Assembly: GCA_008632985.1 (NCBI GenBank) | Contig: QPGO01000101.1 | Span: 62,001 to 126,000, forward strand | Length of the DNA: 64,000 bases | DNA from: Psammoneis japonica | Taxonomy: Eukaryota | Reading direction: 5' to 3' | Shown here: piece by piece, positions 1 to 64,000 of the stretch | Numbering within the stretch: the stretch's first letter is position 1 | How the letters are laid out: the number at the start of each line of letters is the position of its first letter | The notes under the pieces: generated by a model | Databases searched by the model: none | Told to the model about the DNA's origin: nothing | The model's input: the letters and a program-made list of their open reading frames with translations, nothing else | Program-made: the position numbers and the translations under genes

Positions 1-2064
1 GGGAAAAAAGTGGCACCAATGATTGATGATTGTTTTTGGTGTCCAATCTAAACTCAAACAGAAGAGACTGGAGTGGCTTTTTGCAGCCTGTGAACAGAAA
101 AACAAGTTGAGCTCTTCCAGAGTGGCGCGCCACACATTTTCCAGCTTTGAATGGAGTGGTGAATGTTCTGTTGCACCACCAAGAGAAATCTCAGTCAATG
201 TGAAACAGCTTGCACTTTCTGGCAGGTGTGGGTGGATGTGTCAACAAATTGAGTTGCCCTGGGGTTCATGATGCCTGCAAAAAAAAAAAACCATCACAGG
301 TCCCATTGTGCACTCCAACACCCCAGCCTTCTTTTGCACCAATTCAAGAACCCTTGGTGCATCAAACAGCTCTCCCAACTCATCCACCAACAAGACAAAC
401 CACAGGGGAAACCCCATCCAATTCACCAACAACCTTGATGCCTGCCCAGGATCCAACTTTGACACCAACAAATTTCTCCAACAGCCCAAACACTTGATCC
501 TGTGGCAAGAGCAACATTGAGCCCAACAAGTTTGCCAACCACATTGCAAACATTGAATCCTGTGTCACCTCCCATGCTGTCTGTGACTCAGGGACCAACA
601 CCCATCCCTTCAAACTCAACCATGCCCATGCCAAATTCAAACCCCTGCTTCATTTTAAACACCTTGTCCAACACAAAAAGAGCCTCACCTGTCCCAGCAA
701 GGCATCTCACTCTGGCACCAGCTGATGCACCAAAGAAGGCCCAAACACTGCCAGAAGTGAGTGACAATGACAAGAAAATTGAAGTGGCTTCAGAACTGGG
801 GTCCTTGGGTGCTGGCAGGAATGCCAAAACAACAATGAATGCAAATCTTCAATGTGTCAGAGTGGTGCTTGTGTGGCATGGTCTGCTTGCTTCCCAATCA
901 AGCACAAAACTGGCATGCTCTCTTTGACAAAGACAGAGCCAACAATCAACACTGTGTTTGATGCCTCTGCTTTTTTGACTCAAGCGGCCACCAAGCTTGG
1001 CACAATCAAGTTGACCAGACATGCAGCATGATGCAAAGCTGCACCATGTTCGCGGAGAAGATGGAGGTGCTCAATGTCTTTGTGGTGGATCTGTTTGAGT
1101 TGGACTTGTCATTTTGTGATTTTGGATGCCATGGAATTGATCGACTTTTGTGCTGTGACACAAAACGCACCCACGATTTAGGCTGCAAATGCTTCCCTGT
1201 TGGAACCTGTCTTCAAATCGTCCTCGTCATTCACAACTCAAGGCGGTGTGGTTGCGCAGGTCATGCCAATGAAAATGTTGCCACTGCAACAATGCATCCT
1301 GCCTCCTCTCTGGTGTTGGCACATGAGCTTTGTCATTCACTCTCTGAACCAGGCAATGAGTGCCATTGTGGGCGTGGCAATGACTCGGCCTCACGGGGAA
1401 GGCAAACAAGCCAAAAGGTTATGACAGAGTGAAATGCATCCCTGGTTGCACAAACAAGGCCTTTTTTGGTAAAGGCGATCCAAGCGGACTGCCCAACCGC
1501 TAAAGTGTGAAAGCTGTTTCTATTTAAAATGATTTGAGGGTCTTGTCACTAGCTTGTCAATTTTGTTTTGGCCAAAAGTTATCATCCAGCATGTGTCGAA
1601 TTGCACTGCTCTCCTAACACCCCGTAGAGTCTTTGGGACTACCCTTGGGTCTAAAGTCAACGACGCTCGTGTGTTGGCCCCGCAAGATTTGAGATTGCCG
1701 AGAGATAGACAAAAATCATGGCGGGCAATTCAAATCCCGCGTCTTGGAGGGAATCCTTGCCACGCACCACGGCGAGTTGAAAGCCACCGTTTGTCGCGGC
1801 AAATGAAATGATCCAAGCCAGAGCTTCTCCGTCTGACGACGCTTGGCAAAAGGAAAGATAACACTAGTTGGAGAGATTTGATAAGGTTAGGAAAAAATAC
1901 AGCCCGCGTAACTCAAACGATTTCTCAAAACTGTTGCACGACGAAAGTGTTTGGAGCAGCAGAGCACGCGAAGAAGGCGTCTTGCCGAGGGAAATGCGTT
2001 GTAGGATACAAGAAACTTGAAGAACACCTCACGAAATACTGCATGGATAGTTTCCAAACGTGGC

Positions 2065-3981
2065 TCACAGTTCATCACTCTTTGCCGTGACACTTTCAAG
2101 CATCTCCTTAGCTTGCAATGGAGTATAGCCATATTTCTTCATGTTGCCACTCAACGTTTCCCAACTTGGAGAGTATCGATCATAACAGCAAAACGGAGAC
2201 ACCTTGTCCAAGTGGTCAGAGCAACCTTCACTCATATGAAATGCATCCATGGTTGAATTCCAGATAGGTATTTTCACGGATCTCTGCTCCCTCTCCTCGG
2301 CCGTGAAGTTGATCTGTGCTCGAAGAGTGCATTCGGAGACGAGACAGTTACACATATAAAGAGTCCAAACCTCACCGTCACCTGTCCTGATAGATAAAAG
2401 ACGGGTCCAAGTTTCGTCGTTTGTCTTTAAACCCGGTGAAAAGCGCAGCACTCTACTCCCCGGAAAAGCGCCGTCAAGTTCATAATGTAAAACAGATTCG
2501 GTTGCCGTCATCTCTGTGTCTTTCCTCTCCACGTATCCAAAGAAGCGTAGTATACCGCCCACTACCATTTTCATGGTCCAGTCGGAAAGTGGAGTCCCCG
2601 TTACATCTCCATTGTTGGGTAGCCAGTCTCCTCTATTAATCTTGGTACAGATGGCGACCTTCCATGGAAACAACATCGACAAGGTAGTGGCACCTGTTAC
2701 TCTGTAGCTTTCAATCTGGGTGTGAAAGTCATATCGAGGAGCCAAGACCTCTCCGATCATCTCGAATGCTTTGCCCCTGACCCAGTCAACATTTACAATT
2801 GAGGGGTTCTGATGAGTTGTGTAAAAGGCAAGGTGGAAGGAAACGTCGTTGTTTCGGATTAAAGTGGCATTAAAGTGGTTGGCGACCGTTCCAAGACTTT
2901 CGTGCTCTTCAAAAAACACCTTGGGAGATGAGATCCAGGTTGGTGCAATGTCGTTTATTCTTCGAAGGACCTTCAAATCGTACATTAACAAATGATTCTC
3001 AAAAAACTGAGATACGTCAAAGAGCCACGGCAGCGATCGGCGGGTGAGTTCCTCTGGCTTCTGCTGGGCTTGCCAGTTTCCATTATCGGTTCCATGAAAG
3101 ACTTCAACCCTTTTCATATCCGGCACAGATTCCCATAAGACTGTGTTCATAGCTAATATGTCCATTTGACGCTTGGGCATTTTCAATTCCAAGTCTTCAC
3201 TGGGGCATGGCGCGTTTCCCTCTTCGTCATAATTGACTTCGAGAGACTCGCCTCTTTGACGATACTCTTGAGCAAGCGCCAAATCCATGGCCATTTTTCG
3301 AATCATCGTCTCCGTCGAAACAAACAAGTCGTGCTCTCGAGGGAGCTGGTGAACGTCGCAAGCCGCAACCACGAGGTAGTCAATGGGAAATCCAATGGAT
3401 TCCAGGTGCGCCGCAAACTTCTCACCGATATACCTCGACATTCCGTTTCCTGCATACCCATTGGTGAAAAACAAATGCGCACCTGCAGAAGTCTCTTTGG
3501 TAACATTTTGGACAACCCTGTCGACGCCCAATCCCCGCGCAATGTCTTGAGGAAAAAGAAACAAGGTATGGTACCTCGGCGACAAGTAGTCCTCAAAGGA
3601 ATGGCATGCAAAGAGAAGCTCGCGGTGCGATACTACGACGAGAATCCTTTCACTGTCAATGCTTGGGCCATGGATGGTCCAAGTATGCATCTGGTGAAGG
3701 ACATCGTTATAAGGCCGTTCCGTCTTGTCCAATAACGATCGTTTAATTTGCATGGTGTGCCGTTCTGCTTCTTCCTGATGATGGGCGGGGTGGATCAAGA
3801 GAGCATTTTGGCCAATCATTGATGCATAACGGATGTTCCACATCCCACAATAGAGTAGCAAAAGTGAGAGAATGGCAAAGATGTGACTCTTTGCAGTTCG
3901 CATTGCCCTTCTGCCTCCATTTTGAAGCCGGGTACACAATACACTATGGTTCGAAGCAGCAGTCCTGTTTGTGGCATCCAT
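2065..3981 (-). CDS. Type II membrane protein, possibly GT-A fold (GT2-like) glycosyltransferase, ~638 aa
   Basis: Long uninterrupted ORF in a TpA-retaining island, with normal Tyr content. Start placed at the ATG at 3981 (MDATNR) rather than the non-ATG ORF start at 4212. Signal anchor HIFAILSLLLLYCGMW. Segments ILVVVSHRE, YLVVAACDV, FFENHLLM and FFEEHESL resemble GT2-type motifs (weak resemblance). The CDS is well supported; the function is tentative. Confidence 0.7.
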   Translation of the reverse strand: MDATNRTAASNHSVLCTRLQNGGRRAMRTAKSHIFAILSLLLLYCGMWNIRYASMIGQNALLIHPAHHQEEAERHTMQIKRSLLDKTERPYNDVLHQMHTWTIHGPSIDSERILVVVSHRELLFACHSFEDYLSPRYHTLFLFPQDIARGLGVDRVVQNVTKETSAGAHLFFTNGYAGNGMSRYIGEKFAAHLESIGFPIDYLVVAACDVHQLPREHDLFVSTETMIRKMAMDLALAQEYRQRGESLEVNYDEEGNAPCPSEDLELKMPKRQMDILAMNTVLWESVPDMKRVEVFHGTDNGNWQAQQKPEELTRRSLPWLFDVSQFFENHLLMYDLKVLRRINDIAPTWISSPKVFFEEHESLGTVANHFNATLIRNNDVSFHLAFYTTHQNPSIVNVDWVRGKAFEMIGEVLAPRYDFHTQIESYRVTGATTLSMLFPWKVAICTKINRGDWLPNNGDVTGTPLSDWTMKMVVGGILRFFGYVERKDTEMTATESVLHYELDGAFPGSRVLRFSPGLKTNDETWTRLLSIRTGDGEVWTLYMCNCLVSECTLRAQINFTAEEREQRSVKIPIWNSTMDAFHMSEGCSDHLDKVSPFCCYDRYSPSWETLSGNMKKYGYTPLQAKEMLESVTAKSDEL

Positions 3982-6900
3982 TTTTATTCCTGTTTTGATT
4001 GTGTGAGTCTTTGCCAGAGACTTATTGGAGAAGAAGCGAGGGCTCATTGATCGATCCGCGGTGCCAACAATAAGCCACTCAACGCAACTTTTCAACGGAC
4101 GGAAAATTTTCTGCTCACGTGTTTTTGGTCCCGCGCATGCATCTGTGACAAAACCACGTGGAGGTTCTACTTCACAAGCGGAAACCCACATGATTCCTTG
4201 AACATCAACCAAAATCGATGCAGCATCGATTGGTTTCTTTGGCTTGAACTGTTTATCTTTTACGAGATTGTGATGCTCTATGGTCCGGCAATGGCATCAC
4301 GGCAACACGGCATCGCACACACTGTGCTTTTTTTGCCCTGCGCCGATCTCTAACATATTGATTTTAATCAAAGACGCTTTTGATGATAAAGCAGCAGTGT
4401 TTTGGTGTGCCGCGGCATCATGCGCGGCCTTTGCGCATTGATTTCTCACATTTCCGTTGAAAAGATGCTTCAAAACCAAAACACTGCAACTGTCACCATG
4501 GCCTGCACCCGGCTGAGCTTCCAAATGATGGCTCAAGTGGGGCAAGCCAATTTCCAGTCAACAAGCTGAAAAATTTGTTCATTTGCGGGAGCTGATTCTC
4601 CTGGGCACACACACACACACGCGTGGGATCGCACTCAACGATTTCGGTGCTCATGGTGTGCGATTCGCTTTTCGTCTTGAGGATGGTCTTAAGTCGACTT
4701 TTTTAGCATGCTCAAGGAAGCAGTGAGGTGGCACGACCTCGAAAATGGGGGAGCTGTCAAATCAGCCACGCGTGCACACACACACACACACACATGCGCT
4801 CACAATGTGGTGAATGTGCTGCTGCAGCAGCTTGGGAGAATGTGCACGTTGCCATGCTGGTTTTGTAAGGAAATTTGCTGCTGCCAGCTCTGCTCTCTGC
4901 CTCATCCCAAAGCACATCAACAATGGCTGTGATGGTCGCAGGCTGGTGGTTCCCATGCTGGAGATTGCTGGTTGGCGTGTGCAGCGGTGGCTGTGGATGG
5001 TGCGTTGTTCTCAAGAAGAGAGGTGGCAGCTGAGCCATTGAGCAGCACAGGAGGGGCTGTGCCATCAAGAACCTGTCACAGCAATTTGTTTGACAAGGCG
5101 GTGGTGTGCAGGAACCCAAGCTTGGTGTGTGACAACACTGCTGTTGCTTGGCACAGAGGAGGAAAAGATTGTTTGTGTTTTGTCAGAGTTTTTTTTTTCT
5201 GGCTCCAATGGGCTCATCCAAAATGGGTTCTGCTGCCAAGTGGCTGGGGTGTGTGAGGTGCACAAACAATGGACCATGCAGCATTCCAGGAGCATCCCCC
5301 CCATCACAGTTTGCACTGTCCTTTGCTGCAAGGGCAGCACAATGTTTGCCATTTCTGTCCCTTGTTCTTGCTGCGCCAGTTGCCTGGTGGTGGTGGTGGT
5401 GGTTGGAATTTGGCATTCTGGGAGGCACATGACCCACTTTGCCAGCACCCTGCTTTTGTTGGCATCATTGGGTTGTTGTTTGAGTTTTTTTGTTTGGCCT
5501 GGCTTCTTCACACCAAAAGCAGCAGCAAAACAAAAACTCTGGGTTGTTCTTGGGTGTGTGCCACAGCACCCATGATGGAGCTCTGCACGTGAAATGTGGC
5601 ACACACATCATGATGATGAGGAGAAAGGAGTCATTGTGTTTCGCTGCCAGGCAGCAGTGGCTCTGCCCTTTTTTCCACTCTCATTCTTTTGCCCAGCACA
5701 CACACTTTGGGTGCAAAAAGCCTCATGTGTGGTGGGGCAGCACTGCACACCATGCTCTTGTCTGTGTGCAGTGTGGCACATGCTGCACATTTTCCTCATG
5801 TGTTGTGTGTGAGAGAACAGCAGCAGAAGAACAGACAGACAAACACCAAATGTGCACAAGCCACACACCACAAGAGGTGTCTCCTCAACATCATCATCTT
5901 TCATCTTTCTCCAAGGTGTGTGTCACCAACATTTCCATGCAGAGTCTTGCCGTCTTTTGGCACAAATGTTGGTGCACAAGATGCCCTCCTTTTTCTCTTC
6001 TTCTTTTCTTTGTGTGAAAACACACACAAGATTTTCTGCTGGGTGCCAGCCGGCACGCATGAAGGAGAGTCTTTTTGTGAAGAAAAATGTGCTGCTGTGC
6101 TGTGAGATTCTTGCTGTTCCAGTGTGGTGAGTCCAGCAAAGTTGAGCTGGCAGAGTGCTTTGCAGCATGTGTGGCAGGCTCACACATTGCACCAGCCACT
6201 TTGTGTGTGTGTGTGTGTGCGTGTGTGCATGTGTGTGTGTGAGCCCCCACTTGACTGGTGCTGGTGCAACTGAAATTGGTGGTGGCACGTTCAGAACCAA
6301 GTGCCAACCAAGCCCTTGGATTTGTGGGTGCAAATGAATCTGCAGATTGCATCAAGGCACCCAAGAAGCTCCTGGAGCCCCACTTGGTGACTTCTGGTGC
6401 TGCTGATGCCACAAGGGAGACATTGGCGCACAAGATTCAACGGGGGTCAATGCACGTTTGGGCCCACGAGAAAGTTTGCCACTGCATGAAACAGTCACCC
6501 ATTTTCCCACGACAGCACCCACCCTTTTCCCCTGCACACAATGCTGGTTTGGTGGCGCTTCTTTGCCATGAGTCATTTTGCATTTTCAACCAGCCCGGCT
6601 CCTTTGCCAGACTGGCGTGGATTCTTGCTCATCTTTGCTTGAATCTTCTTCTCCTTTTTTTCTTGTCCTGTCAATTGGTTTTGGCTTTTGTTTGTCTCTC
6701 TTCCTTGTCCTTGCTGGAAAGCTCCAGCGTGGCTTGTGTTCTCACCACCTTCTGTGCAGGTTGTTTGTTGGTCATCATTTCCTTGCCCTTTTTGTTGCTC
6801 TTCTTCTTCTTCTTCTTCTTCTTGTCATTGCTGCACCCTCCTGCATTGAACCACACCCAGCTCACTTGCCCTGCATGTTTTCACCTCCTTCGTCATCTCC

Positions 6901-8669
6901 CCGCCAGTCACACTGTCTTGTTGGGTCAGCACACTTGGGTGCCGGGGTGTCTTCCTCCTCCTCATTGCCTCTGTTGTCATTTCCCTCTCAAATTTTCTTT
7001 TCTTTCATGGCCTTGTGATCCCAAAGTTTCCAGCAGCTCTCCGGTGTCAACAGCTCCAGAGCCTTGTCATTTGCCACACATGGCTCTGCAGCTTTGGATG
7101 AGGATGCAGAACAGCCAGGGTTCAAGTGGATGTCATTGGCAGGTGTCAGCCACTGTCTGGTCTGTGCATGAGCCCACTGGAAGAAGGAGGTCATTCTCTG
7201 GATCAAAATCTTTGGGGAGATTGTTGCATGTGTTGGAGCGCCATTTGTTGCAAACAACTGTTTCTCTGAGGGTTGCAGTCATCTGTGGGAACAAACTTTT
7301 GGAGCCGTTCCTGCACCAGTTGGTTGACATTGAGACTGTGATGGTCGTCAAAAAGGGAGTGGGCAAGCAAGTCCCCCAACATGTCCAGCATTTGGGAACA
7401 GGCAACTTGGCACCCACAAATGATGTGTGTGTCTGGCTTTGGCACGCACACCCTCTTGCGGAGGCATTTTAGCAACTTTTTGTGCTGAAGAGCCTTGGAC
7501 ACATCGAACTTCTTTTTCTGGAGTGAGCAGTGAACTGCAAAATCCTCCAGTGGTGTCAGAACTGTCACACAGTGTGGCCAGCAGAAGAGAAGCTTCCTCT
7601 GCCAGCGCAAAGCTGCAACCAAGCAGAAGGGATGATGCTTCCTCCTCAGCATCATCAGCGGGTTTTGCTGGCGGATTTTTGGCACCCGCTGTGTTGAAGT
7701 CCGAGTTTGCAAAAGGCAAGTGAACTGAAAATCAACATGGTGTTGTCAATGTGTCCAAGGCTCACTGCTTGTTGTCTCACTCAACTTTCTTGCTGCAGGC
7801 CTGTTCCAGCCCCAGGTGATGAGAAATCCATCACGCAAGAGGCCGATTGTCTGTGCAGCTCAGTGCAATGAACTCCTTCAATTTTGATCTTTTTGAAAAT
7901 CCAAAGGTGAGTGTGTGCCAGAAAACACATGCAAAGTGCACAATCGCCCTTTGATTTGGCAAAAACCCGATTTTGAAGGAGTTTGATGCACCAAATGCAA
8001 AAATGGGCCAGCAATTGGAGTCGAACCTGTGTGCATCACCTGGAGATGGAACAGGCCCGACTCAGCCAATTCTCATTGTCTTTCCCAGCATGAGCACATC
8101 AACAAATCCAACGTCGTCGTCACATCATCTGACCCATTTGAGCAATGGCGTTGACCAGATGATTTTTTTAAAGACTTTGACAAAGGAGCTGCAATGCATT
8201 CAGCCAAGCATTCTTGAGTGGGAGAGAGTCAGGCAGATGTGAGCAAAAATGCACAATGGTGCTGGCACGTGGCTCGAGAAAGAAGCAGCCAAACAATGTC
8301 GACAAAAATTGAAAATGTTCTGATGCTGTCATTCTGTGAAATGACAAATGACAGTGAACAGAGCTTCTCCCTGGCTTGTGTGCACTCTAGATTGATCGCA
8401 AAAACACAAATGTCAAATCTGAAAATTGAAAACTGTGGCTTGTGAATGAGCACTCATGGATTGTTTCATCCACCAATGGCATGAAAGAGGTCAAACACAG
8501 TTGTCACGTGGTCAAAGCCAAATTAGAAAGCAGAGCATGGTGACAAAATTGGTTTGATGATGCCATCATCTGATCTTGGTGTCAAGAGCGGGTCAAGTTC
8601 ACCTCGTTGCACTGCAAGTCACGTGTCTTGAATCCCGTGTGACCCGCTCAACTCAATTTTTTTGGAAGT

Positions 8670-8860
8670 TTTAGCACTCTAGACTTTGACCCCAGCCAGA
8701 GCCACAAAATGCACAAGACATGAGCATTGTTGGTCTCATGCTCTTCAAACCAATGTCTTGCGAGAATGAAGTGGGTGTGCATTGTTTGTGGCATCTGGTG
8801 GTTCAAAACAGAGCTGACTTTTCGTGGAGCACCTTTGTCACATGGGCAAGTGCGAGAGTC
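8670..8860. repeat. Dispersed ~190-bp repeat, copy 1 (copy 2 at ~37390-37580)
   Basis: tagactttgaccccagccagagccacaaaatgcacaagacatgagcattgttgg...aatgtcttgcgagaatgaagtggg aligns with tagactttcaccccggcgagagccacaaaacacgcaagatgtgagcattgtcgg...aatgtcttgcaagaatggagtggg. Ends are approximate. Confidence 0.75.
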
Positions 8861-8959
8861 AATGTTCAGCGATTGGTTGGCCCCAGCAACTGGCGTTCAC
8901 CCCCATTCCAGCAGGCCCCCAAAAGTGTGCTGAACTTTGCGTCTGTGTGCTTTCAGTCA

Positions 8960-9170
8960 ATCAAGGTGGGTTTCCTTGAGTTTCATTTTGTCGAAGGCTC
9001 CCGCAACCCAGCTGACATCCTCAGCAAGCGTTGGGGCTGCTCCCAAGTCTGGAGCCTCCTTCATCCTCCAATGTTTTGGAGCTTTGATCCCAAGGCTTTC
9101 AACCAATCTGACCTTGAATCTGTCGCAGTTGACCCCTCAAGCAAACTGGGGAGTGACAGGATTTGAACAA
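8960..9170 (+). mobile_element. Ty1/Copia remnant: RNase H C-terminus, polypurine tract and probable start of 3' LTR
   Basis: Translates to FHFVEGSRNPADILSKRWGCSQVWSLL, matching the Copia NPADILTK/SK motif with WGY changed to WGC. It is followed by ggggag (9148-9153) and then TG (tgacagg, 9154). Confidence 0.75.
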
Positions 9171-9559
9171 AATTCCAGTTTGTCACACACAATTGTGTGT
9201 GCTCTCAGTTCCACGTGTGTCATGTGACACAGTTTGCTTTCAAGCCACACTGCTCACAAGAACAATGACAGCAGCACCAATGTCATGACACCAGTCTTTT
9301 GGCTCCTGCAACAGTCTCTGCACAGAAACCCATCTGCCATTTAGACAGCAGCAAGGAGTTGTTGTTTTCTTCCACCCAGTCATCTTCATTTTCTGTCATC
9401 TGGTGACAGAAAGTTCCTCCAGTTGGTGATCTGGATGAGGAGGGCAATCCACTCAGACATGGGAGCACATGGCAGGATCATCCAGGGAAGTTTTTTTGGC
9501 AAACTCGCGCCAGTTGTGTGCCAAATTTTCTGCAAGGCAAAAGTCAGCAGCAAAGTGGT

Positions 9560-12120
9560 GCAGAACATGCTCAACACTTGCAGCATTGTTGGTTGCACAA
9601 AGGTGCAGCACATGAGCAAGAACTTCATCAGAGGCAGCTCAACACTTGGATGGGTCACAAATCATTGATGGAGCACATCAGCACATCCAGCCAGGACATG
9701 CCATTGGGGTCTTGTGGCAGAGAGTCAAGAGCCAGGCTCTTCACAACATTGCCAGGGCAAGAGCCACAGCTGGCTGATTTTGCAGAAGAAGAAGAAGAAG
9801 GTTTCACCAGCTCACTGGTTCCCAACAAGGCAGGAATGTTGGAGGTGAGGGTGCGGCGTGCCTCCCTGGACAATGAAACATCACAAGATTCTGCCACGGG
9901 AGGTGCCAGGTGTTCGAAGGAGAGAGGGTCTTGGCCTTCTTGGTGGGGATGGTGCCATCTTCATGCTTCCTTCTGATTTTGTACTTGGTTCTTGACCGGT
10001 GCTTTTGTTCACACAATCATCTTCCAAGCAGTCAACCCGGGATGTGTGCCAGGCTGCTCCTTTTGACAATGCTTCCCAAACTCTTGCTCTCCAACAAGGA
10101 ATTGATTTTTGCTTTGTGCACATCCCAGCAAGCAATGGAGTCACCATCCTTTGTCACCAGGTCCTTCATGTTGTTGAGTTTGTCTCTGAGACAGGCCTTT
10201 GCACAACATCCTCTTTGGACCTGACTTGTCACTTGACTTGCATGTGACAAGAAAGCTGTTGACAAATGTGCTCCACTCCTTCTGCTGGGCAATGACCTTT
10301 TGAAAAATCTTCAAGAACCAACATCTTGTGTGTCACTCTGCTGGCACATCAGATGCACTGCATGACCATTTTGGTGACAAAGCAGGCACCATGAAGGTTG
10401 TGTGGTGCTTGGTCTTCAATCAAAGCAAGCAGACTGTCACACTTTTAAAAATGGAAACAACAAGGCTTGCCTGCAAAAGAGTTGTTGAGGGGTCCTTGCT
10501 GGTGATGATCTGGCGCACGCACTCAACCATTGCCTTGAAGTCATTGCAGCATTGGGGGTCATGACAAGAATGCTGCCTCTCATTCCTGTCTCACCAGGTG
10601 TTTTGCAGAGAAATCTCCAGAGCTTCCTCCATCAAGTTTTGGCAACAAAAGAACAAATTCACCTGTTTCATTTTAACAGGATCTCTTGATTGCCCCCAAA
10701 CCATGAGAGTCATGATGCAGGACCACATCACGTCAGGACTTTCAAGAGACATTTCCTTGCAATGATGTCAGTGCAGAGATGGCTTGTGTGCTGCATGGAA
10801 AACATGACAAAGCTTTGGCTCTCCTGGAGATGGTGTGCTCAAACCACTGCTTCTTGCAGAGGCATGCACCACAGTTGTGTTTTTGAGGTTGGGTTTCAAA
10901 AAACAACTCCTTGCCTGAGAGCCATCTGCAAAACATTCCATGTCATCACAAAATCAACATTTTCATCAGCGAGACAAGAATGAGAAATTGGCCTCATTTT
11001 GTTTTTTGTGGGCAGTGACATTGACCACCAGTTGTCAATTGGGGGAAACCACACAGAGCGCACGTGATTCACAACAAAAGTGCACACAAAATTGCTGTTG
11101 TGCATTTGGGGAGAGGGCGTGCTGTTGTGTGAATCATGCACAAGAGTGCACATGCAAAACAAAATGCTGAAAAGAGTCAGCAGGCCACCTTGCAGACATG
11201 AGAGAAACTGTGAACAGCTCAAAGAAAGAGTGTGCTCTGTGAGTGTGCGCACCATGATGGTGAAATGGATGGGCACAGACAGTGTGGACATCAACTGAGC
11301 CAAGCATTGTCAAACAAGAGCTTGACAAATTCCAAACAAAGCAAACATTTTGCCCGCAATTCAAGAAAGCTGTGTGGAAAAAAGATGAGCACAACACTGT
11401 TTGCACAAAAACACAAAAAAAACACAAGCGCACCAGCACATTTGGTGCCAACACACTGTTGCAGCCACATTGATCATCACACTCCAATGATTGGCACAAC
11501 ATCATCAACGAGTGCACAAAATGATGTTGCAAAGGAAAAAGCAGATAAAACCCTGCAATGATGTGCTGGCACAAAAGCACCATTGGCAGCAACAACAAGA
11601 CCCCTTGCTGTGCACAAGATTCTGGTGAACCAAGAATTTTTCTTGTGGAGAGCACTTGGCAGGTGGGTGTGTGGCCATGGCTCACACACATGGCACAGCA
11701 CTTGTGAGTGTGTTGATCGGCTGCTTTGGGACAGACTGCAGAGACATGCTGTGCACGCGCGCCTCATGTCAAGTGGTCACGATGCAAGACACGTGCCCCA
11801 AATGCGTGCACACATTGATGAATGAATGACCTTTGGTGCTCCTCCACCATCCTTGTTTCACAGCCACACAACACAACAACAGCTTGAGGAGTCATTGCTG
11901 TTGCAGCAACCATGTTGACAATGGAGCAACCTGATGATGATGATCTTGTCAATTGTGATGAGGAAGAGGCGAGCATTTGTTGTTGTGTGGCTGTGCATGT
12001 GCATGGAAACAATGTGACACAACATGTCATGACAACAACAACAATGTGGCATGCTTGCACACACTCTCTGCATGCTTTTCTCTCATGCATTTTCTGCAGA
12101 ACACTGTTGCTGCCATCATG
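9560..12120. repeat. Segmental duplication, copy A (direct copy of ~16450-19110)
   Basis: Colinear similarity over ~2.5 kb. Example: catccagccaggacatgcc.ttggggtcttgtggcagaga at ~9684 and ~16540. Similarity continues through the UAP56 promoter, exon 1 and intron 1. Confidence 0.9.
11912..12120 (+). pseudogene. Truncated, TpA/CpG-eroded copy of UAP56 exon 1, intron 1 and start of exon 2
   Basis: MLTMEQPDDDDLVNCDEEE versus intact [19 protein letters not shown]. Splice donor gtgagta changed to gcgagca. Homology ends near 12120. Confidence 0.9.
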
Positions 12121-13710
12121 ACTGCATTCTTGCGCTTTTGGATCGGCAGGCTGAGCAATCATGTCACAAAAGCTGCTGCAGTCATTCACATGGAACCAGA
12201 TGTGTGCATTGCCATCTCAAGAAAAGAGGGAGTCAGGACCATGATTTGGAACAAAGCCTGCATTCATGAGCTCCGCTGCTTCTTCCAGAGGAATTTGCAC
12301 CCAGCTGCAGCACCTCATCTCCAACTCAAGGCATTCTTTGGTGAGTTGTTTTCAACACGCCTTTGTGGCAGGCTTCTTGTGACCATCTGCATGAAAGCTT
12401 TTCAGCCTGAGAGTGTGCTTGAACCCAAGAAGACACATTCAACGCATCAATGTCAAAATGGAAAGTGCCTTGGCCCAAACTGTTTCAGAAATGAACTTTT
12501 GGCATCTTCCTCATCTTCAGCCAGCAGATTTGCCAATGGGCTCAACAGTTTGCTCAAATTTGTCATCATGTTCCACCACAACATTGCTCTTTGTGCTCAG
12601 CAGCAGTGCACAGGAATCATCTTCCGGTCAAGGAGCTCATTCAGATTGTGCGCCGCGCACCAAACAAGCACACTTTTGACTTCAAGATTGCTGCTAAAAA
12701 AGTTGGGAGTGTGGGTTTGCCTTGTTTGGCATTTTGAGGGAAGCAGTCTCCCACTTGCGCCAAATGCCGCTGCCAGTGCTGTGCAGCAAGTGCAAAATGC
12801 CATCTCCCCTGTCCTCATTGCAGCACGTCCACAGCACTCACCCCAAGTCATGTTGCCCTCAATCCCCCCCCCCCCCTGAGGTTGTCAAGTGCAGCCTGAA
12901 GCACTGCCATGATGCAAAGTGCACAATGCAAAATGGACACCTTTTCACAGTTGGTCTCTTGATTCTTGTTGTCCTGGTCAGGCAATGCTGTCTCACAGCC
13001 ACATGGATGATGGCTGACAACAGCGGGCAAAATGTCAACGTGATCTTGCACAACTGTCTTTGCATCAGTGTCATCTGGGTGAACCAAGGTTGGTGCAAAA
13101 ATGCTGCACACTTGAGGTGAGTCCCAATGGTTGCACTGAGGGCTGAGGCACAATTTGTCGCCCGACAAAATCCAGCTCTTCAACTGACGTGATCCAACCA
13201 TTGTCATTTTTCTTCAGAAAGACAAAGTTTCATCTTGCCTCATTGTGTTTTGTCACCTCAACTTTCTTCAGAAAGACAAAGCTTCTTCTTTGTTCATTGT
13301 GTTTTGTCACCATTGAGCATGTTTGGATCAGTGCCGGAAAATTCGGGCAGCATTTCAGCGCAATCACAAGTGAAGCTCTTCCAAATTTTTTCTCAACGGC
13401 TCACCACTTCACAGCCACACTTCTGCAGACTCATTGCCAGTTGCTGGTGGACAAAGGTGTTGATGTGACTTTCCAATGGTGATGAGAAGAAACATTTGTT
13501 GTGGTCATTTTCTGCCCTTCTCGAGGCCACATGAGCACTCCGTTTTGCACAGATTTGCCCCGCCGCCAGCAACAGTGCTGCTCTCTTTCCCAACATTTGA
13601 AACACCACCAGCATTCTTCTTTAACTCTCCACCCATGATTTGGAGCCCCTCGTTGTTGATGTCAAATTTTGCATTGCAGTGCTCTGCCCACAGATCTGCT
13701 GGCATCCCCG
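12120..13710 (-). mobile_element. Degenerate DNA-transposase N-terminal half (probably IS630/Tc1/mariner-related, DGHE-motif type)
   Basis: Minus strand reads R*MCLLGFKHTLRLKSFHADGHKKPATKAC*KQLTKECLELEMRCCSWVQIPLEEA. Reverting C/H to Y gives an LGFKY..R.K.FY.DGHEKP.T..YR....YL..E.R...W.Q pattern that I recognise from eukaryotic DDE transposases. The catalytic part is absent and no TIR was found. Confidence 0.55.
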
Positions 13711-14227
13711 CTGATTCTAAACTCGAGAATCCAAGAACAGCCGATGCATGTGTTTTGATGCAAATGATTTTCAGACATCAGAAATGATGGGTTTTTGCAC
13801 TTTGGCCCTCAGGGAGCTTCGCAGGTGGGTTGGTCAGGTGGGAGTGGGTCGCAGCGCTGAGAGCCAGGATTGCTCAAGAAGCTGCAAGCATCATCGTCGA
13901 GCGACCAGGCACGCATGTGACAATTCTCATGCTCATTGTTTTCCCCTCCAATGAAATGAACTTCAACTTGGTGACGTGTTGCACCACTTGCGTAGAAATC
14001 TACTCCAAATTTCTATGTAAAAAAGTCAATTCCAGAGAAGAAGCTAAAAAATGCGACAGACGCCGTCTTGTCTTCCGAAAATCGCCCCGCTGTCCAACGG
14101 CCTACCGCCTGCCGTACCGCTTCATCCCTAGAGAGAGTCTCGAGTGCACCGTTTTCATGCAACACCGTGAACACCTTCCATCTTGAATCTTCCTGTAGAC
14201 TAAAACACAGGTCCCTGTATGCCGACT

Positions 14228-14704
14228 ATGAAGTTTGCTTTCTCCCTCATCCTCGCCCCCCTCGCCCTCTCTGGTGGACAGCTCACTTCCGCTGACCCAA
14301 ACCTCCGCCGCAAGGCCAAAAAACACCGCAAGCTTTCAGGCTCTTCCTCTGGGTCTTCGTCTTCCTCTTCGTCTTCCTCCCTCGCCATTTGCAACTCCTG
14401 TCCCTGCTTCACCAAAACTGGTCCCGAGGGATGGGCAAATGCCCTGTCCTCCGTCAGCAGCGGCGATTGCTTGATTTCAAACCCGGGTCCCAATGGTGAT
14501 TCCGATTTTGCCATCCAACTGGGAGATGGGCGCCCTTGTCCATTTACCTTGTACAACAACGACGGCGGCTGTTGTGCATTAATCCCTTTAGACAACGCAA
14601 ATGAAGTTGACATTGATGGATTGGAAGGCCAGAGCTGCAGCGGTTGTCTCCTGGCCATTGCCGACCAGAATTCGTTGAGCGAGTGTCCTCCTCAGCACCA
14701 CTGA
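14228..14704 (+). CDS. Small secreted Cys-rich protein with RXL motif and Ser-rich tract, 158 aa
   Basis: Signal peptide MKFAFSLILAPLALSGG, basic pro-region NLRRKAKKHRKL, SGSSSGSSSSSSSSS, then a domain with 10 Cys. Lies in a TpA-retaining island. Confidence 0.8.
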   Translation: MKFAFSLILAPLALSGGQLTSADPNLRRKAKKHRKLSGSSSGSSSSSSSSSLAICNSCPCFTKTGPEGWANALSSVSSGDCLISNPGPNGDSDFAIQLGDGRPCPFTLYNNDGGCCALIPLDNANEVDIDGLEGQSCSGCLLAIADQNSLSECPPQHH

Positions 14705-14838
14705 TGTCGTTTCTTCGGGCAGAGCACAGGAACACATGTGAAAAGAGACAAAACCCAAAGAAAAATAAAAAGATGAGCCTTTGTGCCGACAAAATCCAGA
14801 AAAAAAAGACTTTGTGTGGATGCATGTCAGTAGATCTG

Positions 14839-15314
14839 ACTTCTACTTTCGATAACTTTACTACTCTAAAGTGCAAGTATTATCAATTTGTAGCCGATTC
14901 TTCAAAATGTCGAAACAGCGAGTCATCGTCTCCCCTGTACCAGCAGTTATTCAAGTTTTCGACTAGTTAACGCAGCACTGTGTCGCTTCTACTCTTTCGC
15001 TAAATTTACTACTCTAAAGTGCAAGTGTTATCAATTTGTAGCCGATTTTCCAAAATGTCAAAACAACAACGAGTCATCAGCTCCCCTCTACCGGGTACTA
15101 GTAGTTGTTCAAGTTTTCGAGTAGTGAACGAAGCGCTATGGTACTTCTACTTTCGATTAATTTGCTGTTCTAAAGTACGAGTATATGAGCAATTTGTAGC
15201 CGATTTTTCAAAATGTCAACCATTAAAATAGCTATATAGTAGTTGTTCAAGTTTTCGAGCAGTCAACGAAGAGCTATGTTACTTCTACTTTCGATAAATT
15301 TACTACTCTCAAGC
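14839..15314. repeat. Tandem repeat, ~140-158-bp unit, 3 full copies plus a partial fourth
   Basis: Units start (a/g)cttctact(ct)ttcg at 14839, 14985, 15143 and 15281. They share caatttgtagccgatt.t..aaaatgtc and ttcaagttttcga. Confidence 0.9.
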
Positions 15315-16222
15315 ATAGCTCCCCACTACTAGCATCTATCGATTCGATTCGAGTCAGTCTTCTTTTTCTCGCCATTGTGAGGTCACCAACTGCGCATCTC
15401 CATGAATCAATGCAGCAGTTGGCTCAAGCATCTGGAACCAATTCTCTCGACGCTGTGATTCGTCATTGTTCTAAACAATGATCTGAAGTCCAGAGCTTGC
15501 ATGAATTGATCACTGTGAAGATGTTCTTAGGGTGTAGACAACACTTGATTGACAAACAGCAACGAACTGTCAGGTAACTCTCGCATAAGCGGACTCACTT
15601 TGACGTCCAGGCGAACCATCCCTTCCACATTGGTGAGCTCCGTTCTCGGGATCAATCTTAAATGTTAGCCTCTCTTCTGTCCTGTTGTAGGTTCGGAATC
15701 TGGGTGCTATTCCACGTATTCGACCGCGCTGTATTCGATGAAACGTCCATTGTTCAACAATCCCAAAGGTCACACACACGCACAATGCCCATTGTAGGTG
15801 AGTGTGTGTGTCGAAGGCTACTCTCTCTAGTAGTAGTAGAGGTCCGTCGTTAGTGCTGCGTGGTTATGGAGCTGCGCAAGACGACACGCGTCGGCGGCAT
15901 TCCTGGATGATTCGTCATGGCGGAAGCAGAAAGCAGAAAGCAGATCATTCTGCGTGGTTTCGAGGCACAACGGTCGAAGGACATGCACAAGATGCGCGTT
16001 CCAAACATCACACACATTTGTGTGAAAAAAGCAAAATGCTCCGTCCTTGTTGTTTTGCGAGCCACAAACACCAGCCACACCACGACTGCCCGCACCTGTG
16101 GGTGCAGCAATGCAAGAGTCTTTGCCATTGTGCAACTTAACCATGTCAATGAAGGAACAACAACCCAACGATGGAGGAAGAGGCAACAAGCAGTGTTGTT
16201 GTTTTGTGTGGATGTGCGTGAA

Positions 16223-16286
16223 AACAACAACAACAACAACAACAGCAACAGCAACAACAACAATGACAACAACAACAACAACAACA
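16223..16286. repeat. (AAC)n microsatellite, imperfect
   Basis: aacaacaacaac... run with a few agc/atg interruptions. Confidence 0.9.
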
Positions 16287-16449
16287 TCTCATCACAGTGC
16301 TGTTCGCTGTGAACTCTCTCACACTCGCTCACACACTCTCCACATGCTGCTGTCTCTGTGTGCAACTCTCGACATTTTGCACAGGATGCTGCAGTCGCCA
16401 CCGCCGTCACTTCTCCCAACAACGCTGCCACCCCCCAAGGGTTGCTCTT

Positions 16450-19110
16450 GCAAAAAGAATGTGCTCAACATTTGCAGCCTTGTCAAAGGCAACTCAACTC
16501 TTGGGTGCTGGGTGTCAAAGCATTGACATGGCATCAACGCATCCAGCCAGGACATGCCGTTGGGGTCTTGTGGCAGAGATCAGAGCCAGGCCCTTCACAA
16601 CATTGCCAGGGCAAGAGCCAGAGCTGGCTGCTTTTGCAGAAGAAGAAGAAGGTTTGGCCAGCTTGCTGATTCCCAACAATGCAGGAATGTTGGAGGTGAG
16701 GGTGCAGCGTGCCTCCCTGGACAATGAAAGCATGCAGATTCTGCCACGGGAGGTGCCAGGTTAGAAGGAAAGAGGGCCTGCCTGGCCTTCTTGGTGGGGA
16801 TGGTGCCATCTTCATGCTTCCTTCTGAATTTGCACTTGGTTCTTGATTGATGCTCTTGTTCACAATCATCTTCCAAGCAGCCAACCCTCTGGTCTCACAC
16901 TCTGCAACAAAGTGTTGTGAGCTGCTTGCTGTGCCCAGGATGTGTGCCGGGCTGCTCCTTTGGACATGCTTCTCAAACTCTTGCTCTTCAACATGGAGTT
17001 GATTTTTGCTTTGTGCACATCCCAATGAGCAATGAAGTCCCATCCTTTGTCACACCAGGTCCTTCACATTGTTGAGTTTGTCTCCAAGACAGGCCTTTGC
17101 AGCAGCACCCTTGTTGGACCTGACTTGTTGTCACTCAACTCGTGTGTGACAAGAAATCTGTCAACAAGTGTGCTCCACTCCTTTCTGCTGGGCAAAATGG
17201 CCTTTAAAAAAATCTTCAAGAACCAACAACTTGTGCATCACTGTGCTTGTGCATCATCAGACGCATTGCAGCATGACCATTTGGAGACAAAGCAGGCACC
17301 ATGAATGTCATGCTGTGCTTGGTCATCAAGAATCAAGGCAAACAACAAGGCACTTGCCTGCAAAGGAGTTGTTGAGGAGGGTCCTTGCTGCCAGCAACAA
17401 TCTGGCACATGCACTCAACCATTGCCTTGATGTGTCATTGCAGTGTTGGAGGTCTTGACAATGCTGCCTCCTGTCTTGCCAGGTGTTTTGCAGAGAAATC
17501 TCTCCAGAGCTTTTTCCAAATTTTGGCAACAAAAAGAACAAGCCCACCTTTTTTTGTGGGCTCTCTCTCTTGATTGCCCCCCCAAAAACCACGAGCAATG
17601 ATGCAGGACCACACAACATGTGTCGAGACTTTCAAGAAAGATTTTCTTGCACCACAGTGTTGTTGTTGTTGTTGGCGCAGGCTGTGAATGACTTGGGCTG
17701 GCTGCACGGAAAAGAGCGCACACATGACAAAAGCTTTGGCTCTCTCTCCTGGAGAGAGGGCATGCTCAAACAACCACACTGCTTCTTGGAGGCACGCACT
17801 GCAACAACTGTGCTTTTTTTGAGAGCAATCAGCACAAAACATTCCATGTGTGTCATCATGACAAAATCAACATTTTTGTCAAAGCGCAACAAGAATGAGA
17901 GAAATCAACCTCGCTGTGTTTTTTTTTTTGAGGGGCAAACACCGTTTTGTGATTGCTGGTGGCTGTCAATTGGGGGGAAACCACTGCACAGAAGAATGCA
18001 TGTGCTGCACAGCAGCACACAATGACGCAATTGATGCTTTGCATTTCTTGGATGTGCTCTGCTGTTTTGTGAAGAATTGCATGGAAAAAGAGTGCCGCAC
18101 ACACGTGCAAAACAAAAATGCTGAAAAAAAAAAAAAGAGTCAGCAGCAGCAGGCCACCAGGCAGTGAGGAGAGAGAAACTGCAAAAAAGGGCATGAAGAA
18201 AATGTGTGTGTGTGTGTGTGTGTGTGTTGTTTTTTTTTTCCATGCTCACCATGATGGTGTGTGGAAATGGGTGCAGACACAGTGTGTCATGGATTCAGAG
18301 TCAAAGCCAAGTTTTTTTCATCTCCCCCCCCCCGAAGCATCATGATGAAACACAATTTGGACAAATTCCAAAAAACAAAGCAAAAACAGTTTGCCCCTGC
18401 AATTAAAAAAAGAAAGCTGTTGAAAAAAAGACAAACAAGAACAAAAAACACACAAGTGTGTGCACATGGTGGGTGCGAACACGCTGTTTTGCAGCAGCTC
18501 ATCATGTGTCGCACACTCCAAAATGATGGGGGCACACAACATCAACAATGAGTTTTGCACAAAAATTGATGTTTCAAAAAAGGAGAGAGAGAAAGCAGAG
18601 ACAAAATTTGCAAGAATGTGCCAGCACGCAATGTCACTGGCAACAACAACAACAACAACATCTAGAGCCCCCCCTTGTTCGCATGATGCATTCAGGACGG
18701 ACGACTGACAGAGACATGTTGCGACGCGTGGCGACGCGCACCTCATGTCGTGCGGTCACAAGATACGCGTTCCAAATATATATATTGATATACAGTTAAA
18801 AATAAATACTCCCCAACCGTCCGCACAGCCGCACAACAACACAACTAACGCAGCTACTGTATCATAGCACGAGGAGGAGTCATTGCTCTTTTGTAGTAAC
18901 CATGTCAACCACGGAACAACCTAACGATGATGATCTTGTCGATTATGACGAGGAAGAGGTGAGTATTTGTTGCTGTATGTGCATGGAAAAGGAGGCAGCA
19001 ACACATGTATCGTTGCAACAACATGGTACTACGTGCTCACATACACTTACACTCTCTACGTACAACTCTGGTACATTTTCTACACAGGACGCCGTCACAG
19101 CCGCCGAAAC
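16450..19110. repeat. Segmental duplication, copy B (direct copy of ~9560-12120)
   Basis: See copy A. The segment 16450-18750 is TpA-depleted, while 18760-19110 retains TpA and belongs to the intact UAP56 gene. Confidence 0.9.
18777..18792 (+). promoter_or_regulatory. TATA-like element upstream of UAP56
   Basis: tatatatattgatata about 110-125 bp upstream of the ATG, at the edge of a TpA-free tract. Confidence 0.45.
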
Positions 19111-20321
19111 CACCACTGCTACTTCTTCGCCCGATGGCAAAAGAAAAAAAGGGTCACTATGTTGGCATTCATGCTTCTGGTTTTAAAGATTTTCTTTGAA
19201 GCCGGAATGTTTACGGGCGGTTGTCGATTGTGGATTTGAACATCCCAGTGAAGTCCAGCATGAATGCATTCCTCAAGCTGTACTCGGCATGGACGTCGTC
19301 TGTCAAGCGAAATCGGGCATGGGCAAAACAGCTGTTTTCGTTTTGGCGACTCTTCATCAACTCAACCTAGAAGCGACAGACGTTCAAGTGTTGGTCTTGT
19401 GTCATACACGTGAATTGGCGTTTCAAATTGCCCATGAATACGAACGTTTTTCGAAATATCTTCCGAGTTGCAAGACGGCTGTCTTTTATGGTGGTGTTCA
19501 CATTCGTACCAATCGTGACATTTTGAAAAACGATACTCCCCACGTGGTTGTCGGCACGCCCGGACGGATTTTGGGACTGTGTCGAGAAAAGTCTCTCAAT
19601 TTGAGCAATTAAACACTTTGTCTTGGATGAGTGTGATAAATTGTTGGAGAGTTTGGATATGCGCCGTGATGTTCAAGAAATCTTCAAGGAAACCCCGCAT
19701 GACAAGCAGTGCATGCTGTTTAGTGCTACTCTTTCCAAAGAGATTCGTCCCGTGTGTCGTAAATTTTGTCAAGATCCCATGGAAATTTATGTCGATGATG
19801 ATACCAAATTGACCTTGCATGGACTTCAGTTGTATTATAGCAAATTGGCCGAATCGGAAAAGAATCGGAAACTCAATGATTTGCTCGATATGCTGGAATT
19901 CAATCAAGTGGTCATTTTTGTCTCCAAAGTGGCCCGTGCCAAGGAACTGAATCGGTTGCTCGTGGAATGCAACTTTCCGTCCATTTGCATTCATGCTGGA
20001 CTTAGTCAGAAGGAACGCATTGCCAAGTACAAGTCCTTCAAGGATTTTCAAGCACGCATCTTGGTTTCTACCGACTTGTTTGGACGCGGCATTGACATTG
20101 AACGCGTCAATGTTGTGATTAATTATGACTTTCCGGATGACAGTGATCAATTCTTGCACCGTGTCGGACGTGCGGGACGATTTGGAACCAAGGGAATTGC
20201 CATTTCCTTTGTCTCGTCAACACAAGATGAAGAAATTTTGGGAAAAGTGCAATCGAGGTTTGAAGTCAATATTCCCGAATTGCCCGATGAAATTGATGTG
20301 TCGAGTTATATGAGTACGTAA
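18902..20321 (+). CDS. UAP56: DECD-box RNA helicase UAP56/SUB2/DDX39; exon 1 18902-18958, intron 18959-19087, exon 2 19088-20321 (three homopolymer indels in the assembly)
   Basis: Diagnostic peptides [71 protein letters not shown] and [13 protein letters not shown]. Intron gtgagt...acacag. Frame breaks near 19140, 19195 and 19608. Confidence 0.95.
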
Positions 20322-21599
20322 TATTGAGAATTGGATATGGCGGCGTTGGAACTATGGATGGAATGAGTCGAGTTGTTGTTTTTGGTGGTGCTAGTGTATA
20401 TGCGACGTTGGAGGAGAATAGTGGTGTGTGAAGAGAGCCGGGAATTGGATATGGTGCTTGGAAAAGGGGTGAAGAGAGCCGGGAATTGGATTGGAAAACG
20501 ACAGTGAGGTGGTGCATGGGGAAAAAGAGACTGTAGTAGTATTGTGTGTATTATTTGTGCATGGGAAAAGAAAGAAAAAAGGTTTTACACTTGAGAGAGA
20601 AAGTATAGAACAATGGTTGCAAGTGTATGTATGGTTTTCGTCTCTGGTAGAGAGTTATTATTGTGGAGAGTAGCAAATTGAAAATAACGACAGTTGTTGG
20701 AGGAATGAGTGGCGAGTTTTGCGCATGTCCCTGGTTGCGCTTTTGTGCAACAGTGCACGATTTTTGGGTCACAGTCATTTTGCGGTCATTCTCATTCCGC
20801 AACAAGGCGACTTTCATGAACAGCAATGTGTGCATTTTGCTGGTTGTCCTGTGGAAGCCACCTCTCGTTGTTCGACAACACTGTGAAACTTCCAGAGATG
20901 CAATTGTCAAAGCAGGCTTGCACTGGTTGGGTGTGGTTGGGTGTGTGGTCAGGTGTCAAATGACCAGCTGGCTCTGTCAACAGACGGCACAACAAAAACG
21001 GTCTCAAGCAGCCAGGGTGTGCAAACCAGGGGCACAATGACAGTTCCCAGGGACTTGGGTGCATCATTGGAAAAAGACAAAAGAGTGGACAAAACTGGAG
21101 AACATGCGGCATGTTGAGGGAAAGAATCTGCAATCCAGCGGCAGCGACAGCAGCAGCGTGCATGTTTGTGTGTGGGAAGTTTTGCACTCTCAAGGAAATG
21201 AACAAAGCTGGCATGGTGTTTTGCTTTAAGCGTGTGAATTTCAGAACATTTCTGTGGAGCAGCAGCTTTTTTCTCTGTGCAGCATCATTGCTGTGCACTG
21301 CTTTGTTGCTCACACTTTTTTCTCTCTGTTGTTTTTTTTTGTGGCAATCAACGGCATCACCCTCAACAGCTGAAAGAAGTGATGAGCAGAGCATGCCAAA
21401 TTTGTGCTCTCACACAAGCTGGGAACTGCACTGAGCATTTGGCTGTCCAACGCACCTGGATTGCGGGGCTTGCTTTCTTGTTTTGTCTCTCTTTTGCTCC
21501 TCAGCTGGCACACACATTTGTGACTGAGACAAGCTCCACGACTCTGCCGTTGACCAAGAGTCAATGTGGAGATGACTGGCTCAGAAGAGCAAGTTCAAA

Positions 21600-22660
21600 A
21601 GTGTGACAAAGTTTCTGCCACACTGGCGTCATGCTGCAAGAGAGAAGGCAGAAATGGTTGAAGTTGACAAGGTGAAAAGGAGCTCAAGGTTCCCAAGAAG
21701 AGCAGCTGTGGAAACAGCCCAAAAGGCAACTGGGAACAAGGCTGCCAACATGTGTTGCCGGGTGCTGCCAAGAAGGAGCAAAGAGCATTTCTTGCAATGT
21801 TGCCAAAGCAAGCCACAGAAATGTGCAGACTTGATTTCTTTCACCGCAGCGCACAACCGACCACTCCTGGTTTGTGCCATCTGTTTTTGGGTGGTTTGCA
21901 AAAGCCAGGAAGAAAGTGGCAATGCCATCTGCTTTTTGTGGCTGTTGGGCACATTGCAACTTCATTGGTGAGTGCATGCTTCGACACACAACAGGTGTCT
22001 TTTTGTGTGTGAATGTGTGCAGTGTGTCAGCCAACTGAGAAGTCTTGTGTGTGTTGCTTTGCCAAAGACATCACAGGCAGCCACCAGCTCTGGAGACAGG
22101 ATGACATGGTGGTGTGTCACCAGGTGGAAGAAGAAAAAGCATCACTGTGGCTCTGAAACACAAAAACAAGAAATCAGCCAACACACACATTTGCTGGGAA
22201 GGGAGGCACACTTTCTGTGTTGTTTCTTTCACCAGAGGTGAGGAGTGCGTTTTTGTTCATGAGATTCAGTGATTTGCAGCACAAGAAAATTCTGCTCAGA
22301 CACATTTTGCAAGTGTTTCGGACTGCAGGGCCAGCACTTTTTTTTCAAAAAAAAAACCAAGACAACGACATTGAAAGTTTGATTGCAGCGGGATTTTTTT
22401 TCTCCAGATCAATCAAACATGAGGATGCAGAGTCAATTGAAACATTGCAGCTGGGAGGTGGCATGGATTCGGTCGCATCAAGAGAGCAGCAGATGGGTTT
22501 TGCATGAAATTGCAAATTTTGTCTTGTCGCTCACGTGTCACTGCAATCAATTGTTTTTGTTCCGCATGCAATCCAACTCCACGTCAACACGCCATTCGCA
22601 CACACAACCCAGCCAAGCACACACATTGATGAATCCCATCCACATCCCATCCACACATGC
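21600..22660. repeat. Diverged direct duplication of ~23580-24595, including the 3' flank of the neighbouring gene
   Basis: gttgggcacattgca.cttcattgg at ~21944 and ~24151. aaattgcaaattttgtcttg...ctgcaatcaatt...ccatccacacatgcac (22507-22661) versus aaattgtaattttgtcttg...ctacaatcgatt...ccatccacacatgtat (24418-24584). Confidence 0.7.
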
Positions 22661-24607
22661 ACGTTGCGGTGTGTGTTGCAGCTGCTCTCTGCTGCTAGAG
22701 ACCATTGAATCGAAGTGAATTCTGGCAGTTTAACCACCTGTCAGGTCATGTGAAGTGGCTGTTCTTCAGCCGGGTGTCGCGGCTTCAGTCAAGGTTGACA
22801 GAGAAATGGTTGCAAGTTGTGTCTGCTCTTTGAGTTTGGATTTGTTAAATCAAGGGTCTCCTGTGGAGAGAGTCAGAGCATTCTGGAGTGAATCAGTGCA
22901 CTCTGATTGGTGTGTCAGAGTCGCCAATGGCTCTGCTTTGGAGTGAGAAAGCCACAGCCCACCCAGCAAGAACCAACCAATGCAGCACTTGCCAGTTGCC
23001 CCCAGTGCCATTTGAGGTCTTTTGGCTGGCTGAGGTGCAAAGCTCAGTGGAGAGATGTCTCAGACCAGCACTCAACAAGTGCACAGGAAAAGAAAGCAAA
23101 AAAGCTGCAGCTCAACTTGACAAAACACCAGGGCCTCGCCCCTGCGCCAGCTGCCCAGGTTGGCTGCGAGGTGTGTCAAAATGTTCTTGGCAAAGCTTGC
23201 TTTGTGGATGCCACTGTCAGCTGTTTCTTTTCTGGTCCATTTGAACAGCCCTCAATCTTCAGAACCTTCTTGCTCTGTGTGCCTTGTCCTCTCTTTTGTG
23301 TGTGTGCATGTGTGTGTGTGTGTGTGTGTGTGTGCTTTGACAGACAACAATGCATCAAATTTGTTCGCTCCACATGTCTTTTCCCATTTGACTGTTTTGA
23401 TTGCCTCATTTGCTTCAGTCTTGTGTGCATCTTTGTGAGTTTTTAAGCTCCAAGAGTGGCTTTTGTTGAGCGACAATGAAAGCTGGAGGTGGAGCCCAGG
23501 TGCACGCCAAAGTTGCTCCCACTGGCAAGCCACACTGCATCATGCAAGTCGTGCACCAGAGAAATGCAGCATGTCAGCAGAGAATGTGGAACAGCAACAA
23601 TCAACAAGGTGTGAGGAAGGGGCTCAAGGTTGCCACAAAGCAAGAAAAGTCTTTGGAAACACAAAAAGCACAGCCCAAGGCAGCAGGAGCTTGGCCAGCA
23701 AAGTTGTCCAAAGCTCAAGCATTTGCGCCAAAGCCAACAACAGTGCTGTCAAGGCACAGGTGGTCAAGGAGCAAAACAAAAGGAGAGCCAGACATGCCAA
23801 AAACCAAAGCAGCAAATGGTTGCAAAGAGCACAGAAAAATTGGCTTGAGCAAGTGCAAAGAGAGAGAGCCTCCAACAAGCTGCTGTGAAAGAAGGCTGGA
23901 TGGCAGCACACAGACAGCACCTTTGGTGTCAAGATGTCATTTTTTTTTTAAAAGTGTGACATTCAATGCAAAAGGCATGCTTCAAGCAAACTTGAAAAAC
24001 TGGTGGTGCTTCTTGTCATGTCAAAAAAAAATGCACCACAAAAATGTGCTGAGTTGAGACTGTCCTAGCCCTGGTTTGCAGTGCTGTCCATTTTCAGGTG
24101 ATTTGTGAGTTGCAAAAATGGCACCACCATCTGTTTTGTGGCTCTCTGCAGTTGGGCACATTGCAGCTTCATTGGCATGCTTGCCCCCGCGTGTCAGCAC
24201 GGAAGTTGTGTGCTGATTTGCCAAGACAGACAAAACATGGATGAAAGCTGACAACAATGGCGTGTTTGTCTTTCTTCTCATCAATCAAACACAATGATGC
24301 AGAGCAGTCGTTACAAAAAGCCAATTTGACGCATCATTGCAACTTAGAGAGTCCAATTGGAAACTAGGCGGCGGCGTGGACTCGATTGCCCATTGTCGTA
24401 TCGAAAGAGAGAGAGAAAAATTGTAATTTTGTCTTGTGTTGCTCACGTCTTATTGCTACAATCGATTATGGTTTTTGTTTTGCAAAGAGATAATCCAATT
24501 CTTCACGTTGACATGGCATTTGCAGACATTTACCAACCAAGCACACATCACATAAGTATAATTCCATCCCATCCACACATGTATATTTCCCTTTCCATAC
24601 ACACACA

Positions 24608-25315
24608 TTAAAGCCCCGATTCTTCATACGACACATACGAGGCACTCGCTTCATCTTGTTGATGTTGTTTTTGATAAGACGGCGTATCCACCGGACTCGA
24701 TACGACTTTGTCTCGAAAATTCGTTAACAACAAAGTAAAGAATCCCAATACCAAACAAATACAGAGTGCCAAATTGGCAAAGGCATGATTGGTTCCGCCG
24801 CACCAAAGGAATAGGTATGAAAGGTTGTAAACAAGATTAAATTTTGATTCACCAACACCAACAAGATTCCCAAAAAGAAACCCACGGAAAAATTCGTGGG
24901 AAATCTCTTGAGCACAAACGTCCCAATCACGGCAAGTACCAAATGAATACATCCCGTCCAAATGGTTCCCACCATGACGGCCTTGCTTCCGTCGTTGGAG
25001 TTTAAATTGAGCACTGTGAAAAAAAAATAGAGAGAGAAAGCATTTTAAACATGGATGCAAATCAAAACATGCCGTAAGGAATCACACATACATGTACAAA
25101 CAATTCATACACAAATTCGACTACTTATAGTATTACTCACTCTCCACAATGGCTAGTACAAAGTATAATAAAATAAAGACAAGCGAAATACCCCACGCAC
25201 GATGAACCGATCCTTTGGGATCGTCATTGCACGAAGCAAACATTTTCGCCAAGAGTCGATTCGATTGACGAACACCACGATCAAAGTGAGAGGCTGTTTC
25301 TTCCGTGTCCGACAT
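24608..25315 (-). CDS. Conserved-looking 4-TM membrane protein, ~190 aa; exon 1 25315-25141, intron 25140-25014, exon 2 25013-24608 (one frameshift near 24795)
   Basis: MSDTEETASHF...WGISLVFILLYFVLAIVE is spliced (gtgagt...ttttcacag) in phase to MLNLNSNDGSKAVMVGTIW...LKRFPT. It continues in another frame as GTNHAFANLAL...EESGL*. Four hydrophobic helices; TpA-retaining island. Confidence 0.8.
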
Positions 25316-25695
25316 GATGACTGATGATGATGATGTGGAATGGCCCAATACTATATAGAGAGAAACGGATTGACACTACAAGTAGTATGTCGGAAGCAAC
25401 AACAACAGAGCGACGGAGAAGAAGAATGACACTCTCGGGCCCTACGCTCTTGTTGTTGTTGTTCGCATGTTTGTCGCATGCAATCTCCCGGCGCGTTTTG
25501 CGTTTTGGCGGGAAACAATGAGGAATTAACATATTATATGGAACTAATATATCATTCATCCCAACGGTAGCAGACTTCTCTCATTAAAACATAGTGCTTG
25601 GCGTACAATCGGATATTTATAGAAAATATAGCTATAAGGTACTGTAATATGCAAGCAAAACGGGATTTAAACTTATAAAGCACGTAGAAATAAAT

Positions 25696-28417
25696 AAGAC
25701 TGGCCACATAGAAAGGTGCTAACGGAGCTCGAAATAGCTCGTATGGTCGATTTTGAGGTATGGATACCGATCGAAAGCTCTTGATCTCAGCTCTTCAGCG
25801 ATGTATGTGTCAATGGCTGGCAATGCTTCCTTGACATTTTATTAGCCATAAACTAAATTAACGGCTTGAATTGTTTACTATGAGTGTTTTGACCGTTGAG
25901 GAATTGCGCGAAATAACATACCAAGAAAGTCACGTACACAAGTTGTATAAAAGCATATAATTTTTAAGATTATATAAGTCTATACAAATTATTAAGCACT
26001 TAACATAAGGTTCGAATTTGAAATTCTCTTGGTGGAGGCAACAAGAGCAAAAGCAGAAGCGTCACAAAAAAAATGGCGCGGCCGAAACTAACCAAAGGCG
26101 TCAAGGACGATGAGGCGGCAGAAAAGTTCTACGATTGGCTTTCCGACCCTAACGAGTCTCCCATTTTCCATGAATGTTGTGTCCAGGTAACTGCAAAGAA
26201 ACCCACGAAATGTCAGTGTCTGCAGAAGCTGAGAGCAATGTTGGAGAACAACGACACCTCCGTCGTGAAAATGTTGAGCAACTGCCTCGTGTACTTTGAA
26301 AGACTGGGGTGCACAGAAACACATGCTACTTTTACATCCTGGATTAAATGTTCTACTTTCATTCAGAAGCATGCATGCAAGGGTGATTGTCGCTGCTTTG
26401 TTTTGCCGCTGTTGAAAACTGACGACAACGATGAGGAGGAGGCGGAGGAGGGGACGCCGCCGGATGATCATCTGGTCTGCTATGGTGCCCTCCTTGCATT
26501 GCCAGGCAAAGGGAGAAAGTTCTGGAGAACCGCCAAGTTGAGTGCAAAGAGCGGTGTCTTTCCGAAACATGGTCTCAAAGGGAAGACTGGGCAGAACGCG
26601 AACAAGACGCTTGCACCCGAAATGCACACAGCCCTTCACGCACATTTTGATGACATAAAGGAACTTTCTGAGCCACATGCAACGAGACTGGTTAGAGAAG
26701 AGACAGGTGTCGGCTTGAGAGATGAAGACACACACGACTCACCTCCCACCGTGAAAAAGCGTGGATTGTACAAACGGTGCGGACAAGAAAATGGTTGGAC
26801 CCTTAAATCGAACCACAAAGGCAAGTTTCTTAAGGCGGAACCAATCGAAGGAGAAGACCAGCAACCAATGTGCTCCTGGGCACAATTTTGCAAGTTCTGG
26901 AAAAAGAACTGTCCTGAAATTGTCGTGAGAAGGCCCACTCGTGACATCTGCGACGAATGCCACAAGTTCGCAAATGGCTTCAGGATGAAAGCAATGAAAG
27001 AAAAGACGGGGGGTGAGAGCGACGACAACGAGGATGAGGAGGAGGAGAGCGATGATGATGAAGAAGATGGAGCAGATGCAGAGGTGAGAATGAAAGAGAT
27101 TGAAGAACATGAAAATGAAACATCACACGCCGCAAAGCACGTCGAGTGGGCTCGAAAGCAACGGACACTCGTGCAACAGCACATTTCGGAAGCGATGGAA
27201 CACGCAAAAGCCGACAAGGCACACGGCGAGTGAACTTACGTGAGGATTGGTGGCTGTTGTCAAAATGGTGGGCTGCCACATTTTGGGGCGGATCAGCCAG
27301 GGGAGACGCACTGCTTCTCTCCTTTGACGATCAACATGTTTGGGGTTGCCGATCCTGTGGGGAAAAAAGTTGTGACGGTGACGGAAGATGAGTTCAAGGA
27401 TTTTTTGCATGCATGCATCTGCCATGAGGGCACTGGCCAAAAGGGAGGTGACAATGTTGCTTCCCTTGTGATGAAGCACTTGCATGATGGTGGATTGTTG
27501 GATGTCAGTGAGGGTCCAGGCGGAAAGCTCGTATTGATTTTTGACAACTGCATCGGGCAAAACAAAAACAACACGGCATTGAGACTTGCTTCTTGCATGG
27601 TGGAACAAGGACATTTCAAAGAAGTGAGCATTGTTTTTTTGATGAAAGGGCACACCAAGAATGCCTGTGACAGGCTCTTCAACAGCCTCAAGCAAACTTG
27701 CCGTGACAAGAACATCGGCATGTTCCGCAAACTCTTGACAGCCTTGGACACCTCCGAATGCGTTCAGGTCGTTGAAGCAAAGGAGGAGGATTTTGTGGGG
27801 CATGGAGCACATTTTGACCAACATTGCAAGAAGTGCAGCGCAGTTGCGAAGTGCCACTGCTTTGAAGTGACAGATTCTTCGGAACCTGCGGCAGTGACAA
27901 TGAAAGCAGCAGACGGTGAGCCAGAAGTTAGCGAGGATCTCAAGAAGAGGAAGACAGAATCGAGCGAGCAACGAAAACAGAACTTGCAAACGTCACAACC
28001 ACTTGCCTCAACAGCTCCAGGTGTCAAGGATGTCAAGAAGGTCGAGCTTTGTTCCAAGCATCGGCCGCTTCTTGACAAGGCAGACCAAGACGAGATGTGC
28101 CCTCATCCTGGAGACGACGTCCTCAATCGCGTTGCGAAAAGCAAGAGAGAGAAGCGGAAGAACAAGCAGGCGGAGAGCGCTGAGCAGATGGCGCGAAATA
28201 AGAAAAAGAAAACCGCCAAAGCCAATGCAGTTCTTTCGGAGAGGGACACAAATAAAAATTAACAGCAGTCCTTGTGCACATGCAAATTTCATGCAATGTT
28301 TTGTGTTGATGCTTTAATTGTTTGATGTCGCTCAAAAATCTTGTGAGTGCCATTTTCTCGAAACAAATTTTGAGAGCTCGAGAGCGCGCGTTAGCACCTT
28401 TTTATGTGGCCAGTCTT
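25696..28417 (+). mobile_element. Full-length Sola-superfamily (Sola1-like) DNA transposon
   Basis: 29-bp TIRs aagactggccacatagaaaggtgctaacg / cgttagcacctttttatgtggccagtctt (1 mismatch). 4-bp TSD aaat at 25692-25695 and 28418-28421, matching the AWWT target of Sola1. Internal transposase. Confidence 0.85.
26073..28262 (+). pseudogene. Sola-type transposase, interrupted by an in-frame TGA at 27231-27233 and TpA-eroded
   Basis: Two in-frame ORFs (386 and 340 aa). Motifs RPTRDICDECH, QPGET(HC)FSPL, HEG..QKGGDNVAS, FDNCIGQNKN and FLMKGHTKNACDRLF. Confidence 0.88.
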
Positions 28418-29342
28418 AAATGCAGCTACTTACATGATCTGTAGCGTCTGTACAAACACAGCTGTCTGTCCTTCATCAACAGGGTCAACTCGGATTTTGA
28501 GCACACAGAGACAGTGTGAGTTCAAAAGCAGCACATGTTGTCGCAAGCAGTCTGTAAATCAAACATTCAATGTGTAAAAGACCAAGGACTTCAAGTAAAA
28601 CAAAGGAGTGCAATCATGCAAAGTGAGATTTGTCACATCTCATGTCAAGTCAAACCTGGTTGCACAAGCGGCCAGTTGTTCTGCTGCACATGAAAGAAGA
28701 GTTGCATTGTGCCCGATTCTTCAGCCACTCATTTTTGGTCCTGCTTGTGCACTGCAATGTCAGAGACACTTGCACATGGTGCCCAGTCGTGCACTGGCAT
28801 CTGCAGCATTGGTGCTGCCGCTCCAACATTGAGCCCATGATGCTTGGCCCCTGACTTTTTGCCCTCTTGACCCAAACAAAAAATGAGAGGCTCCTTCAAA
28901 CTGCTTCAACACAAGTGGTCATTTTTCCTCCACATGCCGGACGAAGGTGGGTGCCAAACCGCTTGGCTTGTCTGTGACACCAAACAGCCTGTCTGTTGTC
29001 AACACATGACACAAAACAACAAAATGTCACATCGTTGGTTCAACGTTTGTCACAATCAAGAGGTGCCAACAAAGGGAGTCAGCTTTGCAGATTGTTGCCT
29101 GATGTCACTGAGGTTGCATGATGCTGTTGATGCAGCGAGTTTTGAGAACGGGAATGTTGTTGCGCACGACTCAAAGCATTGCGCGAAGTCGCGCATCCCA
29201 AAACTCAGCCCTCCCGACTACCGACACCGTATCCCGACTCCCTGCTCCCAATGAAAAAAAGATGAAACATGAGTTCCCCCAACCATTAAAAACACCCAAA
29301 CACCACAAACCACAAACACAACTCTTTGCCACACTTGAAACG

Positions 29343-30275
29343 ATGAAATGGACCATTCGACCTGCTGCTTTACATGCTGTCACGAAATGCTGCGATTTGT
29401 CATACTCCGGCCTCAAGGGACTCTATCGAAAAGACTGCCAAGTTGCAGAATCTGAGAACATCCAAGTTCTGCCAAGAGCCCCGCTGGCCAAAGTTCGGAC
29501 GCTCCAATGGAATGTGCACTGTTGGACTGCAGCGCACGACGATGATTCACCAGAGATTACAAACGGCATCACATCTGCTGTTCTTGAAGCAGATGCTGAT
29601 GTCATGGTCTTGAATGAATGCGCAATGTACAACAACACACAGGGTGCATCGCAAGTTCAGTTCGAAACAGAACTAGCTGGAAAGGGGCATGTCTGGCGTT
29701 GTGCCGACGTTACATTTCCAACCTTTGTGGCTGCACGGCATTACATTTTTCAAAGTGAAGAGGTTGGCTGGTGTGAGAATCGCAGCGCTTTGGTCCTGCT
29801 TGTTGGTCCGTCAGCCACATCGCCCCCTTGGGAACGGATCTGGGTCGTTGGAACACACCTGGACGATAGACAAGGCTCTACAAGACAGAAACAAATGAAA
29901 ATGCTGCTAGAACATCTCAACACAAAGACAAAGTCGTCTGACAAAATCATCTTGATGGGCGATTTGAATGAACCACGAACTCAAGATTACGAAACGGAAG
30001 AATGGATGTCCATGTTAGAGAGCAAAACGAAACGAGGCATTGATCCACGAATGGATGAACTGTCAAACATGCTGCAGCAAGCAGGACTCCACTGCGCATG
30101 GGATGGCAATCAAACGACAGATGACAAAAACTGGCTGACGCCTGATCCACCAGCAACCCATTGGATGGGGACGATCGTCGATTGTTCCTGTGGCAAACTC
30201 GTTGAGGCGATCCGTGTTTCTGTCAGTCCTGCAGGATGGTCGGATCATCGTATGACTGCATGTGACTGGAGCTGA
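29343..30275 (+). CDS. Endonuclease/exonuclease/phosphatase (EEP) domain protein, partly TpA-eroded, possibly a pseudogene
   Basis: Motifs LQWNVH, DVMVLNE, GTHLDD, ILMGDLN, THW.GTIVD and WSDH. ORF open. VDCSCG is probably derived from VDYSYG. Start chosen at the ATG at 29343. Confidence 0.75.
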   Translation: MKWTIRPAALHAVTKCCDLSYSGLKGLYRKDCQVAESENIQVLPRAPLAKVRTLQWNVHCWTAAHDDDSPEITNGITSAVLEADADVMVLNECAMYNNTQGASQVQFETELAGKGHVWRCADVTFPTFVAARHYIFQSEEVGWCENRSALVLLVGPSATSPPWERIWVVGTHLDDRQGSTRQKQMKMLLEHLNTKTKSSDKIILMGDLNEPRTQDYETEEWMSMLESKTKRGIDPRMDELSNMLQQAGLHCAWDGNQTTDDKNWLTPDPPATHWMGTIVDCSCGKLVEAIRVSVSPAGWSDHRMTACDWS

Positions 30276-30596
30276 TGTCTGTTTTGAAAAAATGAGGCAG
30301 AATCAACTTTTTGTTGCGACACAAAAGAGATTTTTGACCACAGGAGCACCTGTGTCAACCGTTGGAGAGTCCCTTTGTTTTGCATCAAAACTCAAAACAC
30401 CACGGGCGCGGAGCGAGCGGTGGATGGAGGACAGCATTTTAATTGGGAGTCGCCACCCGCCACGATAAACCGACTGCCGAGAAACCATTCCACGCTGATG
30501 AGCATTGTTGTGTGGCATTGTAGGAGGAGCAGAGACACTTCAAACGCACACACACAATTCTTGTTGAACTCCAAAAAGAAAAACTCCAACAACAAC

Positions 30597-33006
30597 ATGG
30601 CTTTTGTTCTCCATGATGCAAAGGATCTTGTGTGGCAAGACACCTTTGCCAAGCCGTCGCCGCAAAGGAAAAAAAAAAGCAGGGACAACTGAAGACAATG
30701 ATGGTCCACCCGAATGGTCGACATTGCAACAGCTTTTGAAAAAAAAACTCAATTACAGCAAGAATGATGACAGAAAAAAGCTCGTGTCAATGATTCGTCC
30801 TGAGGACGCCACTCACATTCCATAGATTCACATCGAATCTGGTGTCATCATGGACTGGAAAATCGCTCCATGTCGGATCTTACCGGAAAACCAAGGTGTC
30901 AAGTTGCAGGTCGTACATTGGATGATTTGCTGAGGGACATGATTCCTGCCATTTCCGAGGAATGCCGAAACGCGGCTGTCGACTGGGTCACGTCACCACC
31001 GCTCGTCCCTCCTGACTGCGTGTTTGAAACTGCTTTGGACCTCCAAGAAGACTGCCTGTTTCCCCTGCCATTGCCACTCCGAGTAGACCCGTGCGACGAC
31101 TGCTGCGCCAGCAGTGAGCATTGCTTTTTTGTGGAACTCCTCGTGACACGAGCCGATTTGTGTTCAAGATTGGGTTGCAAGATCAAGCCCAGTTTTTACT
31201 TGCCGGAACGAAATCAGGAAACCAATGGTTGGTTTGGTGGCTTGGAATGCACCCTCCGCCGTGTCGGAGTTCCATCACTGCAAAGTCTGTGCAAGGCAAT
31301 TCTGGACCACGATTGTTTCCACCCAGACGACAGTTTGTCAGTCAACGACGAAGAGCCCGGATCTGGTCCAAACGCGGCAGAGCAGCCGAAACAAAAGCGC
31401 TGGCATCAAGTTGTTGAACAAGATTTGCTACAACGCATGTCAAGTCGAATTCGATTACGTCAGCCGGTTGTTCTCCAGTGCGTGAAAGAAGTGCTCTATC
31501 ATGTCCGAGTCGCCATTCGTAGATTGGCAGTCAGCAAAAAGATTTGTTGGTTTACACAAGATTGGACCAACAACCCCGAGACGGCTGAACTGAACAGTTG
31601 GATTGTGACTGCTCTGGGTGGACAAGAGATTCTGGAGCAAAATGTCAAGGGCGGCAAACTGACATGGAAGCTAGCGTTTTCGGTGGGAGGCTCTCGAGAG
31701 CAAAAGATGTCTGGAGAGATGAAGCGACACGTGTTTGACGAAAGATGGCACCATTTTATGATGGATGTGTCTTGTTTTGTTGGAGAGTGTGCGCCTTCCA
31801 TTTGCCACGCTTCGGATTCGCCATGTGCCCATGTCGGAGGATCTTGCGCGGACAATGCTGACGCTGAAAATTGAAGGGGTGGAGCGTTGCGACGGGTCAT
31901 TTCAAGAGGAGCCGTACAAATCGTGGGCCGTTGTACGCGTGCCGGCGAACCTCAGTTTCTTTCAGTTGCACCGAGTTGTCACACAGACCATGAACAGCAA
32001 TGGCAGTGGTGTTCGAGCGACTCATGTCTGGAAATGCAAGAATTTTGCCAGCCGGTTTGAGACGCACTCTGTCGAACGCAAATTTCATTGCGTGCAATTG
32101 GGTGAAACGCACTTCACAGAAGACGGCCGCAGGGAAGATTGTGGATGTGACAGAGACGATTTGTTTCCTGGCGGAAATGCGTTGCGACAGCGAGTGTCAC
32201 GGACAGCTGCGCATTGCCACCAAGAAGTGCCGCTCTATTTCTCAGATTTTTCAAGTCTCTTGCCACAAGGAGAAAACGATTCTGTCAACAAAATCCGTGC
32301 GTGCATCCATTCAACATGCATCAATGCTGCTTTCTTTCATCCGGGGACAGAGGCGTGCCTCGAAGACGGCCTTGCTGCATGTTGTACAAAATGCAAGATT
32401 TCTTGCATGCGCATTGACCATCATGATGGTCCGCTCCCAAAGAAGCCTCACATCAATTCATTTCTTCCCAAGTGCTTGCGCGGGAAATCTGCTGACGACG
32501 GGGATGATTGGACAGTCGAAAACGCCAATGTGCAGCTCAGGCTTGATCGTGGGTGCCTGCGAAGGATTCCATGTAGAGTTGGCTCCAAAGACTGCATGCA
32601 GCAGATGCCGTGGTGTTGGACAGATGCTTTCTGGGGATTCCAAAGCGACGAGCATTTACGCAAGCCACTGGCAACAATGCTTGTCGGCTTGGACTCGAGC
32701 CCGATTTTTCTACACGGAGAGCCACCGCTGCCCCAATCCTCCCGGGGCAGCTGTGAAGCATGTGTCTCATTGTTGGATGGCAGGATTGATCCACATTTTC
32801 TTCAAGAGAATGTGGTTGATGACTTTGGGAATTTCTCTGTCCCTTTTCGTTGTGGTCAGAGATGCAGTTGGGATGGCGGTTTCAGCGATGGAGTTGTTGA
32901 TCCAGAGTTTGACGGTGCAGTGTGGGAGCGTGAGGTTGATGAGGAGATGCAGCAACGTGAAGATGCAAAGCAAGAAGCAAAACCCAAGTCTGGAGGGGCA
33001 AAGTGA
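30597..33006 (+). pseudogene. Decayed paralog of the 806-aa gene at 42227-44647
   Basis: Colinear over its full length. It has frameshifts (~30660-30700, ~30860, ~31825), an in-frame TAG at ~30823 and systematic Tyr to Cys/His replacement. Confidence 0.92.
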
Positions 33007-34396
33007 AAGGATCGAAATTGAGATGCCCTCATCAATGTCACACTGGAGTAAAATCATTTTAGAGGCTTTTGGATTCGCCATGTCGCAGTGTTTTCTTCTC
33101 AGTGTTGGCGTGTTCCAAAAGTGAAAGTAGATTGGAAAACAGGGGGGATCGGATTTAATTGTTAGATTCATTTGCAAGGCAACCGCACTGATTCTCTTGT
33201 TAACCCATGCCTGGACCTGCCACACTTTTCAGGTGAAAAGAGTCGGTCAAGCCACCATTGTGCACACCCGTGACTGCACGCAGCCTGAATTTCGAATGAT
33301 TGCTTTCCACCACAGCATGCAACCGCCCCATTTTTGCCAAATGCCCACATCAGTCAACTGACAGTGCACTGGTGTGAAGTCACACACACACACCTTTGGG
33401 GGCCCAGCTAGAATGGAGGTGAGTGTCAGTTGCTTGTCAATCACTGGAGTTTGGATCTCACTCTTGCCCATGTGACAGAGATTCATTTTCAAATGTCTGA
33501 CACCATGGAGAGGGGCACCTGTCAATTTTTTCAGGTGTGAGGGCGCTGTTTTGAAGAGCAGCACACTGACAATGCCAACCTCCCTGGCAATTCTGGCTCT
33601 GACAGGGGGGTCAAAGTTTGGCCAAAACTTGCAAAAAATGAGGAGTCAAGTGTGGGTCACACAGGATTTGCTGCTCTGGTGACTTGGGGCAGCATGATGA
33701 AGGGAGATTGGCTCTTTCTCAGTGCCAAGACCTGCCTTGCTGTGTGTTCTTTCCCCAGTCACCTGTTTTGCCAACATTGTGCTGTGCTTTTGCTGCAGCA
33801 GAAGGTCAGGGAGAATCTGACATGCACGTGTGATGCTGACTTTGCAGTTTTTGAGTGCTGCTGTTTTTCTTTTTCTTGTGTCTGCACCTGATGATCAGCT
33901 TGAGCTTCTGGAGAAGAGGGGTGGAGCGACGCATCTTGCAGCCCTGTTGCAAAGCAAAAGCACTGCACAACTTCAGATTTGTTGACTTTGCTGTGAAGAA
34001 AATGCATCACCAAGGAGGAGGGGGGGCTCTGCAGATCTGGATGTCAAAAGTCTTGTTCAAGGAAACTTCTGTTGCCCCAGCTCTCCAGCAGCAGCAGCCT
34101 GGCAGCTGGCTGCAAGCCCCCACCCACAGCCATGAGCACTGTGGTGCCAACCTGACAACCCTTGGAGGTTTGCAATCTGCAAGCAGCACCTGCTTGCAAC
34201 AAGCTTGCAGCAGCAGCCTCACCACACCTGAAAAAGCTGCTAAAGCCACTGTCCAGGTGGAGGCTGAAAAGAAACACAAAGTGCAACAAGTGCACATGCA
34301 ACCTTGTTTCAAAGTGAGCATGGGGCTTGCACTTGTGTGTTGATGCTGTGTGGCAGCTTGTTGGATTTGGCTCAAGCAGAGGCAGCTGGTCACACT

Positions 34397-34630
34397 CTTG
34401 TCATTTTTGCACCATGCCAGGCAGCAGCAGAATGTAGAATGTTGTCATCTTGGCACCTTGACAGTCAACTTCCCTCTGTGTGCCACAGCACCAAACAGAG
34501 CATGTTGTTGAGCACAGCAATTTTTGCGCTCTTGTCATTTTTGCACCATGCCAGGCAGCAGCAGAACATTGTGTCATCTTGGCACCTTGACAGTCAACTT
34601 CCCTCTGTGCCACAGTCCAAACAGAGCATG
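34397..34630. repeat. Tandem duplication, ~133-bp period
   Basis: tcttgtcatttttgcaccatgccaggcagcagcagaa...tcatcttggcaccttgacagtcaacttccctctgtg occurs at 34397 and 34530. Confidence 0.9.
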
Positions 34631-36058
34631 CAGAGCACAGCCATGTTTGGGCTGCGAAACAAGCAAAGGCATGCTTTGTGCTGTCTGCTTTTGTGTTTTG
34701 AAAACCCATGTGTGTGTGGCTGTGCTCCCCATGCACAAAGGCACACCATCAGAGAAGAGCACAGCTCTGCATGAAAAAAGCATTGAAAGCTTTGTTCAGT
34801 GTGTGGCTCAACAATTGTGCCACAAAAAACCCCACAAAACATTGGCCCGAAAGTGTGCAATGCAGAAAAGTGATGAATTTTTTGCTCTGAGAGACACCCC
34901 GCATGAGGGTGTGTTCTTTGAACTGGAGATGCCAGCGCACATGTGACATGCAATGCTGGCTGCAGCATCAACAATTTTTTTCATGCTGCACCATGTGTGA
35001 AAAAACATGTCAAGGTTTCTGCTGCTTTCGACAATGTTGTCATTTTTTCCAGAAGCCATGAGCACCACAAATGTGATGTTTTGACACATCATTGCTGGTT
35101 GACATCAGTGCTGATGACATTGATTGAAACATCATGCTTGCACTGTCCAGGAAACAACAGCCGACAACTTTGTGAGGGTGTTGAAAAAAGGCCACGAGAC
35201 TGCTGCCACTGACAATGACCCCCAGAAGCCTCAAAACAGGTGTGTGCATCATCTTGCTCACACCCACACTGACATGCTGAGTCTTGAGTCATGGTTGGAG
35301 ATTGCTTCAAGGCCTTCCACAGAACACAGTGGAAAGAAAATGACATGACCCAAGTTGCAAACTGCAAAGTTGCTTCTCTGTCATGCCATCCTTTTGCTCT
35401 GCTGCCGGCAGGTTGGCAAAGAAGCTGGCCAGCTGCACGCTGCATGGGGACACCCCTGACAAGAGCTGGGCTGTGGGCTTTTCTCCATCTTTTTGTCCCC
35501 GATTGCACCCCCGCGCCCACCCAAAAGAACTGGCAGCACCAGCAGAAAGTGGGCGTGCTTGCGTGCCGCACACACAAACCCAGAAGAGCCATTTCATTGC
35601 CACTCGTGTTCATGTTGGGTGCCGCCACATGAGTGTCATCATGCCTTGCGTGCAGGTGCCCCCGCGCGGACACACAAGAATTTTTTGACTCCCTCCGACA
35701 CGCGCTCGCTAAAAAAACCCGAAAAACGACTCCGGATGGCATCTTGTCGTTGATTGCAAGCAATTGGACGATTGTCGTGATGGTTTGACCAGTCGGAAAC
35801 GCTGCGCTAGTCCCTGAGATTGTATCACTTGAAGGTCTTGCAAAGATTTGAAGAGACACTCGAGAAATCTGCCAGGATTTGTTGTGCTTGGATGTCACTG
35901 AAATGCTGCACTTTTCTGTGCAATTCATTCTTTGTCGCATCTCCATCTTCCTCCCTTGCAGTCGCACCCATCTGTTCTGGTGATTCAGCATTGCACAGGC
36001 CATTGCGTGGCTTGAGCAGGCTGCAAGCAGATGAGACATTGTGTTGTGAAAAAACAAA

Positions 36059-37233
36059 ATGGCCAACAACATCGATTGTGCCACTGCAGCCCAGTGCGGA
36101 CTTGCTGTCAATGACAATGGTGGAATGTGTGAATGTGGGAGGGCATGTGGCATCGAGAAGAAGATCGAAGTTCAGAGGGTCTGTCAATCGCTGCAAGACA
36201 TGTCAGAGAGTGGGGCAGGCCAAATCTAACAGAAGTCGCTTGGGTTTGCAGGGTTGACCGCAAATTTGCAGTCAAAGTGGAGCGAGAACTTGACTGTTGT
36301 GGCCAAGTGCTTCACCCGCAAAAGATTCACCAGAAACGAATGCATGGTCCAGGCATCAACACAATTGACAGTCTAGATGCTTTTGTCCTTCTGACTCCAC
36401 ATCTGGACGAGCCAAGTCACTCGCTGTCCAACCATCGGGAGAATCTGTGCAACCTTGCAGGAGCAGTGGTTTCGAACGCTGCCATCAGCAGATTCTGGAA
36501 TTGTGCATTTCCAATCAGTGGGAAACTTTGCAAGCCAAATCTCATTCCCTGTGATAAATTCAAACCCGACAACATCCTACGAGCGTGCGAGTTCACAATG
36601 GTTGTCGCCAAGGTTGATCTGTGGAGGGTCAAATGCGGAGATGAGAAGCTGCTGAAAGGTTCAGAAGTGCATTGCCGAAGGACAAGGCGAAATGCACTGA
36701 CGGGGGAAGTCCCACCATCCTTCACATCCTCTGATTTTTGCAACACATGCCCCGTCATCGGCTTTTGCTGTGTCGACACAAGGACCCACCCAGTGCATTG
36801 CCGGGTCCATGATGAGCCGAATGATGTGGAACAGTTTGCAATGGAGATTGAGCATGCAGTGCATCGGGGCTTTCTCAGAGGCAGTGACATCCTTGTTCTA
36901 GACAATGCAGCCTGCCACGTGCATGGTGAAAATGCGGTTCTTGAAGAATGGCTGTGGATGGAGCATGGCACATTTGTTTTGTTTCTTCCAACGAGGACCC
37001 CTGAATGGAACCCTGCAGAACTTGTGTGGTGTCAACTTGTGACACAGCTCAAGTGCCATCCGATCCGCAGGCTCCGCTTGCACACCGAGCATTCCACCGC
37101 CTGTGCTGCCCATGACGTGTCACCCCACATTGCGCATGACCAAGTCTTCCGCATGTACAGAGCATGTGGACATGTGTCTCAAGCTCATTCTGTGATAGAA
37201 TGCTCTGCTGTGGAATGCCCTACAATGGACTGA
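36059..37233 (+). pseudogene. IS630/Tc1-family DDE transposase (DD38E spacing), TpA-eroded, frameshift near 36205
   Basis: KCGDEK, LVLDNAACH and FLPTRTPEWNPAELVW, with 38 residues between the second D and the E. The N-terminus MANNID...VNDNGGM is in another frame from the ATG at 36059. Confidence 0.88.
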
Positions 37234-37389
37234 GATGCAATTGAAACTTCTGGGCCCCAGGCATGTGACACACAGAGTCGTTCTGTGCCAGGAAACACGT
37301 GCGTTTTCCCGCAAAAAATGTCTCTAAAAATTGATGCCACTTTGCCGTTACGACATTGGATCCATTCGATTCAAATTGTTGATCCGAAA

Positions 37390-37580
37390 AATACGGCAGT
37401 TAGACTTTCACCCCGGCGAGAGCCACAAAACACGCAAGATGTGAGCATTGTCGGTTTCCCATCCTTTAAAACAATGTCTTGCAAGAATGGAGTGGGCATG
37501 TGTTGTTCATGGTGCCAGGTGTTTGAACATGAAACTGGCTTTTCGCGGAGCACTGTCACACGAGAAAGTGCAAGGGACGA
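37390..37580. repeat. Dispersed ~190-bp repeat, copy 2 (copy 1 at ~8670-8860)
   Basis: Direct alignment with 8670-8860. Confidence 0.75.
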
Positions 37581-37850
37581 TGCGATTTTCAGTGACAGAT
37601 CCACAACTGATGGAGTTGGATCTAGATTGAGACACCTGAATGGCGCAATGGTGACAAGATGCAAACATGGTCACCAGCACAGAGAGTCTTGATTGGTTTC
37701 AAAAGCATCAAGTGGGTTCACGCACGAGTTCTGCAGAAATTTGTCTTCAAACATCCATGCCTTCACGTCCAACAGAAGCATTGTTCAAAGCAACATCCTC
37801 GTAGACTTGCAAACTTTCAGACTCGTTGGACAATGAGAAGGATGGTGCAG

Positions 37851-40006
37851 TCAATGCAGGACGATTCTTTGGAGGACCAGGGAAGGAATGTGGCCCCACG
37901 CCATTTTGAAAGGAATTCTCCTCGCCGTCACCATGGCAGCTCTCTTCTCCTGCACGCTGTTTTCATCAGAATGCACGGGCTCTTTCTCATGTTCTCCATC
38001 GTGCCCTCCATCACATCCATGGGAGCTGCAATGATCATGGGAGGATGAGCTGGGAGGTTGGTTTTGGTTGTAGTGGCGATCGTCTTTGCAGCCACTAGAA
38101 GCAGTGACACGGTGCCTCTCTTCTTGATCACCCGTGCTTCGGCCAGACCGACTTTGATTGCGGCAAGAGATGCTGTCAGAGCAACTGTGCTCCCTGTCAC
38201 TGGCGCAAGTGCTCTCACCGCGGCGAGAGACACTGTCAGAGCAACTGTGCTCCCTGTCGCTGGTGCGAGTGCTCTCACCGTGGCAAGAGATGCTGTCAGA
38301 GCGACTGTGCTCCCTGACGGGTTCCAGTCCCAGGTGGGACTCCGTGTGACATTGGGCCCGTAGAATTCTACGTGCGAGCTCCGTAGTACGAGAATTTAAA
38401 TTAATGAATGTGTTTGTCTTCAACATCAAATAAACTGCCAAGTTTGTGGTACAATTATGCCTCTTGCCACTCGACGTTTTTGCAAATGCGCCTGCCCTAC
38501 GCGATTCTTAAGACATTATAGAATCGCGCTGTAACAAAAAATGTCAAAAGTTGTTGGACGGATCGCTCAATAAGTGTACCGTAAAATGACACAAAATATC
38601 GAAAAAATCACGTAGAAATCTACGTGCGCGACATACGACGTGATTCAAAAAACTATCGATGTCACAGTTCAGTAGTGCGAGGTCCCACCTAGACCTGGAA
38701 CGCGTCCCCTGTCACTGGTGTGAGTGCTCTCACCGCGGCGAGAGATGCTGCGACGGCGGTGAGAGCGAGAGCGACTACGAGAGCGACTGCGACGGCGGCA
38801 AGAGCGAGAAAGATTGTGGTGGCGATGGGAATCACTGCAGTCACTCTCACCATCGCCAGAGCTTGGACTGCGGCAAGAGTGGCTGCGGCCTCCACTCCCA
38901 TGTCCTCTCGAATGACCACGACGACTGCTGCTGTGGCGTTGATTGCGGGAACGACCACGACGCCTTGTTTGTTCTTGGCAATGGGAATCATCAGACTGCC
39001 TCTGACCATGTGGCATTGGATGCCCGGAGCCAAGCTTTTTGAGGAAGAAGAGAAAAGGCCAGTGAGTGGAGTCAAAGAAATCAAAAAGAAATGAAAGACA
39101 TGAAAGATGCATGAACGCAGCAAAGCAATGACACGATGCTCACAACAAACTGCCCATTGGAAGCATGCAGTGATTGCATGCGTTCCTTCTTTGCATCTAA
39201 AGCACTCTTCTTCTCCTGCTTTTTCGAGTCAACTTTGATTTGCTCTTTCACCCTGAATTCTTTGACACGCAACAGGCTCACTTGTTTCTTCTTTTCATGC
39301 ACGTTGTCCTGCGAGGCATTGTTGCTGGAGCTCTTGTTCTTCCTATTGGATTCTTTGGCTGCTGCAAGCTGCTGTTGCAATGACTCGATTTGGTCATTCT
39401 TTCTCTTCAAATCCTTTTCCACACTCTCCAGCTCCTTCTTGTCTCGTCGCGACTGCTCAACCGCGGCATTCTTTGCGCTCTGAATTTTGCAGAACTTGTT
39501 TTGAAGTGTTGCCTTTGACTGGGCCATCTTGACAAGACTGCTGTGCATGGACTTCATGTTGTTGCACATGGAATCGACAGATGTGGCCGCTGCTGCCTCC
39601 AAGTGTCCATGGCTGTTGTGCTTTTCCACCAAAGTCTTCTCCAATTTTTCAATGCACTCGTTCGCCAGCATGACTGCACTTGTGCAGGGGGCAACCTTCT
39701 TTCCCCTTGGCTTTGTGACAGTGCCCGGCAAGTCCTTCTTGCAAAGCTTGTTCTGTTTTGGAGGCAGCAGTGCAGCTTCTGAGGCAGTGCAGGAATGTGA
39801 TCGGGTGCAGGGATTGACGGTGGTGTCGGTTCGGTTTCGGCGCGCGTCGGAACTTCAGCCCTTTCTCTTGGTGGGTCCCACTCTGGCGACACTGTTGATG
39901 AATCTTGTGACATGATGTCATCATGGCGACTTGGAGCCATTGCCCGAGGGGCGTGGGAGTGCGACGAGCCGCCGCCGGCTCTCATTCGACTGAGTTTGTT
40001 TGTCAT
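37851..40006 (-). pseudogene. Decayed gene encoding a coiled-coil followed by an Arg/Ser-rich repetitive tail, interrupted by a MITE
   Basis: Lys/Glu coiled-coil (ORF 39081-39731), a probable eroded intron donor gtgagc near 39140, then RSRSRSRSHRRRS. The 60-bp coding repeats (SRRGEST..SDREHS.SDS) continue on both sides of the 38317-38705 insertion. Confidence 0.6.
38317..38705. mobile_element. 389-bp MITE-like insertion, TpA-rich
   Basis: Imperfect TIRs acgggttccagtcccaggtgggac / gtcccacctagacctggaacgcgt. Flanks tccctg / cccctg (6-bp TSD with 1 mismatch). It splits one unit of the host 60-bp repeat (ctgtgc tccctg tcactgg). Confidence 0.75.
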
Positions 40007-40171
40007 GGCGTCGTTTTTGTGCTTTTTTTGTGCGTTGCGGTGAGCGGAGCGACTGCAGAAAAAAATCGACGTTCGCGCGGGGGCACCTGCGCGCAAGGCA
40101 TGACAACACAAAATGCAAGAACTGACAAAGGTGTGGGCTTTTCACGATTGCAATCCACAACAGTCCAAGCA

Positions 40172-42026
40172 CACCCCTGTGGCAGGGGAGAACATGGTGA
40201 TGTCATGGTTACGTGGCAGTTCATGTCTTGTTCATCACATTTTTGTGCAAATGTCCTCACATTCATTTGTGCATTTGTGCACAAATGCTGACAGTGGCAG
40301 GAAAAATCCTGAACCACATTCTCCCCTAAAACTCTAACCACCAAAAACCGAGGGGTCGGAAGCGCACTTTTGGGAGCTCTTTTTTCTCCGCACAAAAAAC
40401 ATGCATTTCGTCGACTCAACCATGACGACCTCCCGTTCTTCATCCCCCACACCACCTGACGCATCCCCGCCTGCCATGTCTGATGCGGCAGTCCCTCCTG
40501 TGTTGGCCGGTGCCGTTGCACCCGCTGTCGTTACCCAAACACAGCCGATTTGCCATCCGGAGGATTTGGGCTTCTGTTCGCCGGATCCTGTGCCTGAAAC
40601 ACAAACACAGCGCCGTGATTGGTCTACTCCTGTCATTGCGTCCCCGGAGAAACTGGATTCTCGTTCGCACCGCCGTGTTGTGGAAGGTGCTGATGAGCCT
40701 TCTCTCAAACGGTCTGGGGTGCAGCTCCGAAACCAGGTCAAAAAACAAAAGCAACAAACCGACGTCAAGGTTCAGTGGGCATGGCAGAGGAGCATCTATG
40801 ACAGGAGGTGTGGTGACAACCTTTCTCAGGATGATTGTTCCCAAGCAGAACCTTGTCTGTCTGGAGGTGATTGAGACTCACCCAGAGCCCAGCGGAACCA
40901 ATTGGAGCCAACAACAAGTGTCAAGATGAACCGCAGCAACATGTGAAGGAGGACGTAGCCAATGGAATGCGGCCAGAGAAGGTGCCGGCATGCAAAGTGG
41001 CAGCATGGCTGTCGACAAGGCACTGGTTTTGAAGGTCTGACAGTGACAAACACAGCGAGCATTTGCCAAAAGCACGTTGCTGCCTGCCTCCATTTTAGCA
41101 ACATGCAAAAACAGCACGTTGTGCATCACATGTAGAATTCAAACGGCGAGAGTGGCCTCTTATGGAATTGCACACAATGACCCAGTCCTGGAAAATGGAG
41201 CAGTGTCCAAGTCACATGCACCATTTGAAACCTTGCCAAGTCGCCTGCAAACAAATGCCAATTCGCTGACCTCTCCAACTTGAAACTAAAAAACTGTGAA
41301 AGCATGCCTGCCATCTAATTGTTGTCAGGTTTCTAATTTACAGAGAGCTGCACAATGTGTCTGTGTGTTCTAAAGATTGGACTGCACTCGAGAGCTGACC
41401 AAGAGGCACCATTCATGTCCATTGATGTGTCGTCCATCAGCAGGCCGTGGTTGCGTGGGTTTCCTGGTCCGCCGTCATCCGTCATCCATTGTGTTCCTTC
41501 CAAAGCAAAAACAACAACAGTGTCAACAGCAACTGCAGTGGCAAGGGCAGGATTGACAGTGTCGGGCATGCTAGGGGGCCGAAACGCAGGTACGGCGTTG
41601 GAATTCATGACAGCATCTGTGGGAGGTGGTGGAGCGTGCAAACAACAGTGTGAGTTTGTAGCATCTTATTTTGTACGTGTCACACCCACGAGAACCGGAA
41701 CAATGACATTGCCTGTTGCATCAGTGTCATTGGCAACGGTGTCAGTAGGATCGGCGTCCTGGGAAGGCGATGGGGAAGAACCACGAGGCATCATCATGGT
41801 CGAGTCGACGAAACGCGTGTTTTTTGTGCGGAGAAAAAGAGCTCCCGAAAGTGCGCTTCCGACCCCTCGGTTTTTGGTGGTTAGAGTTTTAGGGGAGCTG
41901 TGGAATAGGAATTTTTACTTATGGAATATACACATTCGTGTGGATATTAACATTAAAACTCAACGCACGGCGAAGCCGTGCGCGCACAACCACGCACACA
42001 CACACAGCTCCCCTACCACAGGGGTG
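40172..42026. mobile_element. Non-autonomous MULE/Mutator-like element, 1855 bp
   Basis: Perfect 9-bp TSD gtccaagca (40163-40171 and 42027-42035). 19-bp termini cacccctgtgg(c/t)aggggag. A near-identical inner inverted repeat of >100 bp (~40321-40425 versus ~41793-41897). Confidence 0.85.
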
Positions 42027-42226
42027 GTCCAAGCACAACAAGCTTCCCCGGAAAAGTGACTTTCCGGGTCTCGTGAGTTCCCTGATTTCGTGCGTGGAGT
42101 CGCCACGGTAAATCAGAAATCAGCGAAAGCCCATCACATTTCAGGCGCAACACAACTGCATCTCTTGCCATCGTGCTCGATAGATTGCCTCATAAAACAG
42201 TCTAGTTTTCCAACACCCACCATAAG

Positions 42227-44647
42227 ATGTCTCTCGCTGACTTTAGTGGCTCAAAGAATCTTTTATGGGAAGACCTTTGCACATCCGCTGCCGCCCTGAT
42301 GCTTCGCCGCGGCATTATCCAACCAGGGACGATGACGGATGATGGGCCACCCGAAACATGGACATCCAAACAGCTTGGCAAAATGATGAGATTGGACAGG
42401 AACAATGACAGAAAAGAGCTCTTGTTGATACTTCGTCCCGAGGATGCAACTCACATTCCTCAGATTCGTATCGATTCTGCTGGTGTTGTTGTGGACTGGA
42501 ATCGTTCCATGACGGATCTTACCGGAATACCGAGGTGTCGTGTTGTAGGCCGCACATTGAATGACTTGCTGCAGGACATGATTCCTGCAATATCCGAGGA
42601 ATATCGAAATGCAGCTATCAACTGGTGCTCGTCTCCACCGCTCCGTCCTCAGTTTGGCTATGATGCAGAAGATCTCAGAGAAGATTGTCTCTTCCCTCTG
42701 CCTCTGCCGCTGAAAAGAGATGACTCTGTCAGCAGCGATTATTGCTTTTTTGTGGAACTCCTAGTGACACGAGCCGATTTTTATTCAGACTTAGGTTATA
42801 CGTTTAAGCCTTGTCGTGACCTGCCAGAAAGTAATCAGGAAACTTCTGGTTGGTTTGGTGGCGTGGAGTATACCCTCCGCCGTGTAGGCGTACCCTCCTT
42901 ACACTCGCTGTGCAAGTCAATTCTTGACCAAGATTGTTTCAACCCAGATGGTAGTTTGTCAGCCAATGACGGATCGTCGTCTCAAGGTGAAAACGTAGCT
43001 TTGGAGCTGCCAAATTGGCGGTATCCAATTGAAAAAGAATTGCTGCAAGGCATTTCAAGTCTCATTCGATTGCGCCAGCCGGTCGTTCTCAAGTACATGA
43101 GAGAAGTAATCTATCATGTACGATTTGCCACACGCAGATTGTCAGTCAGCAAGAAGATTTATTGGTTTACACAAGATTGGGCCCAAAATGCCGAAACTGC
43201 ACAATTGAACAAGCTTGTTGTAAAGGCTCTGGGTGGAGACGAGATTGTCGAGCAAAATGTCAAGGGCGGCAAATTAACTTGGAAGCTAGCATTCTCGGTA
43301 GGTGGCTCTGATCAAAAGCAAAAGAAAGCTGGAGAGTCGAAGCGGGACGTTTTTCAAACGCACTGGGACCATTTTGTCCAGGCTATATCCCCTGTTATTG
43401 GGGAGTGTACGCCTCCCATTTGCCAAGCTTCAGATACGCCGTGTATGCTGCCCATGTCGGAGGATCTTGATCGGACAATGCTTACGCTCAAAATTGAAGG
43501 GGTGGAGCGTTGCGACGGATCATTTCAAGAGGAGCTTTACAAATCGTGGGCCGTTGTACGAGTGCCGGCGAACCTTAATTTCTTTCAATTGCACCGAGTT
43601 GTCATACAGACAATGAATTGCAATGGCCGTGGTGTTCGAGCGACTCATGTCTGGAAATTCAAGAATTTTGCCAGCCAATTTGAGACATACTCTGTCCACC
43701 GCAAATTCCATTACGTTCAATTGGGTGAAACTTACTTCACACAAGATGGCCGCAGGGAAGATTATGGATGTGACAGAGACGATTTGTTTCCTAGCGGAAA
43801 TGCGTTGCGACAGCGATTGTCGCGCACAGCTGCGTATTACGACCAAGAAGTGCCGCTCTATTTCTCGGACTATGCAAGTCTCTTTTCACGAGGAGAAAAC
43901 GATTCTGTCAATAAAATCCGTGCGTGTATCCATTCAACATGCATCCATGCTGCATTCTTTCAACCGGGGACAGAGGCGCACCTCGAAGATGGCCTTGGTA
44001 AATATTGTACAAAATACAAGATTTCTTGCATGCGCATTGACCATTATGATGGCCCGCTTCCAAAGAACCCTCATATCAATTCATTTCTTCCCAAGTGCTT
44101 GCGCGGGAAATCTGCTGACGACGGGGATGATTGGACAGTCGAAAACGCCAATTTGCAGCTTAGGCTTGATCGTGGCTGTCTACGAAGGATTCTATGTAGA
44201 GTCGGCTCCGAAGACTGCATGCAGCAGATACCGTGGTGCTGGACAGATACTTTCTGGGGATTCTTCCAGAGCGACGAGTACTTACGAAAGCCACTAGCAA
44301 CTACGCTTGTCGGCTTGGACTCGAGCCCGATTTTTTTACACGGAGAACCACCGCTGCCCCAATCCTCCCAGGGCAGCTATGAAGCATATGTCTCATCGTT
44401 GGATGGTAGGATTGATCCACATTTTCTTCAAGAGAATGTAGTTGATGACTTTGGGAATTTCTCTGTCCCTTTTCGTTATGGTCAGAGATCCAGTTGGGAC
44501 AGCCGTTTAAGCGACGAAGTTGTTGATCCAGAGTATGACGGTGCAGTGTGGGAGCGTGAGGTTGATGAGGGGATGCAGCAACGTGAAGACACAAAGCAAA
44601 AACCAAAACCCAAGTCTGGAGGGACAAAGCGAAAGGATCAAAGTTGA
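42227..44647 (+). CDS. 806-aa protein with an N-terminal PAS-like domain and a central pRiA4b-ORF3/MM3350-like domain
   Basis: Intact single-exon ORF with normal TpA/Tyr content. PAS-like IPQIRIDSAGVVVDWNRSMTDLTG..RVVGRTL. pRiA4b-like LTLKI...WAVVRVPANLNFFQLHRVVIQTM...HVWKF and PKCLRG. Domain calls are by eye. Confidence 0.85.
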   Translation: MSLADFSGSKNLLWEDLCTSAAALMLRRGIIQPGTMTDDGPPETWTSKQLGKMMRLDRNNDRKELLLILRPEDATHIPQIRIDSAGVVVDWNRSMTDLTGIPRCRVVGRTLNDLLQDMIPAISEEYRNAAINWCSSPPLRPQFGYDAEDLREDCLFPLPLPLKRDDSVSSDYCFFVELLVTRADFYSDLGYTFKPCRDLPESNQETSGWFGGVEYTLRRVGVPSLHSLCKSILDQDCFNPDGSLSANDGSSSQGENVALELPNWRYPIEKELLQGISSLIRLRQPVVLKYMREVIYHVRFATRRLSVSKKIYWFTQDWAQNAETAQLNKLVVKALGGDEIVEQNVKGGKLTWKLAFSVGGSDQKQKKAGESKRDVFQTHWDHFVQAISPVIGECTPPICQASDTPCMLPMSEDLDRTMLTLKIEGVERCDGSFQEELYKSWAVVRVPANLNFFQLHRVVIQTMNCNGRGVRATHVWKFKNFASQFETYSVHRKFHYVQLGETYFTQDGRREDYGCDRDDLFPSGNALRQRLSRTAAYYDQEVPLYFSDYASLFSRGENDSVNKIRACIHSTCIHAAFFQPGTEAHLEDGLGKYCTKYKISCMRIDHYDGPLPKNPHINSFLPKCLRGKSADDGDDWTVENANLQLRLDRGCLRRILCRVGSEDCMQQIPWCWTDTFWGFFQSDEYLRKPLATTLVGLDSSPIFLHGEPPLPQSSQGSYEAYVSSLDGRIDPHFLQENVVDDFGNFSVPFRYGQRSSWDSRLSDEVVDPEYDGAVWEREVDEGMQQREDTKQKPKPKSGGTKRKDQS

Positions 44648-45231
44648 GATGCTCTCATCAATGTGACGCTATCATAGTTTGTGTAACGCCTTTTGATTTT
44701 GATGAAGGTGCATCATACACAGAGTCATGTGTTGTACTGCATCACTCTGCGGATTTTGTCGCATTTTGGATCCTTCACGACACTACGTATCAATATAACC
44801 TGGAGTAGCCATCTCCAGTTTTCCTGGATGAATTTTCTTACTCAGGAAGAACAACTTTCAGCACGTGTCACTCGCGACACCGCGTATAAATATAGCTAGC
44901 TATTTCCACTTTGCAGTGACGAATCTCCTCTCTCACGACAAATAGCTTCCACATACACCGCATTCGGAAAGGTATGCCATGCCGTACTCGGAGGCTCAAT
45001 CGGGAGCAAGGCTACAATACAATACAATCCGATCCGATTTCGATTCGCACAGCAGAATCAATAGATCAGTTCAACTGTCCTCATTTTCGTTTCAAGTGTG
45101 CTGTACAAGTTCAGGATTTATCACATTCGCTTTGCGACACTACTTTGCTATTGTGTACCGGCGTAAAGATGTTTCTTAATGCGCAATTGCGCAGCATGTA
45201 TCTCTTCTCGTATAGCCTTGTGCTCGAGAAC

Positions 45232-46842
45232 CTAAAATTTGACGCCACTGTATATGCCTGGCGACTGACCGAGCTCCTGGGCCGTGGGAAACCCCTGCGG
45301 AACTTGATTCTTGATGCAGCATCCGAAAATACTAAAATTTGGGCTCGCATTTGGGTCAACTGCACTGTACCCCGCACATTCCGACATGGCACTGCACAAG
45401 TCTTGGCAAACAGGATTGGCATCATCGATCGATCGAGCAAAGCCAAGAGGAATGCAAGGAATAAAAAGATCATTGCCAAATATGTCTGTGGACGGATATG
45501 GAAGATAATTAGCCTGAGGAGATGGGCAAGAAGATGATGCAGAAGTTTTGATGCCACTCCTAAATCCTCGTTGAGGAGATTCCGACGGAACAGTGTCCTT
45601 CAAAAAACAAATATCTTTGACGCCATCAAATGTGAACGATCTACACTCAGGGTGCGCAACACAAAGATCCTTGCATTCTTCAACAGCATCGTAAAAATCC
45701 ATGTCCAATGGGATTCCAATGAAATCACCTCCAGACAAGTTCTTGAACCCTTCGGGCATTGTGAATCCACAGTATGTTGGCAGTGTTGGTTGAGGGGTAG
45801 TAGGCTGAGGCGTGGGCGAAGGAGTCGAACCAGGAGTGGAAGGAGGCGTCGGTATAGGAGTGGAACCAGCAGTTGAATCAGGAGTCGGACGAAGCGTCGG
45901 TTTTGGAGTCGAACCAAGGCTCGGAGAAGGAGTAGGTTCAGGAGTCTGGGATACTCCAGGACCAGTTCCCTGATCAACAACAGTGCTGCTCTTGGAACCG
46001 TCATCATTCCCAAGAACGAGTGTCATTGCGATTGCAACTCCTACCGCCACCAATACCAATAGAATGGCTCCACCAATCATATAGATCCTTCGGATGTCCC
46101 GTCTACTTGCCATGTCTTCGCTTGGAGAGGCGACTACTAGCACCGGCTGTTCTTGCCGATCTCTTGCTGAGTCGACTACTCTAGCGCTCAACAAGATTTC
46201 AGGGTCGTCACCCCGATTGTCAAAAGACGGTGGTTGCTCAATATCGGGGGTAGCGGGTGGTGGCATGGACCGTGGCATGGGAGGCGTCATGGGAGGCGGC
46301 ATTGGACTGTGCCCCGGTCCTTGCACGGCTACAGCGCCAGGAACCGCTGTAGCTCCGTGAGAAGCAGTACGAGACGCAATGAAAGCTGGTTGAGCACCAG
46401 CGGCGGCGGCTTTGTCCAATGAGACGCCTGCAATTGGCGTTTCATTCGACTCGGGCTTCTTTACATTCGTTGGTGGTGGTCCTTGGACCACTTCAGCTCC
46501 TGGTACAGCGCGTGAAATGCCGTCTACCGGTTGGTCGTCAGCTGCGCTCGGTGGTGGGTTATTGCCGGACGATGGAAGCTCTTGTGCTTCCTTCTCGTCC
46601 TTGTGGGCTCTCTCTTTCCGATCAATGGCGTGTTCACGTTTCAATGCGTCTTCTTCGGTATGATTTATCCATGGGACGTGGCTTGGAGACTCTTCCGCGG
46701 ATTCGTCTTGAGATGACTTGCATTGCTTCGCATCATCGCCATCATGTTCCTTGACTGACTCAGTTTCACGATTAGACGACGACGACGCTTGTGTCTCTTC
46801 TTCCTCGCCAGCAGGCGACTTTGCGTCATTGTCAGAAGCCAT
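45232..46842 (-). CDS. Single-pass (type II) membrane protein with two PAN/apple domains, paralog 1, 536 aa
   Basis: Disordered N-terminus with PGAVAV motifs, TM IYMIGGAILLVLVAVGVAIAMTLVL, Pro/Thr stalk. PAN patterns GGDF...EECKDLCVAHPECRSFTF...CFLK and GNDL...CQDLC...EC.GY...CCIK. Confidence 0.88.
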   Translation of the reverse strand: MASDNDAKSPAGEEEETQASSSSNRETESVKEHDGDDAKQCKSSQDESAEESPSHVPWINHTEEDALKREHAIDRKERAHKDEKEAQELPSSGNNPPPSAADDQPVDGISRAVPGAEVVQGPPPTNVKKPESNETPIAGVSLDKAAAAGAQPAFIASRTASHGATAVPGAVAVQGPGHSPMPPPMTPPMPRSMPPPATPDIEQPPSFDNRGDDPEILLSARVVDSARDRQEQPVLVVASPSEDMASRRDIRRIYMIGGAILLVLVAVGVAIAMTLVLGNDDGSKSSTVVDQGTGPGVSQTPEPTPSPSLGSTPKPTLRPTPDSTAGSTPIPTPPSTPGSTPSPTPQPTTPQPTLPTYCGFTMPEGFKNLSGGDFIGIPLDMDFYDAVEECKDLCVAHPECRSFTFDGVKDICFLKDTVPSESPQRGFRSGIKTSASSSCPSPQANYLPYPSTDIFGNDLFIPCIPLGFARSIDDANPVCQDLCSAMSECAGYSAVDPNASPNFSIFGCCIKNQVPQGFPTAQELGQSPGIYSGVKF

Positions 46843-48601
46843 TGTTTGTATGCCACTTCTTCTTGTTCAGAGCCGATTGCTTTATCGTCTCTACTCGAGT
46901 GTTGTTTTTGAGATATTGTGTCTCTCTTCACGACTTAAGACGGGTCTCTTCCGCAATAGCAACCACAGAAAGAACAGGGTTCTCATGATGGGGCGACACG
47001 AGGCTTCTCATCACCAACACCAACATGAATGACCATCGCGTTTTTGATGCTTGCATTTCTAGGCTTGCGCGAACACGTTATTTGCGCGTTATTATTGACA
47101 AGGTCTGTCAATCTTCCGACTCAACCTGTCGACACGGGCATGTTGTTCGGGATGATGCCAACAACTCTCTCCATCCTTTCTCGTCTCCATGCTTTCTCTT
47201 TTGAGAGCAATGGCATTGTAGGCAGAGAGCTGCTCGTAAAACCAATCTCTAAACACAGGCATCTCGTTTGTGTGTGCCTGTCATAAGAAAGAATGAGTCG
47301 CCTTTTTCAGTTTCCAGATTCGACGAAAGAACAGAGCCTGCAACAATCCTTCACCTGTTTTTGTTGTCTTTTTTCTGTTGTCGCATGTCCATGTTCCTTC
47401 ACGACCCAAAGAGGCAAAGGTTTTTTTTATGCAGTGACGCATTGCCCATGCGGCATGCATCTCCATGAAGCGGAAAGCCTCCATCAAAAGTTGCGCAGGT
47501 TGCTCTCCGAAAATGCTCGTTTCCAAACAATTCAAAGTCTGATTCGCACTGCTTGTCCACTAGGAGTCGAACAGCAATGGGGTCAAAAACCAGCTGTTGA
47601 CATTGTGGCACATGTTTCCCACCGACGATTGGCCTCGACAACGTCATGCGTCTGCTGTTGCTGCGCGCATTGAGAGCTGCGCAGGTTGGCAAAACAACTG
47701 CTTCGTCATTCAAAAATTGCAATGTACATGCCGCTCTGCCTTGATGTTGTTTGACACCTGTCCCAATCGTCATGACTCTCAACTGCGTATTTTGTGTGCC
47801 CGCCGCTCAAAAAATAAATCGTTGCCCTTTTTGTTGAGAATGTTGGTGTCTGCTGTCTGCACGACGCGTTTCTCTCTCGTCATTCTCCTCCTAGAGTCCA
47901 CGCTCATTCCATTGAAAACTAGTTGCACACATTTCAAGGAACACGCATGCACACACATGTCTGCAACAGCATTCATTGCATGTTGAATGTGACCCATGAA
48001 AGCTTCGCCATGGCCGCGACACTGCCGGCATGTACGAAACCAGGCCTGCGGGGAGCATTGACCACTTGTCTTTCTTTTTGTGGGTGTGGGTGTGTGCCGT
48101 TGCATGCTGCATTGCCTGTGCGTGTGCAGGGCCCTGCCGCCGGGGCCGGCACTGTGGCGGCTGAGTGGCGTGGCCACCGCACCGGTGATGCGGATGACCG
48201 TTGTGTTTGATGTCTCATGCCATTTTTGGGGCTCTGCAGCGAGGTGCACGGATGCTCTTTTTTTTCCAATTTATGCCATGATGGCGCATCGCACAAACCA
48301 ACTCATTGTTCGATGTGTTTTCCCAAATGTGACTGTTTTGTGTAGAATTCACGATCAATTGTCTTTGTTCACAAATGAGTGCATTTTTCAACATGCCACG
48401 CCGGCAATCCCAATTTTTGAGAACTTTCAAGCTCTCCTGAAAAACCGTGCCACGCACCCGTCGTAGGGAATTTATCGATTTTTTAGGATGTCCCCACGAC
48501 CTCTCATGTCCTCAATGATCATTCTGCGAATCCAAAGAATTCATCTGTGCTGAACAACCCATCCCGTTCCAAAATCCGAGGGACACACTTTCAAATTCAG
48601 A

Positions 48602-48674
48602 CGGACTGCCCGACTGCCCGACCCCCCAACCCCCCGACTGCCCGACCCCCCAACCCCCCGACTGCCGGACCGAC
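48602..48674. repeat. C-rich 8-bp-unit tandem repeat (ccgactgc/ccgacccc/ccaacccc) with 24-bp higher-order period
   Basis: ccgactgcccgaccccccaacccc is repeated twice, with partial flanking units. Confidence 0.85.
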
Positions 48675-50272
48675 ATGAAAAAGTCTGCAATCACCAACCA
48701 CTGAGTGGTCAATGAAAATGCCGCACTCTCAACTGTTCTGCAGAAGATTTCCAGTCTGTCTGTCCATCCGTGTCTCAATGTCAACTTCTCGTGGGAAATC
48801 AATCATTGAGATGTTGCCGGCATTTGGTCAAAGGGTGTTGCTCTTTGCCATGCAAATGTCCATGATCATGCAAGCTTGACAGCCCACAACCCCCACATGC
48901 ACAGGGACACAGAGCGATTTGCCCCACTTGTTTCACCCCAACAACAAAGCTCTGCCCACATGGCCCGCCGCCCACAGCGCGTTTGTCTGGAGTGGCCTGC
49001 TTGAGCAAAACAACCCTTTGGAGAAATGCCTGTTGAGAGCAAACAAATGACAGCTCAAGTGTTTGTCAACAAGGGTGGCCATGTGATCCTCCCACAAACA
49101 TGTGTGGCGCCACTTTGTTTGGCAAGCGAATCTTTCTGCTGGCGACGTGCCCCACCCACGTCTTTCAACTGGGCAACTTTGTTGTCACTTTGTTGGCATG
49201 GAAAGGTTGGCTGTTGGGAGACAAGGGGAGACAGAGATGGAAACAAGTGGGGCAAGCACCAAGCAACAGCAACAAACTGAGACAAAGCCAAAACACGATG
49301 CACGGTGCTCAGGACAGCAGTGCAAGCATTCAAGAAGCACTGCACCCTCCTGGGCACTGCAGCTCCAATTTCACACTGGTGACATGGGGGGGTTGTTTGA
49401 GTGACAAAAAGTTTCAATGCACCATGCAACAGAAAGCTGGTCGCAGCTCTTTGATGCATTGTCTTGGTGTTGCCTCATTTGCCCACACGTCTCTCTGTCT
49501 GTTTTGTCCCCATTTGTCCTCTGCATCTTTTTGTATCTCCAGGTGCCTCCATTTGGTTTTCTCCTCAACAAATTGACAGCTTGGCAATACAATCAATGTC
49601 CGCTTTGATGCTGAGTCACCAAACAACCAGCTGGCACTGCAAAAGTGCACGCAGGGACATTTGCAGAGAATCATTTGTCAAATGCAAAAAAATTGGGTGT
49701 CCACTCATCAAATGTTTGTTTGTCATCATTTGTCTTTTGCAAATGAAAAAATTCTCACTCACTGAAACATTGCAAAATGCTGCATGTCCCAGGAGACACT
49801 GGGCCAGAACCAACTGTTTGCCAACCCAACTTTTGTCTGTCTGTCCATGCGAGCTGTTGCCACCGGCAAGTTCTTGGCCACAATCACTGGAGCTCAAGGC
49901 TCGACAACAGTTGTGTGCTGTGAATGTTGCAAGGCCATGCCAAGCTCCTTTTGGCACAGGGTTGGCCATTGAGAAGCTGGTGTCCCCTCCTGTGCACCAG
50001 AGAGTGTGGATTTCCTTGCTGCGAGTTGTCCAGTTGCGCAGTGGATGTCCAGGTTGAAGGTGACGTGCTGGACGACACGGCTTCAAAACACAGTTCAACT
50101 TTCATCCTTCACAGTTTAAGTCTGTTGCATGAGATTCAAGATTAATGACAATCAACACGCGACACTGAACTGCTGTCTGTCATCTACCGAACCGGGGAAA
50201 AATATGGTTCAAAATACAAAGTTATTGCGTAACATTTATCTCTTATGTATGTAGCCCCTAGCACTCGAAAAC

Positions 50273-51718
50273 CTATAATTTGACACCAGTGCATATCCCT
50301 GGCGACTGACCGAGGTCCTGGGCCGCGGGAAAGCCCGGAGGAATGTGCTTCTTGATGCAGCATCCGAAAACACTGGAAAGTGGCCTCCAATCTGGGTTGA
50401 CTGCATTGTACCCGTCACATTCCGACATGGCACTGCACATGTCTTGGCAAACGGGATAGGCATCAGCGAGCTTTCGTGCAAAACCAAGAGGAATGCAAGG
50501 AGTAACAAGGTCATTGCCAAAAATAGCTGTCGACGGATATGGATGATAGTTAGCCTGAGGAGTTGGGCAAGACGATGAAGCAGAATCTTTGATGCCACTC
50601 GACATATTTTGTTTAGAAGATTGCGACGGAACAGTGTCCTTCAAAAAACAAATACTGCGGCGGCCTTCCAGTGTGAAGGCTTTGCATGAAGGGTGTGCAG
50701 TACAAAGGTCCTTGCATTCTGCAACAGCATCATCAAAAGCCATGTCCAATGGAATGCCAATAAAATCACCCCCAAACAAGTCCTTCCCTTCGAGCAATGT
50801 GAATCCACAGGACGGCAGAACAGATGGTGTTGGTTGAGGGGTGGGAGTCGGGCGAAGTGAAGGTTGAGGAGTCGAACCAGGGCTTGGTGGAGGAGAAGGT
50901 TCAGGAGTCAGAGGTACTCCGGGACCAGTTCCTTGACTTCCTTGATCAATGGTGCTGCTCTTGGGATCGTCATTATTTCCAAGAACGAGCACCATTGCGA
51001 TTGTGACTCCTACAGCCACCATAACCAATAGAATCCCTCCACCAACCATGTAGATCCTTCGAATGTCCCTTCTACTTGCCAAGTCTTCGCTTGGAGAGGC
51101 GGCTACTAGCACCGGCTGTTCTCGCCATTCTTCTCCTGAGTCGACTACTCTAGCGCTCAACAAGATTTCAGTGTCTCCACCCCGATTATCAGAAGACGGT
51201 TGCGATTCATAAGTGGCGGCATCGGGTGGTGACGTGGGACTGCCTCCAGGTCCTTGTACGGCTACAGCGCCAGGTCGACGAGGAACCTCTGTGGTGGCTA
51301 CTTGCGAAACAGTACGAGACGCAATGCCGGTTGGTTGAGCGGTGGCTTCGTCTGATGAGACGCCTGTGTTTGGCGTTTCACTCGACTCGTGCTCCTTTGC
51401 ATAAATTATAGGTGTTCTTTGGACCGCTTCGTCTCCTGGTGCAGCACAGAAAATACCGGCTACCATATGGTCGCCTGCTGTGCTCGGTGGTGGGTTACCG
51501 GACGATGGAAGCTCTTGTGCTGCCTTTTCTTCCTTGCCGTCTCTCTGTGTGCGTTTCGTGGCCTGTTTACGTTTCAAGGCGTGTTCTTTTTTTTTATTCA
51601 TCCACAGGACATGTCTTGAAGTGCCTTCTTCCGTCTCATCTCGAGATGACTTGTTAGACGACTCGTTCATCTCTGCATCCCCACAATCAGGCGCCTTTGC
51701 ATTGCTTTCAGAAGCCAT
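50273..51718 (-). CDS. PAN/apple membrane protein, paralog 2, 481 aa
   Basis: Full-length homology to 45232-46842; intact ORF. Confidence 0.88.
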   Translation of the reverse strand: MASESNAKAPDCGDAEMNESSNKSSRDETEEGTSRHVLWMNKKKEHALKRKQATKRTQRDGKEEKAAQELPSSGNPPPSTAGDHMVAGIFCAAPGDEAVQRTPIIYAKEHESSETPNTGVSSDEATAQPTGIASRTVSQVATTEVPRRPGAVAVQGPGGSPTSPPDAATYESQPSSDNRGGDTEILLSARVVDSGEEWREQPVLVAASPSEDLASRRDIRRIYMVGGGILLVMVAVGVTIAMVLVLGNNDDPKSSTIDQGSQGTGPGVPLTPEPSPPPSPGSTPQPSLRPTPTPQPTPSVLPSCGFTLLEGKDLFGGDFIGIPLDMAFDDAVAECKDLCTAHPSCKAFTLEGRRSICFLKDTVPSQSSKQNMSSGIKDSASSSCPTPQANYHPYPSTAIFGNDLVTPCIPLGFARKLADAYPVCQDMCSAMSECDGYNAVNPDWRPLSSVFGCCIKKHIPPGFPAAQDLGQSPGICTGVKL

Positions 51719-52299
51719 TGTATCTTTTTCGTGCCACTTTCTTCAGAGCAGATTGCTTATCGTCGCTTCTCGAGATTGTTTCTCTTGCTTCTATTGTGCA
51801 CATAAGTTCCACCACGACTCCATCGAAGAAATGAATGAGACAAGGCGCAACAAGAGATGAGAGGAGTACGCACAGTTCTCATTCGCGTCCACAGAGCGAC
51901 ACCATGACTGACTATTGCGTTTTTGCGATTTATCTGCAATCCGCTTGATGTGCTCGCGTCGCGCAGGCTATCGCGTACAGTGCCGTTGGTTGTTGCCGTG
52001 CGTCAGGTGTTCATTTGATTGGACGCATCGCTGAACGGCCGTGTCTCATTCTCGTCATGAACAAGGATTTAAGACAAAACATTCGACGCTTCAATGATTG
52101 ACGACATGCATCATGTTTTTCAATCTCAAGCAAAGAGAAGGACATCCACAGCACTCTTGGGTTTCATTTGGATGTGTTCATCACCCCCAAATGAACCAGG
52201 AGGGCCTTGGTGGCACCCATGAAAGTGTCACAAAATGTCTTGCCAGGGTCACACTCATCACGCAACGGCACTTGTGGACTGCAAATGGCCAGGTGCAAC

Positions 52300-54200
52300 A
52301 GGCTGAGAGCATGCAATGTTGTAAAACTCACCGCCATCAGCAGCAACACATTCTGTCTTGTGCTTGTTGTCTTCATGCTTTGTTGCCTGGTTCTTCTTGA
52401 TGAGCCGGCAAAGCTGAAGATGTGACTCAGCGGCATTTTCATTCACTGTGATTGGGAGTGAGTTTGCACAAACTGGCCACTCTCCTCTCCAGATCTTTGT
52501 CATTTTTGAAGCTGACACCACATCATCTTGACGGAAAAGAAGTGGCACGTCGTGTTCACAGATCAAGGTGAGCGATTGATGCTGGGGGTGTGGGCTGGCT
52601 TTTTGCCAGAGTCACAGGGTGGAATCCTGGCAGCACTTTGAACAGAGAGCTGAGGCCTTTCTTTGTTTCATGCCAATGTCAAAGAGCATCTGGGGATCTG
52701 AGGGCATTGCAATGTGCTCAATGAGTGCACCAGCAAAGTTGTTGCAGGCGCCAAAAACCCCAAGTCTGGACAAGAGACCCAGAGACTCAACCCACCCTTG
52801 CTTGACATGATGGCATTTGATCAACAGCTGAGTGCTGTGGATGACTCTTAAGGTGCACAGCATGCAGCAGTGCACCCAACCAATGCATGGCAGGAAAACA
52901 CAAAGAGCACAACAATGCCTGAGCCATGATGCTGAAGGTGTTGTTGAGTGTCTCCACTCACACATTTCACCAAGCAACATCTGAGCCTGCAGATTCAACA
53001 AACACAGCATGCTTGAAACACACCTTGCAAAATTCAAAAGGAGCCAACTGTTGGCTGTTCCTGCCATGGCATGCAACAAATGCACCCACCAAGAAGTGTG
53101 CCAGGGGCTTCTTGCTGGGAGCAAGAGGAGCCCATGTGCGTGGCTGGTTTCAGCATCCACAACAAGAAGGCAAGAGCCACATCCATCCTGAGATTGTGCA
53201 CTGCACTCATTTTTCTTTGGCAGGTGTTTGGATCAATGATTTTTGCACTTGGGGGGTTTGGCTCTGCACACAGTTTGGTCCAAGGCACGCATGAACACCC
53301 AAAATCCATGCAAAACTGCACTGCAGGAGCTGGGTGCACATCCTCTTGGACAGGTCACACAGGCACTTGATGGTGTGTGGCATGCAGCATTGGAGATGTC
53401 ACAAGTGTGGCATTGACATGTGGTGCAGTCTCATGGACCAGGGAGACACCGGTCACATGTCAACAGCGGTGTGGCATTTGATGTGTGCATTCGAGGGTTT
53501 GCAAGGCAGTCACACCAGACTTTGTTGGTGGCAACCTGCCTGAAAGAACTCAGCTGTAAATCCACAGAATGCACACTGGCAGTCACCTGTGGAGGAAAAT
53601 CCTTGGTGAGGTCTGTGGCTGCTCTGGGAAGTGAGGTGCACCAAACATTCAGGGATGACAGGGCATGCATTGTGAAGGCACAAAGGGCACCATTGAGTTC
53701 CACAGTTTTGTCAGCCAGGGGGAGAACGTCAGGGGACAGGTGTGAGGCACAAATTGCAGGCCTTTGGTGTGCACTTTTGGAAGTGCAGAAACAGATGTCA
53801 AGGTTGCTCTTGCATGGGCAAGTGTTCCACAGCTCACATCCACATGCAATGTGATCATGTGTCACATCCATGCAACATGATGTGTGGTGTTGGATGTGTT
53901 GCTTGGTGGATGGATGAACAATGGAACATGTCATCTGGACAGGCAAGAGTCTCTCCCAGACAAGAGCAGCAGAACATTGGGATGTTGCAAACTTTGTTGT
54001 TGTTGATGTCATGTGTGACAAAAAAACCAATGCGCCAGATGCCTTGACACTCTGGTCTAGAGCAGCAGAGCCCTGATGCCGCCCTCGCAGATTTGAGTCA
54101 ATGATGCCATTGATGATCAGCGAGGCAGTGATGGTGGCTGGGCACCCCTGACCAGCAACTCAAGCTGGCAAGTCTGGTGTGAGATTCTAAATGCAAGAAC
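52300..54200 (-). mobile_element. Heavily decayed Ty1/Copia pol remnant (protease/pre-integrase/integrase region)
   Basis: Minus-strand fragments in Copia order: QFCMDFG (~53320), SQDGCGSCLLVVDAET (~53190), W..LAPSKKP, ALLHAVHLK...HSA and LGVFG (~52760). These become typical integrase motifs (DGY.SYLLVVD, ALLHAVYL.N) when C/H are reverted to Y. Ends are approximate. Confidence 0.65.
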
Positions 54201-56320
54201 AGAGAGACATTGGCAAAAAGGCAGCATCATGTTTGAGTGCCACTGCTGCAGTCACAGGATCAGCTGGAATGGGCATCACCAGAAAGTGGCGCCCCACCAA
54301 GATGACTGAAAAGGAATGATTCACACAAGGCATTTGTTGCATGCTTGTTGACAGCAGCCACAGAAGGCATGCCACAACTGCAACGGACAATCGCACTTGG
54401 GTTTTTAAAACAGTCCACAAAAGGAGCCTTGAAGGCAAGAAGAGCAGTTCATTGGAGAAAACATTCATGGCACCTGGAAACAATGCCAGGTCTTGCATGG
54501 AAAACCCCATGGCAGAAGCAAATGGATGACAATCAAATGGCACCACAGGATGACTTGTGTTCACCACAAAAAGAGCAAAGTGCTTGATTGCATGGCAGAG
54601 AAGAGAAGCGGGGTTGAAGACTGATTGGCAAGAATGAAAGCAGTCCGGAAAAGTGACAAACAGATGTTCAGTGGTGACACGTGGAAACAACACCAGATCT
54701 TGCACAGAAAAGCCAATGGGAGTGGCAAATGGATGACAATCAAATGACTCCGAAGGACAACTGACACTTTTGCTGAAAAGGGCCACAACAGAAGTGGTGC
54801 TTGCACCACAAAGAGTGAAGGACTTGATTGCATGGCAAGGAAAAGAGGCAGCATTGAAGACCAATTGGCAAGGACAAAAGTGGTCTGGGGAAGTGATGTG
54901 CAGCACTGGAACCTGTGTAGAAAATTTTCTGAGACAACAGAAAATTGCAAGAAATGACAACCAGCATGCAAACCAACCGGCTGCAACACTCGTCATTTTC
55001 CACTGATGAACTTTGCTCATCATGCTGCAATGAGGATGCACCATTGGCAAAGGTGGACAGAATGGGCTTGTTGGGGCCAAATCAACACCATCTGCGAAGA
55101 GCAACATCAGTGTGAGAAGGTGCATGGAAACCCATGCAGAAGCTGAGGGCATGCAGCTGATGTCAAAAAGTGTGACTTGCCCAGAAGAGATGGGGAGTCA
55201 TCATCTGGTGAAGAACATGGAGTCCAAGGAGCTCAGGCTGATTCTCGCAGGTCACACAGGAGGACATCTGGAGTGTGCCCAATTGGGAAGTTTGTCACAA
55301 CCTGGGGTGTTGGCAATGAAGCTGCAGCCTGTCAAGGGAGGGATTGGATCATCAGCAAAAGGCAGAGGCATGTCAGTGCCCCAACCATCTGTGCCCTGCT
55401 GTTGTTTGGAAGCCACTTGCTGCCAGTTGGTGAGGACCAAAGCTCTGGCTTGTGGAGTTTGTTGGTTTGATTGACAGACCCAATGCAGTCTCCTTCAACA
55501 TGAAATCAACCACCTCACCCACAACATCAGACAAAAAATGTCAAGCAGCAGGGCACACATGCATGATCCCATGTTGCCCTCAGCATCAGCAATGAAAGCA
55601 TCAGCCCAGCCAGCAAGTGCAGCAAGTTTGTCATCCAGGGCATCCAAGAGCTGTTTGCAGTGCAACACTCCAACATCTCAAGCACCATGACTTGCACAAT
55701 TGTGTCAAAAATGAAGATGTCATGTCACTTTCTCAAGATGCCAGCCAGACCCAGATCATGTCAGCGAGCATGTTTTTTAAGTTGAGGGCACCAGCCTTCT
55801 TCCATCTGGTCTGGACAGTGTCCATCATTGCCCCCCACACAGCCCACCCATTGGACACTTTTCAACAAGATCAAAAAGAACATTGAGACCTGGTCAGTGG
55901 GCCTGCTCCTTGGCGTCACAAGGCCATGCTCCATTTCTTTTGTGAAGGGTTGAATGTTGAATGGCCAGTGTTCCCTCCTGTGCACCAGATGGCATGGATT
56001 TCTTCACTTCAAGTTGTCCAGTTGCATTGACCAGATTCTGGTTTAGTTGCATTTTGTGAACAATTGACCAAAAACTGCATTGTTGCTCCTTTAGCAGAGC
56101 ATCTCTGCTTGCACTTTGTCTGGGGGGAGAGTGGAGTGGACGTCCAGGAGATGTGCTGGAAGACGCAAAATAAAATTCAGCTTTCATCGTGCACAGTTTT
56201 TAGTCTGTTGCATGAGGTTCAAGATGAGTGACAATCAATGCGCAACATTCAACTTTGCCAACTGTTGTGCACCGAACCGGGGCAAAGATGTGTCAAAATG
56301 CACAATTGAACTAACAATTC

Positions 56321-56402
56321 ATCTCTTCTCGATAGCCCCCGCAGCACTCGAGAAAACAAAATTTGACACCACTGTATGTCCCTGGCGACTGACCAAGGTC
56401 CT
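56321..56402 (-). pseudogene. 3'-terminal fragment of a fourth PAN-gene copy
   Basis: aaatttgacaccactgtatgtccctggcgactgaccaaggtcct duplicates the gene 3' end. Its flank (~55960-56320) matches the flank of paralog 2 (~49985-50270). Confidence 0.75.
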
Positions 56403-56503
56403 CTAGTAGACTTTGCTAACTATTATCTGTTGGCGTTAAGATGTTTCTTAATACGCAATTGCGCGGTATGTATCTCTTCTCGTATAGCCTCGTGCTCGAG
56501 AAC

Positions 56504-57856
56504 CTAAATTTTGACGCCACTGTACATCCCTGGCGACTGACCGAGGTCCTGGGCCGTGGGAAACCCCTGCGGAACTTGATTCTTGATGCAGCATCCGAAA
56601 ACGCTGAAATTTGGACTCGCATCTGGATCGACTGCACTGTACCCGGCACATTCCGACATGGCACTGCACATGTCTTGGCAAACGGGGTATGCATCATCGA
56701 GCGATCGTGCAAAACCAAGAGGAATGCAAGGAAGAAAACGGTCATTGCCAAATATATCTGTGGACGGATATGGGGAATAGTTAGCCTGAGGGGATGGGCA
56801 AGACGATGATCCTTTGATGCCACTCGTCATTCCTTGTGTAGAAGATTCCGATGGAACATTGTCCTTCAAAAAACAAAGATTGCGGCTGCCATCCATTGTA
56901 AAGGCTTTGCATTCGGGGTGTGCAGCACAAAGGTCCTTGCATTCTTCAACAGCATTGTCAAAAGCCATGTCCAATGGAATACCAATAAAGTCACCTCCAA
57001 ACAAGTCCTTCCCTTCGAGCACTGTGAATCCGCAGGACAAAAGAGGGGTAGGCCGAGGCGTGGGCGAATTTCCTTGATCAACAGTGCTGCTCGCGGTATC
57101 GTCATTGTCCCCAAGAACGAGCACAGCTGCGATTGTGACTCCTGCAGTCACCACCAACGCCAATAGAATGGCTCCAGCAATTATGCAGATCCTTCGGGTG
57201 TCCTTTCTACTTGCCATGTCTTCGATTGGAGAGGCGACTAGCCTTCCTACTAGCTCCGGTTGTTCTCGCCGTTCTTTTCCTGAACCTACTGCTCCAGCGC
57301 TCATCAAGATTTTGGTGTCGCCACCCCGATTGTCAGGAAGCGGTGGTTGCTCAATATCGGGGGCAGCCGGTGGTGGCTTGTGCCGTGGCATGGGAGGTGG
57401 CATGGGACTGCGCCCTGGTGCTTGCACGGCTACGGCGCCAACTCCGCGAGGATTTCGAGATGCAACGCCTGCTGGTTGAGCTCCAGCGGCGGCAGTTTCA
57501 CCCAATGAGACGCCCACATCTGGTACGGCACGAGAAATGCCGGCTGCCGATTGGTCGCCTGCTGAGCTCGGTGGTGGTTCACCGGACAATGGAAGCTCTT
57601 GTGCTACCTTCTCTTTCTTGCAGTCTCTCTGTTTGCATTCCATTGCTTGTTCATGTTTCAAGGCATCTTTTTCGGTACTATTCATCCATGGGTTATGGTT
57701 TGGAGACTCGTCCGCCTTGTCATTTTGTGTCGACTTGCATGGCTTCGAATCATCGTCATTATGTTTCTTGACTATCTCAATTCCATGATTAGACGAGAAC
57801 GCTCTCGTCTCTGATTCCTCACCCGCAGGCGACTTTTCACCATTGTCAGAAGCCAT
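56504..57856 (-). CDS. PAN/apple membrane protein, paralog 3, 450 aa
   Basis: Full-length homology to the other two paralogs, with a shorter Pro/Thr stalk; intact ORF. Confidence 0.88.
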   Translation of the reverse strand: MASDNGEKSPAGEESETRAFSSNHGIEIVKKHNDDDSKPCKSTQNDKADESPNHNPWMNSTEKDALKHEQAMECKQRDCKKEKVAQELPLSGEPPPSSAGDQSAAGISRAVPDVGVSLGETAAAGAQPAGVASRNPRGVGAVAVQAPGRSPMPPPMPRHKPPPAAPDIEQPPLPDNRGGDTKILMSAGAVGSGKERREQPELVGRLVASPIEDMASRKDTRRICIIAGAILLALVVTAGVTIAAVLVLGDNDDTASSTVDQGNSPTPRPTPLLSCGFTVLEGKDLFGGDFIGIPLDMAFDNAVEECKDLCAAHPECKAFTMDGSRNLCFLKDNVPSESSTQGMTSGIKGSSSCPSPQANYSPYPSTDIFGNDRFLPCIPLGFARSLDDAYPVCQDMCSAMSECAGYSAVDPDASPNFSVFGCCIKNQVPQGFPTAQDLGQSPGMYSGVKI

Positions 57857-59118
57857 TGCGGTTTTGTGCCACTGTCTTAATCCGAGCCGATTGCGGTATC
57901 GTCGCTACTCAAGTGTTGTTGTCGATATGACTGTGAAAATGAGACGAGGCAGGCGAGCGACGAGCGAAACGCATGATTTTCATTCTCGTCCAATAATAGC
58001 AACCGTAGAAGGAATAGGGTTGTAATGATTTGAGTGACACGAGGCTTCTCATCACACCAACAACATGAATGACCATCGCGTTTTTGCTTGCATGTTCCTG
58101 TGCTTGCGCGAACGCGTTATTTTCGCGTTATTGTTGATAGGGTCTGTCAATCGTCCGACTCGGCCATGCAAGTCGACTACGGATACCAACTCTCCATCCT
58201 TTCTCGTAGCCACTTTCTCGTCTCAATGAGTTTACTCACAAAACCAATCTCGCAACGTAGGCGTCTTGTGTGTATGTGCTGTTTGTAATATAAGAACGAA
58301 TGAATCACTTTTCTTCATTTTTCAGATTCGACGACAAAAAATGAGTCCGTGACAGTGTGCTTCATCTGTTGTTTTTGTTGTCTTTTCCTTTCATGTCGGA
58401 CATCCATCTTCCTTCACGACGTCCCAAAAAAAAAGGCAAAACTTTCTTTTCTTTGAAGCAATGTATATTTCCTTCATAGAGTACAAGATGCTCTTGGAAA
58501 GAACACTCGTTTCCAAACAAATTGATCCACAACGCAGGCGTACTTTTCTGTCGACCCGTATCCAAGCAGCGACAATTTAAAAAAAACACCACCGCTTGAA
58601 GTCGTCGTGCATGTCTCGTCCATGCCTCTCGACTATACCATTGCGTCGTACATTACACCGGCAGCTGCTATGGTACACTACCATACGTGCGTTGAGATTT
58701 GCCGGTTGGCAGAACTGCATCTTCTTTTTATTTGTCATGCACCATACACTGTTGTTCCTTGATGCTCTTTGGCACCCATCCCGACTGGCTTGTCATGGAT
58801 ACTACTGCACAACAACAGCAACAATAACAACACAATGTCATATCAATGATGCATGACACAAACGCCCCACTTCCAACTTGTGAACACTGAACACACAACA
58901 TGAAAAAACCTGCTCGTTGCACGGTTTTTGGGTTATGGGCTGTTGAGCTTTCCCAGTCATGGATTTGGTGGCGGTTTACTAATGCGGGATTCCCGACCAC
59001 TCTTCATCCGCGCTCTTTGAAACGGGTGTCGTGCTGTGTCCGTGTTACCCTGTGCGGCATGAACATGATGTGCGGATGCTGATGAGTCGTGCTGTGCGCT
59101 GAGCCCTGTTATTTACAC

Positions 59119-59125
59119 TATAAAA
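59119..59125 (+). promoter_or_regulatory. TATA box
   Basis: tataaaa about 42-48 bp upstream of the ATG at 59167. Confidence 0.45.
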
Positions 59126-59166
59126 CTCTGAGAGAGCCGTCGCACACACACTGCAACACCCACAAC

Positions 59167-60345
59167 ATGAATCACAAACAGTTATTGCAAGGTTTTCAAA
59201 AGGCGTCTCTCCGACCAACAGCGACAGTAGTGCGCGGCCGCGATGGCAAAATCAAGGTCGAACGAAGTGAGCTTTTGAGCAAATCCGAAACACAAGAGCG
59301 TGTTGCCACATCCGTGGCGGCCGGAAAGCTGCGCAAAGGCCTCCCTCAACATCTTTTGGATTCACAAGACCAAGAGCATTTTCAGTTTCCAATCGAGTCT
59401 GGGCTGGTTTACGAATTCAATGATAAGGTTGGCGAAAATGGGTGGCAACGACTCGACGAAAGCTCCGATGCGAGCGACAGAATCCGAGACGAACCAGTTT
59501 TGCCTTTATCTATTCGAGTTGTTACGTTCAATGTGTGGTTTTCTGAGTATGAATGGCAGCATCGTCTTGATGGGCTTATGGCATTAATTGAAAACGAACA
59601 ACCTCAAGTGGTTTGTCTCCAGGAAGTCACGTCTCGCTTCCTCACTCGTCTCATGACGGAGTATCCTATCTCTCGACAAAGATTTCGGCTTGTCAGCTCG
59701 GTTCTCAAGAAGAGTTGGTTCGGTCTCGCCATGCTGGTACATAAGGACCTGCCGTTGGCAAGCGTTGAAATCGTTTCATTGCCGACGAAAATGGGACGTT
59801 CCGCCTTGGTTGCCTCTTTTCATGATGCTGCAAAGAAAACGACGCTTGCTATTGCTACGGTCCATTTGGAATCTCTAAAATCACGACTTATTCGCAATGA
59901 GCAGCTACAGAAAATCCACCAAACATTGAGCCGATACGATGCGGCTCTCTTGGTTGGCGACTACAACATTCTTCGCACCGGTCCATGGGCGGATGAGCAA
60001 GAGGACGACGACTTGCTCACCAACAATCTAGAGAACTTCGATGATTTGTGGCTCCAAAGTGGTAGTGATGATTTCATAGGTGCCACTTTTGACACGAGTC
60101 ATAACACCATGTTGGCACAACGCTGCCACTTTAAAGAGAGCGCCAGATATGATCGTGCTTGCCTCTACAGTGCTTCAAGAAGCGACGGGTTGGTAGGCTG
60201 GGACTGTCCTCGGATTGAAATCGTCGGACGTGAGCCCGTACAAAAGCTAGGAGCCAATGGCAATCCCATTTTCATTTCCGACCACTTTGGTCTGTCACTG
60301 GATCTTGTCCAGAAGACGACTTCTACAGGTGAGGACGAACATTGA
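59167..60345 (+). CDS. TDP2-like (tyrosyl-DNA phosphodiesterase 2-like) EEP-family protein, 392 aa
   Basis: VVTFNVWF, VVCLQEVT, TKMGRSAL, ATVHLES, LVGDYN, DLW, TFD...N.ML, RYDR and ISDHFGL. Intact, with normal TpA content. Confidence 0.85.
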   Translation: MNHKQLLQGFQKASLRPTATVVRGRDGKIKVERSELLSKSETQERVATSVAAGKLRKGLPQHLLDSQDQEHFQFPIESGLVYEFNDKVGENGWQRLDESSDASDRIRDEPVLPLSIRVVTFNVWFSEYEWQHRLDGLMALIENEQPQVVCLQEVTSRFLTRLMTEYPISRQRFRLVSSVLKKSWFGLAMLVHKDLPLASVEIVSLPTKMGRSALVASFHDAAKKTTLAIATVHLESLKSRLIRNEQLQKIHQTLSRYDAALLVGDYNILRTGPWADEQEDDDLLTNNLENFDDLWLQSGSDDFIGATFDTSHNTMLAQRCHFKESARYDRACLYSASRSDGLVGWDCPRIEIVGREPVQKLGANGNPIFISDHFGLSLDLVQKTTSTGEDEH

Positions 60346-63169
60346 TCAATTTCGTAAGTGGTCAGTCTTCTAAACATAGAAAAGTGTGGTTTGCGCCAGC
60401 TTGTTTGGAGATAGCTAGCATCATAGCTACCAAGGACGAATCGTCTTTGGGCAAGTACGAATGACAAAGATTAGTGAAAAGATCCTGTTGAAAGCCACTT
60501 CGTATTATTTTTGCTCCGACATGCGCATTGTCCGCGACCATAGAGTGCGAGAGGCTAAATTATTGTGAGCAACAGTCGCCCGCGACAAAGCGACGAACAA
60601 AGCGCGAACGAACAAATCTCGACGGTGCAATGGGGTCTCTACTAGAACAGAGGGCGTGACATGGTGCATCAAATAAGTTCAAATTAAACGCACTTTTCAA
60701 GGCACGAAATGACACCTGCCATCACAACGGACCATCCACTCCACCTTGACTTGCTTGGTCCCTGCCAGAGTGCCCTTGGCCATCAAGGAGCACTCCTTTG
60801 CTGCTCACCAACAAGCTCCAGCATGCAAAAGAAAGACATTGCAGCCAAATCATTTCACACTTCTTGGCCTAAGTGACAGATGCTTGCCACAGTCATTTTG
60901 GTGCACACTGCATGTTGCACACTTCTGGCACTCACAACCCACCGGTGCACGCCCCGCTCACAAATCTCACATGTTTGCTGGTGGCTGAGTCTCCAGGTTT
61001 CCAGATGCACATGACTCTGCATCACTGTGCCTGTTGTGCCCTGCTTCCTGTTGGTGTTGTTGCTTGCTGCCCCTCAACTCCCAGCTGGGATTGCACAATC
61101 ACACAAATCCAGCTCACAAAAATTTTGCACAATGTGCCGCCATTGCGTGCTCCACTTGGTGCCACAAGCTGTGGCACTGTGGCCTGTCCATCACCCTGCT
61201 GCACATCTTGCTGCTTTCAAAAATCCAAGCCTTGACTTGCACATCCACCCAATTCTCTTTCTGGTTCTTTTGTGTGCAACAAGTCCTTTGCAAGCCCGTG
61301 GCAAGCAAGCTGACAAAGTGAGAGTTGGCGGCTCACTCCAGGCAAGTCCCCATTTTTTGGCACAAGCAATCCATGGTGGTGAAACAATCTTTTGTGAAAA
61401 TGCTGCTGGCACTGATGATCTGTTTGCCATGTTTTTGACTTGGAACAACAAATGTCGACAATGTCACAGCACGCGTCAATGTCTTGGCATGCTTTGAAAA
61501 ATGTTCTCAATCAAAGCAAAAGGCAGAGCGTTGCCACATTGCATGACACTGTTCCTTGTTGGTCCCCACAGCCCCCCAAACAAGCCTGTTTTGTGGGAGC
61601 CTTCAATGTTGTTGTGTGTGAGTTTGCATCGCATCTCTTTCATTGGATTGTTGGGTTTCTTGAAGGTGTTGTTGTTGAGAAGTTGTTGTTTGTGTCACCA
61701 TGGTGTGATGGATGCAATTTGTTGTTTGTCACCAATGGCTGCAAACACCTTGTTTCTGTTGCACTCATCATGCACTGACACCTGCTTGCATTGAAAGCAA
61801 CAATCGCATTGCGTGTGGCAAGTGCTGTGCAGCAGGCCAGCACTGCACAGCAGTTCTGTGCCAGTGACACACGTTTGAGCAATTGCTCTGACCTGCACAA
61901 GGTTGAGTGATTGCTCGAGCATTGAGATTCATGGCGGGCTTGTGGCAAACAGGATGTGGGCAGCAGGAGCCAGAACAAAGGAAGTCAAAGCAGAAGCTCT
62001 CCGAGTTGCAAGTTGGTTTTTGAGGTTTTCAAAAAGTTGGAGGGAAGAGACAGCACCACTGTTGCTGAGCTGGCTGAGTTCAAACCTGGTGACTTTGGTG
62101 CAAAAGATGCATTTTTGACCTCATCCATGATTTCTCACATGCAGAGTCAGCGCTGGCTGTGCAGCAGCACACAGGCTGAATGCCCATTGCAAAATGGTGC
62201 AAACAAGTGTTTTGTCTCAACCTCCAAACAGCAGCTGTGGTGCACAAAATCTTCAAGATTTTGGGCAAAGCCAACCATTGTGCATTGCAACATGTGCTTT
62301 TCAGTGAAAAACATTTGAGCCAACACAGATTGTGCCTGGCACAGATTTGAGGGATTGTTTTGATTTTGTGTGGGGGACAAATCCAGCTCAAGACATTCCT
62401 TTGGTCAAGATGGACTCACAAGCCCCAGCTTGTTGTCGACCCACTGCTGAAATTGACAAAACCTCCACAGCAGCTGAAGCACATTCTTCTCCCCTAAGCA
62501 GTGCTGCAGCGGCTGTGAGTTTGGGTGCCACAGCTGCTCCAGCCCATGACCAGCTTGGCAACAGCCGGTGTGCCCTCAGCACTTCAGACACAAAAACCTT
62601 GTTGGTTGACAGAAAAGACTCTGGGTGAGCAGGCGAACAAAACAGCCACCAACAAAAAGCCAACAACCTTGAGATGCACACCACTGGTCAGATGCACAGC
62701 ACAAATCAATAAAGTTGTCATTTTTTGCATCACCGGGTGTGCTCAAATGGGCCGCCCGCCAGATCTTGGCTCCATTGAGCAGCCAGTGCCCGTGGCAACA
62801 ACCTCCTGCACATCTTAGAAGATTGTGACTTGCTTCTCATGAAGAGAGAGAGACAGAGAGAGAGACAGAGCATGGTGAGTTGATTTGGAAAACTCACCCA
62901 ATCGAGCAAACTCGCATGTCCTCCCCCACCACTCGGATCTTTTTAACACAACAACCTCAACCACGTAAACAACAACAGCCAGCCGCTGATGAAGCCACTG
63001 TCTCACTCCTGACTTCGGCCAGCTTTGTTGTGCCTGCCATTTGTCAAAACAGTTGGACAAACATCCGAACTGGCAGCCCTGCCTTGGCTGCTCTTCATTC
63101 TTTGTTTGTCACATTTGACAGAAAATCGGCTTTGCTGATTTTGTCATTTGTTCAAGAGAGAGTTGAAAG

Positions 63170-63970
63170 ACAACAATGGATGCTGCAACCAAGACCAGCA
63201 TCCCCAAATGTGCGCATTTTGATTCAACCACGGCAAATCCTTCTCAGCGGCCAAGGACACCCCTTGCCACCACCACCCAATGCATCAAGGACCATGTTGT
63301 GTCACTCCAACCTGAAACAGCCACCATCCTTGAGAAGCTTGTGCTCCAACACCTTCAACTGCAAGCCAAGGCCCACAACAAGGCCTTTCATGTCAAGAGG
63401 ATGAGAGTGACGACGAGGAGTTCATCCCCTGCTCAGCCAGAATCAATTTCGAATTTCAAATGTCAAAAGCAGCTGAACAGAGCCAGGAGTTCACAGCTCT
63501 GCAGGAGGAAACAAACAACCTCATTGCCAAAACTCAAAACGCGTTCAAAAAGCAAGCCATTGTTGCCACCAAGATCAACACAAAGTCCTTCAAGAAGAAA
63601 TTTTGGAGTTGCACGCAAAAGCCATTTGACTCGCAACAGAAAGCTTCACAGTGGCCAACAGCATCACCACACCTGTCGATGCCGCAGCAGTCACCCTCCT
63701 CAACCGCCACCATGAAACCCCGCTCAAATGCATCAAAGTCCGTGACCACAAAGCCTTCCTTGAGAAGTGCAAGACCGTGAACAATGTTGCAAACTTGCCT
63801 CAACCAATGATTGCCCCTGCTGGCAGACAACCCAGCACGCAGGAAGACAACAGTGCCAGTGAGTCCTTGTTCATGATGCAGCCACAAGCAGCTCCAACCA
63901 CTCCACAGATCTCTGCAGCCCAACAGAAAGTCAAATCCAAGCTTGACAAAATCTTCCTGAGCATTTGACT
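63170..63970 (+). pseudogene. Decayed ORF in a TpA-free tract, possibly the 5' ORF of a retroelement
   Basis: Protein-like helical frames joined across frameshifts (HVVSLQPETATILEKL...DEEFIPCSARINFEFQMSKAAEQSQEFTALQEET). No catalytic motif lies within the window. Confidence 0.35.
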
Positions 63971-64000
63971 GCATCTTTGTTTCCCCATGGAACACTCACC

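Follow-up and report, generated by a model that had tools for sequence, protein, structure and literature searches.

The 64,000-bp stretch of DNA analysed here (the window), probably from a diatom, alternates between tracts almost devoid of the dinucleotide TpA and islands that retain it. Which process could erase one dinucleotide so selectively, and what directs it? A first-pass annotation had proposed a "reverse RIP", a mutator triggered by homology or repeats that turns TpA into TpG or CpA.

Scale and layout of TpA depletion

Observed/expected ratios (O/E) over the 64,000 bp were 0.237 for TpA, 0.59 for CpG, 1.56 for TpG and 1.55 for CpA. The window was segmented with a two-state HMM on TA density. 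Eleven depleted tracts, 40,414 bp in sum, were found at 1–1419, 4388–13992, 15866–18763, 20686–24311, 26832–28198, 28597–29218, 30017–38360, 38777–41095, 47285–50116, 51977–56043 and 60686–64000. They contain 127 TA against 2,604 expected by composition (O/E 0.05), while ten TA-normal islands (23,586 bp in sum) contain 882 against 1,659 expected (O/E 0.53). O/E values of 0.03–0.10 extend across 63% of the window. These tracts closely match those listed in the first-pass annotation, with a single difference: depletion (O/E about 0.1) includes the segment 30017–33200, absent from its list. The annotation had seen no TpA in 4870–7460, and a TA-free run was indeed found there. This run, 4866–7470, is the longest in the window (2,604 bp) and by arithmetic has a probability of ~e^-97 at island TA density (0.0374 per bp). 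TA-free runs of at least 250 bp number 49 and sum to 31,361 bp.

TpG and CpA are enriched in the tracts (O/E 1.74 and 1.73) relative to the islands (1.26 and 1.22). CC, CT and TC are about unchanged, with no excess of dipyrimidine C>T. In the deep tracts the (TG+CA)/TA ratio is 121, eight times the (TG+CA)/CG ratio of 14.5. Six deep tracts have lost CpG (O/E 0.18–0.37) together with TpA, probably by deamination of 5-methylcytosine. That route likewise feeds TpG and CpA and is limited to silent repeats, but removal of TpA by it is impossible, and four tracts lost TpA (O/E 0.04–0.10) yet kept CpG (O/E 0.58–0.79). Since 84 of 118 CpG are also kept in the PAS-domain pseudocopy described below, the two losses are separable. 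RIP of ascomycete fungi resembles the process seen here in being a hypermutation by transitions at a specific dinucleotide, in putting mobile or duplicated DNA permanently out of action and in its sharp-edged compositional footprint. RIP, however, is a C>T change that creates TpA, whereas the window records an A>G change that destroys it. The annotation was therefore right to set the signature apart from both RIP and CpG decay.

Direction and sequence context of the change

An intact PAS-domain gene with normal TpA (42206..44644, plus strand; Pfam, HMM) served as a reference for its TA-erased pseudocopy (30698..33044, plus strand; self-comparison). The copy was aligned at 30698–33044 against 42339–44670. 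Of 80 TA in the intact gene, 33 are TG, 21 are CA and 11 are still TA in the copy, which confirms the claim that TA became TG or CA. The 27 Tyr codons of the intact gene correspond to 14 Cys, 6 His, 3 Phe, 1 Gln and 3 Tyr. A>G change was found at 56 of 160 sites after T (0.35), compared to 24/364, 33/350 and 17/332 after A, C and G (0.05–0.09 per site). The transition is thus specific to TpA, as had been claimed. On the 3′ side, T-A*-Y changed at 39/99 sites and T-A*-R at 17/61, a trend that alone is not significant (p 0.17), and G at +1 was the poorest context (7/28). Among the TA that survive in tracts, a 5′ A flank occurs in 8.7%, against 28.7% in islands; ATAT accounts for 0 of 127, and CTAG is enriched.

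TG and CA are interleaved along the PAS copy (27 runs, 26.6 expected). APOBEC/AID cytosine deaminases offer a precedent for deaminase hypermutation that defends a host from foreign nucleic acid; in contrast to the APOBEC pattern, no clustered single-strand runs were found in the PAS copy. The presence of 33 TG and 21 CA interleaved in one copy shows that both strands were targeted and excludes an RNA-strand origin. RNA-level A-to-I hyperediting by an ADAR-like enzyme, with the edited repeat transcripts then reverse-transcribed into the genome, is contradicted by this symmetry and by the erasure seen in DNA transposons and intergenic spacers. The 3′ neighbour preferred by ADARs is G at +1; this preference is absent in the window, where that context is the poorest and CTAG is enriched in survivors. 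ADARs do favour T/U 5′ of the edited A, as is the case here (bioRxiv 10.64898/2026.01.13.699255), but on balance such an origin is scarcely credible.

Base-calling errors at modified DNA could mimic the signature. Long contigs built from exact 31-mers of accurate reads of the public DNA run X1, at ~50x, carried the same TA-less sequence as the assembly; over 4180–6191 they differed by 8 letters, only one of which restores a TA. An artefact, which the first-pass annotation had named as a possible refutation, is therefore unlikely, although no record states how the X1 library was made and the run may come from the assembly's own sample, and hence not be independent support. The TA changes also sit amid 17% ordinary divergence and indels. 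A related explanation holds that silent DNA keeps unrepaired lesions or errors, either thymine-adenine photoproducts caused by UV or WA>WG errors of pol-eta, and a light-exposed algal host would suit it. TA photoproducts are reported to yield A>T (PMC10160025), but only 9 of 80 intact-gene TA became TT or AA. Dipyrimidine C>T is not in excess, and the ApA rate (0.066) is not raised, which also speaks against the pol-eta route suggested in the annotation. We consider artefact and lesion alike highly improbable.

Contents of islands and tracts

Depleted tracts have sharp edges and are confined to silent or non-genic DNA. The five large islands coincide with long ORFs, which bears out the annotated link with intact genes, and their edges lie 42–648 bp off ORF ends. 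The island 1420..4387 (minus strand; ORF list, HMM) surrounds a 743-aa ORF (2068–4296), and RNA-like contigs from run X2 map to 2376–3910 within it. X2 contigs also map to 14151–15913, about the island 13993..15865 (O/E 0.63; HMM). The island 18764..20685 (plus strand; Pfam) holds a gene for a UAP56/SUB2-type DEAD-box helicase (exons ~18806–20318), whose best named relatives are from diatoms (86–89%) and whose GT..AG joint 18956>19086 is present in an X2 contig. Three tandem PAN-domain genes, 45235..46866, 50276..51742 and 56507..57904 (all minus strand; Pfam, self-comparison, HMM), are TA-normal and up to 86–87% identical over ~600 bp. An Exo_endo_phos-family ORF (59086..60342, plus strand; Pfam, HMM) also lies in a TA-normal island. 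Across eight intact ORFs, TA is spared (O/E 0.51) at codon phases 2-3 and 3-1, where most changes are synonymous, showing that genes are shielded and not just under selection.

The islands are themselves TpA-poor and mildly rich in TG and CA, which would also fit a milder pressure on the whole genome that is repaired better in genes. Under a purely passive bias, a chemical or replicative TA>TG/CA tendency would be efficiently repaired only in transcribed or open chromatin and would accumulate in heterochromatin without a dedicated enzyme. That island edges track transcription units agrees with such a bias. The magnitude of the effect in deep tracts does not, nor does the PAS pseudocopy, which loses TA while most CpG survives. 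An analogous process in the alga Bigelowiella natans, moreover, is episodic and ~1000-fold above background, which suggests regulation (bioRxiv 10.64898/2026.01.13.699255). We regard the passive explanation as rather unlikely.

The deep tract 1..1419 has TpA O/E of 0.03 and CpG of 0.19, and its ORFs gave no convincing Pfam match. Tract 4388..13992 has 17 TA in 9,605 bp (CpG O/E 0.28) and holds, besides the longest TA-free run, a high-copy repeat at ~6671–10672; X1 depth peaks there at 26,315, compared to ~55 elsewhere. For its 405-aa ORF (6255–7469), 0 homologues were found among 1.84 billion representatives. Tract 20686..24311 (7 TA, CpG O/E 0.29) gave no Pfam match above the curated cut-off. 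The spacer 51977..56043 has 9 TA and CpG O/E of 0.18, and its ORF 54190–55197 has no homologue. Tract 60686..64000, which leaves the window edge, has 6 TA (CpG O/E 0.28). The annotation had described the tracts as transposons, duplications and pseudogenes, which is only partly borne out. No repeat family or homologue was recognised in the six deepest, parts of which are high-copy in X1; coding ancestry was recognisable solely in the four TpA-only tracts.

TpA-only depletion is seen at 30017..38360 (TpA O/E 0.10, CpG 0.58), 38777..41095 (0.07 and 0.71) and the spacer between PAN genes at 47285..50116 (0.08 and 0.60). A Tc1-like (DDE_3) transposase ORF at 36133..37230 (plus strand; Pfam) is TA-erased, with 1 Tyr, 22 Cys and 25 His in 366 residues; all 46 of its relatives have 1.6–6.0% Tyr. 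No TA-erased copy was found among 80 environmental loci of the same family (minimum TpA O/E 0.46), so the trait is not general in carriers of the element. A putative DNA transposon at 25695..28418 (plus strand) has 30-nt inverted repeats (29/30 complementary) and a DUF7869 ORF (Pfam, E 6e-19). Its interior, 26832–28198, is TA-erased, with 0.3–1.0% Tyr in the ORFs, and its AT-rich ends are TA-normal. An erased ORF between spared ends fits better with targeting of the transcribed or small-RNA-covered part than with a simple domain model.

The repeats might have been TA-less before amplification or insertion, through an erased master copy or selection against the target, and so hold no in-situ record. 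The TA-poor segment 8672–10005 does reach X1 contig depths of 17,000–26,000, compared to ~55 elsewhere. In addition, the two old copies 9628–11247 and its paralogue 16483–18220 (80% identity), within the deep tract 15866..18763 (HMM, self-comparison), mostly agree, with TG concordant at 120 positions and CA at 112. Among their double mismatches, however, TG/CA discordance is far ahead with 27 dinucleotides, the class ranking second having 5. Clear descent from TA-containing ancestors is seen in the PAS copy and the Tc1-like ORF, Tyr in a coding element is impossible without TA, and erasure extends to single-copy spacers that separate host genes. Inherited composition is very unlikely to account for the window.

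The annotated homology trigger fared poorly. A true reverse RIP would sense homology, possibly before meiosis, and mutate any duplicated sequence; it would explain the mutated transposon ORFs, the high copy number of part of the tracts and a duplicated host gene of which one copy was hit. RIP is duplication-triggered and strikes both copies, whereas the window spares one member of the PAS pair as well as the tandem PAN paralogues, presumably identical when first duplicated. Many depleted bins are at single-copy X1 depth, and no repeat ancestry could be recognised in the six deep tracts. We find this version quite unlikely.

Candidate agent and related systems

The depletion is probably the work of a DNA-level mutator that converts TpA to TpG or CpA in silent non-genic chromatin, genes being shielded, with a TadA/ADAT-like deaminase as the likeliest candidate agent. 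Action on both strands without runs and the sparing of synonymous TA and PAN paralogues make the process look directed at silent chromatin rather than triggered by homology like RIP. The data show which way the change runs, that it is specific to TpA, strikes both strands, is confined to certain regions, does not depend on CpG decay and is present in accurate reads. Beyond this we infer an enzyme directed by, or excluded via, chromatin state, itself read here from gene position and CpG loss only. The A:T>G:C change at the palindromic TA step would proceed site by site to near saturation. Its target would comprise decayed repeats, transposons, the pseudogene copy and intergenic spacers, with transcription units and 40–650 bp of flank shielded. 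A TadA/ADAT-type polynucleotide adenine deaminase, the most likely candidate, would prefer T-A*-Y, with TAT as best substrate, and its inosine product would be read as G. Tyr codons would turn into Cys or His, TAA and TAG stops would vanish, and signals that contain TA would be lost along with the TA target sites of Tc1/mariner elements, so that mobile DNA would be permanently disabled.

An A>I change read as G is common to TadA, ADAT2-3 and ADAR. The natural substrate of TadA/ADAT2-3 is tRNA, in which U33 precedes the target A34, i.e. T/U stands before the target A. We know of no established system in which natural adenine deamination of chromosomal DNA serves as defence. Adenine- and thymine-directed processes give an identical change at palindromic TA, and the symmetric TG and CA enrichment cannot assign the mutated base. 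The T of TpA could instead be enzymatically modified (e.g. hydroxylated) in silent DNA and mispair with G, which would produce T>C. Dinoflagellates are known to replace thymine, preferentially at TpA; however, 5-hydroxymethyluracil paired with A is only weakly mutagenic, and thymine modification found no support in this analysis. We consider the thymine-directed route unlikely.

The process proposed here is of the same kind as the hypermutation at TpA that was measured in B. natans. In this chlorarachniophyte, mutation-accumulation lines show de novo TpA>TpG/CpA mutations, all of them A>G/T>C at TpA; the DNA targeted is that of integrated giant viruses and virophages, and an ADAT2-like deaminase is proposed, though unproven (Mettrop et al., bioRxiv 10.64898/2026.01.13.699255). 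The first-pass annotation had left open whether such a signature had been reported; with this 2026 report the window's case is not the first of its kind, and a full-text literature search found no report of TpA hypermutation in a diatom. The signature is rare; its only earlier report concerns this one unrelated alga, in which hypermutation is suspected to serve as a defence. In B. natans, too, TpA-depleted genes are enriched for domains of transposases and reverse transcriptases, and the large target is transcriptionally silent.

The two cases also differ. B. natans belongs to Rhizaria, and the window is probably from Stramenopila. De novo mutations were seen in B. natans, whereas the window is known from sequence alone. 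Its targets are transposons, the pseudocopy of a host gene and the spacers between genes, with no viral gene recognised within it, and in six of its tracts CpG loss accompanies TpA loss. TpA-depleted, CpA+TpG-enriched 1-kb windows are clustered in both: here, 35 of 64 such windows pass the published thresholds, in 7 clusters within 64 kb, compared to 124 clusters in the whole B. natans genome. With the giant-virus region of B. natans at rho 0.45, the window is a further and far more saturated case of a kind of hypermutation that is still barely known.

Extent of TpA depletion and the artefact question

Over the whole window the observed/expected ratio (O/E) from base composition was 0.237 for TpA, 0.59 for CpG, 1.56 for TpG and 1.55 for CpA. 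A two-state HMM run on TA density called 11 TpA-depleted tracts: 1–1419, 4388–13992, 15866–18763, 20686–24311, 26832–28198, 28597–29218, 30017–38360, 38777–41095, 47285–50116, 51977–56043 and 60686–64000. They match almost exactly the tracts listed by eye in the first-pass annotation, with one extra depleted stretch at 30017–33200. The basic observation made there, that long tracts are almost without TpA, was confirmed by the HMM, by TA counts and by TA-free runs. Over 40,414 bp the tracts contain 127 TA, compared with 2,604 predicted from base composition (TpA O/E 0.05). The TA-normal islands, which make up the remaining 23,586 bp, contain 882 TA versus 1,659 predicted, their own TpA O/E being low (0.53). 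TA-free runs of at least 250 bp number 49, the longest being 4866–7470 (2,604 bp); by our own arithmetic the chance of a 2.6-kb gap at the TA density of the islands is about e^-97. The tracts have TG and CA in equal excess (O/E 1.74 and 1.73, compared with 1.26 and 1.22 in islands), and O/E of CC, CT, GG and AG does not change between tracts and islands.

Depletion of this kind could be a base-calling artefact of modified DNA, a possibility raised by the first-pass annotation together with a check on short reads. Contigs from a public DNA run (X1; a single study, with no library type recorded) were compared with the window. The run contains 72% of sampled words from 4500–13900, and contig word depth is about 50–60, alike over tracts and islands. 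X1 contigs span 4180–6191 with 8 differing letters and 10395–12876 with 22; among the tract differences listed, a single one (position 5150) restores TA. Kilobase contigs built from exact k-mers at 50x imply accurate, polymerase-read data, which would read methylated A as A. The X1 contigs carry the TA-less sequence and speak against the artefact. The run may come from the assembly's own sample and is therefore not independent biological support.

Among 40 listed of the 240 places differing between the window and X1, five are adjacent double differences, all in the same direction, the window having TG where X1 has CA (5474–5475, 5491–5492, 5810–5811, 7531–7532 and 9874–9875). For every such double, an ancestral TA or CG must have been hit twice independently, once in each of two lineages or haplotypes. 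Such doubles, whether between the window and X1 or between old paralogues, were rejected as proof of independent TA erasure, since an ancestral CpG gives the identical pattern.

Direction, specificity and sequence context

Self-comparison of the window yielded one informative pair (the PAS pair), a TA-erased copy at 30698–33044 and an intact PAS-domain gene (ORF 42206–44644), with 83% identity. The 80 TA of the intact gene correspond in the erased copy to 33 TG, 21 CA, 11 TA and only 9 TT or AA, and these changes sit within 17% ordinary divergence and indels. The gene's 27 Tyr codons read Cys (14), His (6), Phe (3) and Gln (1) in the copy, and 3 still encode Tyr. TG and CA outcomes are mixed along the copy (27 runs; 26.6 expected from shuffles), so both DNA strands were hit site by site. 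No strand-coordinated runs, and hence no processive single-strand signature, were found in the pair.

With the intact copy standing in for the ancestral sequence, A>G changes were found at 56 of 160 sites preceded by T (0.35) and at a rate of at most 0.094 in every other context: 24 of 364 sites preceded by A (0.066), 33 of 350 preceded by C and 17 of 332 preceded by G. C>T outside CpG was not elevated. The difference between T and A at the preceding position does not support error-prone repair by a pol-eta-like enzyme (WA>WG), one of two candidates proposed initially; AA O/E is also unchanged (1.25 versus 1.19), with no elevation at ApA. UV thymine-adenine photoproducts, described in PMC10160025 as yielding A>T, were rejected as well: A>T is not the pattern here, and C>T is not in excess at dipyrimidines. 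RNA editing of the ADAR type, fixed by retro-copying, is contradicted by the strand symmetry of the TG and CA outcomes and by the presence of DNA transposons and spacers among the targets. The 3′ G preference expected of it was not observed, T-A*-G being the lowest context in the PAS pair (7/28). No poly-A tail was found where the PAS pseudocopy ends, so a retrocopy origin lacks support. A thymine-directed route (T>C) would leave the same trace as A>G, TA being a palindrome; we consider this route quite unlikely.

Flanking bases may also influence the outcome. An A on the 5′ side (both strands counted) is found at 8.7% of the 127 surviving TA compared with 28.7% in islands, and ATAT at none of the 127 compared with 7.6%; survivors are enriched for CTAA, CTAG and TTAA. 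In the PAS pair, T-A*-Y was hit at 39 of 99 sites and T-A*-R at 17 of 61 (p 0.17 for this comparison alone). Survivors and PAS pair together tentatively suggest an order of susceptibility, TAT > TAC > TAA > TAG. Separately, ApT O/E is mildly low in tracts (0.80, compared with 0.94 in islands), GpC O/E is raised (1.23, compared with 1.05), and 35 of 159 ApT in the PAS pair became GpT or ApC. The ApT loss may reflect weaker A>G activity where T follows A.

TpA loss does not follow CpG loss. TpA O/E is 0.03–0.10 both in the six tracts with a CpG O/E of 0.18–0.37 and in the four with 0.58–0.79. CpG in the PAS pair is unchanged at 84 of 118 sites. Since four tracts and the PAS copy lost TpA without CpG, decay of 5mCpG was rejected as the source of the TG/CA excess. 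In the six CpG-poor (deep) tracts (TG+CA)/TA is 121, an equilibrium ratio and not a de novo rate, and (TG+CA)/CG is 14.5. Together with TpA loss in CpG-keeping tracts, these ratios indicate that TpA erasure is separable from CpG decay and stronger or faster. CpG decay in the six tracts is most simply explained by ordinary methyl-cytosine deamination.

Genes, repeats and open reading frames

The larger islands coincide with long ORFs, their edges lying 42–648 bp from ORF ends. Island genes include a 743-aa ORF, a UAP56-type helicase, the PAS-domain gene, three tandem PAN-domain genes and an Exo_endo_phos ORF, for which an Atlas search gave no useful taxonomy. The helicase has a GT..AG intron that is spliced in a contig of a second public run (X2). 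This run looks like RNA, judging from the GT..AG joint, and falls mainly on TA-normal islands, except for one repeat at 7338–8671; its lack of cover over the tracts is given no weight. The helicase exon shares 86–89% identity with proteins of diatoms (Discostella, Fistulifera, Corethron, Phaeodactylum), 83% with Triparma and 81–82% with oomycetes, and no protein matched it at 100%. With the Cyclotella relatives of the Tc1-like ORF described below, these identities make a diatom the probable source of the window; it is not Bigelowiella natans, whose proteome is among the sources compared. TA was also counted by codon phase in eight intact ORFs: phases 2-3 and 3-1 have an O/E of 0.51, phase 1-2 one of 0.38. 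TA is thus kept where TA>TG/CA is often synonymous, which implies that genes are shielded and not merely rescued by selection. A passive model, in which heterochromatin is simply poorly repaired, draws some support from the low TpA O/E of the islands themselves (0.53); we regard it as unlikely.

The first-pass annotation proposed a repeat-targeted mutator directed by chromatin or by homology. The homology part of the proposal is not supported. The three PAN/Apple-domain genes (45160–47428, 50224–51653 and 56432–58450, minus strand) are 72–87% identical, up to 86–87% over about 600 bp, and their TpA is not depleted, unlike that of the intervening spacers. In the PAS pair one copy is mutated and the other is not, and within 1–20000 roughly half of the depleted bins are at single-copy depth in X1. 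These observations argue against a RIP-like homology trigger and for a regional, chromatin-type rule. The broader reading of a TpA-erasing mutator acting on presumably silent DNA is supported. We conclude that the process is DNA-level, acts on both strands, converts A:T to G:C specifically at TpA, is limited to non-genic tracts and has gone near to saturation.

The description of the tracts as transposons, duplications and pseudogenes held for part of them; the six deepest gave no family or homologue, and all recognizable domains of mobile elements lie in tracts whose CpG is retained. Pfam matches are DUF7869 (27234–28262), a weak endonuclease/RT match (29112–30275) and a Tc1-like DDE_3 transposase ORF (36133–37230, DDE_3 to 37233). 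These three ORFs were hit and the long-ORF genes spared. The DUF7869 ORF, split by a single TGA (27231–27233), lies in a putative DNA transposon (25695–28418) with 30-nt inverted repeats (25695–25724 and 28389–28418, complementary at 29 of 30 positions), next to which no target-site duplication was evident. This element complicates the picture: its ORF part is TA-erased, and its AT-rich ends are TA-normal, with 6–17 TA per 100 bp. No viral genes were recognized in the window, and no tRNA genes or Rfam matches were found in it.

In the absence of TA there are no TAA or TAG stops, and long false ORFs arise on both strands. The window has 181 stop-to-stop ORFs of at least 110 aa, 128 of which lie at least 95% inside tracts; these 128 have about 0.1% Tyr and often overlap on both strands, tract ORFs in general having 0–1.3% Tyr. 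The 405-aa ORF in the longest TA-free run had no homologue among 1.84 billion representatives, nor was one found for ORF 54190–55197. A Pfam search with 123 further ORFs returned only the two UAP56 exons and weak sub-threshold matches. The false ORFs of TA-less DNA are traps for gene callers, and in genomes of this kind both the prediction of genes and the annotation of repeats will be led astray by them.

Several local features were also noted. A very high-copy repeat occupies 6671–10672, with summed X1 contig depth of 17,000–26,000 at its peak (8672–10005) and about 55 elsewhere; 42–81-nt contigs of a tiny third run (X3) map to both strands at 9130–9275. The high depth was rejected as proof that erasure preceded amplification, since contigs placed at 90% likeness would also sum independently erased copies. 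A 60-bp tandem repeat (38160–38316, 2.6 copies) adjoins a TA-normal, CpG-rich islet of 416 bp within erased sequence (38361–38776; TpA O/E 0.78, CpG 1.54). Where an erased tract meets the island of the PAS gene, two inverted arms of about 130 nt (40321–40447 and 41772–41897, 84–98% complementary) enclose 1.3–1.4 kb.

Known systems and a candidate enzyme

Fungal RIP produces C>T changes (CpA>TpA) that raise TpA and mutates both copies of a duplication; here tract TpA O/E is 0.05, and the PAN paralogues and intact PAS copy keep TpA. The changes seen probably come from an enzyme directed to, or kept out of, particular chromatin states, and the simplest chemistry is adenine deamination, inosine being read as G. 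Natural tRNA substrates of TadA/ADAT enzymes, the other candidate proposed initially, have T/U before the target A (U33-A34); T at −1 is the sole feature here that matches this context.

The closest known case is Bigelowiella natans (Mettrop et al., bioRxiv 10.64898/2026.01.13.699255). According to the preprint, 231 of 302 single-nucleotide mutations in mutation-accumulation lines fell in integrated giant-virus and virophage regions, all but one being A>G/T>C and all on TpA. They arose in some lines only; the de novo rate per site was about 10^-7 to 10^-6 each generation, some 1000-fold over background and episodic among lines. It further describes 124 genome-wide clusters of 1-kb windows depleted in TpA and enriched in CpA and TpG, and enrichment of transposase and RT domains among TpA-depleted genes, and proposes an ADAT2-like protein as the agent. 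The same type of change accounts for 54 of the 80 TA in our PAS pair. With the thresholds given in the preprint, 35 of 64 1-kb windows qualify, in 7 clusters.

Full-text literature searches returned this preprint as the one relevant work and no report for diatoms; TpA-directed hypermutation has been published since 2026, for a single lineage other than the present one, B. natans. The case described here is much more saturated and in a different major group. What has been documented so far by a single preprint on one distant alga is, with a second lineage showing a saturated and sharply bounded footprint, not one species' curiosity; it reaches beyond integrated viruses to transposons, pseudogenes and spacers, and is separable from CpG methylation decay. 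We tentatively propose, at somewhat short of even probability, that a chromatin-directed TpA-editing enzyme, a natural adenine base editor, works in chromosomal DNA as an ancient arm of genome defence common to diatoms and chlorarachniophytes, complete over most non-genic DNA here and both faster than and independent of cytosine methylation. If so, it would wipe out TA-containing signals as well as Tyr codons and the TAA and TAG stops, and setting lineages that carry the footprint against those that lack it would identify the enzyme. Enzymes common to affected lineages and missing from unaffected diatoms offer a handle that could reveal a natural DNA adenine editor.

Relatives of the Tc1-like element were also compared. 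Its 366-residue ORF contains 1 Tyr, 22 Cys and 25 His, while all 46 database relatives have 1.6–6.0% Tyr; named relatives are from Cyclotella atomus. A first metagenome scan with the erased ORF as query returned no relative. Of 87 confirmed relatives, 80 environmental loci of the same Tc1-like family were analysed; their TpA O/E is 0.46–0.99 and none is erased, so erasure is no general property of the element's carriers. Several of the environmental loci show ordinary CpG loss.

Follow-up and report, generated by a model that had tools for sequence, protein, structure and literature searches.

In Neurospora and other ascomycetes, repeat-induced point mutation (RIP) introduces dinucleotide-targeted transitions, C to T at CpA, which raise TpA and fall on both copies of a duplicated sequence. 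We know of no enzyme for hypermutation that erases TpA, and in the literature we found such hypermutation only for Bigelowiella natans, in a 2026 preprint. In this chlorarachniophyte, integrated giant-virus and virophage DNA is reported to carry A/T to G/C transitions only at TpA, which becomes TpG or CpA; the depleted set is enriched in DDE-endonuclease and reverse-transcriptase domains, the changes stay within foreign or mobile DNA and spare host genes, a deaminase is proposed, and the process is also seen at work in mutation-accumulation lines, for which 231 de novo mutations are given (Mettrop et al., bioRxiv 10.64898/2026.01.13.699255). The main text of the preprint gives no rule beyond TpA, and the words context, flanking and trinucleotide are absent from it (bioRxiv 10.64898/2026.01.13.699255). 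For diatoms, we found no literature on TpA loss or RIP-like mutation; the available text of a paper on Phaeodactylum DNMTs describes a RID-related DNMT4 of unknown function, and 'TpA' does not occur in it (PMC9998398).

The window analysed here is a stretch of 64,000 nucleotides from the diatom Psammoneis japonica. Like B. natans, it has clusters depleted of TpA and enriched in CpA and TpG; unlike B. natans, as far as the preprint's main text describes it, the tracts approach saturation, with TA at 0.00-0.1 of expectation, and have also lost CpG, and the host belongs to a different supergroup. As in RIP, redundant or mobile DNA is ruined by dinucleotide transitions in sharply bounded tracts beside intact genes. 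Unlike in RIP, however, TpA is erased, to the same 0.00-0.1 of expectation, and CpA/TpG go up; furthermore, the PAS gene at 42339-44670 is intact while its copy at 30698-33044 is mutated, and three PAN-domain paralogs, 75-86% alike, are all TA-normal.

Tracts depleted of TpA and their contents

Over the whole window, the observed/expected ratio is 0.24 for TA, 0.59 for CG and 1.55 for TG/CA (dinucleotide counts). A three-state HMM on TA/(TA+TG+CA) separates nine depleted tracts (32,146 bp, 66 TA left) from four intermediate tracts (11,102 bp, 119 TA) and eight normal segments (20,676 bp, 824 TA); the main features are listed in Table 1. In the nine depleted tracts, TA stands at 0.00-0.1 and TG/CA at 1.7-2.2 of expectation, and TG+CA has gained as much (75 per kb) as TA+CG has lost (72.6 per kb).

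What lies in these tracts? Among the mutated DNA are ORFs with DDE_3 and DUF7869 domains as well as gene duplicates of two kinds, and host genes are TA-normal. Most depleted tracts show no recognisable transposon domain, and none of 45 further tract ORFs reaches a Pfam cut-off, so that the description "repeat-directed" is only partly supported here; a Peptidase_M64 match in one tract ORF was dismissed as sub-threshold (20.2 bits against a cut-off of 26). Pfam finds no deaminase domain in the ORFs of the window, Rfam has no match across it, and a 743-aa ORF (2065-4296) has no usable match in a protein atlas; a homologue search with a PAN-domain ORF gave a single hit, of no use for taxonomy. Within the tract at 4392..13990, the UAP56 5' region recurs in depleted form at about 11886-12124, and a segment of 2.5 kb is a paralog of 16480-19112; the tract at 15867..18760 holds a second copy of a UAP56 5' fragment (15986-16417). 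The UAP56/SUB2 gene served as the intact reference for its depleted copies, and its best matches come from diatoms. The longest intermediate tract contains a DUF7869 transposon ORF (27234-28262) and the mutated PAS-domain gene duplicate.

Table 1. Features of the window; positions count from its first nucleotide, and YTAR/TA is the share of YTAR among the TA sites left.
Feature	Positions	Strand	YTAR/TA	Remarks
TA-depleted tract	11..1413	.	3/3	HMM and per-tract counts
TA-depleted tract, 9.6 kb	4392..13990	.	14/17	HMM and per-tract counts
TYTARA example TCTAGA	8386..8391	.		Repeated at 8678-8683, 36372-36377, 54056-54061
TA-depleted tract	15867..18760	.	5/5	HMM and per-tract counts
UAP56/SUB2 DEAD-box helicase gene, TA-normal	18764..20686	+		Pfam Helicase_C 3.2e-28
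TA-depleted tract	20691..24306	.	7/7	HMM and per-tract counts
Intermediate (partly mutated) tract	26360..33202	.		CpG nearly normal (320 CG); HMM
TA-depleted tract	33206..37155	.	7/11	DDE_3 transposase ORF (36133-37233)
Intermediate tract	37156..38354	.		12 TA; HMM
TA-depleted tract, CpG kept	38788..40207	.	1/2	69 CG in 1.4 kb; HMM
Intermediate tract	40210..41879	.		21 TA; multi-copy by summed contig depth
Intact PAS-domain gene (813-aa ORF 42206-44647)	42339..44670	+		Reference for copy 30698-33044
Intermediate tract	47096..48485	.		17 TA; paralogous to normal DNA 57520-58811
TA-depleted tract	48489..50113	.	0/2	HMM and per-tract counts
TA-depleted tract	51978..56308	.	9/13	HMM and per-tract counts
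TA-depleted tract	60691..63998	.	4/6	HMM and per-tract counts

TpA survival depends on the neighbouring bases

An earlier, sequence-only reading of this DNA had proposed that the TpA sites left in the tracts are mostly YTAR (CTAA/TTAG, CTAG and TTAA). All 15 tetramers that it cited are present exactly where it placed them, and the proposal holds for the tracts at large: YTAR makes up 50 of 66 sites in depleted tracts versus 133 of 824 in normal DNA (OR 16.2, p=6.3e-24, Fisher). The intermediate tracts, with 36/119, also exceed normal DNA (OR 2.25, p=4.7e-4, Fisher), eight of the nine depleted tracts are consistent with YTAR survival, and a cruder segmentation into 500-bp bins (≤3 vs ≥10 TA) gives 45/73 vs 144/835 (OR 7.7, p=1.7e-15). 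The enrichment is independent of the gene-DNA reference because normalisation within the tracts also shows it: inside depleted tracts, TA/(TA+TG+CA) with the same flanks is 0.031 for YTAR, 0.0032 for the mixed class (YTAY/RTAR) and 0.0021 for RTAY. Among individual tetramers, TTAA (19 left, TA fraction 0.037) and CTAG (10, 0.026) persist, and few CTAC/GTAG (3) or ATAG/CTAT (1) remain. Only two survivors in depleted tracts can be polarised by a third copy; both are true survivors, and the rest could in theory be new TAs.

Relative to normal DNA, survival follows the order that had been predicted, with RTAY lost fastest, YTAY/RTAR in the middle and YTAR slowest: 0.008, 0.015 and 0.20, respectively, in depleted tracts and 0.12, 0.27 and 0.50 in intermediate ones, where RTAY also differs from mixed sites among the non-YTAR (p=0.007). 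Equal rates across NTAN contexts, the outcome that reading had named as incompatible with its proposal, are rejected (likelihood ratio 154.5 on 3 df). An additive half-site Poisson model, fitted to 10 tetramer classes in the depleted and intermediate compartments, assigns relative rates of 1, 1.7, 4.1 and 6.2 to A, G, C and T, respectively, as the base 3' of A; the Y/R ratio is 3.8 (95% 2.8-5.2, bootstrap) and the T/C ratio is 1.5 (1.2-1.9, bootstrap). The model fits CTAA (observed/fitted 21/16.0), CTAG (10/9.5), TTAA (19/20.5) and GTAC (1/1.1).

The TAY rule is incomplete: positions ±2 also matter. Survival with 0, 1 or 2 outer matches is 0.063, 0.39 and 0.66; this ±2 protection of TA is new here, and TYTARA, the most resistant hexamer, keeps 0.66 of the normal TA level. 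The effect shields the two strands together, shows no additivity by half-site and has no strand-specific counterpart in the direction test, either for +2 A (beta -0.04, se 0.26) or for +2 Y (beta -0.32, se 0.24); the context rule may therefore belong in part to the duplex and not to a reader of single strands.

Direction and strand of conversion in aligned paralogs

Intact and mutated paralogs show that TA becomes TG or CA. Opposite the 80 aligned reference TA of the PAS gene, 10 of them YTAR, the copy has 33 TG, 21 CA, 11 TA and 15 other dinucleotides, and A to G is the most frequent substitution in this pair (73), followed by T to C (58). Over all pairs, 132 of 196 reference TA have become TG or CA, 15 are kept and 49 are other.

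If each strand were read by itself, on which one would a mixed site change? The expected preference for the TAY strand is borne out: YTAY became TG 25 times and CA 9 times, RTAR became CA 16 times and TG 6 times, so that 41 changes lie on the TAY strand and 15 on its complement (binomial p=7e-4; 51 vs 21 with a looser site filter). The symmetric classes are balanced (TG:CA 33:28 for RTAY and 9:6 for YTAR), and a conditional logit on 156 conversions puts the rate ratio at 2.4 (beta 0.89, se 0.26). The excess at mixed sites means that the preference is specific to a strand and lies in the forward mutation; a dimer that recognises 4-bp palindromes is rejected, since mixed sites change preferentially on one strand. 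The base composition of the tracts tells the same strand: from normal to depleted DNA, YTGY+RCAR rises from 42.3 to 70.7 per kb and YCAY+RTGR only from 36.3 to 45.4, and the ratio of the two per segment has a median of 1.65 in depleted vs about 1.2 in normal segments (Mann-Whitney p=0.0012). In intermediate tracts, which have lost hardly any CpG (mixed-context CG goes from 28.9 to 25.6 per kb), the gains are 15.0 vs 3.4 per kb.

Retention in the alignments reproduces the predicted order only in part. RTAY is retained least (2/63), but YTAR (3/18) is not above the mixed class (10/66; YTAY 7/41, RTAR 3/25), in a comparison where several copies are saturated and n is small. In the PAS pair alone, 7 of 8 YTAR sites are converted, and RTAR went to CA 4 times and to TG 5 times. 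The normal copies are not true ancestors, because 11 TA of intermediate copies align with TG or CA in them. That the preference is not absolute had also been noted, and rightly so: where the UAP56 gene has CCTAAC (18920), its depleted copy has CCTGAT (11930). Between the depleted segments 9628-11247 and 16483-18220, 17 TG/CA-discordant sites have conserved flanks (5/5/5/2 by class), too few for testing.

A candidate strand-wise reader and its rivals

What could have made the depleted tracts? The most probable answer is TpA-specific hypermutation (TA to TG/CA) with a strand-wise T-A-Y context rule. It would strike selected DNA (transposon ORFs, redundant gene copies and tracts that cannot be annotated) and spare neighbouring genes. 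The strands would be processed separately, at a rate set by the base 3' of A on the changing strand (equally, 5' of the paired T) in the order T 6.2 > C 4.1 >> G 1.7 > A 1. RTAY, with two good half-sites, is then lost fastest; YTAY/RTAR, with one, is intermediate and changes on that strand; YTAR is slowest, and the survivors near saturation are mostly YTAR, above all TYTARA. The T-A-Y reader itself would be an enzyme that handles each strand separately; a polynucleotide adenine deaminase, turning A into inosine (read as G), is the likeliest candidate.

Known deaminases offer partial parallels. The natural site of bacterial TadA is U-A-C-G, its tRNA target being an A after U (U33-A34); ADAR prefers U 5' of the edited A and G as the 3' neighbour, and edits repeat-derived RNA duplexes. 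As with TadA/ADAT, T lies directly 5' of the presumed target A, and only TpA is lost. A pyrimidine is preferred 3' of this A (Y/R 3.8), but, unlike with TadA, TAT changes 1.5 times (1.2-1.9) faster than TAC, and a G at +2, as in UACG, brings no advantage (TACG survival 0.27 vs 0 for TACC and 0.1 for TACT). The likeness to TadA is only an analogy, because TAT changed at least as fast as TAC. As summarised in a review, the engineered TadA-8e A48E editor acts on A in a 'YAC' context (PMC13109818), unlike here, where position -1 must be T and not just any Y. The B. natans preprint cites a DNA-active ADAT, amphioxus ADAT2 (bioRxiv 10.64898/2026.01.13.699255); this enzyme is described as preferring 5'-GAA-3' for A and 5'-TCG-3' for C (PMC10354150), which does not match. 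ADAR is also raised in the discussion of that preprint (bioRxiv 10.64898/2026.01.13.699255); T/U 5' of A is favoured in both cases, but here G is a poor 3' neighbour (1.7 vs 4-6 for C/T) and the changes are heritable ones in DNA, not RNA.

Is A the base attacked? The sequence data would fit A or the paired T alike, because a TAY reads as RTA from the opposite strand, and no result here changes when the strands are swapped: the step from YTAY to YTGY can be written as A to G after T and before Y or, equally, as T to C after R and before A. An agent reading 5'-R-T-A-3', such as one that modifies thymine and leads to T to C by mispairing or error-prone repair, would thus obey the same context rule, and nothing in the sequence speaks against it; however, A to I deamination is a simpler known route from A:T to G:C and has been proposed for B. 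natans (Mettrop et al., bioRxiv 10.64898/2026.01.13.699255), and we regard attack on T as unlikely. The context rule could also come from repair, with all TA mutated equally and, for example, a glycosylase or endonuclease clearing the lesion better in YTAR or A-tract contexts; the ±2 effect, which covers both strands, is non-additive (0.063/0.39/0.66) and leaves no strand signal, fits a duplex-level property. Yet the +1 effect is strand-specific (41:15) and needs a reader of the damaged strand's 3' neighbour; a repair enzyme could be such a reader, but a repair origin of the context appears quite improbable.

Two further accounts would place the context outside the forward mutation. YTAR sites could have arisen anew through back-mutation with a context bias (C to T at YCAR or G to A at YTGR, e.g., through non-CpG methylation of CAG/CTG), and the scarcity of polarisable TAs in depleted tracts, together with the 11 TAs of intermediate copies that face TG or CA in the partner, is compatible with this. 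CHG-type back-mutation predicts NTAG/CTAN, yet TTAA is as enriched as CTAG, and CTAC/GTAG and ATAG/CTAT are not enriched; a CHG-methylation origin of the residual TAs is rejected on these grounds. Moreover, the YCAR+YTGR pool is only 22% of CA/TG sites (1635/7309) vs 76% YTAR among TAs, and the strand-choice test, which considers only sites that were converted and cannot see back-mutation, finds the same preference, making this origin very improbable. As for chance or composition, the ancestral tracts may have been YTAR-rich, or gene DNA TAR-poor through stop-codon avoidance; normal DNA here is indeed mostly coding, with in-frame TAA/TAG avoided, but avoidance cuts TAR by at most a sixth, vs the 16-fold effect seen, and normalising inside the tracts, with no gene DNA involved, still leaves a difference of 10- to 15-fold. 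This explanation is hardly credible.

Returning to the T-A-Y reader, quantifying the neighbour rule gives what was an oddity of composition the form of a testable enzymatic signature, which consists of (i) T > C >> G > A after A; (ii) action strand by strand; and (iii) a resistant TYTARA hexamer. It is possible, albeit rather doubtful, that diatoms and chlorarachniophytes share a DNA-editing genome defence whose catalytic subunit reads 5'-T-A-Y (with a purine-poor 3' side) strand-wise and converts A to a G-pairing base in selected DNA; TAT > TAC >> TAG > TAA and a near-immune TYTARA would then be its biochemical fingerprint. If true, the fingerprint could single out the enzyme among candidate deaminases and predicts escape sequences usable by mobile elements. 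The rule can guide biochemists in the choice of oligonucleotides, help annotators to date and recognise mutated tracts, and let published mutation-accumulation data be queried for the same agent in both lineages; were it the same in both, defence against mobile DNA by DNA editing would be common across the SAR supergroup.

The loss of CpG, from 53 per kb in normal to 18 per kb in depleted tracts, appears to be a separate and slower process, presumably 5mC deamination; the tracts at 38788-40207 and 26360-33202, where TA went and CpG stayed, set it apart from the loss of TA. Between the PAS copies, CG became TG at 9 sites and CA at 11.

Residual TA and the genes that keep it

The window is eukaryotic nuclear DNA (GC 0.41-0.52) in which TA falls to 0.24 of expectation and CG to 0.59, while TG and CA stand at 1.55. 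The TA deficit is patchy: 500-bp bins hold either ~10-50 TA or 0-3 TA. A three-state HMM on the TA share among TA+TG+CA sites yields nine depleted tracts (32,146 bp, 66 TA remaining), four intermediate tracts (11,102 bp, 119 TA) and eight normal segments (20,676 bp, 824 TA). Computed from counts, the rise of TG+CA in depleted tracts relative to normal DNA (~75 per kb) equals the drop in TA plus CG (~73 per kb). In contigs of one sample, which provide the read support, single-copy parts have a depth of ~60 and most pieces show 0-1 differences per kb; thus, the TA pattern is not an assembly artefact.

Normal segments are home to the recognisable genes, namely a UAP56/SUB2 helicase, a PAS-domain ORF, three PAN-domain paralogs and an Exo_endo_phos ORF. 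Mutated tracts contain a DDE_3 transposase ORF, a DUF7869 transposon ORF, a copy of the PAS gene and copies of the UAP56 5' region; a Pfam search with 45 further long ORFs of these tracts returned none above cut-off. Because TAA and TAG are erased, long ORFs open in depleted tracts: stop-to-stop ORFs of 150-400 aa, none with a Pfam match, occur there in several frames on both strands, and over-prediction by gene callers is to be expected.

Survival of TA by flanking base

The sequence-only reading held that surviving TA are mostly YTAR, and its 15 quoted sites are all exact. YTAR makes up 50/66 TA in depleted and 36/119 in intermediate tracts vs 133/824 in normal DNA (Fisher tests: OR 16.2, p=6e-24; OR 2.25, p=5e-4). 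The depleted-tract YTAR survivors comprise 21 CTAA/TTAG, 19 TTAA and 10 CTAG; the excess recurs in eight of nine depleted tracts, the lone exception holding 2 TA, and under a cruder fixed-bin segmentation (45/73 vs 144/835, p=2e-15). With a normaliser that draws on the tracts themselves and not on gene DNA, TA/(TA+TG+CA) at matched flanks inside depleted tracts is 0.031 for YTAR, 0.0032 for the mixed classes (YTAY/RTAR) and 0.0021 for RTAY.

The same reading predicted that RTAY is lost fastest, mixed sites at an intermediate pace and YTAR slowest, and survival follows this order in both compartments; in intermediate tracts, among non-YTAR sites only, RTAY is scarcer than mixed (p=0.007). A half-site model, in which TA loss is the sum of two rates, each set by the base 3' of A on its own strand, fits the ten tetramer classes in depleted and intermediate compartments with relative rates of 1 for A, 1.7 for G, 4.1 for C and 6.2 for T. 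Equal rates across NTAN are rejected (LR 154.5 on 3 df), and a Poisson bootstrap gives Y/R of 3.8 (95% 2.8-5.2) and T/C of 1.5 (1.2-1.9). These ratios are probably lower bounds, because exposure varies among tracts and some residual TA may be new.

Survival relative to normal DNA and fates of 196 TA sites of normal copies in aligned paralogs (survival of YTAY and RTAR is joint)
Class	Survival, depleted	Survival, intermediate	TG	CA	TA kept	Other
RTAY	0.008	0.12	33	28	2	21
YTAY	0.015	0.27	25	9	7	10
RTAR	0.015	0.27	6	16	3	6
YTAR	0.20	0.50	9	6	3	12

Context extends beyond the tetramer: survivors are enriched for A at +2 (0.59 vs 0.29, p=9e-12) and at +3 (0.45 vs 0.29). Survival of YTAR in depleted tracts, relative to normal DNA, climbs from 0.063 with no outer match (T at -2, A at +2) to 0.39 for a single match and 0.66 for both (raw TA shares 7/950, 26/660 and 17/147); thus, TYTARA is almost immune, and YTAR without outer matches is not. 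Since the outer (+/-2) effect is non-additive per strand and gives no strand-specific signal in a direction test, it may arise from the duplex itself (an A-tract junction), or may reflect a reader that touches both sides of TA.

Strand choice and its possible reader

Is YTAR lost slowly, or preferentially re-created? Survivors alone do not separate the two, so converted sites were examined. Self-BLAST after collapsing every Y-R step to one symbol recovers alignments of mutated and intact paralogs, among them the PAS pair (an intact gene and its mutated copy, 82.7% identity across 2.4 kb), the UAP56 5' copies, 47096-47789 vs 58xxx and further, smaller alignments. A normal copy is no true ancestor of its partner: in intermediate copies, 11 TA lie opposite TG or CA of the normal copy. 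Only two depleted-tract survivors can be polarised by a third copy, and both are ancestral TA.

Where only one strand reads TAY, that strand took 41 of the changes and its partner 15 (p=7e-4; 51:21 under a looser site filter), and the symmetric classes RTAY and YTAR split evenly between TG and CA. Across 156 conversions, Y at +1 carries 2.4 times the rate of R in a conditional logit (beta 0.89, se 0.26; likelihood gain 6.4 units). In composition, YTGY+RCAR rises from 42.3 per kb in normal to 70.7 in depleted DNA, a larger step than that of YCAY+RTGR (36.3 to 45.4). Intermediate tracts, which have lost little CpG, gain 15.0 and 3.4 per kb respectively, and depleted segments have a different ratio of the two sums from normal ones (Mann-Whitney p=0.0012). 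The strand bias at mixed sites rules out a dimer reading RTAY as one palindrome and, together with composition, favours a reader that recognises T-A-Y within a single strand. The predicted order is borne out in part by the paralogs: RTAY is least retained (2/63), but YTAR (3/18) is no higher than mixed (10/66), and in the PAS pair YTAR was converted at 7/8 sites and RTAR split CA 4 : TG 5. With such small numbers and several copies saturated, the alignments alone would not reveal YTAR as slowest.

The analysis shows that each event turns TA into TG or CA by changing a single base pair, and that the following base influences this in a strand-specific way; the agent is probably an enzyme acting on one strand at a time. 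A-directed (T-A-Y) and T-directed (R-T-A) chemistry are alike compatible with the sequence, which also fits a context preference belonging either to the mutator or to a repair enzyme. tRNA deaminases act at U33-A34, which fits the requirement for T before A; against ADAR counts its preference for a 3' G, a poor neighbour here. The sole paper found on TpA hypermutation, a preprint on Bigelowiella natans, proposes adenine deamination by an ADAT2-like protein (Mettrop et al., bioRxiv 10.64898/2026.01.13.699255); its main text lacks the words context, flanking and trinucleotide. The host here is a diatom, and a search of the diatom literature found no report of TpA hypermutation; the kind is known from one preprint, and the neighbour-base rule is newly quantified. 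A review describes an engineered TadA variant as editing DNA in a YAC context (PMC13109818); a simple TadA/ADAT identification is disfavoured, since TAT changed faster than TAC. The GAA and TCG preference given for DNA-active amphioxus ADAT2 (PMC10354150) also counts against it.

CpG decay, gene copies and repeats

CpG falls from 53 per kb in normal DNA to 18 in depleted tracts. Two tracts have kept CpG despite TA loss, so TA and CpG erosion are separate processes; TA loss precedes CpG loss or proceeds faster. CpG loss is slightly stronger beside A/T flanks (0.28 of normal) than beside G/C flanks (0.42).

Features and their coordinates
Feature	Coordinates	Observation
TCTAGA, examples of TYTARA	8386-8391, 8678-8683, 36372-36377, 54056-54061	CTAG cores listed in the sequence-only reading
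Polarisable survivors	16138, 8680	
Long stop-to-stop ORFs, example	5042-7745	
CpG-retaining tract	38788-40207	2 TA, 69 CG in 1.4 kb
CpG-retaining tract, intermediate	26360-33202	69 TA, 320 CG in 6.8 kb
PAS pair	42339-44670 (intact), 30698-33044 (mutated)	
UAP56 segmental duplication	9625-12124, 16480-19112	2.5 kb; promoter and first exon
Third UAP56 fragment	15986-16417	fully TA-depleted
PAN-domain paralogs	45232-46866, 50273-51742, 56504-57904	minus strand, 4-5 kb apart
Parts of mutated tracts, repeat-like	26301-28300, 35639-42308	many more contigs, as repeats would have
Partly mutated, single-copy	28393-31514	one covering contig
Island in mutated DNA	38361-38777	0.4 kb, TA-normal and CpG-normal

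Named diatom proteins (Fistulifera, Discostella, Phaeodactylum, Amphora, Corethron, Aulacoseira, Mayamaea) share 86-89% identity with the UAP56 fragment, vs 83% for Triparma and 81-82% for oomycetes, which makes the window diatom DNA and not that of B. natans. One copy of the duplication has its end in the live gene; the other is fully TA-depleted. Duplication as such is no trigger of mutation, because the PAN-domain paralogs (74-86% DNA identity) are all TA-normal; the spacers between them are depleted.

Of 319 contig differences, 40 were listed, and Y-R-step transitions account for 33 of these (CG type 23, TA type 10). The lone contig over the partly mutated single-copy stretch differs at eight places, all Y-R-step transitions (four TA<->TG/CA, four CG<->TG/CA), which could be allelic and a sign of recent activity, or else consensus noise. 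The island, without a match in Rfam, is the sole part matched by run X3 and has a summed contig depth of ~143,000 vs ~60 for single-copy DNA, a sum that is no copy number; it looks like a short, very abundant repeat without TA depletion.

Follow-up and report, generated by a model that had tools for sequence, protein, structure and literature searches.

A decayed copy of the UAP56 gene start in the diatom Psammoneis japonica has lost every TpA dinucleotide, probably to a tract-aimed transition process

To our knowledge, few processes mutate DNA by design, namely RIP, APOBEC/AID and diversity-generating retroelements. RIP, which is found in Neurospora and other ascomycetes, makes TpA from CpA, mutates both members of a duplicate pair, and is subject to a length limit. 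For a by-design process that acts on adenine or thymine of chromosomal DNA, a single preprint is so far the only source: Mettrop et al. (bioRxiv 2026; 10.64898/2026.01.13.699255) described, in Bigelowiella natans, hypermutation at TpA in the DNA of integrated giant viruses and virophages. In mutation-accumulation lines, two such viral regions gained 231 mutations, of which 230 were A>G or T>C changes, every one of these at TpA. The new mutations were scattered, each line having 2 to 45 of them across 186 kb, and an ADAT2-like adenine deaminase was proposed as the agent on homology alone. In the full-text literature outside subscription journals, TpA hypermutation was found in this preprint only, and in no report on diatoms.

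The footprint described here lies in a stretch of 64,000 nucleotides from the genome of the diatom Psammoneis japonica (hereafter the window). It shares with the B. natans process the restriction to A>G and T>C at TpA, the action on both strands (TpG or CpA) and the limitation to particular regions, next to DNA that mutates normally; B. natans likewise has clusters that are poor in TpA, rich in CpA+TpG and enriched for domains of transposon type. There are also differences. B. natans, a chlorarachniophyte (Rhizaria), acquired new mutations in culture, whereas the diatom, a stramenopile, presents a historical footprint only; the affected regions of B. natans still hold 3.3% TpA of dinucleotides, whereas the diatom tracts are fully erased; the B. 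natans targets are viral or foreign, whereas in the diatom a host-gene fragment located in a tract of this kind is affected; and CpG decay is superimposed in the diatom. RIP is similar in that context-specific transitions kill duplicated or mobile DNA, spare neighbouring genes and can spill into adjoining sequence, but its direction is opposite, TpA being destroyed in the diatom. Editing of double-stranded RNA by ADAR and of viral DNA by APOBEC3 also consists of deaminase-type transitions with a preferred neighbouring base, whereas the diatom substrate is chromosomal DNA in place, altered heritably and on both strands.

At 11740-12140 of the window lies a decayed duplicate of the start of UAP56, covering its promoter, first exon, first intron and the first ~50 bases of exon 2; the parent is the UAP56 gene start at 18720-19130, ~7 kb away in the window (Table 1). 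The parental product matches DEAD (3.9e-25) and Helicase_C (3.2e-28) in Pfam and is 86-89% identical to diatom proteins named UAP56/SUB2, with 89% identity to other diatoms across 238 residues. Three apparent frameshifts in the window sequence stem from indel errors near 19136, 19194 and 19600-19604, and the frame is restored by indels at 19136, 19194/19195 and 19600 plus 19604 in contigs from each of the two public runs; one X2 contig also joins 18956 to 19086 over the 129-base GT..AG intron (splice position offset of +2). The contigs of both runs, one of them spliced, thus uphold the view of an earlier note on this DNA that the parent gene is intact.

Table 1. Positions in the window of the UAP56 and PAS-domain genes, their copies and the flanking tracts.
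Feature	Coordinates	Strand	Basis and remarks
UAP56 exon 1	18902..18958	+	Sequence, spliced contig
UAP56 intron 1	18959..19087	+	129 bases, GT..AG, 11 TAs; run X2 contig, TA list
UAP56 exon 2	19088..20321	+	DEAD + Helicase_C; Pfam, tblastn against diatom UAP56
Retained-TA island around UAP56	18764..20685	+	TA and CG position lists
Dead copy, homologue of promoter and 5' leader	11740..11911	+	Alignment, TA/CG fates, TA map; TA count 0
Dead copy, homologue of exon 1 (ATG...GAG)	11912..11968	+	Alignment, outgroups
Dead copy, homologue of intron 1	11969..12099	+	Alignment; donor GT to GC, acceptor CAG retained, TA count 0
Dead copy, homologue of the first ~40-50 bases of exon 2	12100..12140	+	CG>TG/CA changes; homology stops at 12140
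Co-duplicated flank, copy site	9628..11739	+	Self-blastn, alignment; TA-free, CG-poor
Matching flank, parent site	16483..18700	+	TA-free (4 TAs in the stretch), CG-poor, up to the edge of the gene island
TA-poor, frame-broken copy of PAS-domain gene	30698..33044	+	Self-comparison; 20 TA, 130 CG
Intact 813-aa PAS-domain ORF, parent of the TA-poor copy	42206..44644	+	42339-44670 has 81 TA, 118 CG

The two UAP56 segments are identical at 245 of 383 positions (64%) in a MAFFT alignment. To the right of 12140/19130, the local alignment score of 28 (22-25 for shuffles) was taken as no further homology, and tblastn with diatom UAP56 found no additional UAP56 remnant in or near the dead copy. To the left, the duplication reaches back to 9628/16483: self-blastn matches 9628-11247 with 16483-18220 (72% over 1833), and a bridging alignment pairs 11324-11598 with 18360-18652. 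The dead stretch is probably a non-functional, DNA-level duplicate of the UAP56 5' end that includes its promoter and intron, and the presence of both in the copy indicates that its changes arose in place, after duplication.

Between the intact stretch 18720-19130 and the copy at 11740-12140, TA falls from 30 to 0 and CG from 27 to 8, and TG+CA rises from 68 to 113, in agreement with the earlier note, which had found no TA left in the copy and CpG decayed to TG/CA. The six pairs of short strings that it had set against each other, intact versus copy, were all recovered where it placed them and lie mutually opposite in the MAFFT alignment. Opposite the 30 parental TAs, the copy has TG at 11, CA at 10 and TA at none; four are gapped, and five face other letters, all in columns with a local identity of 0.31 to 0.5, so that about one third (9/30) are without a confident score. 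The well-aligned sample (local identity of at least 0.6) comprises 10 sites, all of them changed (TG 5, CA 5), and a slightly stricter alignment filter gives 9/9 (TG 5, CA 4). In the promoter and leader part, the (TA)n run of the parent, which the earlier note calls a TATA element and which is a putative one at most, has become TGCGTGCACACA in the dead copy.

Scored per site in the copy, transitions affected T at 4/9 and A at 4/8 within TpA, compared with T at 4/34 and A at 6/38 elsewhere. Whether TA>TG/CA is commoner than other transitions was the test proposed in the earlier note, and the excess is clear (8/17 TpA sites versus 10/72 other A/T sites, Fisher p=0.005). CpG forms a second component: the 27 parental CGs have become TG (10) or CA (9), with three kept and five gapped or replaced by other letters, and transitions reached C at 7/13 and G at 3/12 within CpG, compared with other C at 3/22 and other G at 0/29 (10/25 versus 3/51, Fisher p=0.0005). 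Diatom transposable elements are described as carrying CpG methylation in PMC9998398, and the loss of 19/27 CGs to TG/CA resembles the decay of such methylated DNA. CpG decay cannot remove TA, and the TA loss in the copy is not accounted for by it.

The transitions at A/T sites outside TpA (10/72) are not negligible, and the loss of the splice donor is among them. The donor is indeed destroyed (GT>GC), as the earlier note had said, but the T>C change there lies at TpG rather than at TpA; in the donor region, only the TA four bases beyond the donor (GAGTAT>GAGCAT) was changed as a TpA.

The direction of change was read from exon 1, where the copy translates as ...DDDLVNCDEEE and the parent carries tyrosine in DYDEEE: the Tyr codon has gone from TAT to TGT (Cys), and the adjacent Asp codon from GAT to AAT (Asn) through CG>CA. 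The motif L[LIVM][DN]x[DE] occurs in 76 of 120 UAP56 homologues, the other 44 having mostly truncated or mispredicted N-termini, and x is Tyr in 76/76; among 80 related metagenome loci, the acidic motif is present in 55, with Tyr in 55/55. Since Tyr is constant in the motif-bearing homologues, both TAT>TGT and the neighbouring CG>CA are derived in the copy, which vindicates the argument of the earlier note that TA is ancestral because DYDEEE is conserved. The polarity in the dead copy evidently runs from TA to TG/CA; for the promoter and intron, it is extrapolated from these two coding sites and from the PAS pair described below. RIP was considered as a candidate and rejected. Its direction (C:G>T:A at CpA, with gain of TpA) is the reverse of that found, outgroups marking TA as ancestral and TG/CA as derived. 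RIP would also have struck both copies, and the gene part of the parent retains all 30 of its TAs; the duplicated gene part spans only ~400 bases, which may be near the length limit of RIP.

A PAS-domain gene and its TA-poor copy (30698-33044 versus 42339-44670) give the same answer, as far as aligned sequences can tell. Of the 81 parental TAs, 73 could be scored, and they correspond to TG (28), CA (20), retained TA (11) or other letters (14) in the copy. Sorted by 5' neighbour, A>G changes number 50/145 at TpA, 18/334 at ApA, 14/299 at GpA and 30/318 at CpA, and the TpA excess is strong (Fisher p=1.3e-18). The 27 Tyr codons of the intact ORF have become Cys in 14 cases, His in 6, Phe in 3 and Gln in 1, with Tyr kept in 3. 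Of the 20 Tyr>Cys/His sites, 13 have Tyr as the majority residue among 17 diatom homologues, and no more than 2 of these ever carry Cys or His. Surviving TAs in the copy are scattered singly over 2.3 kb and do not form blocks. Judged from both pairs, the process is evidently specific for TpA and acts on both strands, TG and CA outcomes standing at 5:5 in the well-aligned UAP56 pair and 28:20 in the PAS pair. Long strand runs are absent (25 TG/CA runs seen, 24.3 +/- 3.3 in shuffles).

These observations are, in our judgement, likely to have a joint explanation in a UAP56 duplicate, a TpA process aimed at its tract and a separate CpG decay. A 2.5-kb segment, 16483-19130, would have been copied 6.9 kb upstream to 9628-12140, into a tract that is now TA-free, and two separate context-specific transition processes would then have rewritten the copy in place. 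The first would be a TpA-directed A:T>G:C change on both strands, turning TA into TG or CA and complete in the UAP56 copy; the second would be the usual loss of CpG to TG/CA that methylated cytosine undergoes, at a slower pace. At the parent site, erasure halts ~140 bases before the start codon and restarts ~360 bases past the stop codon. The chemistry may be an enzyme-driven A>I change in DNA (adenine deamination, with the product read as G), by analogy with the proposal for B. natans, and we infer that targeting would be set by silent chromatin.

A different chemistry with the same aim would leave most of this scheme intact. The thymine of TpA could be modified (5-hydroxymethyluracil-type) and mispair with G, or a methylated adenine could be deaminated, so that unmodified adenine would not be the substrate. 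In some protists, thymine in TpA is preferentially modified, and the nearly equal TG and CA outcomes suit such a scheme; moreover, TA is self-complementary, so that sequence alone cannot separate T>C from A>G on the opposite strand. A 5'-TAY target, sought by direction, found no support either in the 3' pyrimidine (TA>TG 24/33 versus TA>CA 16/25, p=0.57) or in the 5' purine (TA>CA 17/25 versus TA>TG 16/33, p=0.18). The sole experimental report favours an ADAT2-like adenine deaminase, albeit by homology alone, and we regard the modified-base chemistry as unlikely.

Returning to adenine deamination aimed at a tract, the regional aim is drawn from the flanks. The shared flank is TA-erased at both sites and the gene part in the copy only, which indicates a regional rather than a copy-directed aim, and the process appears to be directed at the chromosomal tract instead of at duplicated sequence as such. 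Over 1281 columns of this flank, TG opposite CA is the top double difference, with 25 cases (the next has 3), which would reflect independent resolution in each copy of one ancestral dinucleotide, whether TA or CG. From CG/CG at 3 and CG opposite TG/CA at 17, the 25 may divide into roughly half TA and half CG. The shared flank thus implies that erasure continued after the duplication.

The borders of erasure are sharp. The first TA of the UAP56 island lies 138 bases upstream of the ATG and the last 364 bases past the stop; within these 1.9 kb, TAs recur every 2 to 90 bases. Outside it, 15866-18763 and 20686-24065 hold 5 TAs each, and the dense CG run at UAP56 begins at ~18680. Across the window, 29 of 64 1-kb bins (about half) hold at most 5 TAs, and bins with 0-5 adjoin bins with 25-83. 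The TA islands 13993-15865 and 18764-20685 are matched by X2 contigs on 14151-15913 and 18852-20564, of which one is spliced; run X2 is recorded as 'DNA?' and yet has the spliced UAP56 contig, no RNA run is listed among the public ones, and those found derive from one sample only. Cover by run X2 is absent on the dead copy and the TA-free tracts, blank cover not being evidence of silence.

Pfam found no match, and hence no recognisable transposon domain, in the ORFs of 4760-13117, the tract in which the copy lies. TA-poor DNA at 27-37 kb has domains of transposon type (DUF7869, endonuclease-RT, DDE_3), and contig depth, which is not copy number, is raised at 9891-10281 and 13410-14191. From the DNA state and the raised depth, the surroundings of the copy would be a transposon tract; the copy itself is host DNA.

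The same borders could arise if a TpA mutator acted everywhere and the parental TAs were kept by selection on an essential gene, the borders marking the limits of constraint. UAP56 is highly conserved, as the 89% identity attests, Tyr>Cys/His changes would harm it, and mutation arriving in dense bursts would preserve linked neutral TAs along with the coding ones. Site-by-site selection is hard to reconcile with the 11 TAs in the 129-base intron, the 23 in the 364 bases past the stop (20322-20685) and those kept in the 138 bases 5' of the ATG; the spacers between adjacent genes keep TAs as well (47 per kb in the intergenic 44920-45534). Against bursts, the surviving TAs of the PAS copy are single and the B. 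natans mutations are scattered, so that changes confined to the intron and untranslated regions should have accumulated. We consider selection on a genome-wide mutator a doubtful account of the island.

That the TpA process acts independently of CpG decay is evident from the compared sequences of the PAS pair, in which CpG transitions (19/222) are not above the background at other C/G sites (44/777, p=0.12) and TA loss is far advanced, so that the two processes are separate. This bears on error-prone repair synthesis, in which frequent T:G mismatches in methylated DNA would draw in a polymerase of the eta type (WA motif). In antibody hypermutation, polymerase eta makes its mistakes at WA motifs, chiefly T>C/A>G, and TA loss and CpG decay do coincide in old tracts; but in the PAS pair TA loss advanced without any CpG decay, and ApA, the other WA context, is not raised over GpA in the counts above, so this explanation is disfavoured and seems very unlikely.

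Still less probable is RNA-level editing at UpA by an ADAR-type enzyme acting on double-stranded RNA, followed by reverse transcription that carried the gene start into the genome. ADAR prefers a U 5' of the edited A (as cited in the Discussion of the preprint), and an upstream element could in principle take flanking DNA along; against this, the copy holds a promoter and an unspliced intron, TG and CA are interleaved where one cDNA would show the changes of one strand, and the unmoved parental flank was erased too, partly independently.

Systematic mistakes made in calling or polishing modified TA and CG sites of a long-read assembly, suggested by the indel errors in the window (the three UAP56 frameshifts that are corrected in read contigs), are scarcely credible as the source of the pattern, given that Tyr>Cys in the UAP56 copy and the broken frames of the PAS copy cohere with real mutation and that a contig of run X1 (2484 bases, 10395-12876) agrees with the TA-free sequence at all but 22 differences, although this run may be the sample of the assembly itself and is independent of the assembly only. 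As in methyl-CpG decay, these differences lie mainly at CpG, 12/22 being CpG versus TpG/CpA. Only one of the single changes, at 12638, would create a TA, but together with the adjacent 12639 it turns CA into TG, and the contig contains no TA at this place.

The UAP56 locus offers a clean natural experiment, with one 400-base stretch in two contexts 7 kb apart and a direction set by outgroups, and it bears on targeting, by tract and not by repetition, a question that the B. natans study leaves open. Taken together, the data raise the possibility, which we put forward tentatively and as slightly short of an even prospect, that diatoms defend themselves by heritable DNA editing, in which every TpA of whole silent chromosome tracts is rewritten and the aim is set by tract rather than by homology. 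DNA landing there, including a piece of an essential gene, would be erased, and a transcribed gene a few kb away with the same flank would be shielded to within ~100 bases of its promoter and 3' end. With Bigelowiella, this would make TpA editing an old genome defence in the SAR supergroup, with a mechanism unrelated to that of RIP. Around the 80 metagenome loci related to UAP56 (386 kb, 649 1-kb windows), no TA-free, TG/CA-rich tract was found; only 2/649 windows have a TA o/e <0.15, both in a contig of 73% G+C that shows no excess of TG/CA, and as the contigs are short and gene-dense, they say little about the TpA process in other diatoms.

As practical markers in this genome, TA-free tracts could point to silenced DNA and Tyr>Cys/His changes to dead coding sequence, and the succession of TA loss first and CpG loss later could date insertions relative to one another. 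An enzyme, if one is at work, would be a natural editor of double-stranded DNA that converts A to G specifically at TpA. Finally, YTAR prevails among the surviving TAs of old tracts (42/67 versus 137/826), and 7 of 8 YTAR sites are changed in the PAS pair, so this context looks slower to change, not immune.

In the alignment of the start of the intact UAP56 gene with its dead copy, 30 TA, 27 CG and 68 TG plus CA in the parent stand against 0, 8 and 113, respectively, in the copy. The 30 parental TAs lie opposite TG in 11 cases, CA in 10 and TA in none, while four are gapped and five are opposite other letters where local identity is low. The pair is just 64% identical (245/383) and the firmly scorable sample is small; where local identity is at least 0.6, 10/10 parental TAs have changed (TG 5, CA 5), and 9/9 under a stricter alignment filter. 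Transitions occupy 8/17 TpA positions versus 10/72 other A/T positions (p=0.005), so that TA to TG/CA exceeds other A/T transitions, the comparison by which the earlier note wanted its reading to be judged. At CpG, transitions occupy 10/25 positions versus 3/51 other C/G positions (p=0.0005), and 19 of the 27 parental CGs are opposite TG (10) or CA (9), with three kept and five other or gapped. That every TA is gone from the copy and that CpG has decayed to TG/CA, as stated in the earlier note, thus holds in the alignment, in which all six string pairs quoted at the time were found opposite each other. The parental (TA)n run is represented by TGCGTGCACACA in the copy, where the new CpGs need both bases of one TA changed, or a repeat misregister in the alignment.

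The copy's exon 1 translates as ...DDDLVNCDEEE. The corresponding motif, L-[LIVM]-[DN]-x-[DE], is present in 76/120 UAP56 homologues (the 44 lacking it mostly have truncated or mispredicted N-termini), with Tyr as x in 76/76, and the acidic motif occurs in 55/80 related metagenome loci, with Tyr in 55/55. Since Tyr is universal among motif-bearing homologues, TAT to TGT (TA to TG) is derived in the copy, and the motif outgroups likewise make GAT to AAT (CG to CA) derived. The earlier note had taken TA as ancestral and the copy as a base-by-base record of the direction of mutation; its observation is confirmed and its overall reading supported, with the direction of change in the promoter and intron, which have no outgroup, being extrapolated.

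Positions of the features compared in the window
Feature	Position	Matching position	Remark
UAP56 gene start	18720-19130	11740-12140 (dead copy)	
(TA)n run	18774-18786	11800-11816 (copy)	
Self-comparison match	9628-11247	16483-18220	72% over 1833
Self-comparison match	11886-11989	18874-18979	
Local alignment	11324-11598	18360-18652	bridges both self-comparison matches
PAS-domain ORF	42206-44644	30698-33044 (copy)	parent stretch compared, 42339-44670
Endonuclease-RT-like ORF	29112-30272		directly before PAS copy
PAN/apple-domain ORFs, minus strand	45235-46866, 50276-51742, 56507-57904		DNA identity 72-86%
DDE_3 transposase-like ORF	36133-37230		
DUF7869 ORF	27234-28259		
TA-poor tracts, examples	4760-13990, 15866-18763, 20686-24065, 52000-56000, 60700-64000		five TAs in the second, five in the third
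TA island at UAP56	18764-20685		TA spacing 2 to 90 bases
Gene spacer	44920-45534		47 TA per kb
Indel errors within UAP56	19136, 19194-19195, 19600-19604, 20217-20224		

Local alignment places the left ends of the duplication at 9628 and 16483 and finds no homology right of ~12140/19130 (score 28 vs 22-25 for shuffles), and tblastn with a diatom UAP56 query detected no other UAP56 remnant. These matches show that a 2.5-kb piece was copied in the same orientation to a site 6.9 kb from the original; it holds 2.2 kb of flanking DNA, then the promoter with exon 1 and intron 1, and ends ~50 bases into exon 2. Because promoter and intron are part of it, the copy was made from DNA, or in any case spliced RNA was not its template. 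The flank common to both loci is TA-free at both sites. Among its 1281 well-aligned dinucleotide columns, TG versus CA is the commonest double difference (25 cases; next class, three), as expected of one ancestral TA or CG resolving independently in each copy, and part of the flank erasure therefore followed duplication at both sites. CG faces CG in three columns and TG or CA in 17; a rough split suggests that about half of the 25 discordances could derive from CG.

The TA island of the parent starts 138 bases upstream of the ATG (18902), with a dense CG run from ~18680, and ends 364 bases past the stop codon. Preservation of the parent's TAs by selection alone is the weaker explanation, because selection would need to keep 11 TAs in the 129-base intron 1 and 23 past the stop codon, plus those of the promoter. 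Since the flank is erased at both sites and the parent's transcribed unit is spared, the pattern points to an aim set by chromosomal tract, not by sequence duplication. Over the whole window, observed/expected ratios are 0.24 for TA, 0.59 for CG and 1.55 for CA and TG, and TA depletion is uneven: 29/64 1-kb bins hold at most five TAs and the remaining bins 6 to 83 (gene-bearing bins, 25 to 83), while a sliding count gives at most eight TAs per kb across 49% of the window. Spacers between neighbouring genes elsewhere in the window retain TAs, so the loss is not general to non-coding DNA. Three PAN/apple-domain paralogues have normal TA content despite repetition inside 13 kb; repetition alone does not attract TA erasure.

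An assembly error as the source of TA-free sequence is opposed by a 2484-base contig from one of two public sequencing runs of one sample (possibly the assembly's own, the runs being independent of the assembly only). This contig spans 10395-12876 with 22 differences to the window, 12 of them CpG versus TpG/CpA in both directions, and only one single change (12638) would make a TA, which is offset by the adjoining change at 12639, the pair converting CA to TG. In this tract CpG decay seems to be recent or still going on, and the two versions may be haplotypes. The UAP56 gene, whose product shares 86-89% identity with named proteins of the diatoms Discostella, Fistulifera and Phaeodactylum, has three frame breaks in the window sequence; contigs of the two runs have indels at 19136 (one run +2, the other -1), 19194/19195 (+1), 19600 and 19604 (+1 each), which shift the frame exactly as required, so the gene is whole and the window has indel errors. 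A 1195-base contig connects 18956 to 19086, skipping 129 bases with GT..AG ends, as intron 1 removed; the UAP56 parent is whole and spliced as predicted. Contigs of both runs restore the reading frame at all four indel sites of the table, some of which adjoin short one-base runs, and given such errors ORF-based gene calls in the assembly will be broken in places. For a second gene of the window, the named relatives come from Skeletonema, Cyclotella and Mediolabrus; the window is eukaryotic and, given the relatives of these two genes, is taken to be diatom DNA.

The frame-broken PAS copy is 83% identical to the intact 813-residue ORF and holds 20 TA and 130 CG, versus 81 TA and 118 CG in the parent stretch; with most TA and no CG lost, it shows the same process at a younger stage. 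The parental TAs that could be scored (73/81) read TG in 28 cases, CA in 20, kept in 11 and other in 14, with TG and CA mixed at random (25 runs vs 24.3 +/- 3.3). A to G change depends on the 5' neighbour (TpA 50/145, ApA 18/334, GpA 14/299, CpA 30/318), and the low ApA value argues against a polymerase-eta type WA signature as the source of the A:T changes. CpG transitions are not elevated (19/222 vs 44/777, p=0.12). The parent's 27 Tyr codons read Cys 14, His 6, Phe 3, Tyr 3 and Gln 1 in the copy, and among 17 diatom homologues Tyr is the majority at 13/20 Tyr to Cys/His sites, with Cys or His in at most two. TA loss in this pair is strictly TpA-bound, uses both strands and is derived, and it runs ahead of and separate from CpG decay. 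Of the 178 amino-acid differences scored, outgroups sided with the parent in 87, with the copy in 47 and with neither in 44; the parent has also changed, but not at TA. The TAs remaining in TA-poor surroundings are YTAR in 42/67 cases versus 137/826 in normal DNA (p=1.5e-15), and 7/8 YTAR sites have changed in the PAS pair, YTAR being a slower target at most; directional tests of TAY as a target were not significant.

The UAP56 copy is most likely a host-gene piece rewritten by a tract-wide, TpA-directed A:T to G:C process, with slower methyl-CpG decay afterwards. The piece would have landed in a tract subject to this process and been rewritten in place along with all surrounding DNA, and methyl-CpG decay would have come later; the enzyme, chemistry and chromatin basis we infer. 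A recent preprint on Bigelowiella natans mutation-accumulation lines describes two integrated viral regions, lying beside normally mutating DNA, in which 230/231 newly arisen mutations were A>G or T>C changes, every one at a TpA; it also notes clusters in that genome that are poor in TpA, rich in CpA+TpG and enriched for domains of transposon type, and proposes an ADAT2-like adenine deaminase (Mettrop et al., 2026, 10.64898/2026.01.13.699255). Both systems share TpA-only A>G/T>C transitions on both strands, confined beside unaffected DNA. Unlike that case, the diatom footprint is found in a stramenopile, is complete over half of the window, is overlaid with CpG decay and takes in host DNA; it is of a kind so far known from one recent preprint, and a full-text literature search found no report of TpA hypermutation in diatoms. 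Among classical systems RIP comes nearest in function, but its direction is opposite and it mutates both copies, whereas the aim in the diatom appears to be by tract. RID-related DNMT4 genes of unknown function occur in many diatoms, according to a paper on diatom DNA methyltransferases. The UAP56 locus is of particular value in combining a host-gene outgroup with a parent/copy contrast.

The DDE_3 transposase-like ORF and the DUF7869 ORF are both set in TA-poor DNA that retains CG at an observed/expected ratio of 0.55-0.76; they represent dead DNA transposons whose decay has reached an intermediate stage. Contigs of the second run cover 14151-15913 and 18852-20564, coinciding with the two TA islands of that stretch. 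At the island edge 13957-14536, one read contig shows 15 differences and eight gaps, with CA, TG or CG versus TA in the window at 14115-14116, 14129, 14218 and 14228; over 13410-14191 the summed depth of contigs is high, and this divergent contig may be a paralogous repeat copy, not an allele.

Follow-up and report, generated by a model that had tools for sequence, protein, structure and literature searches.

Why has one of two related genes in the diatom Psammoneis japonica lost most of its Tyr codons, and does the loss concern these codons or the DNA in which they lie? We addressed this question in a window of 64,000 nucleotides (contig QPGO01000101.1, positions 62,001 to 126,000), by whose numbering all coordinates are given. 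Copy B (42227-44647, plus strand) is an intact ORF of 806 aa in which residues 76-117 make up a PAS fold, and is a member of a diatom-wide family. Copy A (30597-33006, plus strand) was delimited by alignment to copy B, and its sequence is matched by separately built contigs, termed X1. By blastn, 30767-33038 aligns with 42405-44664 at 83.4% over 2293 columns, and the ATG codons at 30597 and 42227 also coincide in the MAFFT alignment. The reading frame of copy A is shifted twice, by +2 bp at 30859 and by -5 bp at 31826; copy A also has a TAG at 30823-30825 where copy B has CAG, and it ends early at a TGA (33004-33006). Copy A is a pseudogene, a paralogue of the intact copy B.

The original prediction, from a hand count, was that about 21 of 26 Tyr residues had become Cys or His in copy A, with 3 kept and 2 changed to Phe. 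The codon-aware alignment agrees closely: the 27 Tyr residues of copy B correspond to 14 Cys, 6 His (together 20 of 27), 1 Gln, 3 Phe and 3 Tyr, and all nine of the changes quoted as examples were found. We polarized the changes with 18 diatom homologues as outgroups. Of the 20 Tyr>Cys/His sites, 15 have Tyr, Phe or Trp in at least 9 of the 18, and Cys or His occurs in no more than 4 of the 18 at any of these sites. Tyr is thus ancestral, as the prediction held, and the outgroups indicate that the direction of change is TA>TG/CA in copy A, rather than a gain of TA in copy B. The claim that one copy alone was struck hard also stands, with a gene-like 34.7 TA per kb in copy B vs 8.4 in copy A.

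The loss follows the dinucleotide and not the amino acid. The TA of copy B are spread evenly over the codon phases (27, 27 and 26), and the 80 aligned ones correspond in copy A to 11 TA, 33 TG and 21 CA. The other 15 dinucleotides, pooled, were kept at 1585 of 2146 sites (64-86% for each dinucleotide; Fisher p = 4e-28 vs TA), so that the rate of change is higher at TA than at the other dinucleotides. Changes of TA to TG or CA numbered 54 vs 6 in the reverse direction (binomial p = 1e-10). Each codon phase had equally low retention (3/27, 4/27 and 4/26), which demonstrates that the loss is not Tyr-specific and that TA sites outside Tyr codons were altered likewise, as predicted. Transitions from A or T in copy B to G or C in copy A numbered 128, vs 68 in reverse. 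The A>G rate was 0.35 after a 5' T, vs 0.094, 0.068 and 0.05 after C, A and G, respectively; the G>A rate was flat over 5' neighbours (0.048-0.091). The TG and CA outcomes did not differ significantly in number (33 vs 21, p = 0.13), with either strand being struck. The loss of TA in copy A is therefore directional, dinucleotide-specific, present in both orientations and independent of codon phase. CpG was largely kept, again in line with the prediction (83 of 116), and its exchange was symmetric, with 19 changes of CG to TG or CA vs 21 in reverse; TA loss and CpG decay are thus separable. GC-biased gene conversion was ruled out, as A>G, away from TpA, has the same rate (0.05-0.094) as G>A (0.048-0.091). 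Selection against Tc1/mariner-type TA target sites was rejected by inference, as it would be too weak per site to produce 86% TA loss in a pseudogene vs 9-24% divergence elsewhere.

Copy A lies in a TA-depleted domain (26920-40983) that was delimited by a dinucleotide scan. Sub-tracts of this domain have 0 to 24 TA per kb, the sole TA-normal islet being 612 bp long (38212-38823); CpG is kept in some of them (o/e 0.7-1.0) and lost in others (0.34). Immediately upstream of copy A is a still-open 385-aa ORF of the EEP (endonuclease/exonuclease/phosphatase) family (29118-30275, plus strand), which has no homology to copy B and is partially TA-depleted (14.7 per kb). It has Cys or His at the conserved Tyr positions 168, 191, 356 and 358, and Cys at three of the four columns where all 9 homologues have Tyr. 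No homologue of this ORF was found within the 64-kb window; the EEP gene at 59086-60345 was ruled out as its paralogue (BLASTP E = 0.55). A transposase-like ORF with the Pfam domain DUF7869 (27234-28259, plus strand) has changed at all five conserved Tyr columns, four to Cys and one to His, and retains 1 Tyr in 342 aa vs 9-18 in its homologues. It is the sole deviant among 14 homologues, and the EEP-family ORF is likewise the sole deviant among 9. Downstream of copy A, the tract 33005-35674, which is at single-copy depth, is equally TA-depleted. A DDE_3 transposase remnant (36133-37230, plus strand) lies in a tract low in both TA and CpG and is multi-copy by read depth (about 250-690 vs a baseline of about 60). 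The TA depletion of the host-derived copy A and of the EEP-family ORF upholds the view that a duplicated host gene, and not transposons alone, was struck.

The window as a whole is a mosaic, in which tracts with 1.4-2.9 TA per kb alternate with islands of 30-48 per kb, and about 35 of the 64 kb, or about half of the window, have roughly 2 TA per kb. The TA-normal islands match intact ORFs in position, and the tract borders, scanned with a 300-bp window, look sharp at that resolution. Non-coding DNA beside intact genes has 18-60 TA per kb (59.9 at 44648-45231, 37.3 at 57905-59085 and 24.1 at 40984-42226). The depletion thus extends over three unrelated coding sequences and non-coding DNA, with intact genes and the non-coding DNA adjoining them spared. 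Most TA-poor tracts are also CpG-poor (o/e 0.14-0.34), and their G+C content is 0.47-0.52. Stop triplets in the tracts number 1.09 (TAA), 0.82 (TAG) and 22.7 (TGA) per kb. The process makes no TAA or TAG and erases existing ones, so the affected DNA keeps long open frames; 81 of the 120 stop-to-stop frames of at least 130 aa in the window fall in TA-poor tracts. In a Pfam search of these 81 frames, two passed the cut-offs (DUF7869 and DDE_3) and four gave weak hits below cut-off. The tracts hold two transposase-like ORFs and two host-type genes, and 79 of the 81 long ORFs are without a solid Pfam match; with such a match in 2 of 81, a transposon or foreign origin is no more than possible for most tracts. 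The tRNA and Rfam scans of the whole window found nothing. In three metagenome contigs of relatives with homologues of copy B (16.0, 6.0 and 2.5 kb), TA numbers 29-60 per full 1-kb window throughout, and the last 493 bp of metagenome contig L003 hold 32 TA. No TA-poor tract was found in these 24.5 kb, which serve only as a baseline and do not argue that those organisms lack the process.

The bases flanking TA appear to influence its fate, RTAY being nearly absent and the survival of YTAR about tenfold higher. The pattern R[T>C]A / T[A>G]Y describes 17 outcomes at asymmetric sites of the A/B pair and fails to describe 9 (p = 0.17). In the tracts, the gain of RCAR/YTGY is 23.9 per kb vs 8.4 for RTGR/YCAY, a count confounded by CpG decay. 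These data do no more than suggest which base pair changes at asymmetric sites.

The original prediction implied that duplication was what exposed copy A, and this part did not hold. A RIP-like trigger, by which the cell senses repeats and mutates TpA in them, so that copy A was struck as a paralogue of copy B, has some points in its favor: copy A is a duplicate, and the read depth of the DDE_3 element in the domain points to multiple copies. However, copy B is intact in TA, and the EEP-family ORF was struck though it has no homologue in the window, as was the DUF7869 ORF; the depletion reaches more than 1.6 kb upstream of the start of homology to copy B and includes the single-copy-depth tract downstream. 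As a control, we used three tandem PAN-domain paralogues (45157-58161, minus strand; ORFs 45232-46866, 50273-51742 and 56504-57904). Despite 82-85% identity, these genes were spared, keeping TA at 50-59% of sites with symmetric exchange, and TA-poor tracts lie between them. The TA-poor repeats at 9628-10761 and 16483-17651 show TG<->CA discordance at 18 of 226 sites, which fits independent strikes after copying, but the discordance in PAN pairs is about 4% too, so this count discriminates weakly. Copy A thus seems to have been struck owing to its place in the 14-kb domain and not to its duplicate status, and we consider a duplication trigger improbable.

A second explanation dispenses with targeting, and we regard it as slightly less probable still. 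A genome-wide bias of TA to TG/CA (and of CG to TG/CA) would empty neutral DNA, and purifying selection would keep TA in working genes. The coincidence of TA-normal islands with intact ORFs is as expected on this account, and in the PAN genes TA is less conserved than any other dinucleotide (50-59% vs 69-73%). It is contradicted by the retention of TA in non-coding DNA adjoining intact genes, at the densities given above, and by the sharp look of the tract borders in the 300-bp scan. Furthermore, copy B has as many TA in the largely synonymous phases 2-3 and 3-1 (27 and 26) as in Tyr codons (27).

The TA-poor sequence could also be an artefact, in which a long-read base-caller took modified bases at TA and CG for TG/CA. 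The two dinucleotides that are depleted are palindromes and plausible modification sites, and three 1-bp indels relative to the X1 contigs (at 30496, 30669 and 30738) hint at long-read assembly of the window. The X1 contigs were built from exact 31-mers of an accurate-read run (platform not on record) and, at a k-mer depth of about 60, show between 0 and 7 differences each from 29000-35681 (none in 966 bp, 1 in 1510 bp, 1 in 1102 bp and 7 in 2515 bp). They have no indel at either copy A frameshift, and all eight of the listed differences from the window in single-copy contigs are transitions between TA or CG and TG/CA, four of them at TA, which gives no more than a hint of de novo mutation far above the background rate. 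Accurate reads carrying TA in copy A would have told against the prediction; instead, the X1 contigs carry the TA-poor sequence. Noisy reads could not have yielded such near-identical TA-poor contigs and, even though this support may not be fully independent, as X1 and the assembly may derive from the same sample, an artefact is very unlikely. The reverse polarity, in which copy B and other genes gained TA from CA/TG by RIP-like C>T changes and copy A is ancestral, would be compatible with the pairwise alignment, which alone gives no polarity, but its probability is negligible, as it is already refuted by outgroups with Tyr, Phe or Trp rather than Cys or His, copy B is an intact ORF while RIP makes stop codons, copy B is no different in TA density from other genes in the window or from the relatives' contigs (29-60 per kb), and the EEP-family and DUF7869 ORFs each stand apart from all their homologues (9 and 14).

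We therefore favor, with a probability of about 0.75, the reading that copy A is a dead paralogue lying in some 14 kb of probably silent DNA under region-limited, TpA-specific A:T>G:C hypermutation. TA would become TG or CA according to the strand struck, and an enzyme or base modification would act on TpA in a particular chromatin state. The candidate chemistries are adenine deamination, which yields hypoxanthine and has been proposed for Bigelowiella natans, and thymine oxidation to a product that pairs wrongly with G. Since TA is its own reverse complement, A>G and T>C are not separable from the sequence. Copy A and the EEP-family ORF, being only partly depleted and not having lost CpG, may have entered this state later than the tracts with about 2 TA per kb.

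A broader proposal, which we put forward tentatively and hold to be rather doubtful, is that silent chromatin in diatoms has TpA as a second palindromic dinucleotide of the "mark and decay" kind. A dedicated TpA-modifying or -deaminating enzyme, acting on both strands with an R-T-A-Y preference, would erase TA from any silenced DNA, host genes included, independently of CpG methylation; it would be common to diatoms and chlorarachniophytes and possibly old in the SAR supergroup (stramenopiles, alveolates and rhizarians). If so, silent DNA would fill with long open frames through the removal of TAA and TAG, and A:T pairs in double-stranded DNA would have a natural editor with sequence specificity. 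For annotation, TA-erased DNA lacks two of the three stop codons, and gene finders may call genes there. If a DNA adenine deaminase or a dinucleotide-specific thymine modifier is responsible, it would be relevant to genome defence, the evolution of mutation rates and base-editing tools.

Among known systems, RIP in Neurospora and other ascomycetes changes C to T at CpA, creating TpA and stop codons and raising A+T; it needs duplication and mutates both copies. The footprint described here resembles RIP (described in part in PMC7296669) as a transition hypermutation that is specific to a dinucleotide, wrecks transposons as well as duplicated genes and strongly skews dinucleotide composition. 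In contrast to RIP, TA is destroyed, stop codons are erased and G+C is 0.47-0.52. The outgroups show loss of TA and not C>T at CpA, and TAA and TAG are rare relative to TGA in the tracts. Nor is there dependence on duplication with both copies struck: copy B is normal and the PAN triplet spared, and the struck sequence includes DNA that has no second copy in the window, such as the EEP-family ORF, or is at single-copy depth. Decay of 5-methylcytosine at CpG likewise turns a palindromic dinucleotide into TG/CA in silent DNA, and accompanies the TA loss in most tracts. It concerns another dinucleotide, however, and net loss of CG to TG/CA is seen only in other tracts of the window, copy A having lost TA while its CpG exchange remained symmetric.

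ADAR hyper-edits double-stranded RNA from A to I, favoring an A that follows U/T, and its edits could become permanent in DNA only if one strand were retro-copied. To our knowledge, ADAR is confined to animals and acts on RNA. The A>G changes with a preference for a 5' T are ADAR-like; a retro-copy would show changes on one strand and within the transcribed unit only, whereas copy A has 33 TG and 21 CA outcomes, and flanking ORFs and non-coding DNA are depleted as well. The same likeness to ADAR is drawn for the TpA signature of B. natans in the preprint that describes it (Mettrop et al., bioRxiv 10.64898/2026.01.13.699255).

That 2026 preprint, on a chlorarachniophyte, is the one earlier description of region-targeted A:T>G:C mutation at TpA; no report of TpA depletion or hypermutation in diatoms was found in the literature searched, with subscription journals and bioRxiv supplements outside its scope. 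According to its main text, integrated giant-virus and virophage DNA in B. natans undergoes TpA-specific hypermutation, with A>G/T>C changes almost only at TpA that were seen de novo in mutation-accumulation lines and for which deamination of adenine to hypoxanthine is proposed; DDE endonuclease and reverse-transcriptase domains are over-represented in its TA-poor coding sequences. The diatom window shares with it the TpA to TpG/CpA transitions and the TA depletion with gain of CA and TG, and shows the same excess of A>G/T>C transitions, restriction to TpA on either strand and confinement to discrete regions. B. natans is a rhizarian in which the mutations were seen arising, whereas in the diatom they are only deduced from sequence. 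The footprint is far stronger in the diatom, another branch of SAR, and the process could therefore be widespread or ancient. New here are the erosion of host genes in the affected domain, beyond viruses and transposons, the separability of the process from CpG decay, its lack of a tie to duplication and its apparent flank preference; many tracts in the diatom are also CpG-poor, and the term CpG is absent from the main text of the B. natans preprint. The B. natans targets have retained TA at 3.3% of dinucleotides, compared to about 0.2% in the tracts that fill about half of the window. The process in P. japonica may thus differ from that of B. natans: depletion is nearly complete here and often accompanied by CpG loss, whereas there the targets are viral and TA persists.

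The window is eukaryotic DNA with a G+C content of approximately 0.48 and without N. Its intact copy B (ORF 42227-44647, 806 aa, PAS fold at residues 76-117) has 24 database relatives, among them transcripts from MMETSP and proteins assigned to Skeletonema, Cyclotella and Mediolabrus, which makes the organism a diatom; B shares 36-54% identity with those of its full-length architecture. Copy A (30597-33006) is a pseudogene: 2 bp are inserted at 30859 and 5 bp are missing at 31826, the codon at 30823-30825 reads TAG instead of the CAG of B, and a TGA precedes B's stop by five codons. The copies are 83.4% identical by blastn over 30767-33038 and 83.8% identical in a global alignment with 2235 ungapped columns. 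Identity is uneven, at 75.6% in the first half (30770-31832) and 91.0% in the second (31833-33030), reflecting either gene conversion of the second half before TA loss or unequal constraint on B. TA loss is equal in both halves (kept at 4 of 40 and 7 of 40 sites).

The near-total replacement of Tyr by Cys or His in copy A was confirmed: with A translated in the frame of B, Cys stands at 14 of B's 27 Tyr positions, His at 6, Phe at 3 and Gln at 1, with Tyr retained at 3, and all nine examples in the original prediction were found in the A/B comparison. The effect attaches to the TA dinucleotide rather than to Tyr. The 80 aligned TA of B are 11 TA, 33 TG, 21 CA and 15 other dinucleotides in A, whereas the remaining fifteen dinucleotides are 64-86% conserved (Fisher p = 4e-28), and the loss is alike at all codon positions (3/27 kept at 1-2, 4/27 at 2-3 and 4/26 at 3-1). 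Counting both strands, the A>G rate is 35% after T, against 9.4% after C, 6.8% after A and 5.0% after G. The G>A rate is flat (4.8-9.1%), which rules out an overall shift towards G+C. CpG is largely kept, as predicted, with a symmetric exchange (19 vs 21).

We compared the window with X1, a public run from the same organism whose platform is not on record and which may derive from the assembled sample. X1 contains 92% of copy A's sampled words. Its contigs, assembled from exact 31-mers at a depth of approximately 60, showed seven substitutions and three one-base indels against 29000-31514, no differences against 31516-32481, and one difference each against 32915-34424 and 34580-35681; neither frameshift of copy A coincided with an indel. 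The contigs thus reproduce the TA-poor sequence of A almost exactly. An artefactual origin of the TA loss is therefore very unlikely, since exact-31-mer contigs at this depth are beyond the reach of noisy long reads. The eight differences listed for single-copy contigs are all transitions between TA or CG and TG/CA; four involve TA (29404, 30497, 31250 and 33049), a small number that fits a process still running. The three indels, at 30496, 30669 and 30738, lie shortly before the stretch over which A aligns well and are either assembly errors or alleles.

Targeting triggered by duplication is improbable, being contradicted by the following controls from the window. Directly upstream of A lies an EEP (endonuclease/exonuclease/phosphatase)-family ORF (29118-30275) that is unrelated to B. 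In the seven columns where five or more of its nine homologues have Tyr, this ORF has three Cys, two Tyr, one His and one Leu. It is alone among ten sequences in deviating from Tyr at 168, 356 and 358 (TGC, TGT, TGT), its invariant residues being otherwise intact. Further upstream, a transposase-like DUF7869 ORF (27234-28259) has Cys or His at all five columns with Tyr in 13-14 of 14 homologues, and one Tyr in 342 aa compared to 9-18 in homologues. Downstream of A, 33005-35674 is TA-poor at single-copy depth, followed by a multi-copy DDE_3 transposase remnant (36133-37230). In contrast, three tandem PAN-domain paralogues on the minus strand (45157-47122, 50084-51653 and 56166-58161; 82-85% identity) conserve 50-59% of TA, balanced among the three members, and copy B is untouched. 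Because unrelated neighbours and a single-copy tract are depleted while the PAN paralogues and B are spared, copy A seems to be affected by its location, not by being a duplicate. The original prediction of a duplicated host gene as target thus stands as regards host-type sequence, namely A and the EEP-family ORF, but duplication as the cause, which it only implied, is not supported. Each PAN paralogue forms a TA-normal island, separated by tracts poor in TA and CpG.

Across the whole window, TA observed/expected is 0.24, and that of TG and CA is 1.55. Seven TA-normal islands (30-48 TA per kb, CpG o/e 0.9-1.0) match intact ORFs plus non-coding flanks; TA-poor tracts, approximately 35.0 of 64 kb, have 1.4-2.9 TA per kb, CpG o/e mostly of 0.14-0.34 and TG/CA of approximately 1.8-1.9. 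A genome-wide neutral bias against TA, restrained by selection, is contradicted by the TA-rich non-coding flanks of intact genes (59.9 per kb at 44648-45231, 37.3 at 57905-59085) and by the even distribution of TA in copy B. Within the depleted domain (26920-40983), copy A is intermediate (6.5-18 TA per kb) and keeps CpG. The sub-tracts 26920-28110 and 38824-40983 are nearly TA-free with CpG at 0.69-0.74; therefore, TA loss and CpG loss are separate processes. The domain also contains a 612-bp islet (38212-38823; 40.8 TA per kb, CpG o/e 1.24), in which no ORF, tRNA or Rfam match accounts for the normal TA. A 128-bp inverted repeat (40302-40428/41791-41916, 90.6% identity) spans the border at approximately 40984 between the domain and the island with copy B.

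Eighteen diatom homologues aligned to B exclude the reverse polarity, in which B would have gained TA in a RIP-like manner. Of the 20 sites with Tyr>Cys/His, 15 have Tyr, Phe or Trp in at least nine homologues; at sites 126, 290, 503, 597 and 718 these residues occur in 17 or 18, and Cys or His is never present in more than four. TA density is 34.7 per kb in B and 24-34 in other intact window ORFs, but 8.4 in A, so that, as predicted, one copy of the pair is affected. Three contigs from relatives have 29-60 TA in each full 1-kb window, and the final 493 bp of one of them (L003) hold 32. The aromatic outgroup residues and B's ordinary density show that A lost TA, in the predicted direction TA>TG/CA.

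Because of this direction, TAA and TAG are removed and never created; in the tracts, TAA, TAG and TGA occur at 1.09, 0.82 and 22.7 per kb. This erasure explains why 81 of 120 stop-to-stop frames of at least 130 aa lie mostly in TA-poor tracts; only two of these 81 match a Pfam family solidly. It also accounts for the open state of the EEP-family ORF and, in copy A, of two long ORFs and a 376-aa frame in another phase. Gene finders would over-call genes in such tracts.

The most likely process, to which we assign a probability of roughly three in four, would be a TpA-specific base conversion limited to certain regions. Because TA is palindromic, deaminated adenine on one strand would lead to the same sequence change as a mispairing thymine derivative on the other. 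Comparing TA-poor tracts (33,980 bp) with TA-normal islands (24,157 bp), the flanks of surviving TA are strongly non-random (chi-square p = 1e-17), with Y-TA-R contexts enriched (Y, pyrimidine; R, purine). CTAG, TTAA and CTAA/TTAG remain at 22-26% of normal density, and ATAT, GTAC, ATAG/CTAT and ATAC/GTAT at 0-2%. These contexts point to a target that extends beyond the dinucleotide and fit two independent half-sites, each favored by a purine 5' of T. At asymmetric sites, the RCAR/YTGY gain in tracts is approximately three times the RTGR/YCAY gain, which would point to the base pair adjoining the favored flank as the one changed. This count is confounded by CpG decay, and the excess in the A/B pair is no more than 17 vs 9 (p = 0.17). 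The TA-poor repeat copies 9628-10761 and 16483-17651 (79-87% identity) show 18 TG<->CA discordances among 226 aligned TG/CA sites, which would follow from changes on different strands of one ancestral TA or CG in the two copies.

Full-text literature searches found no report of TpA-specific TA loss in diatoms, and neither "diatom" nor "CpG" occurs in the main text of a preprint on Bigelowiella natans (bioRxiv 10.64898/2026.01.13.699255). Of the 231 mutations that arose in two integrated viral regions of that alga, 230 were A>G or T>C, every one at TpA, and an ADAT2-like adenine deaminase is the authors' proposed cause. The signature in the diatom window is the same as that described there, and we place the window with this very recently described kind of TpA hypermutation. 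It differs from the B. natans case in its near-complete TA erasure, in having host genes also among the targets, in a CpG loss that is frequent but separable, and in its flank preference.
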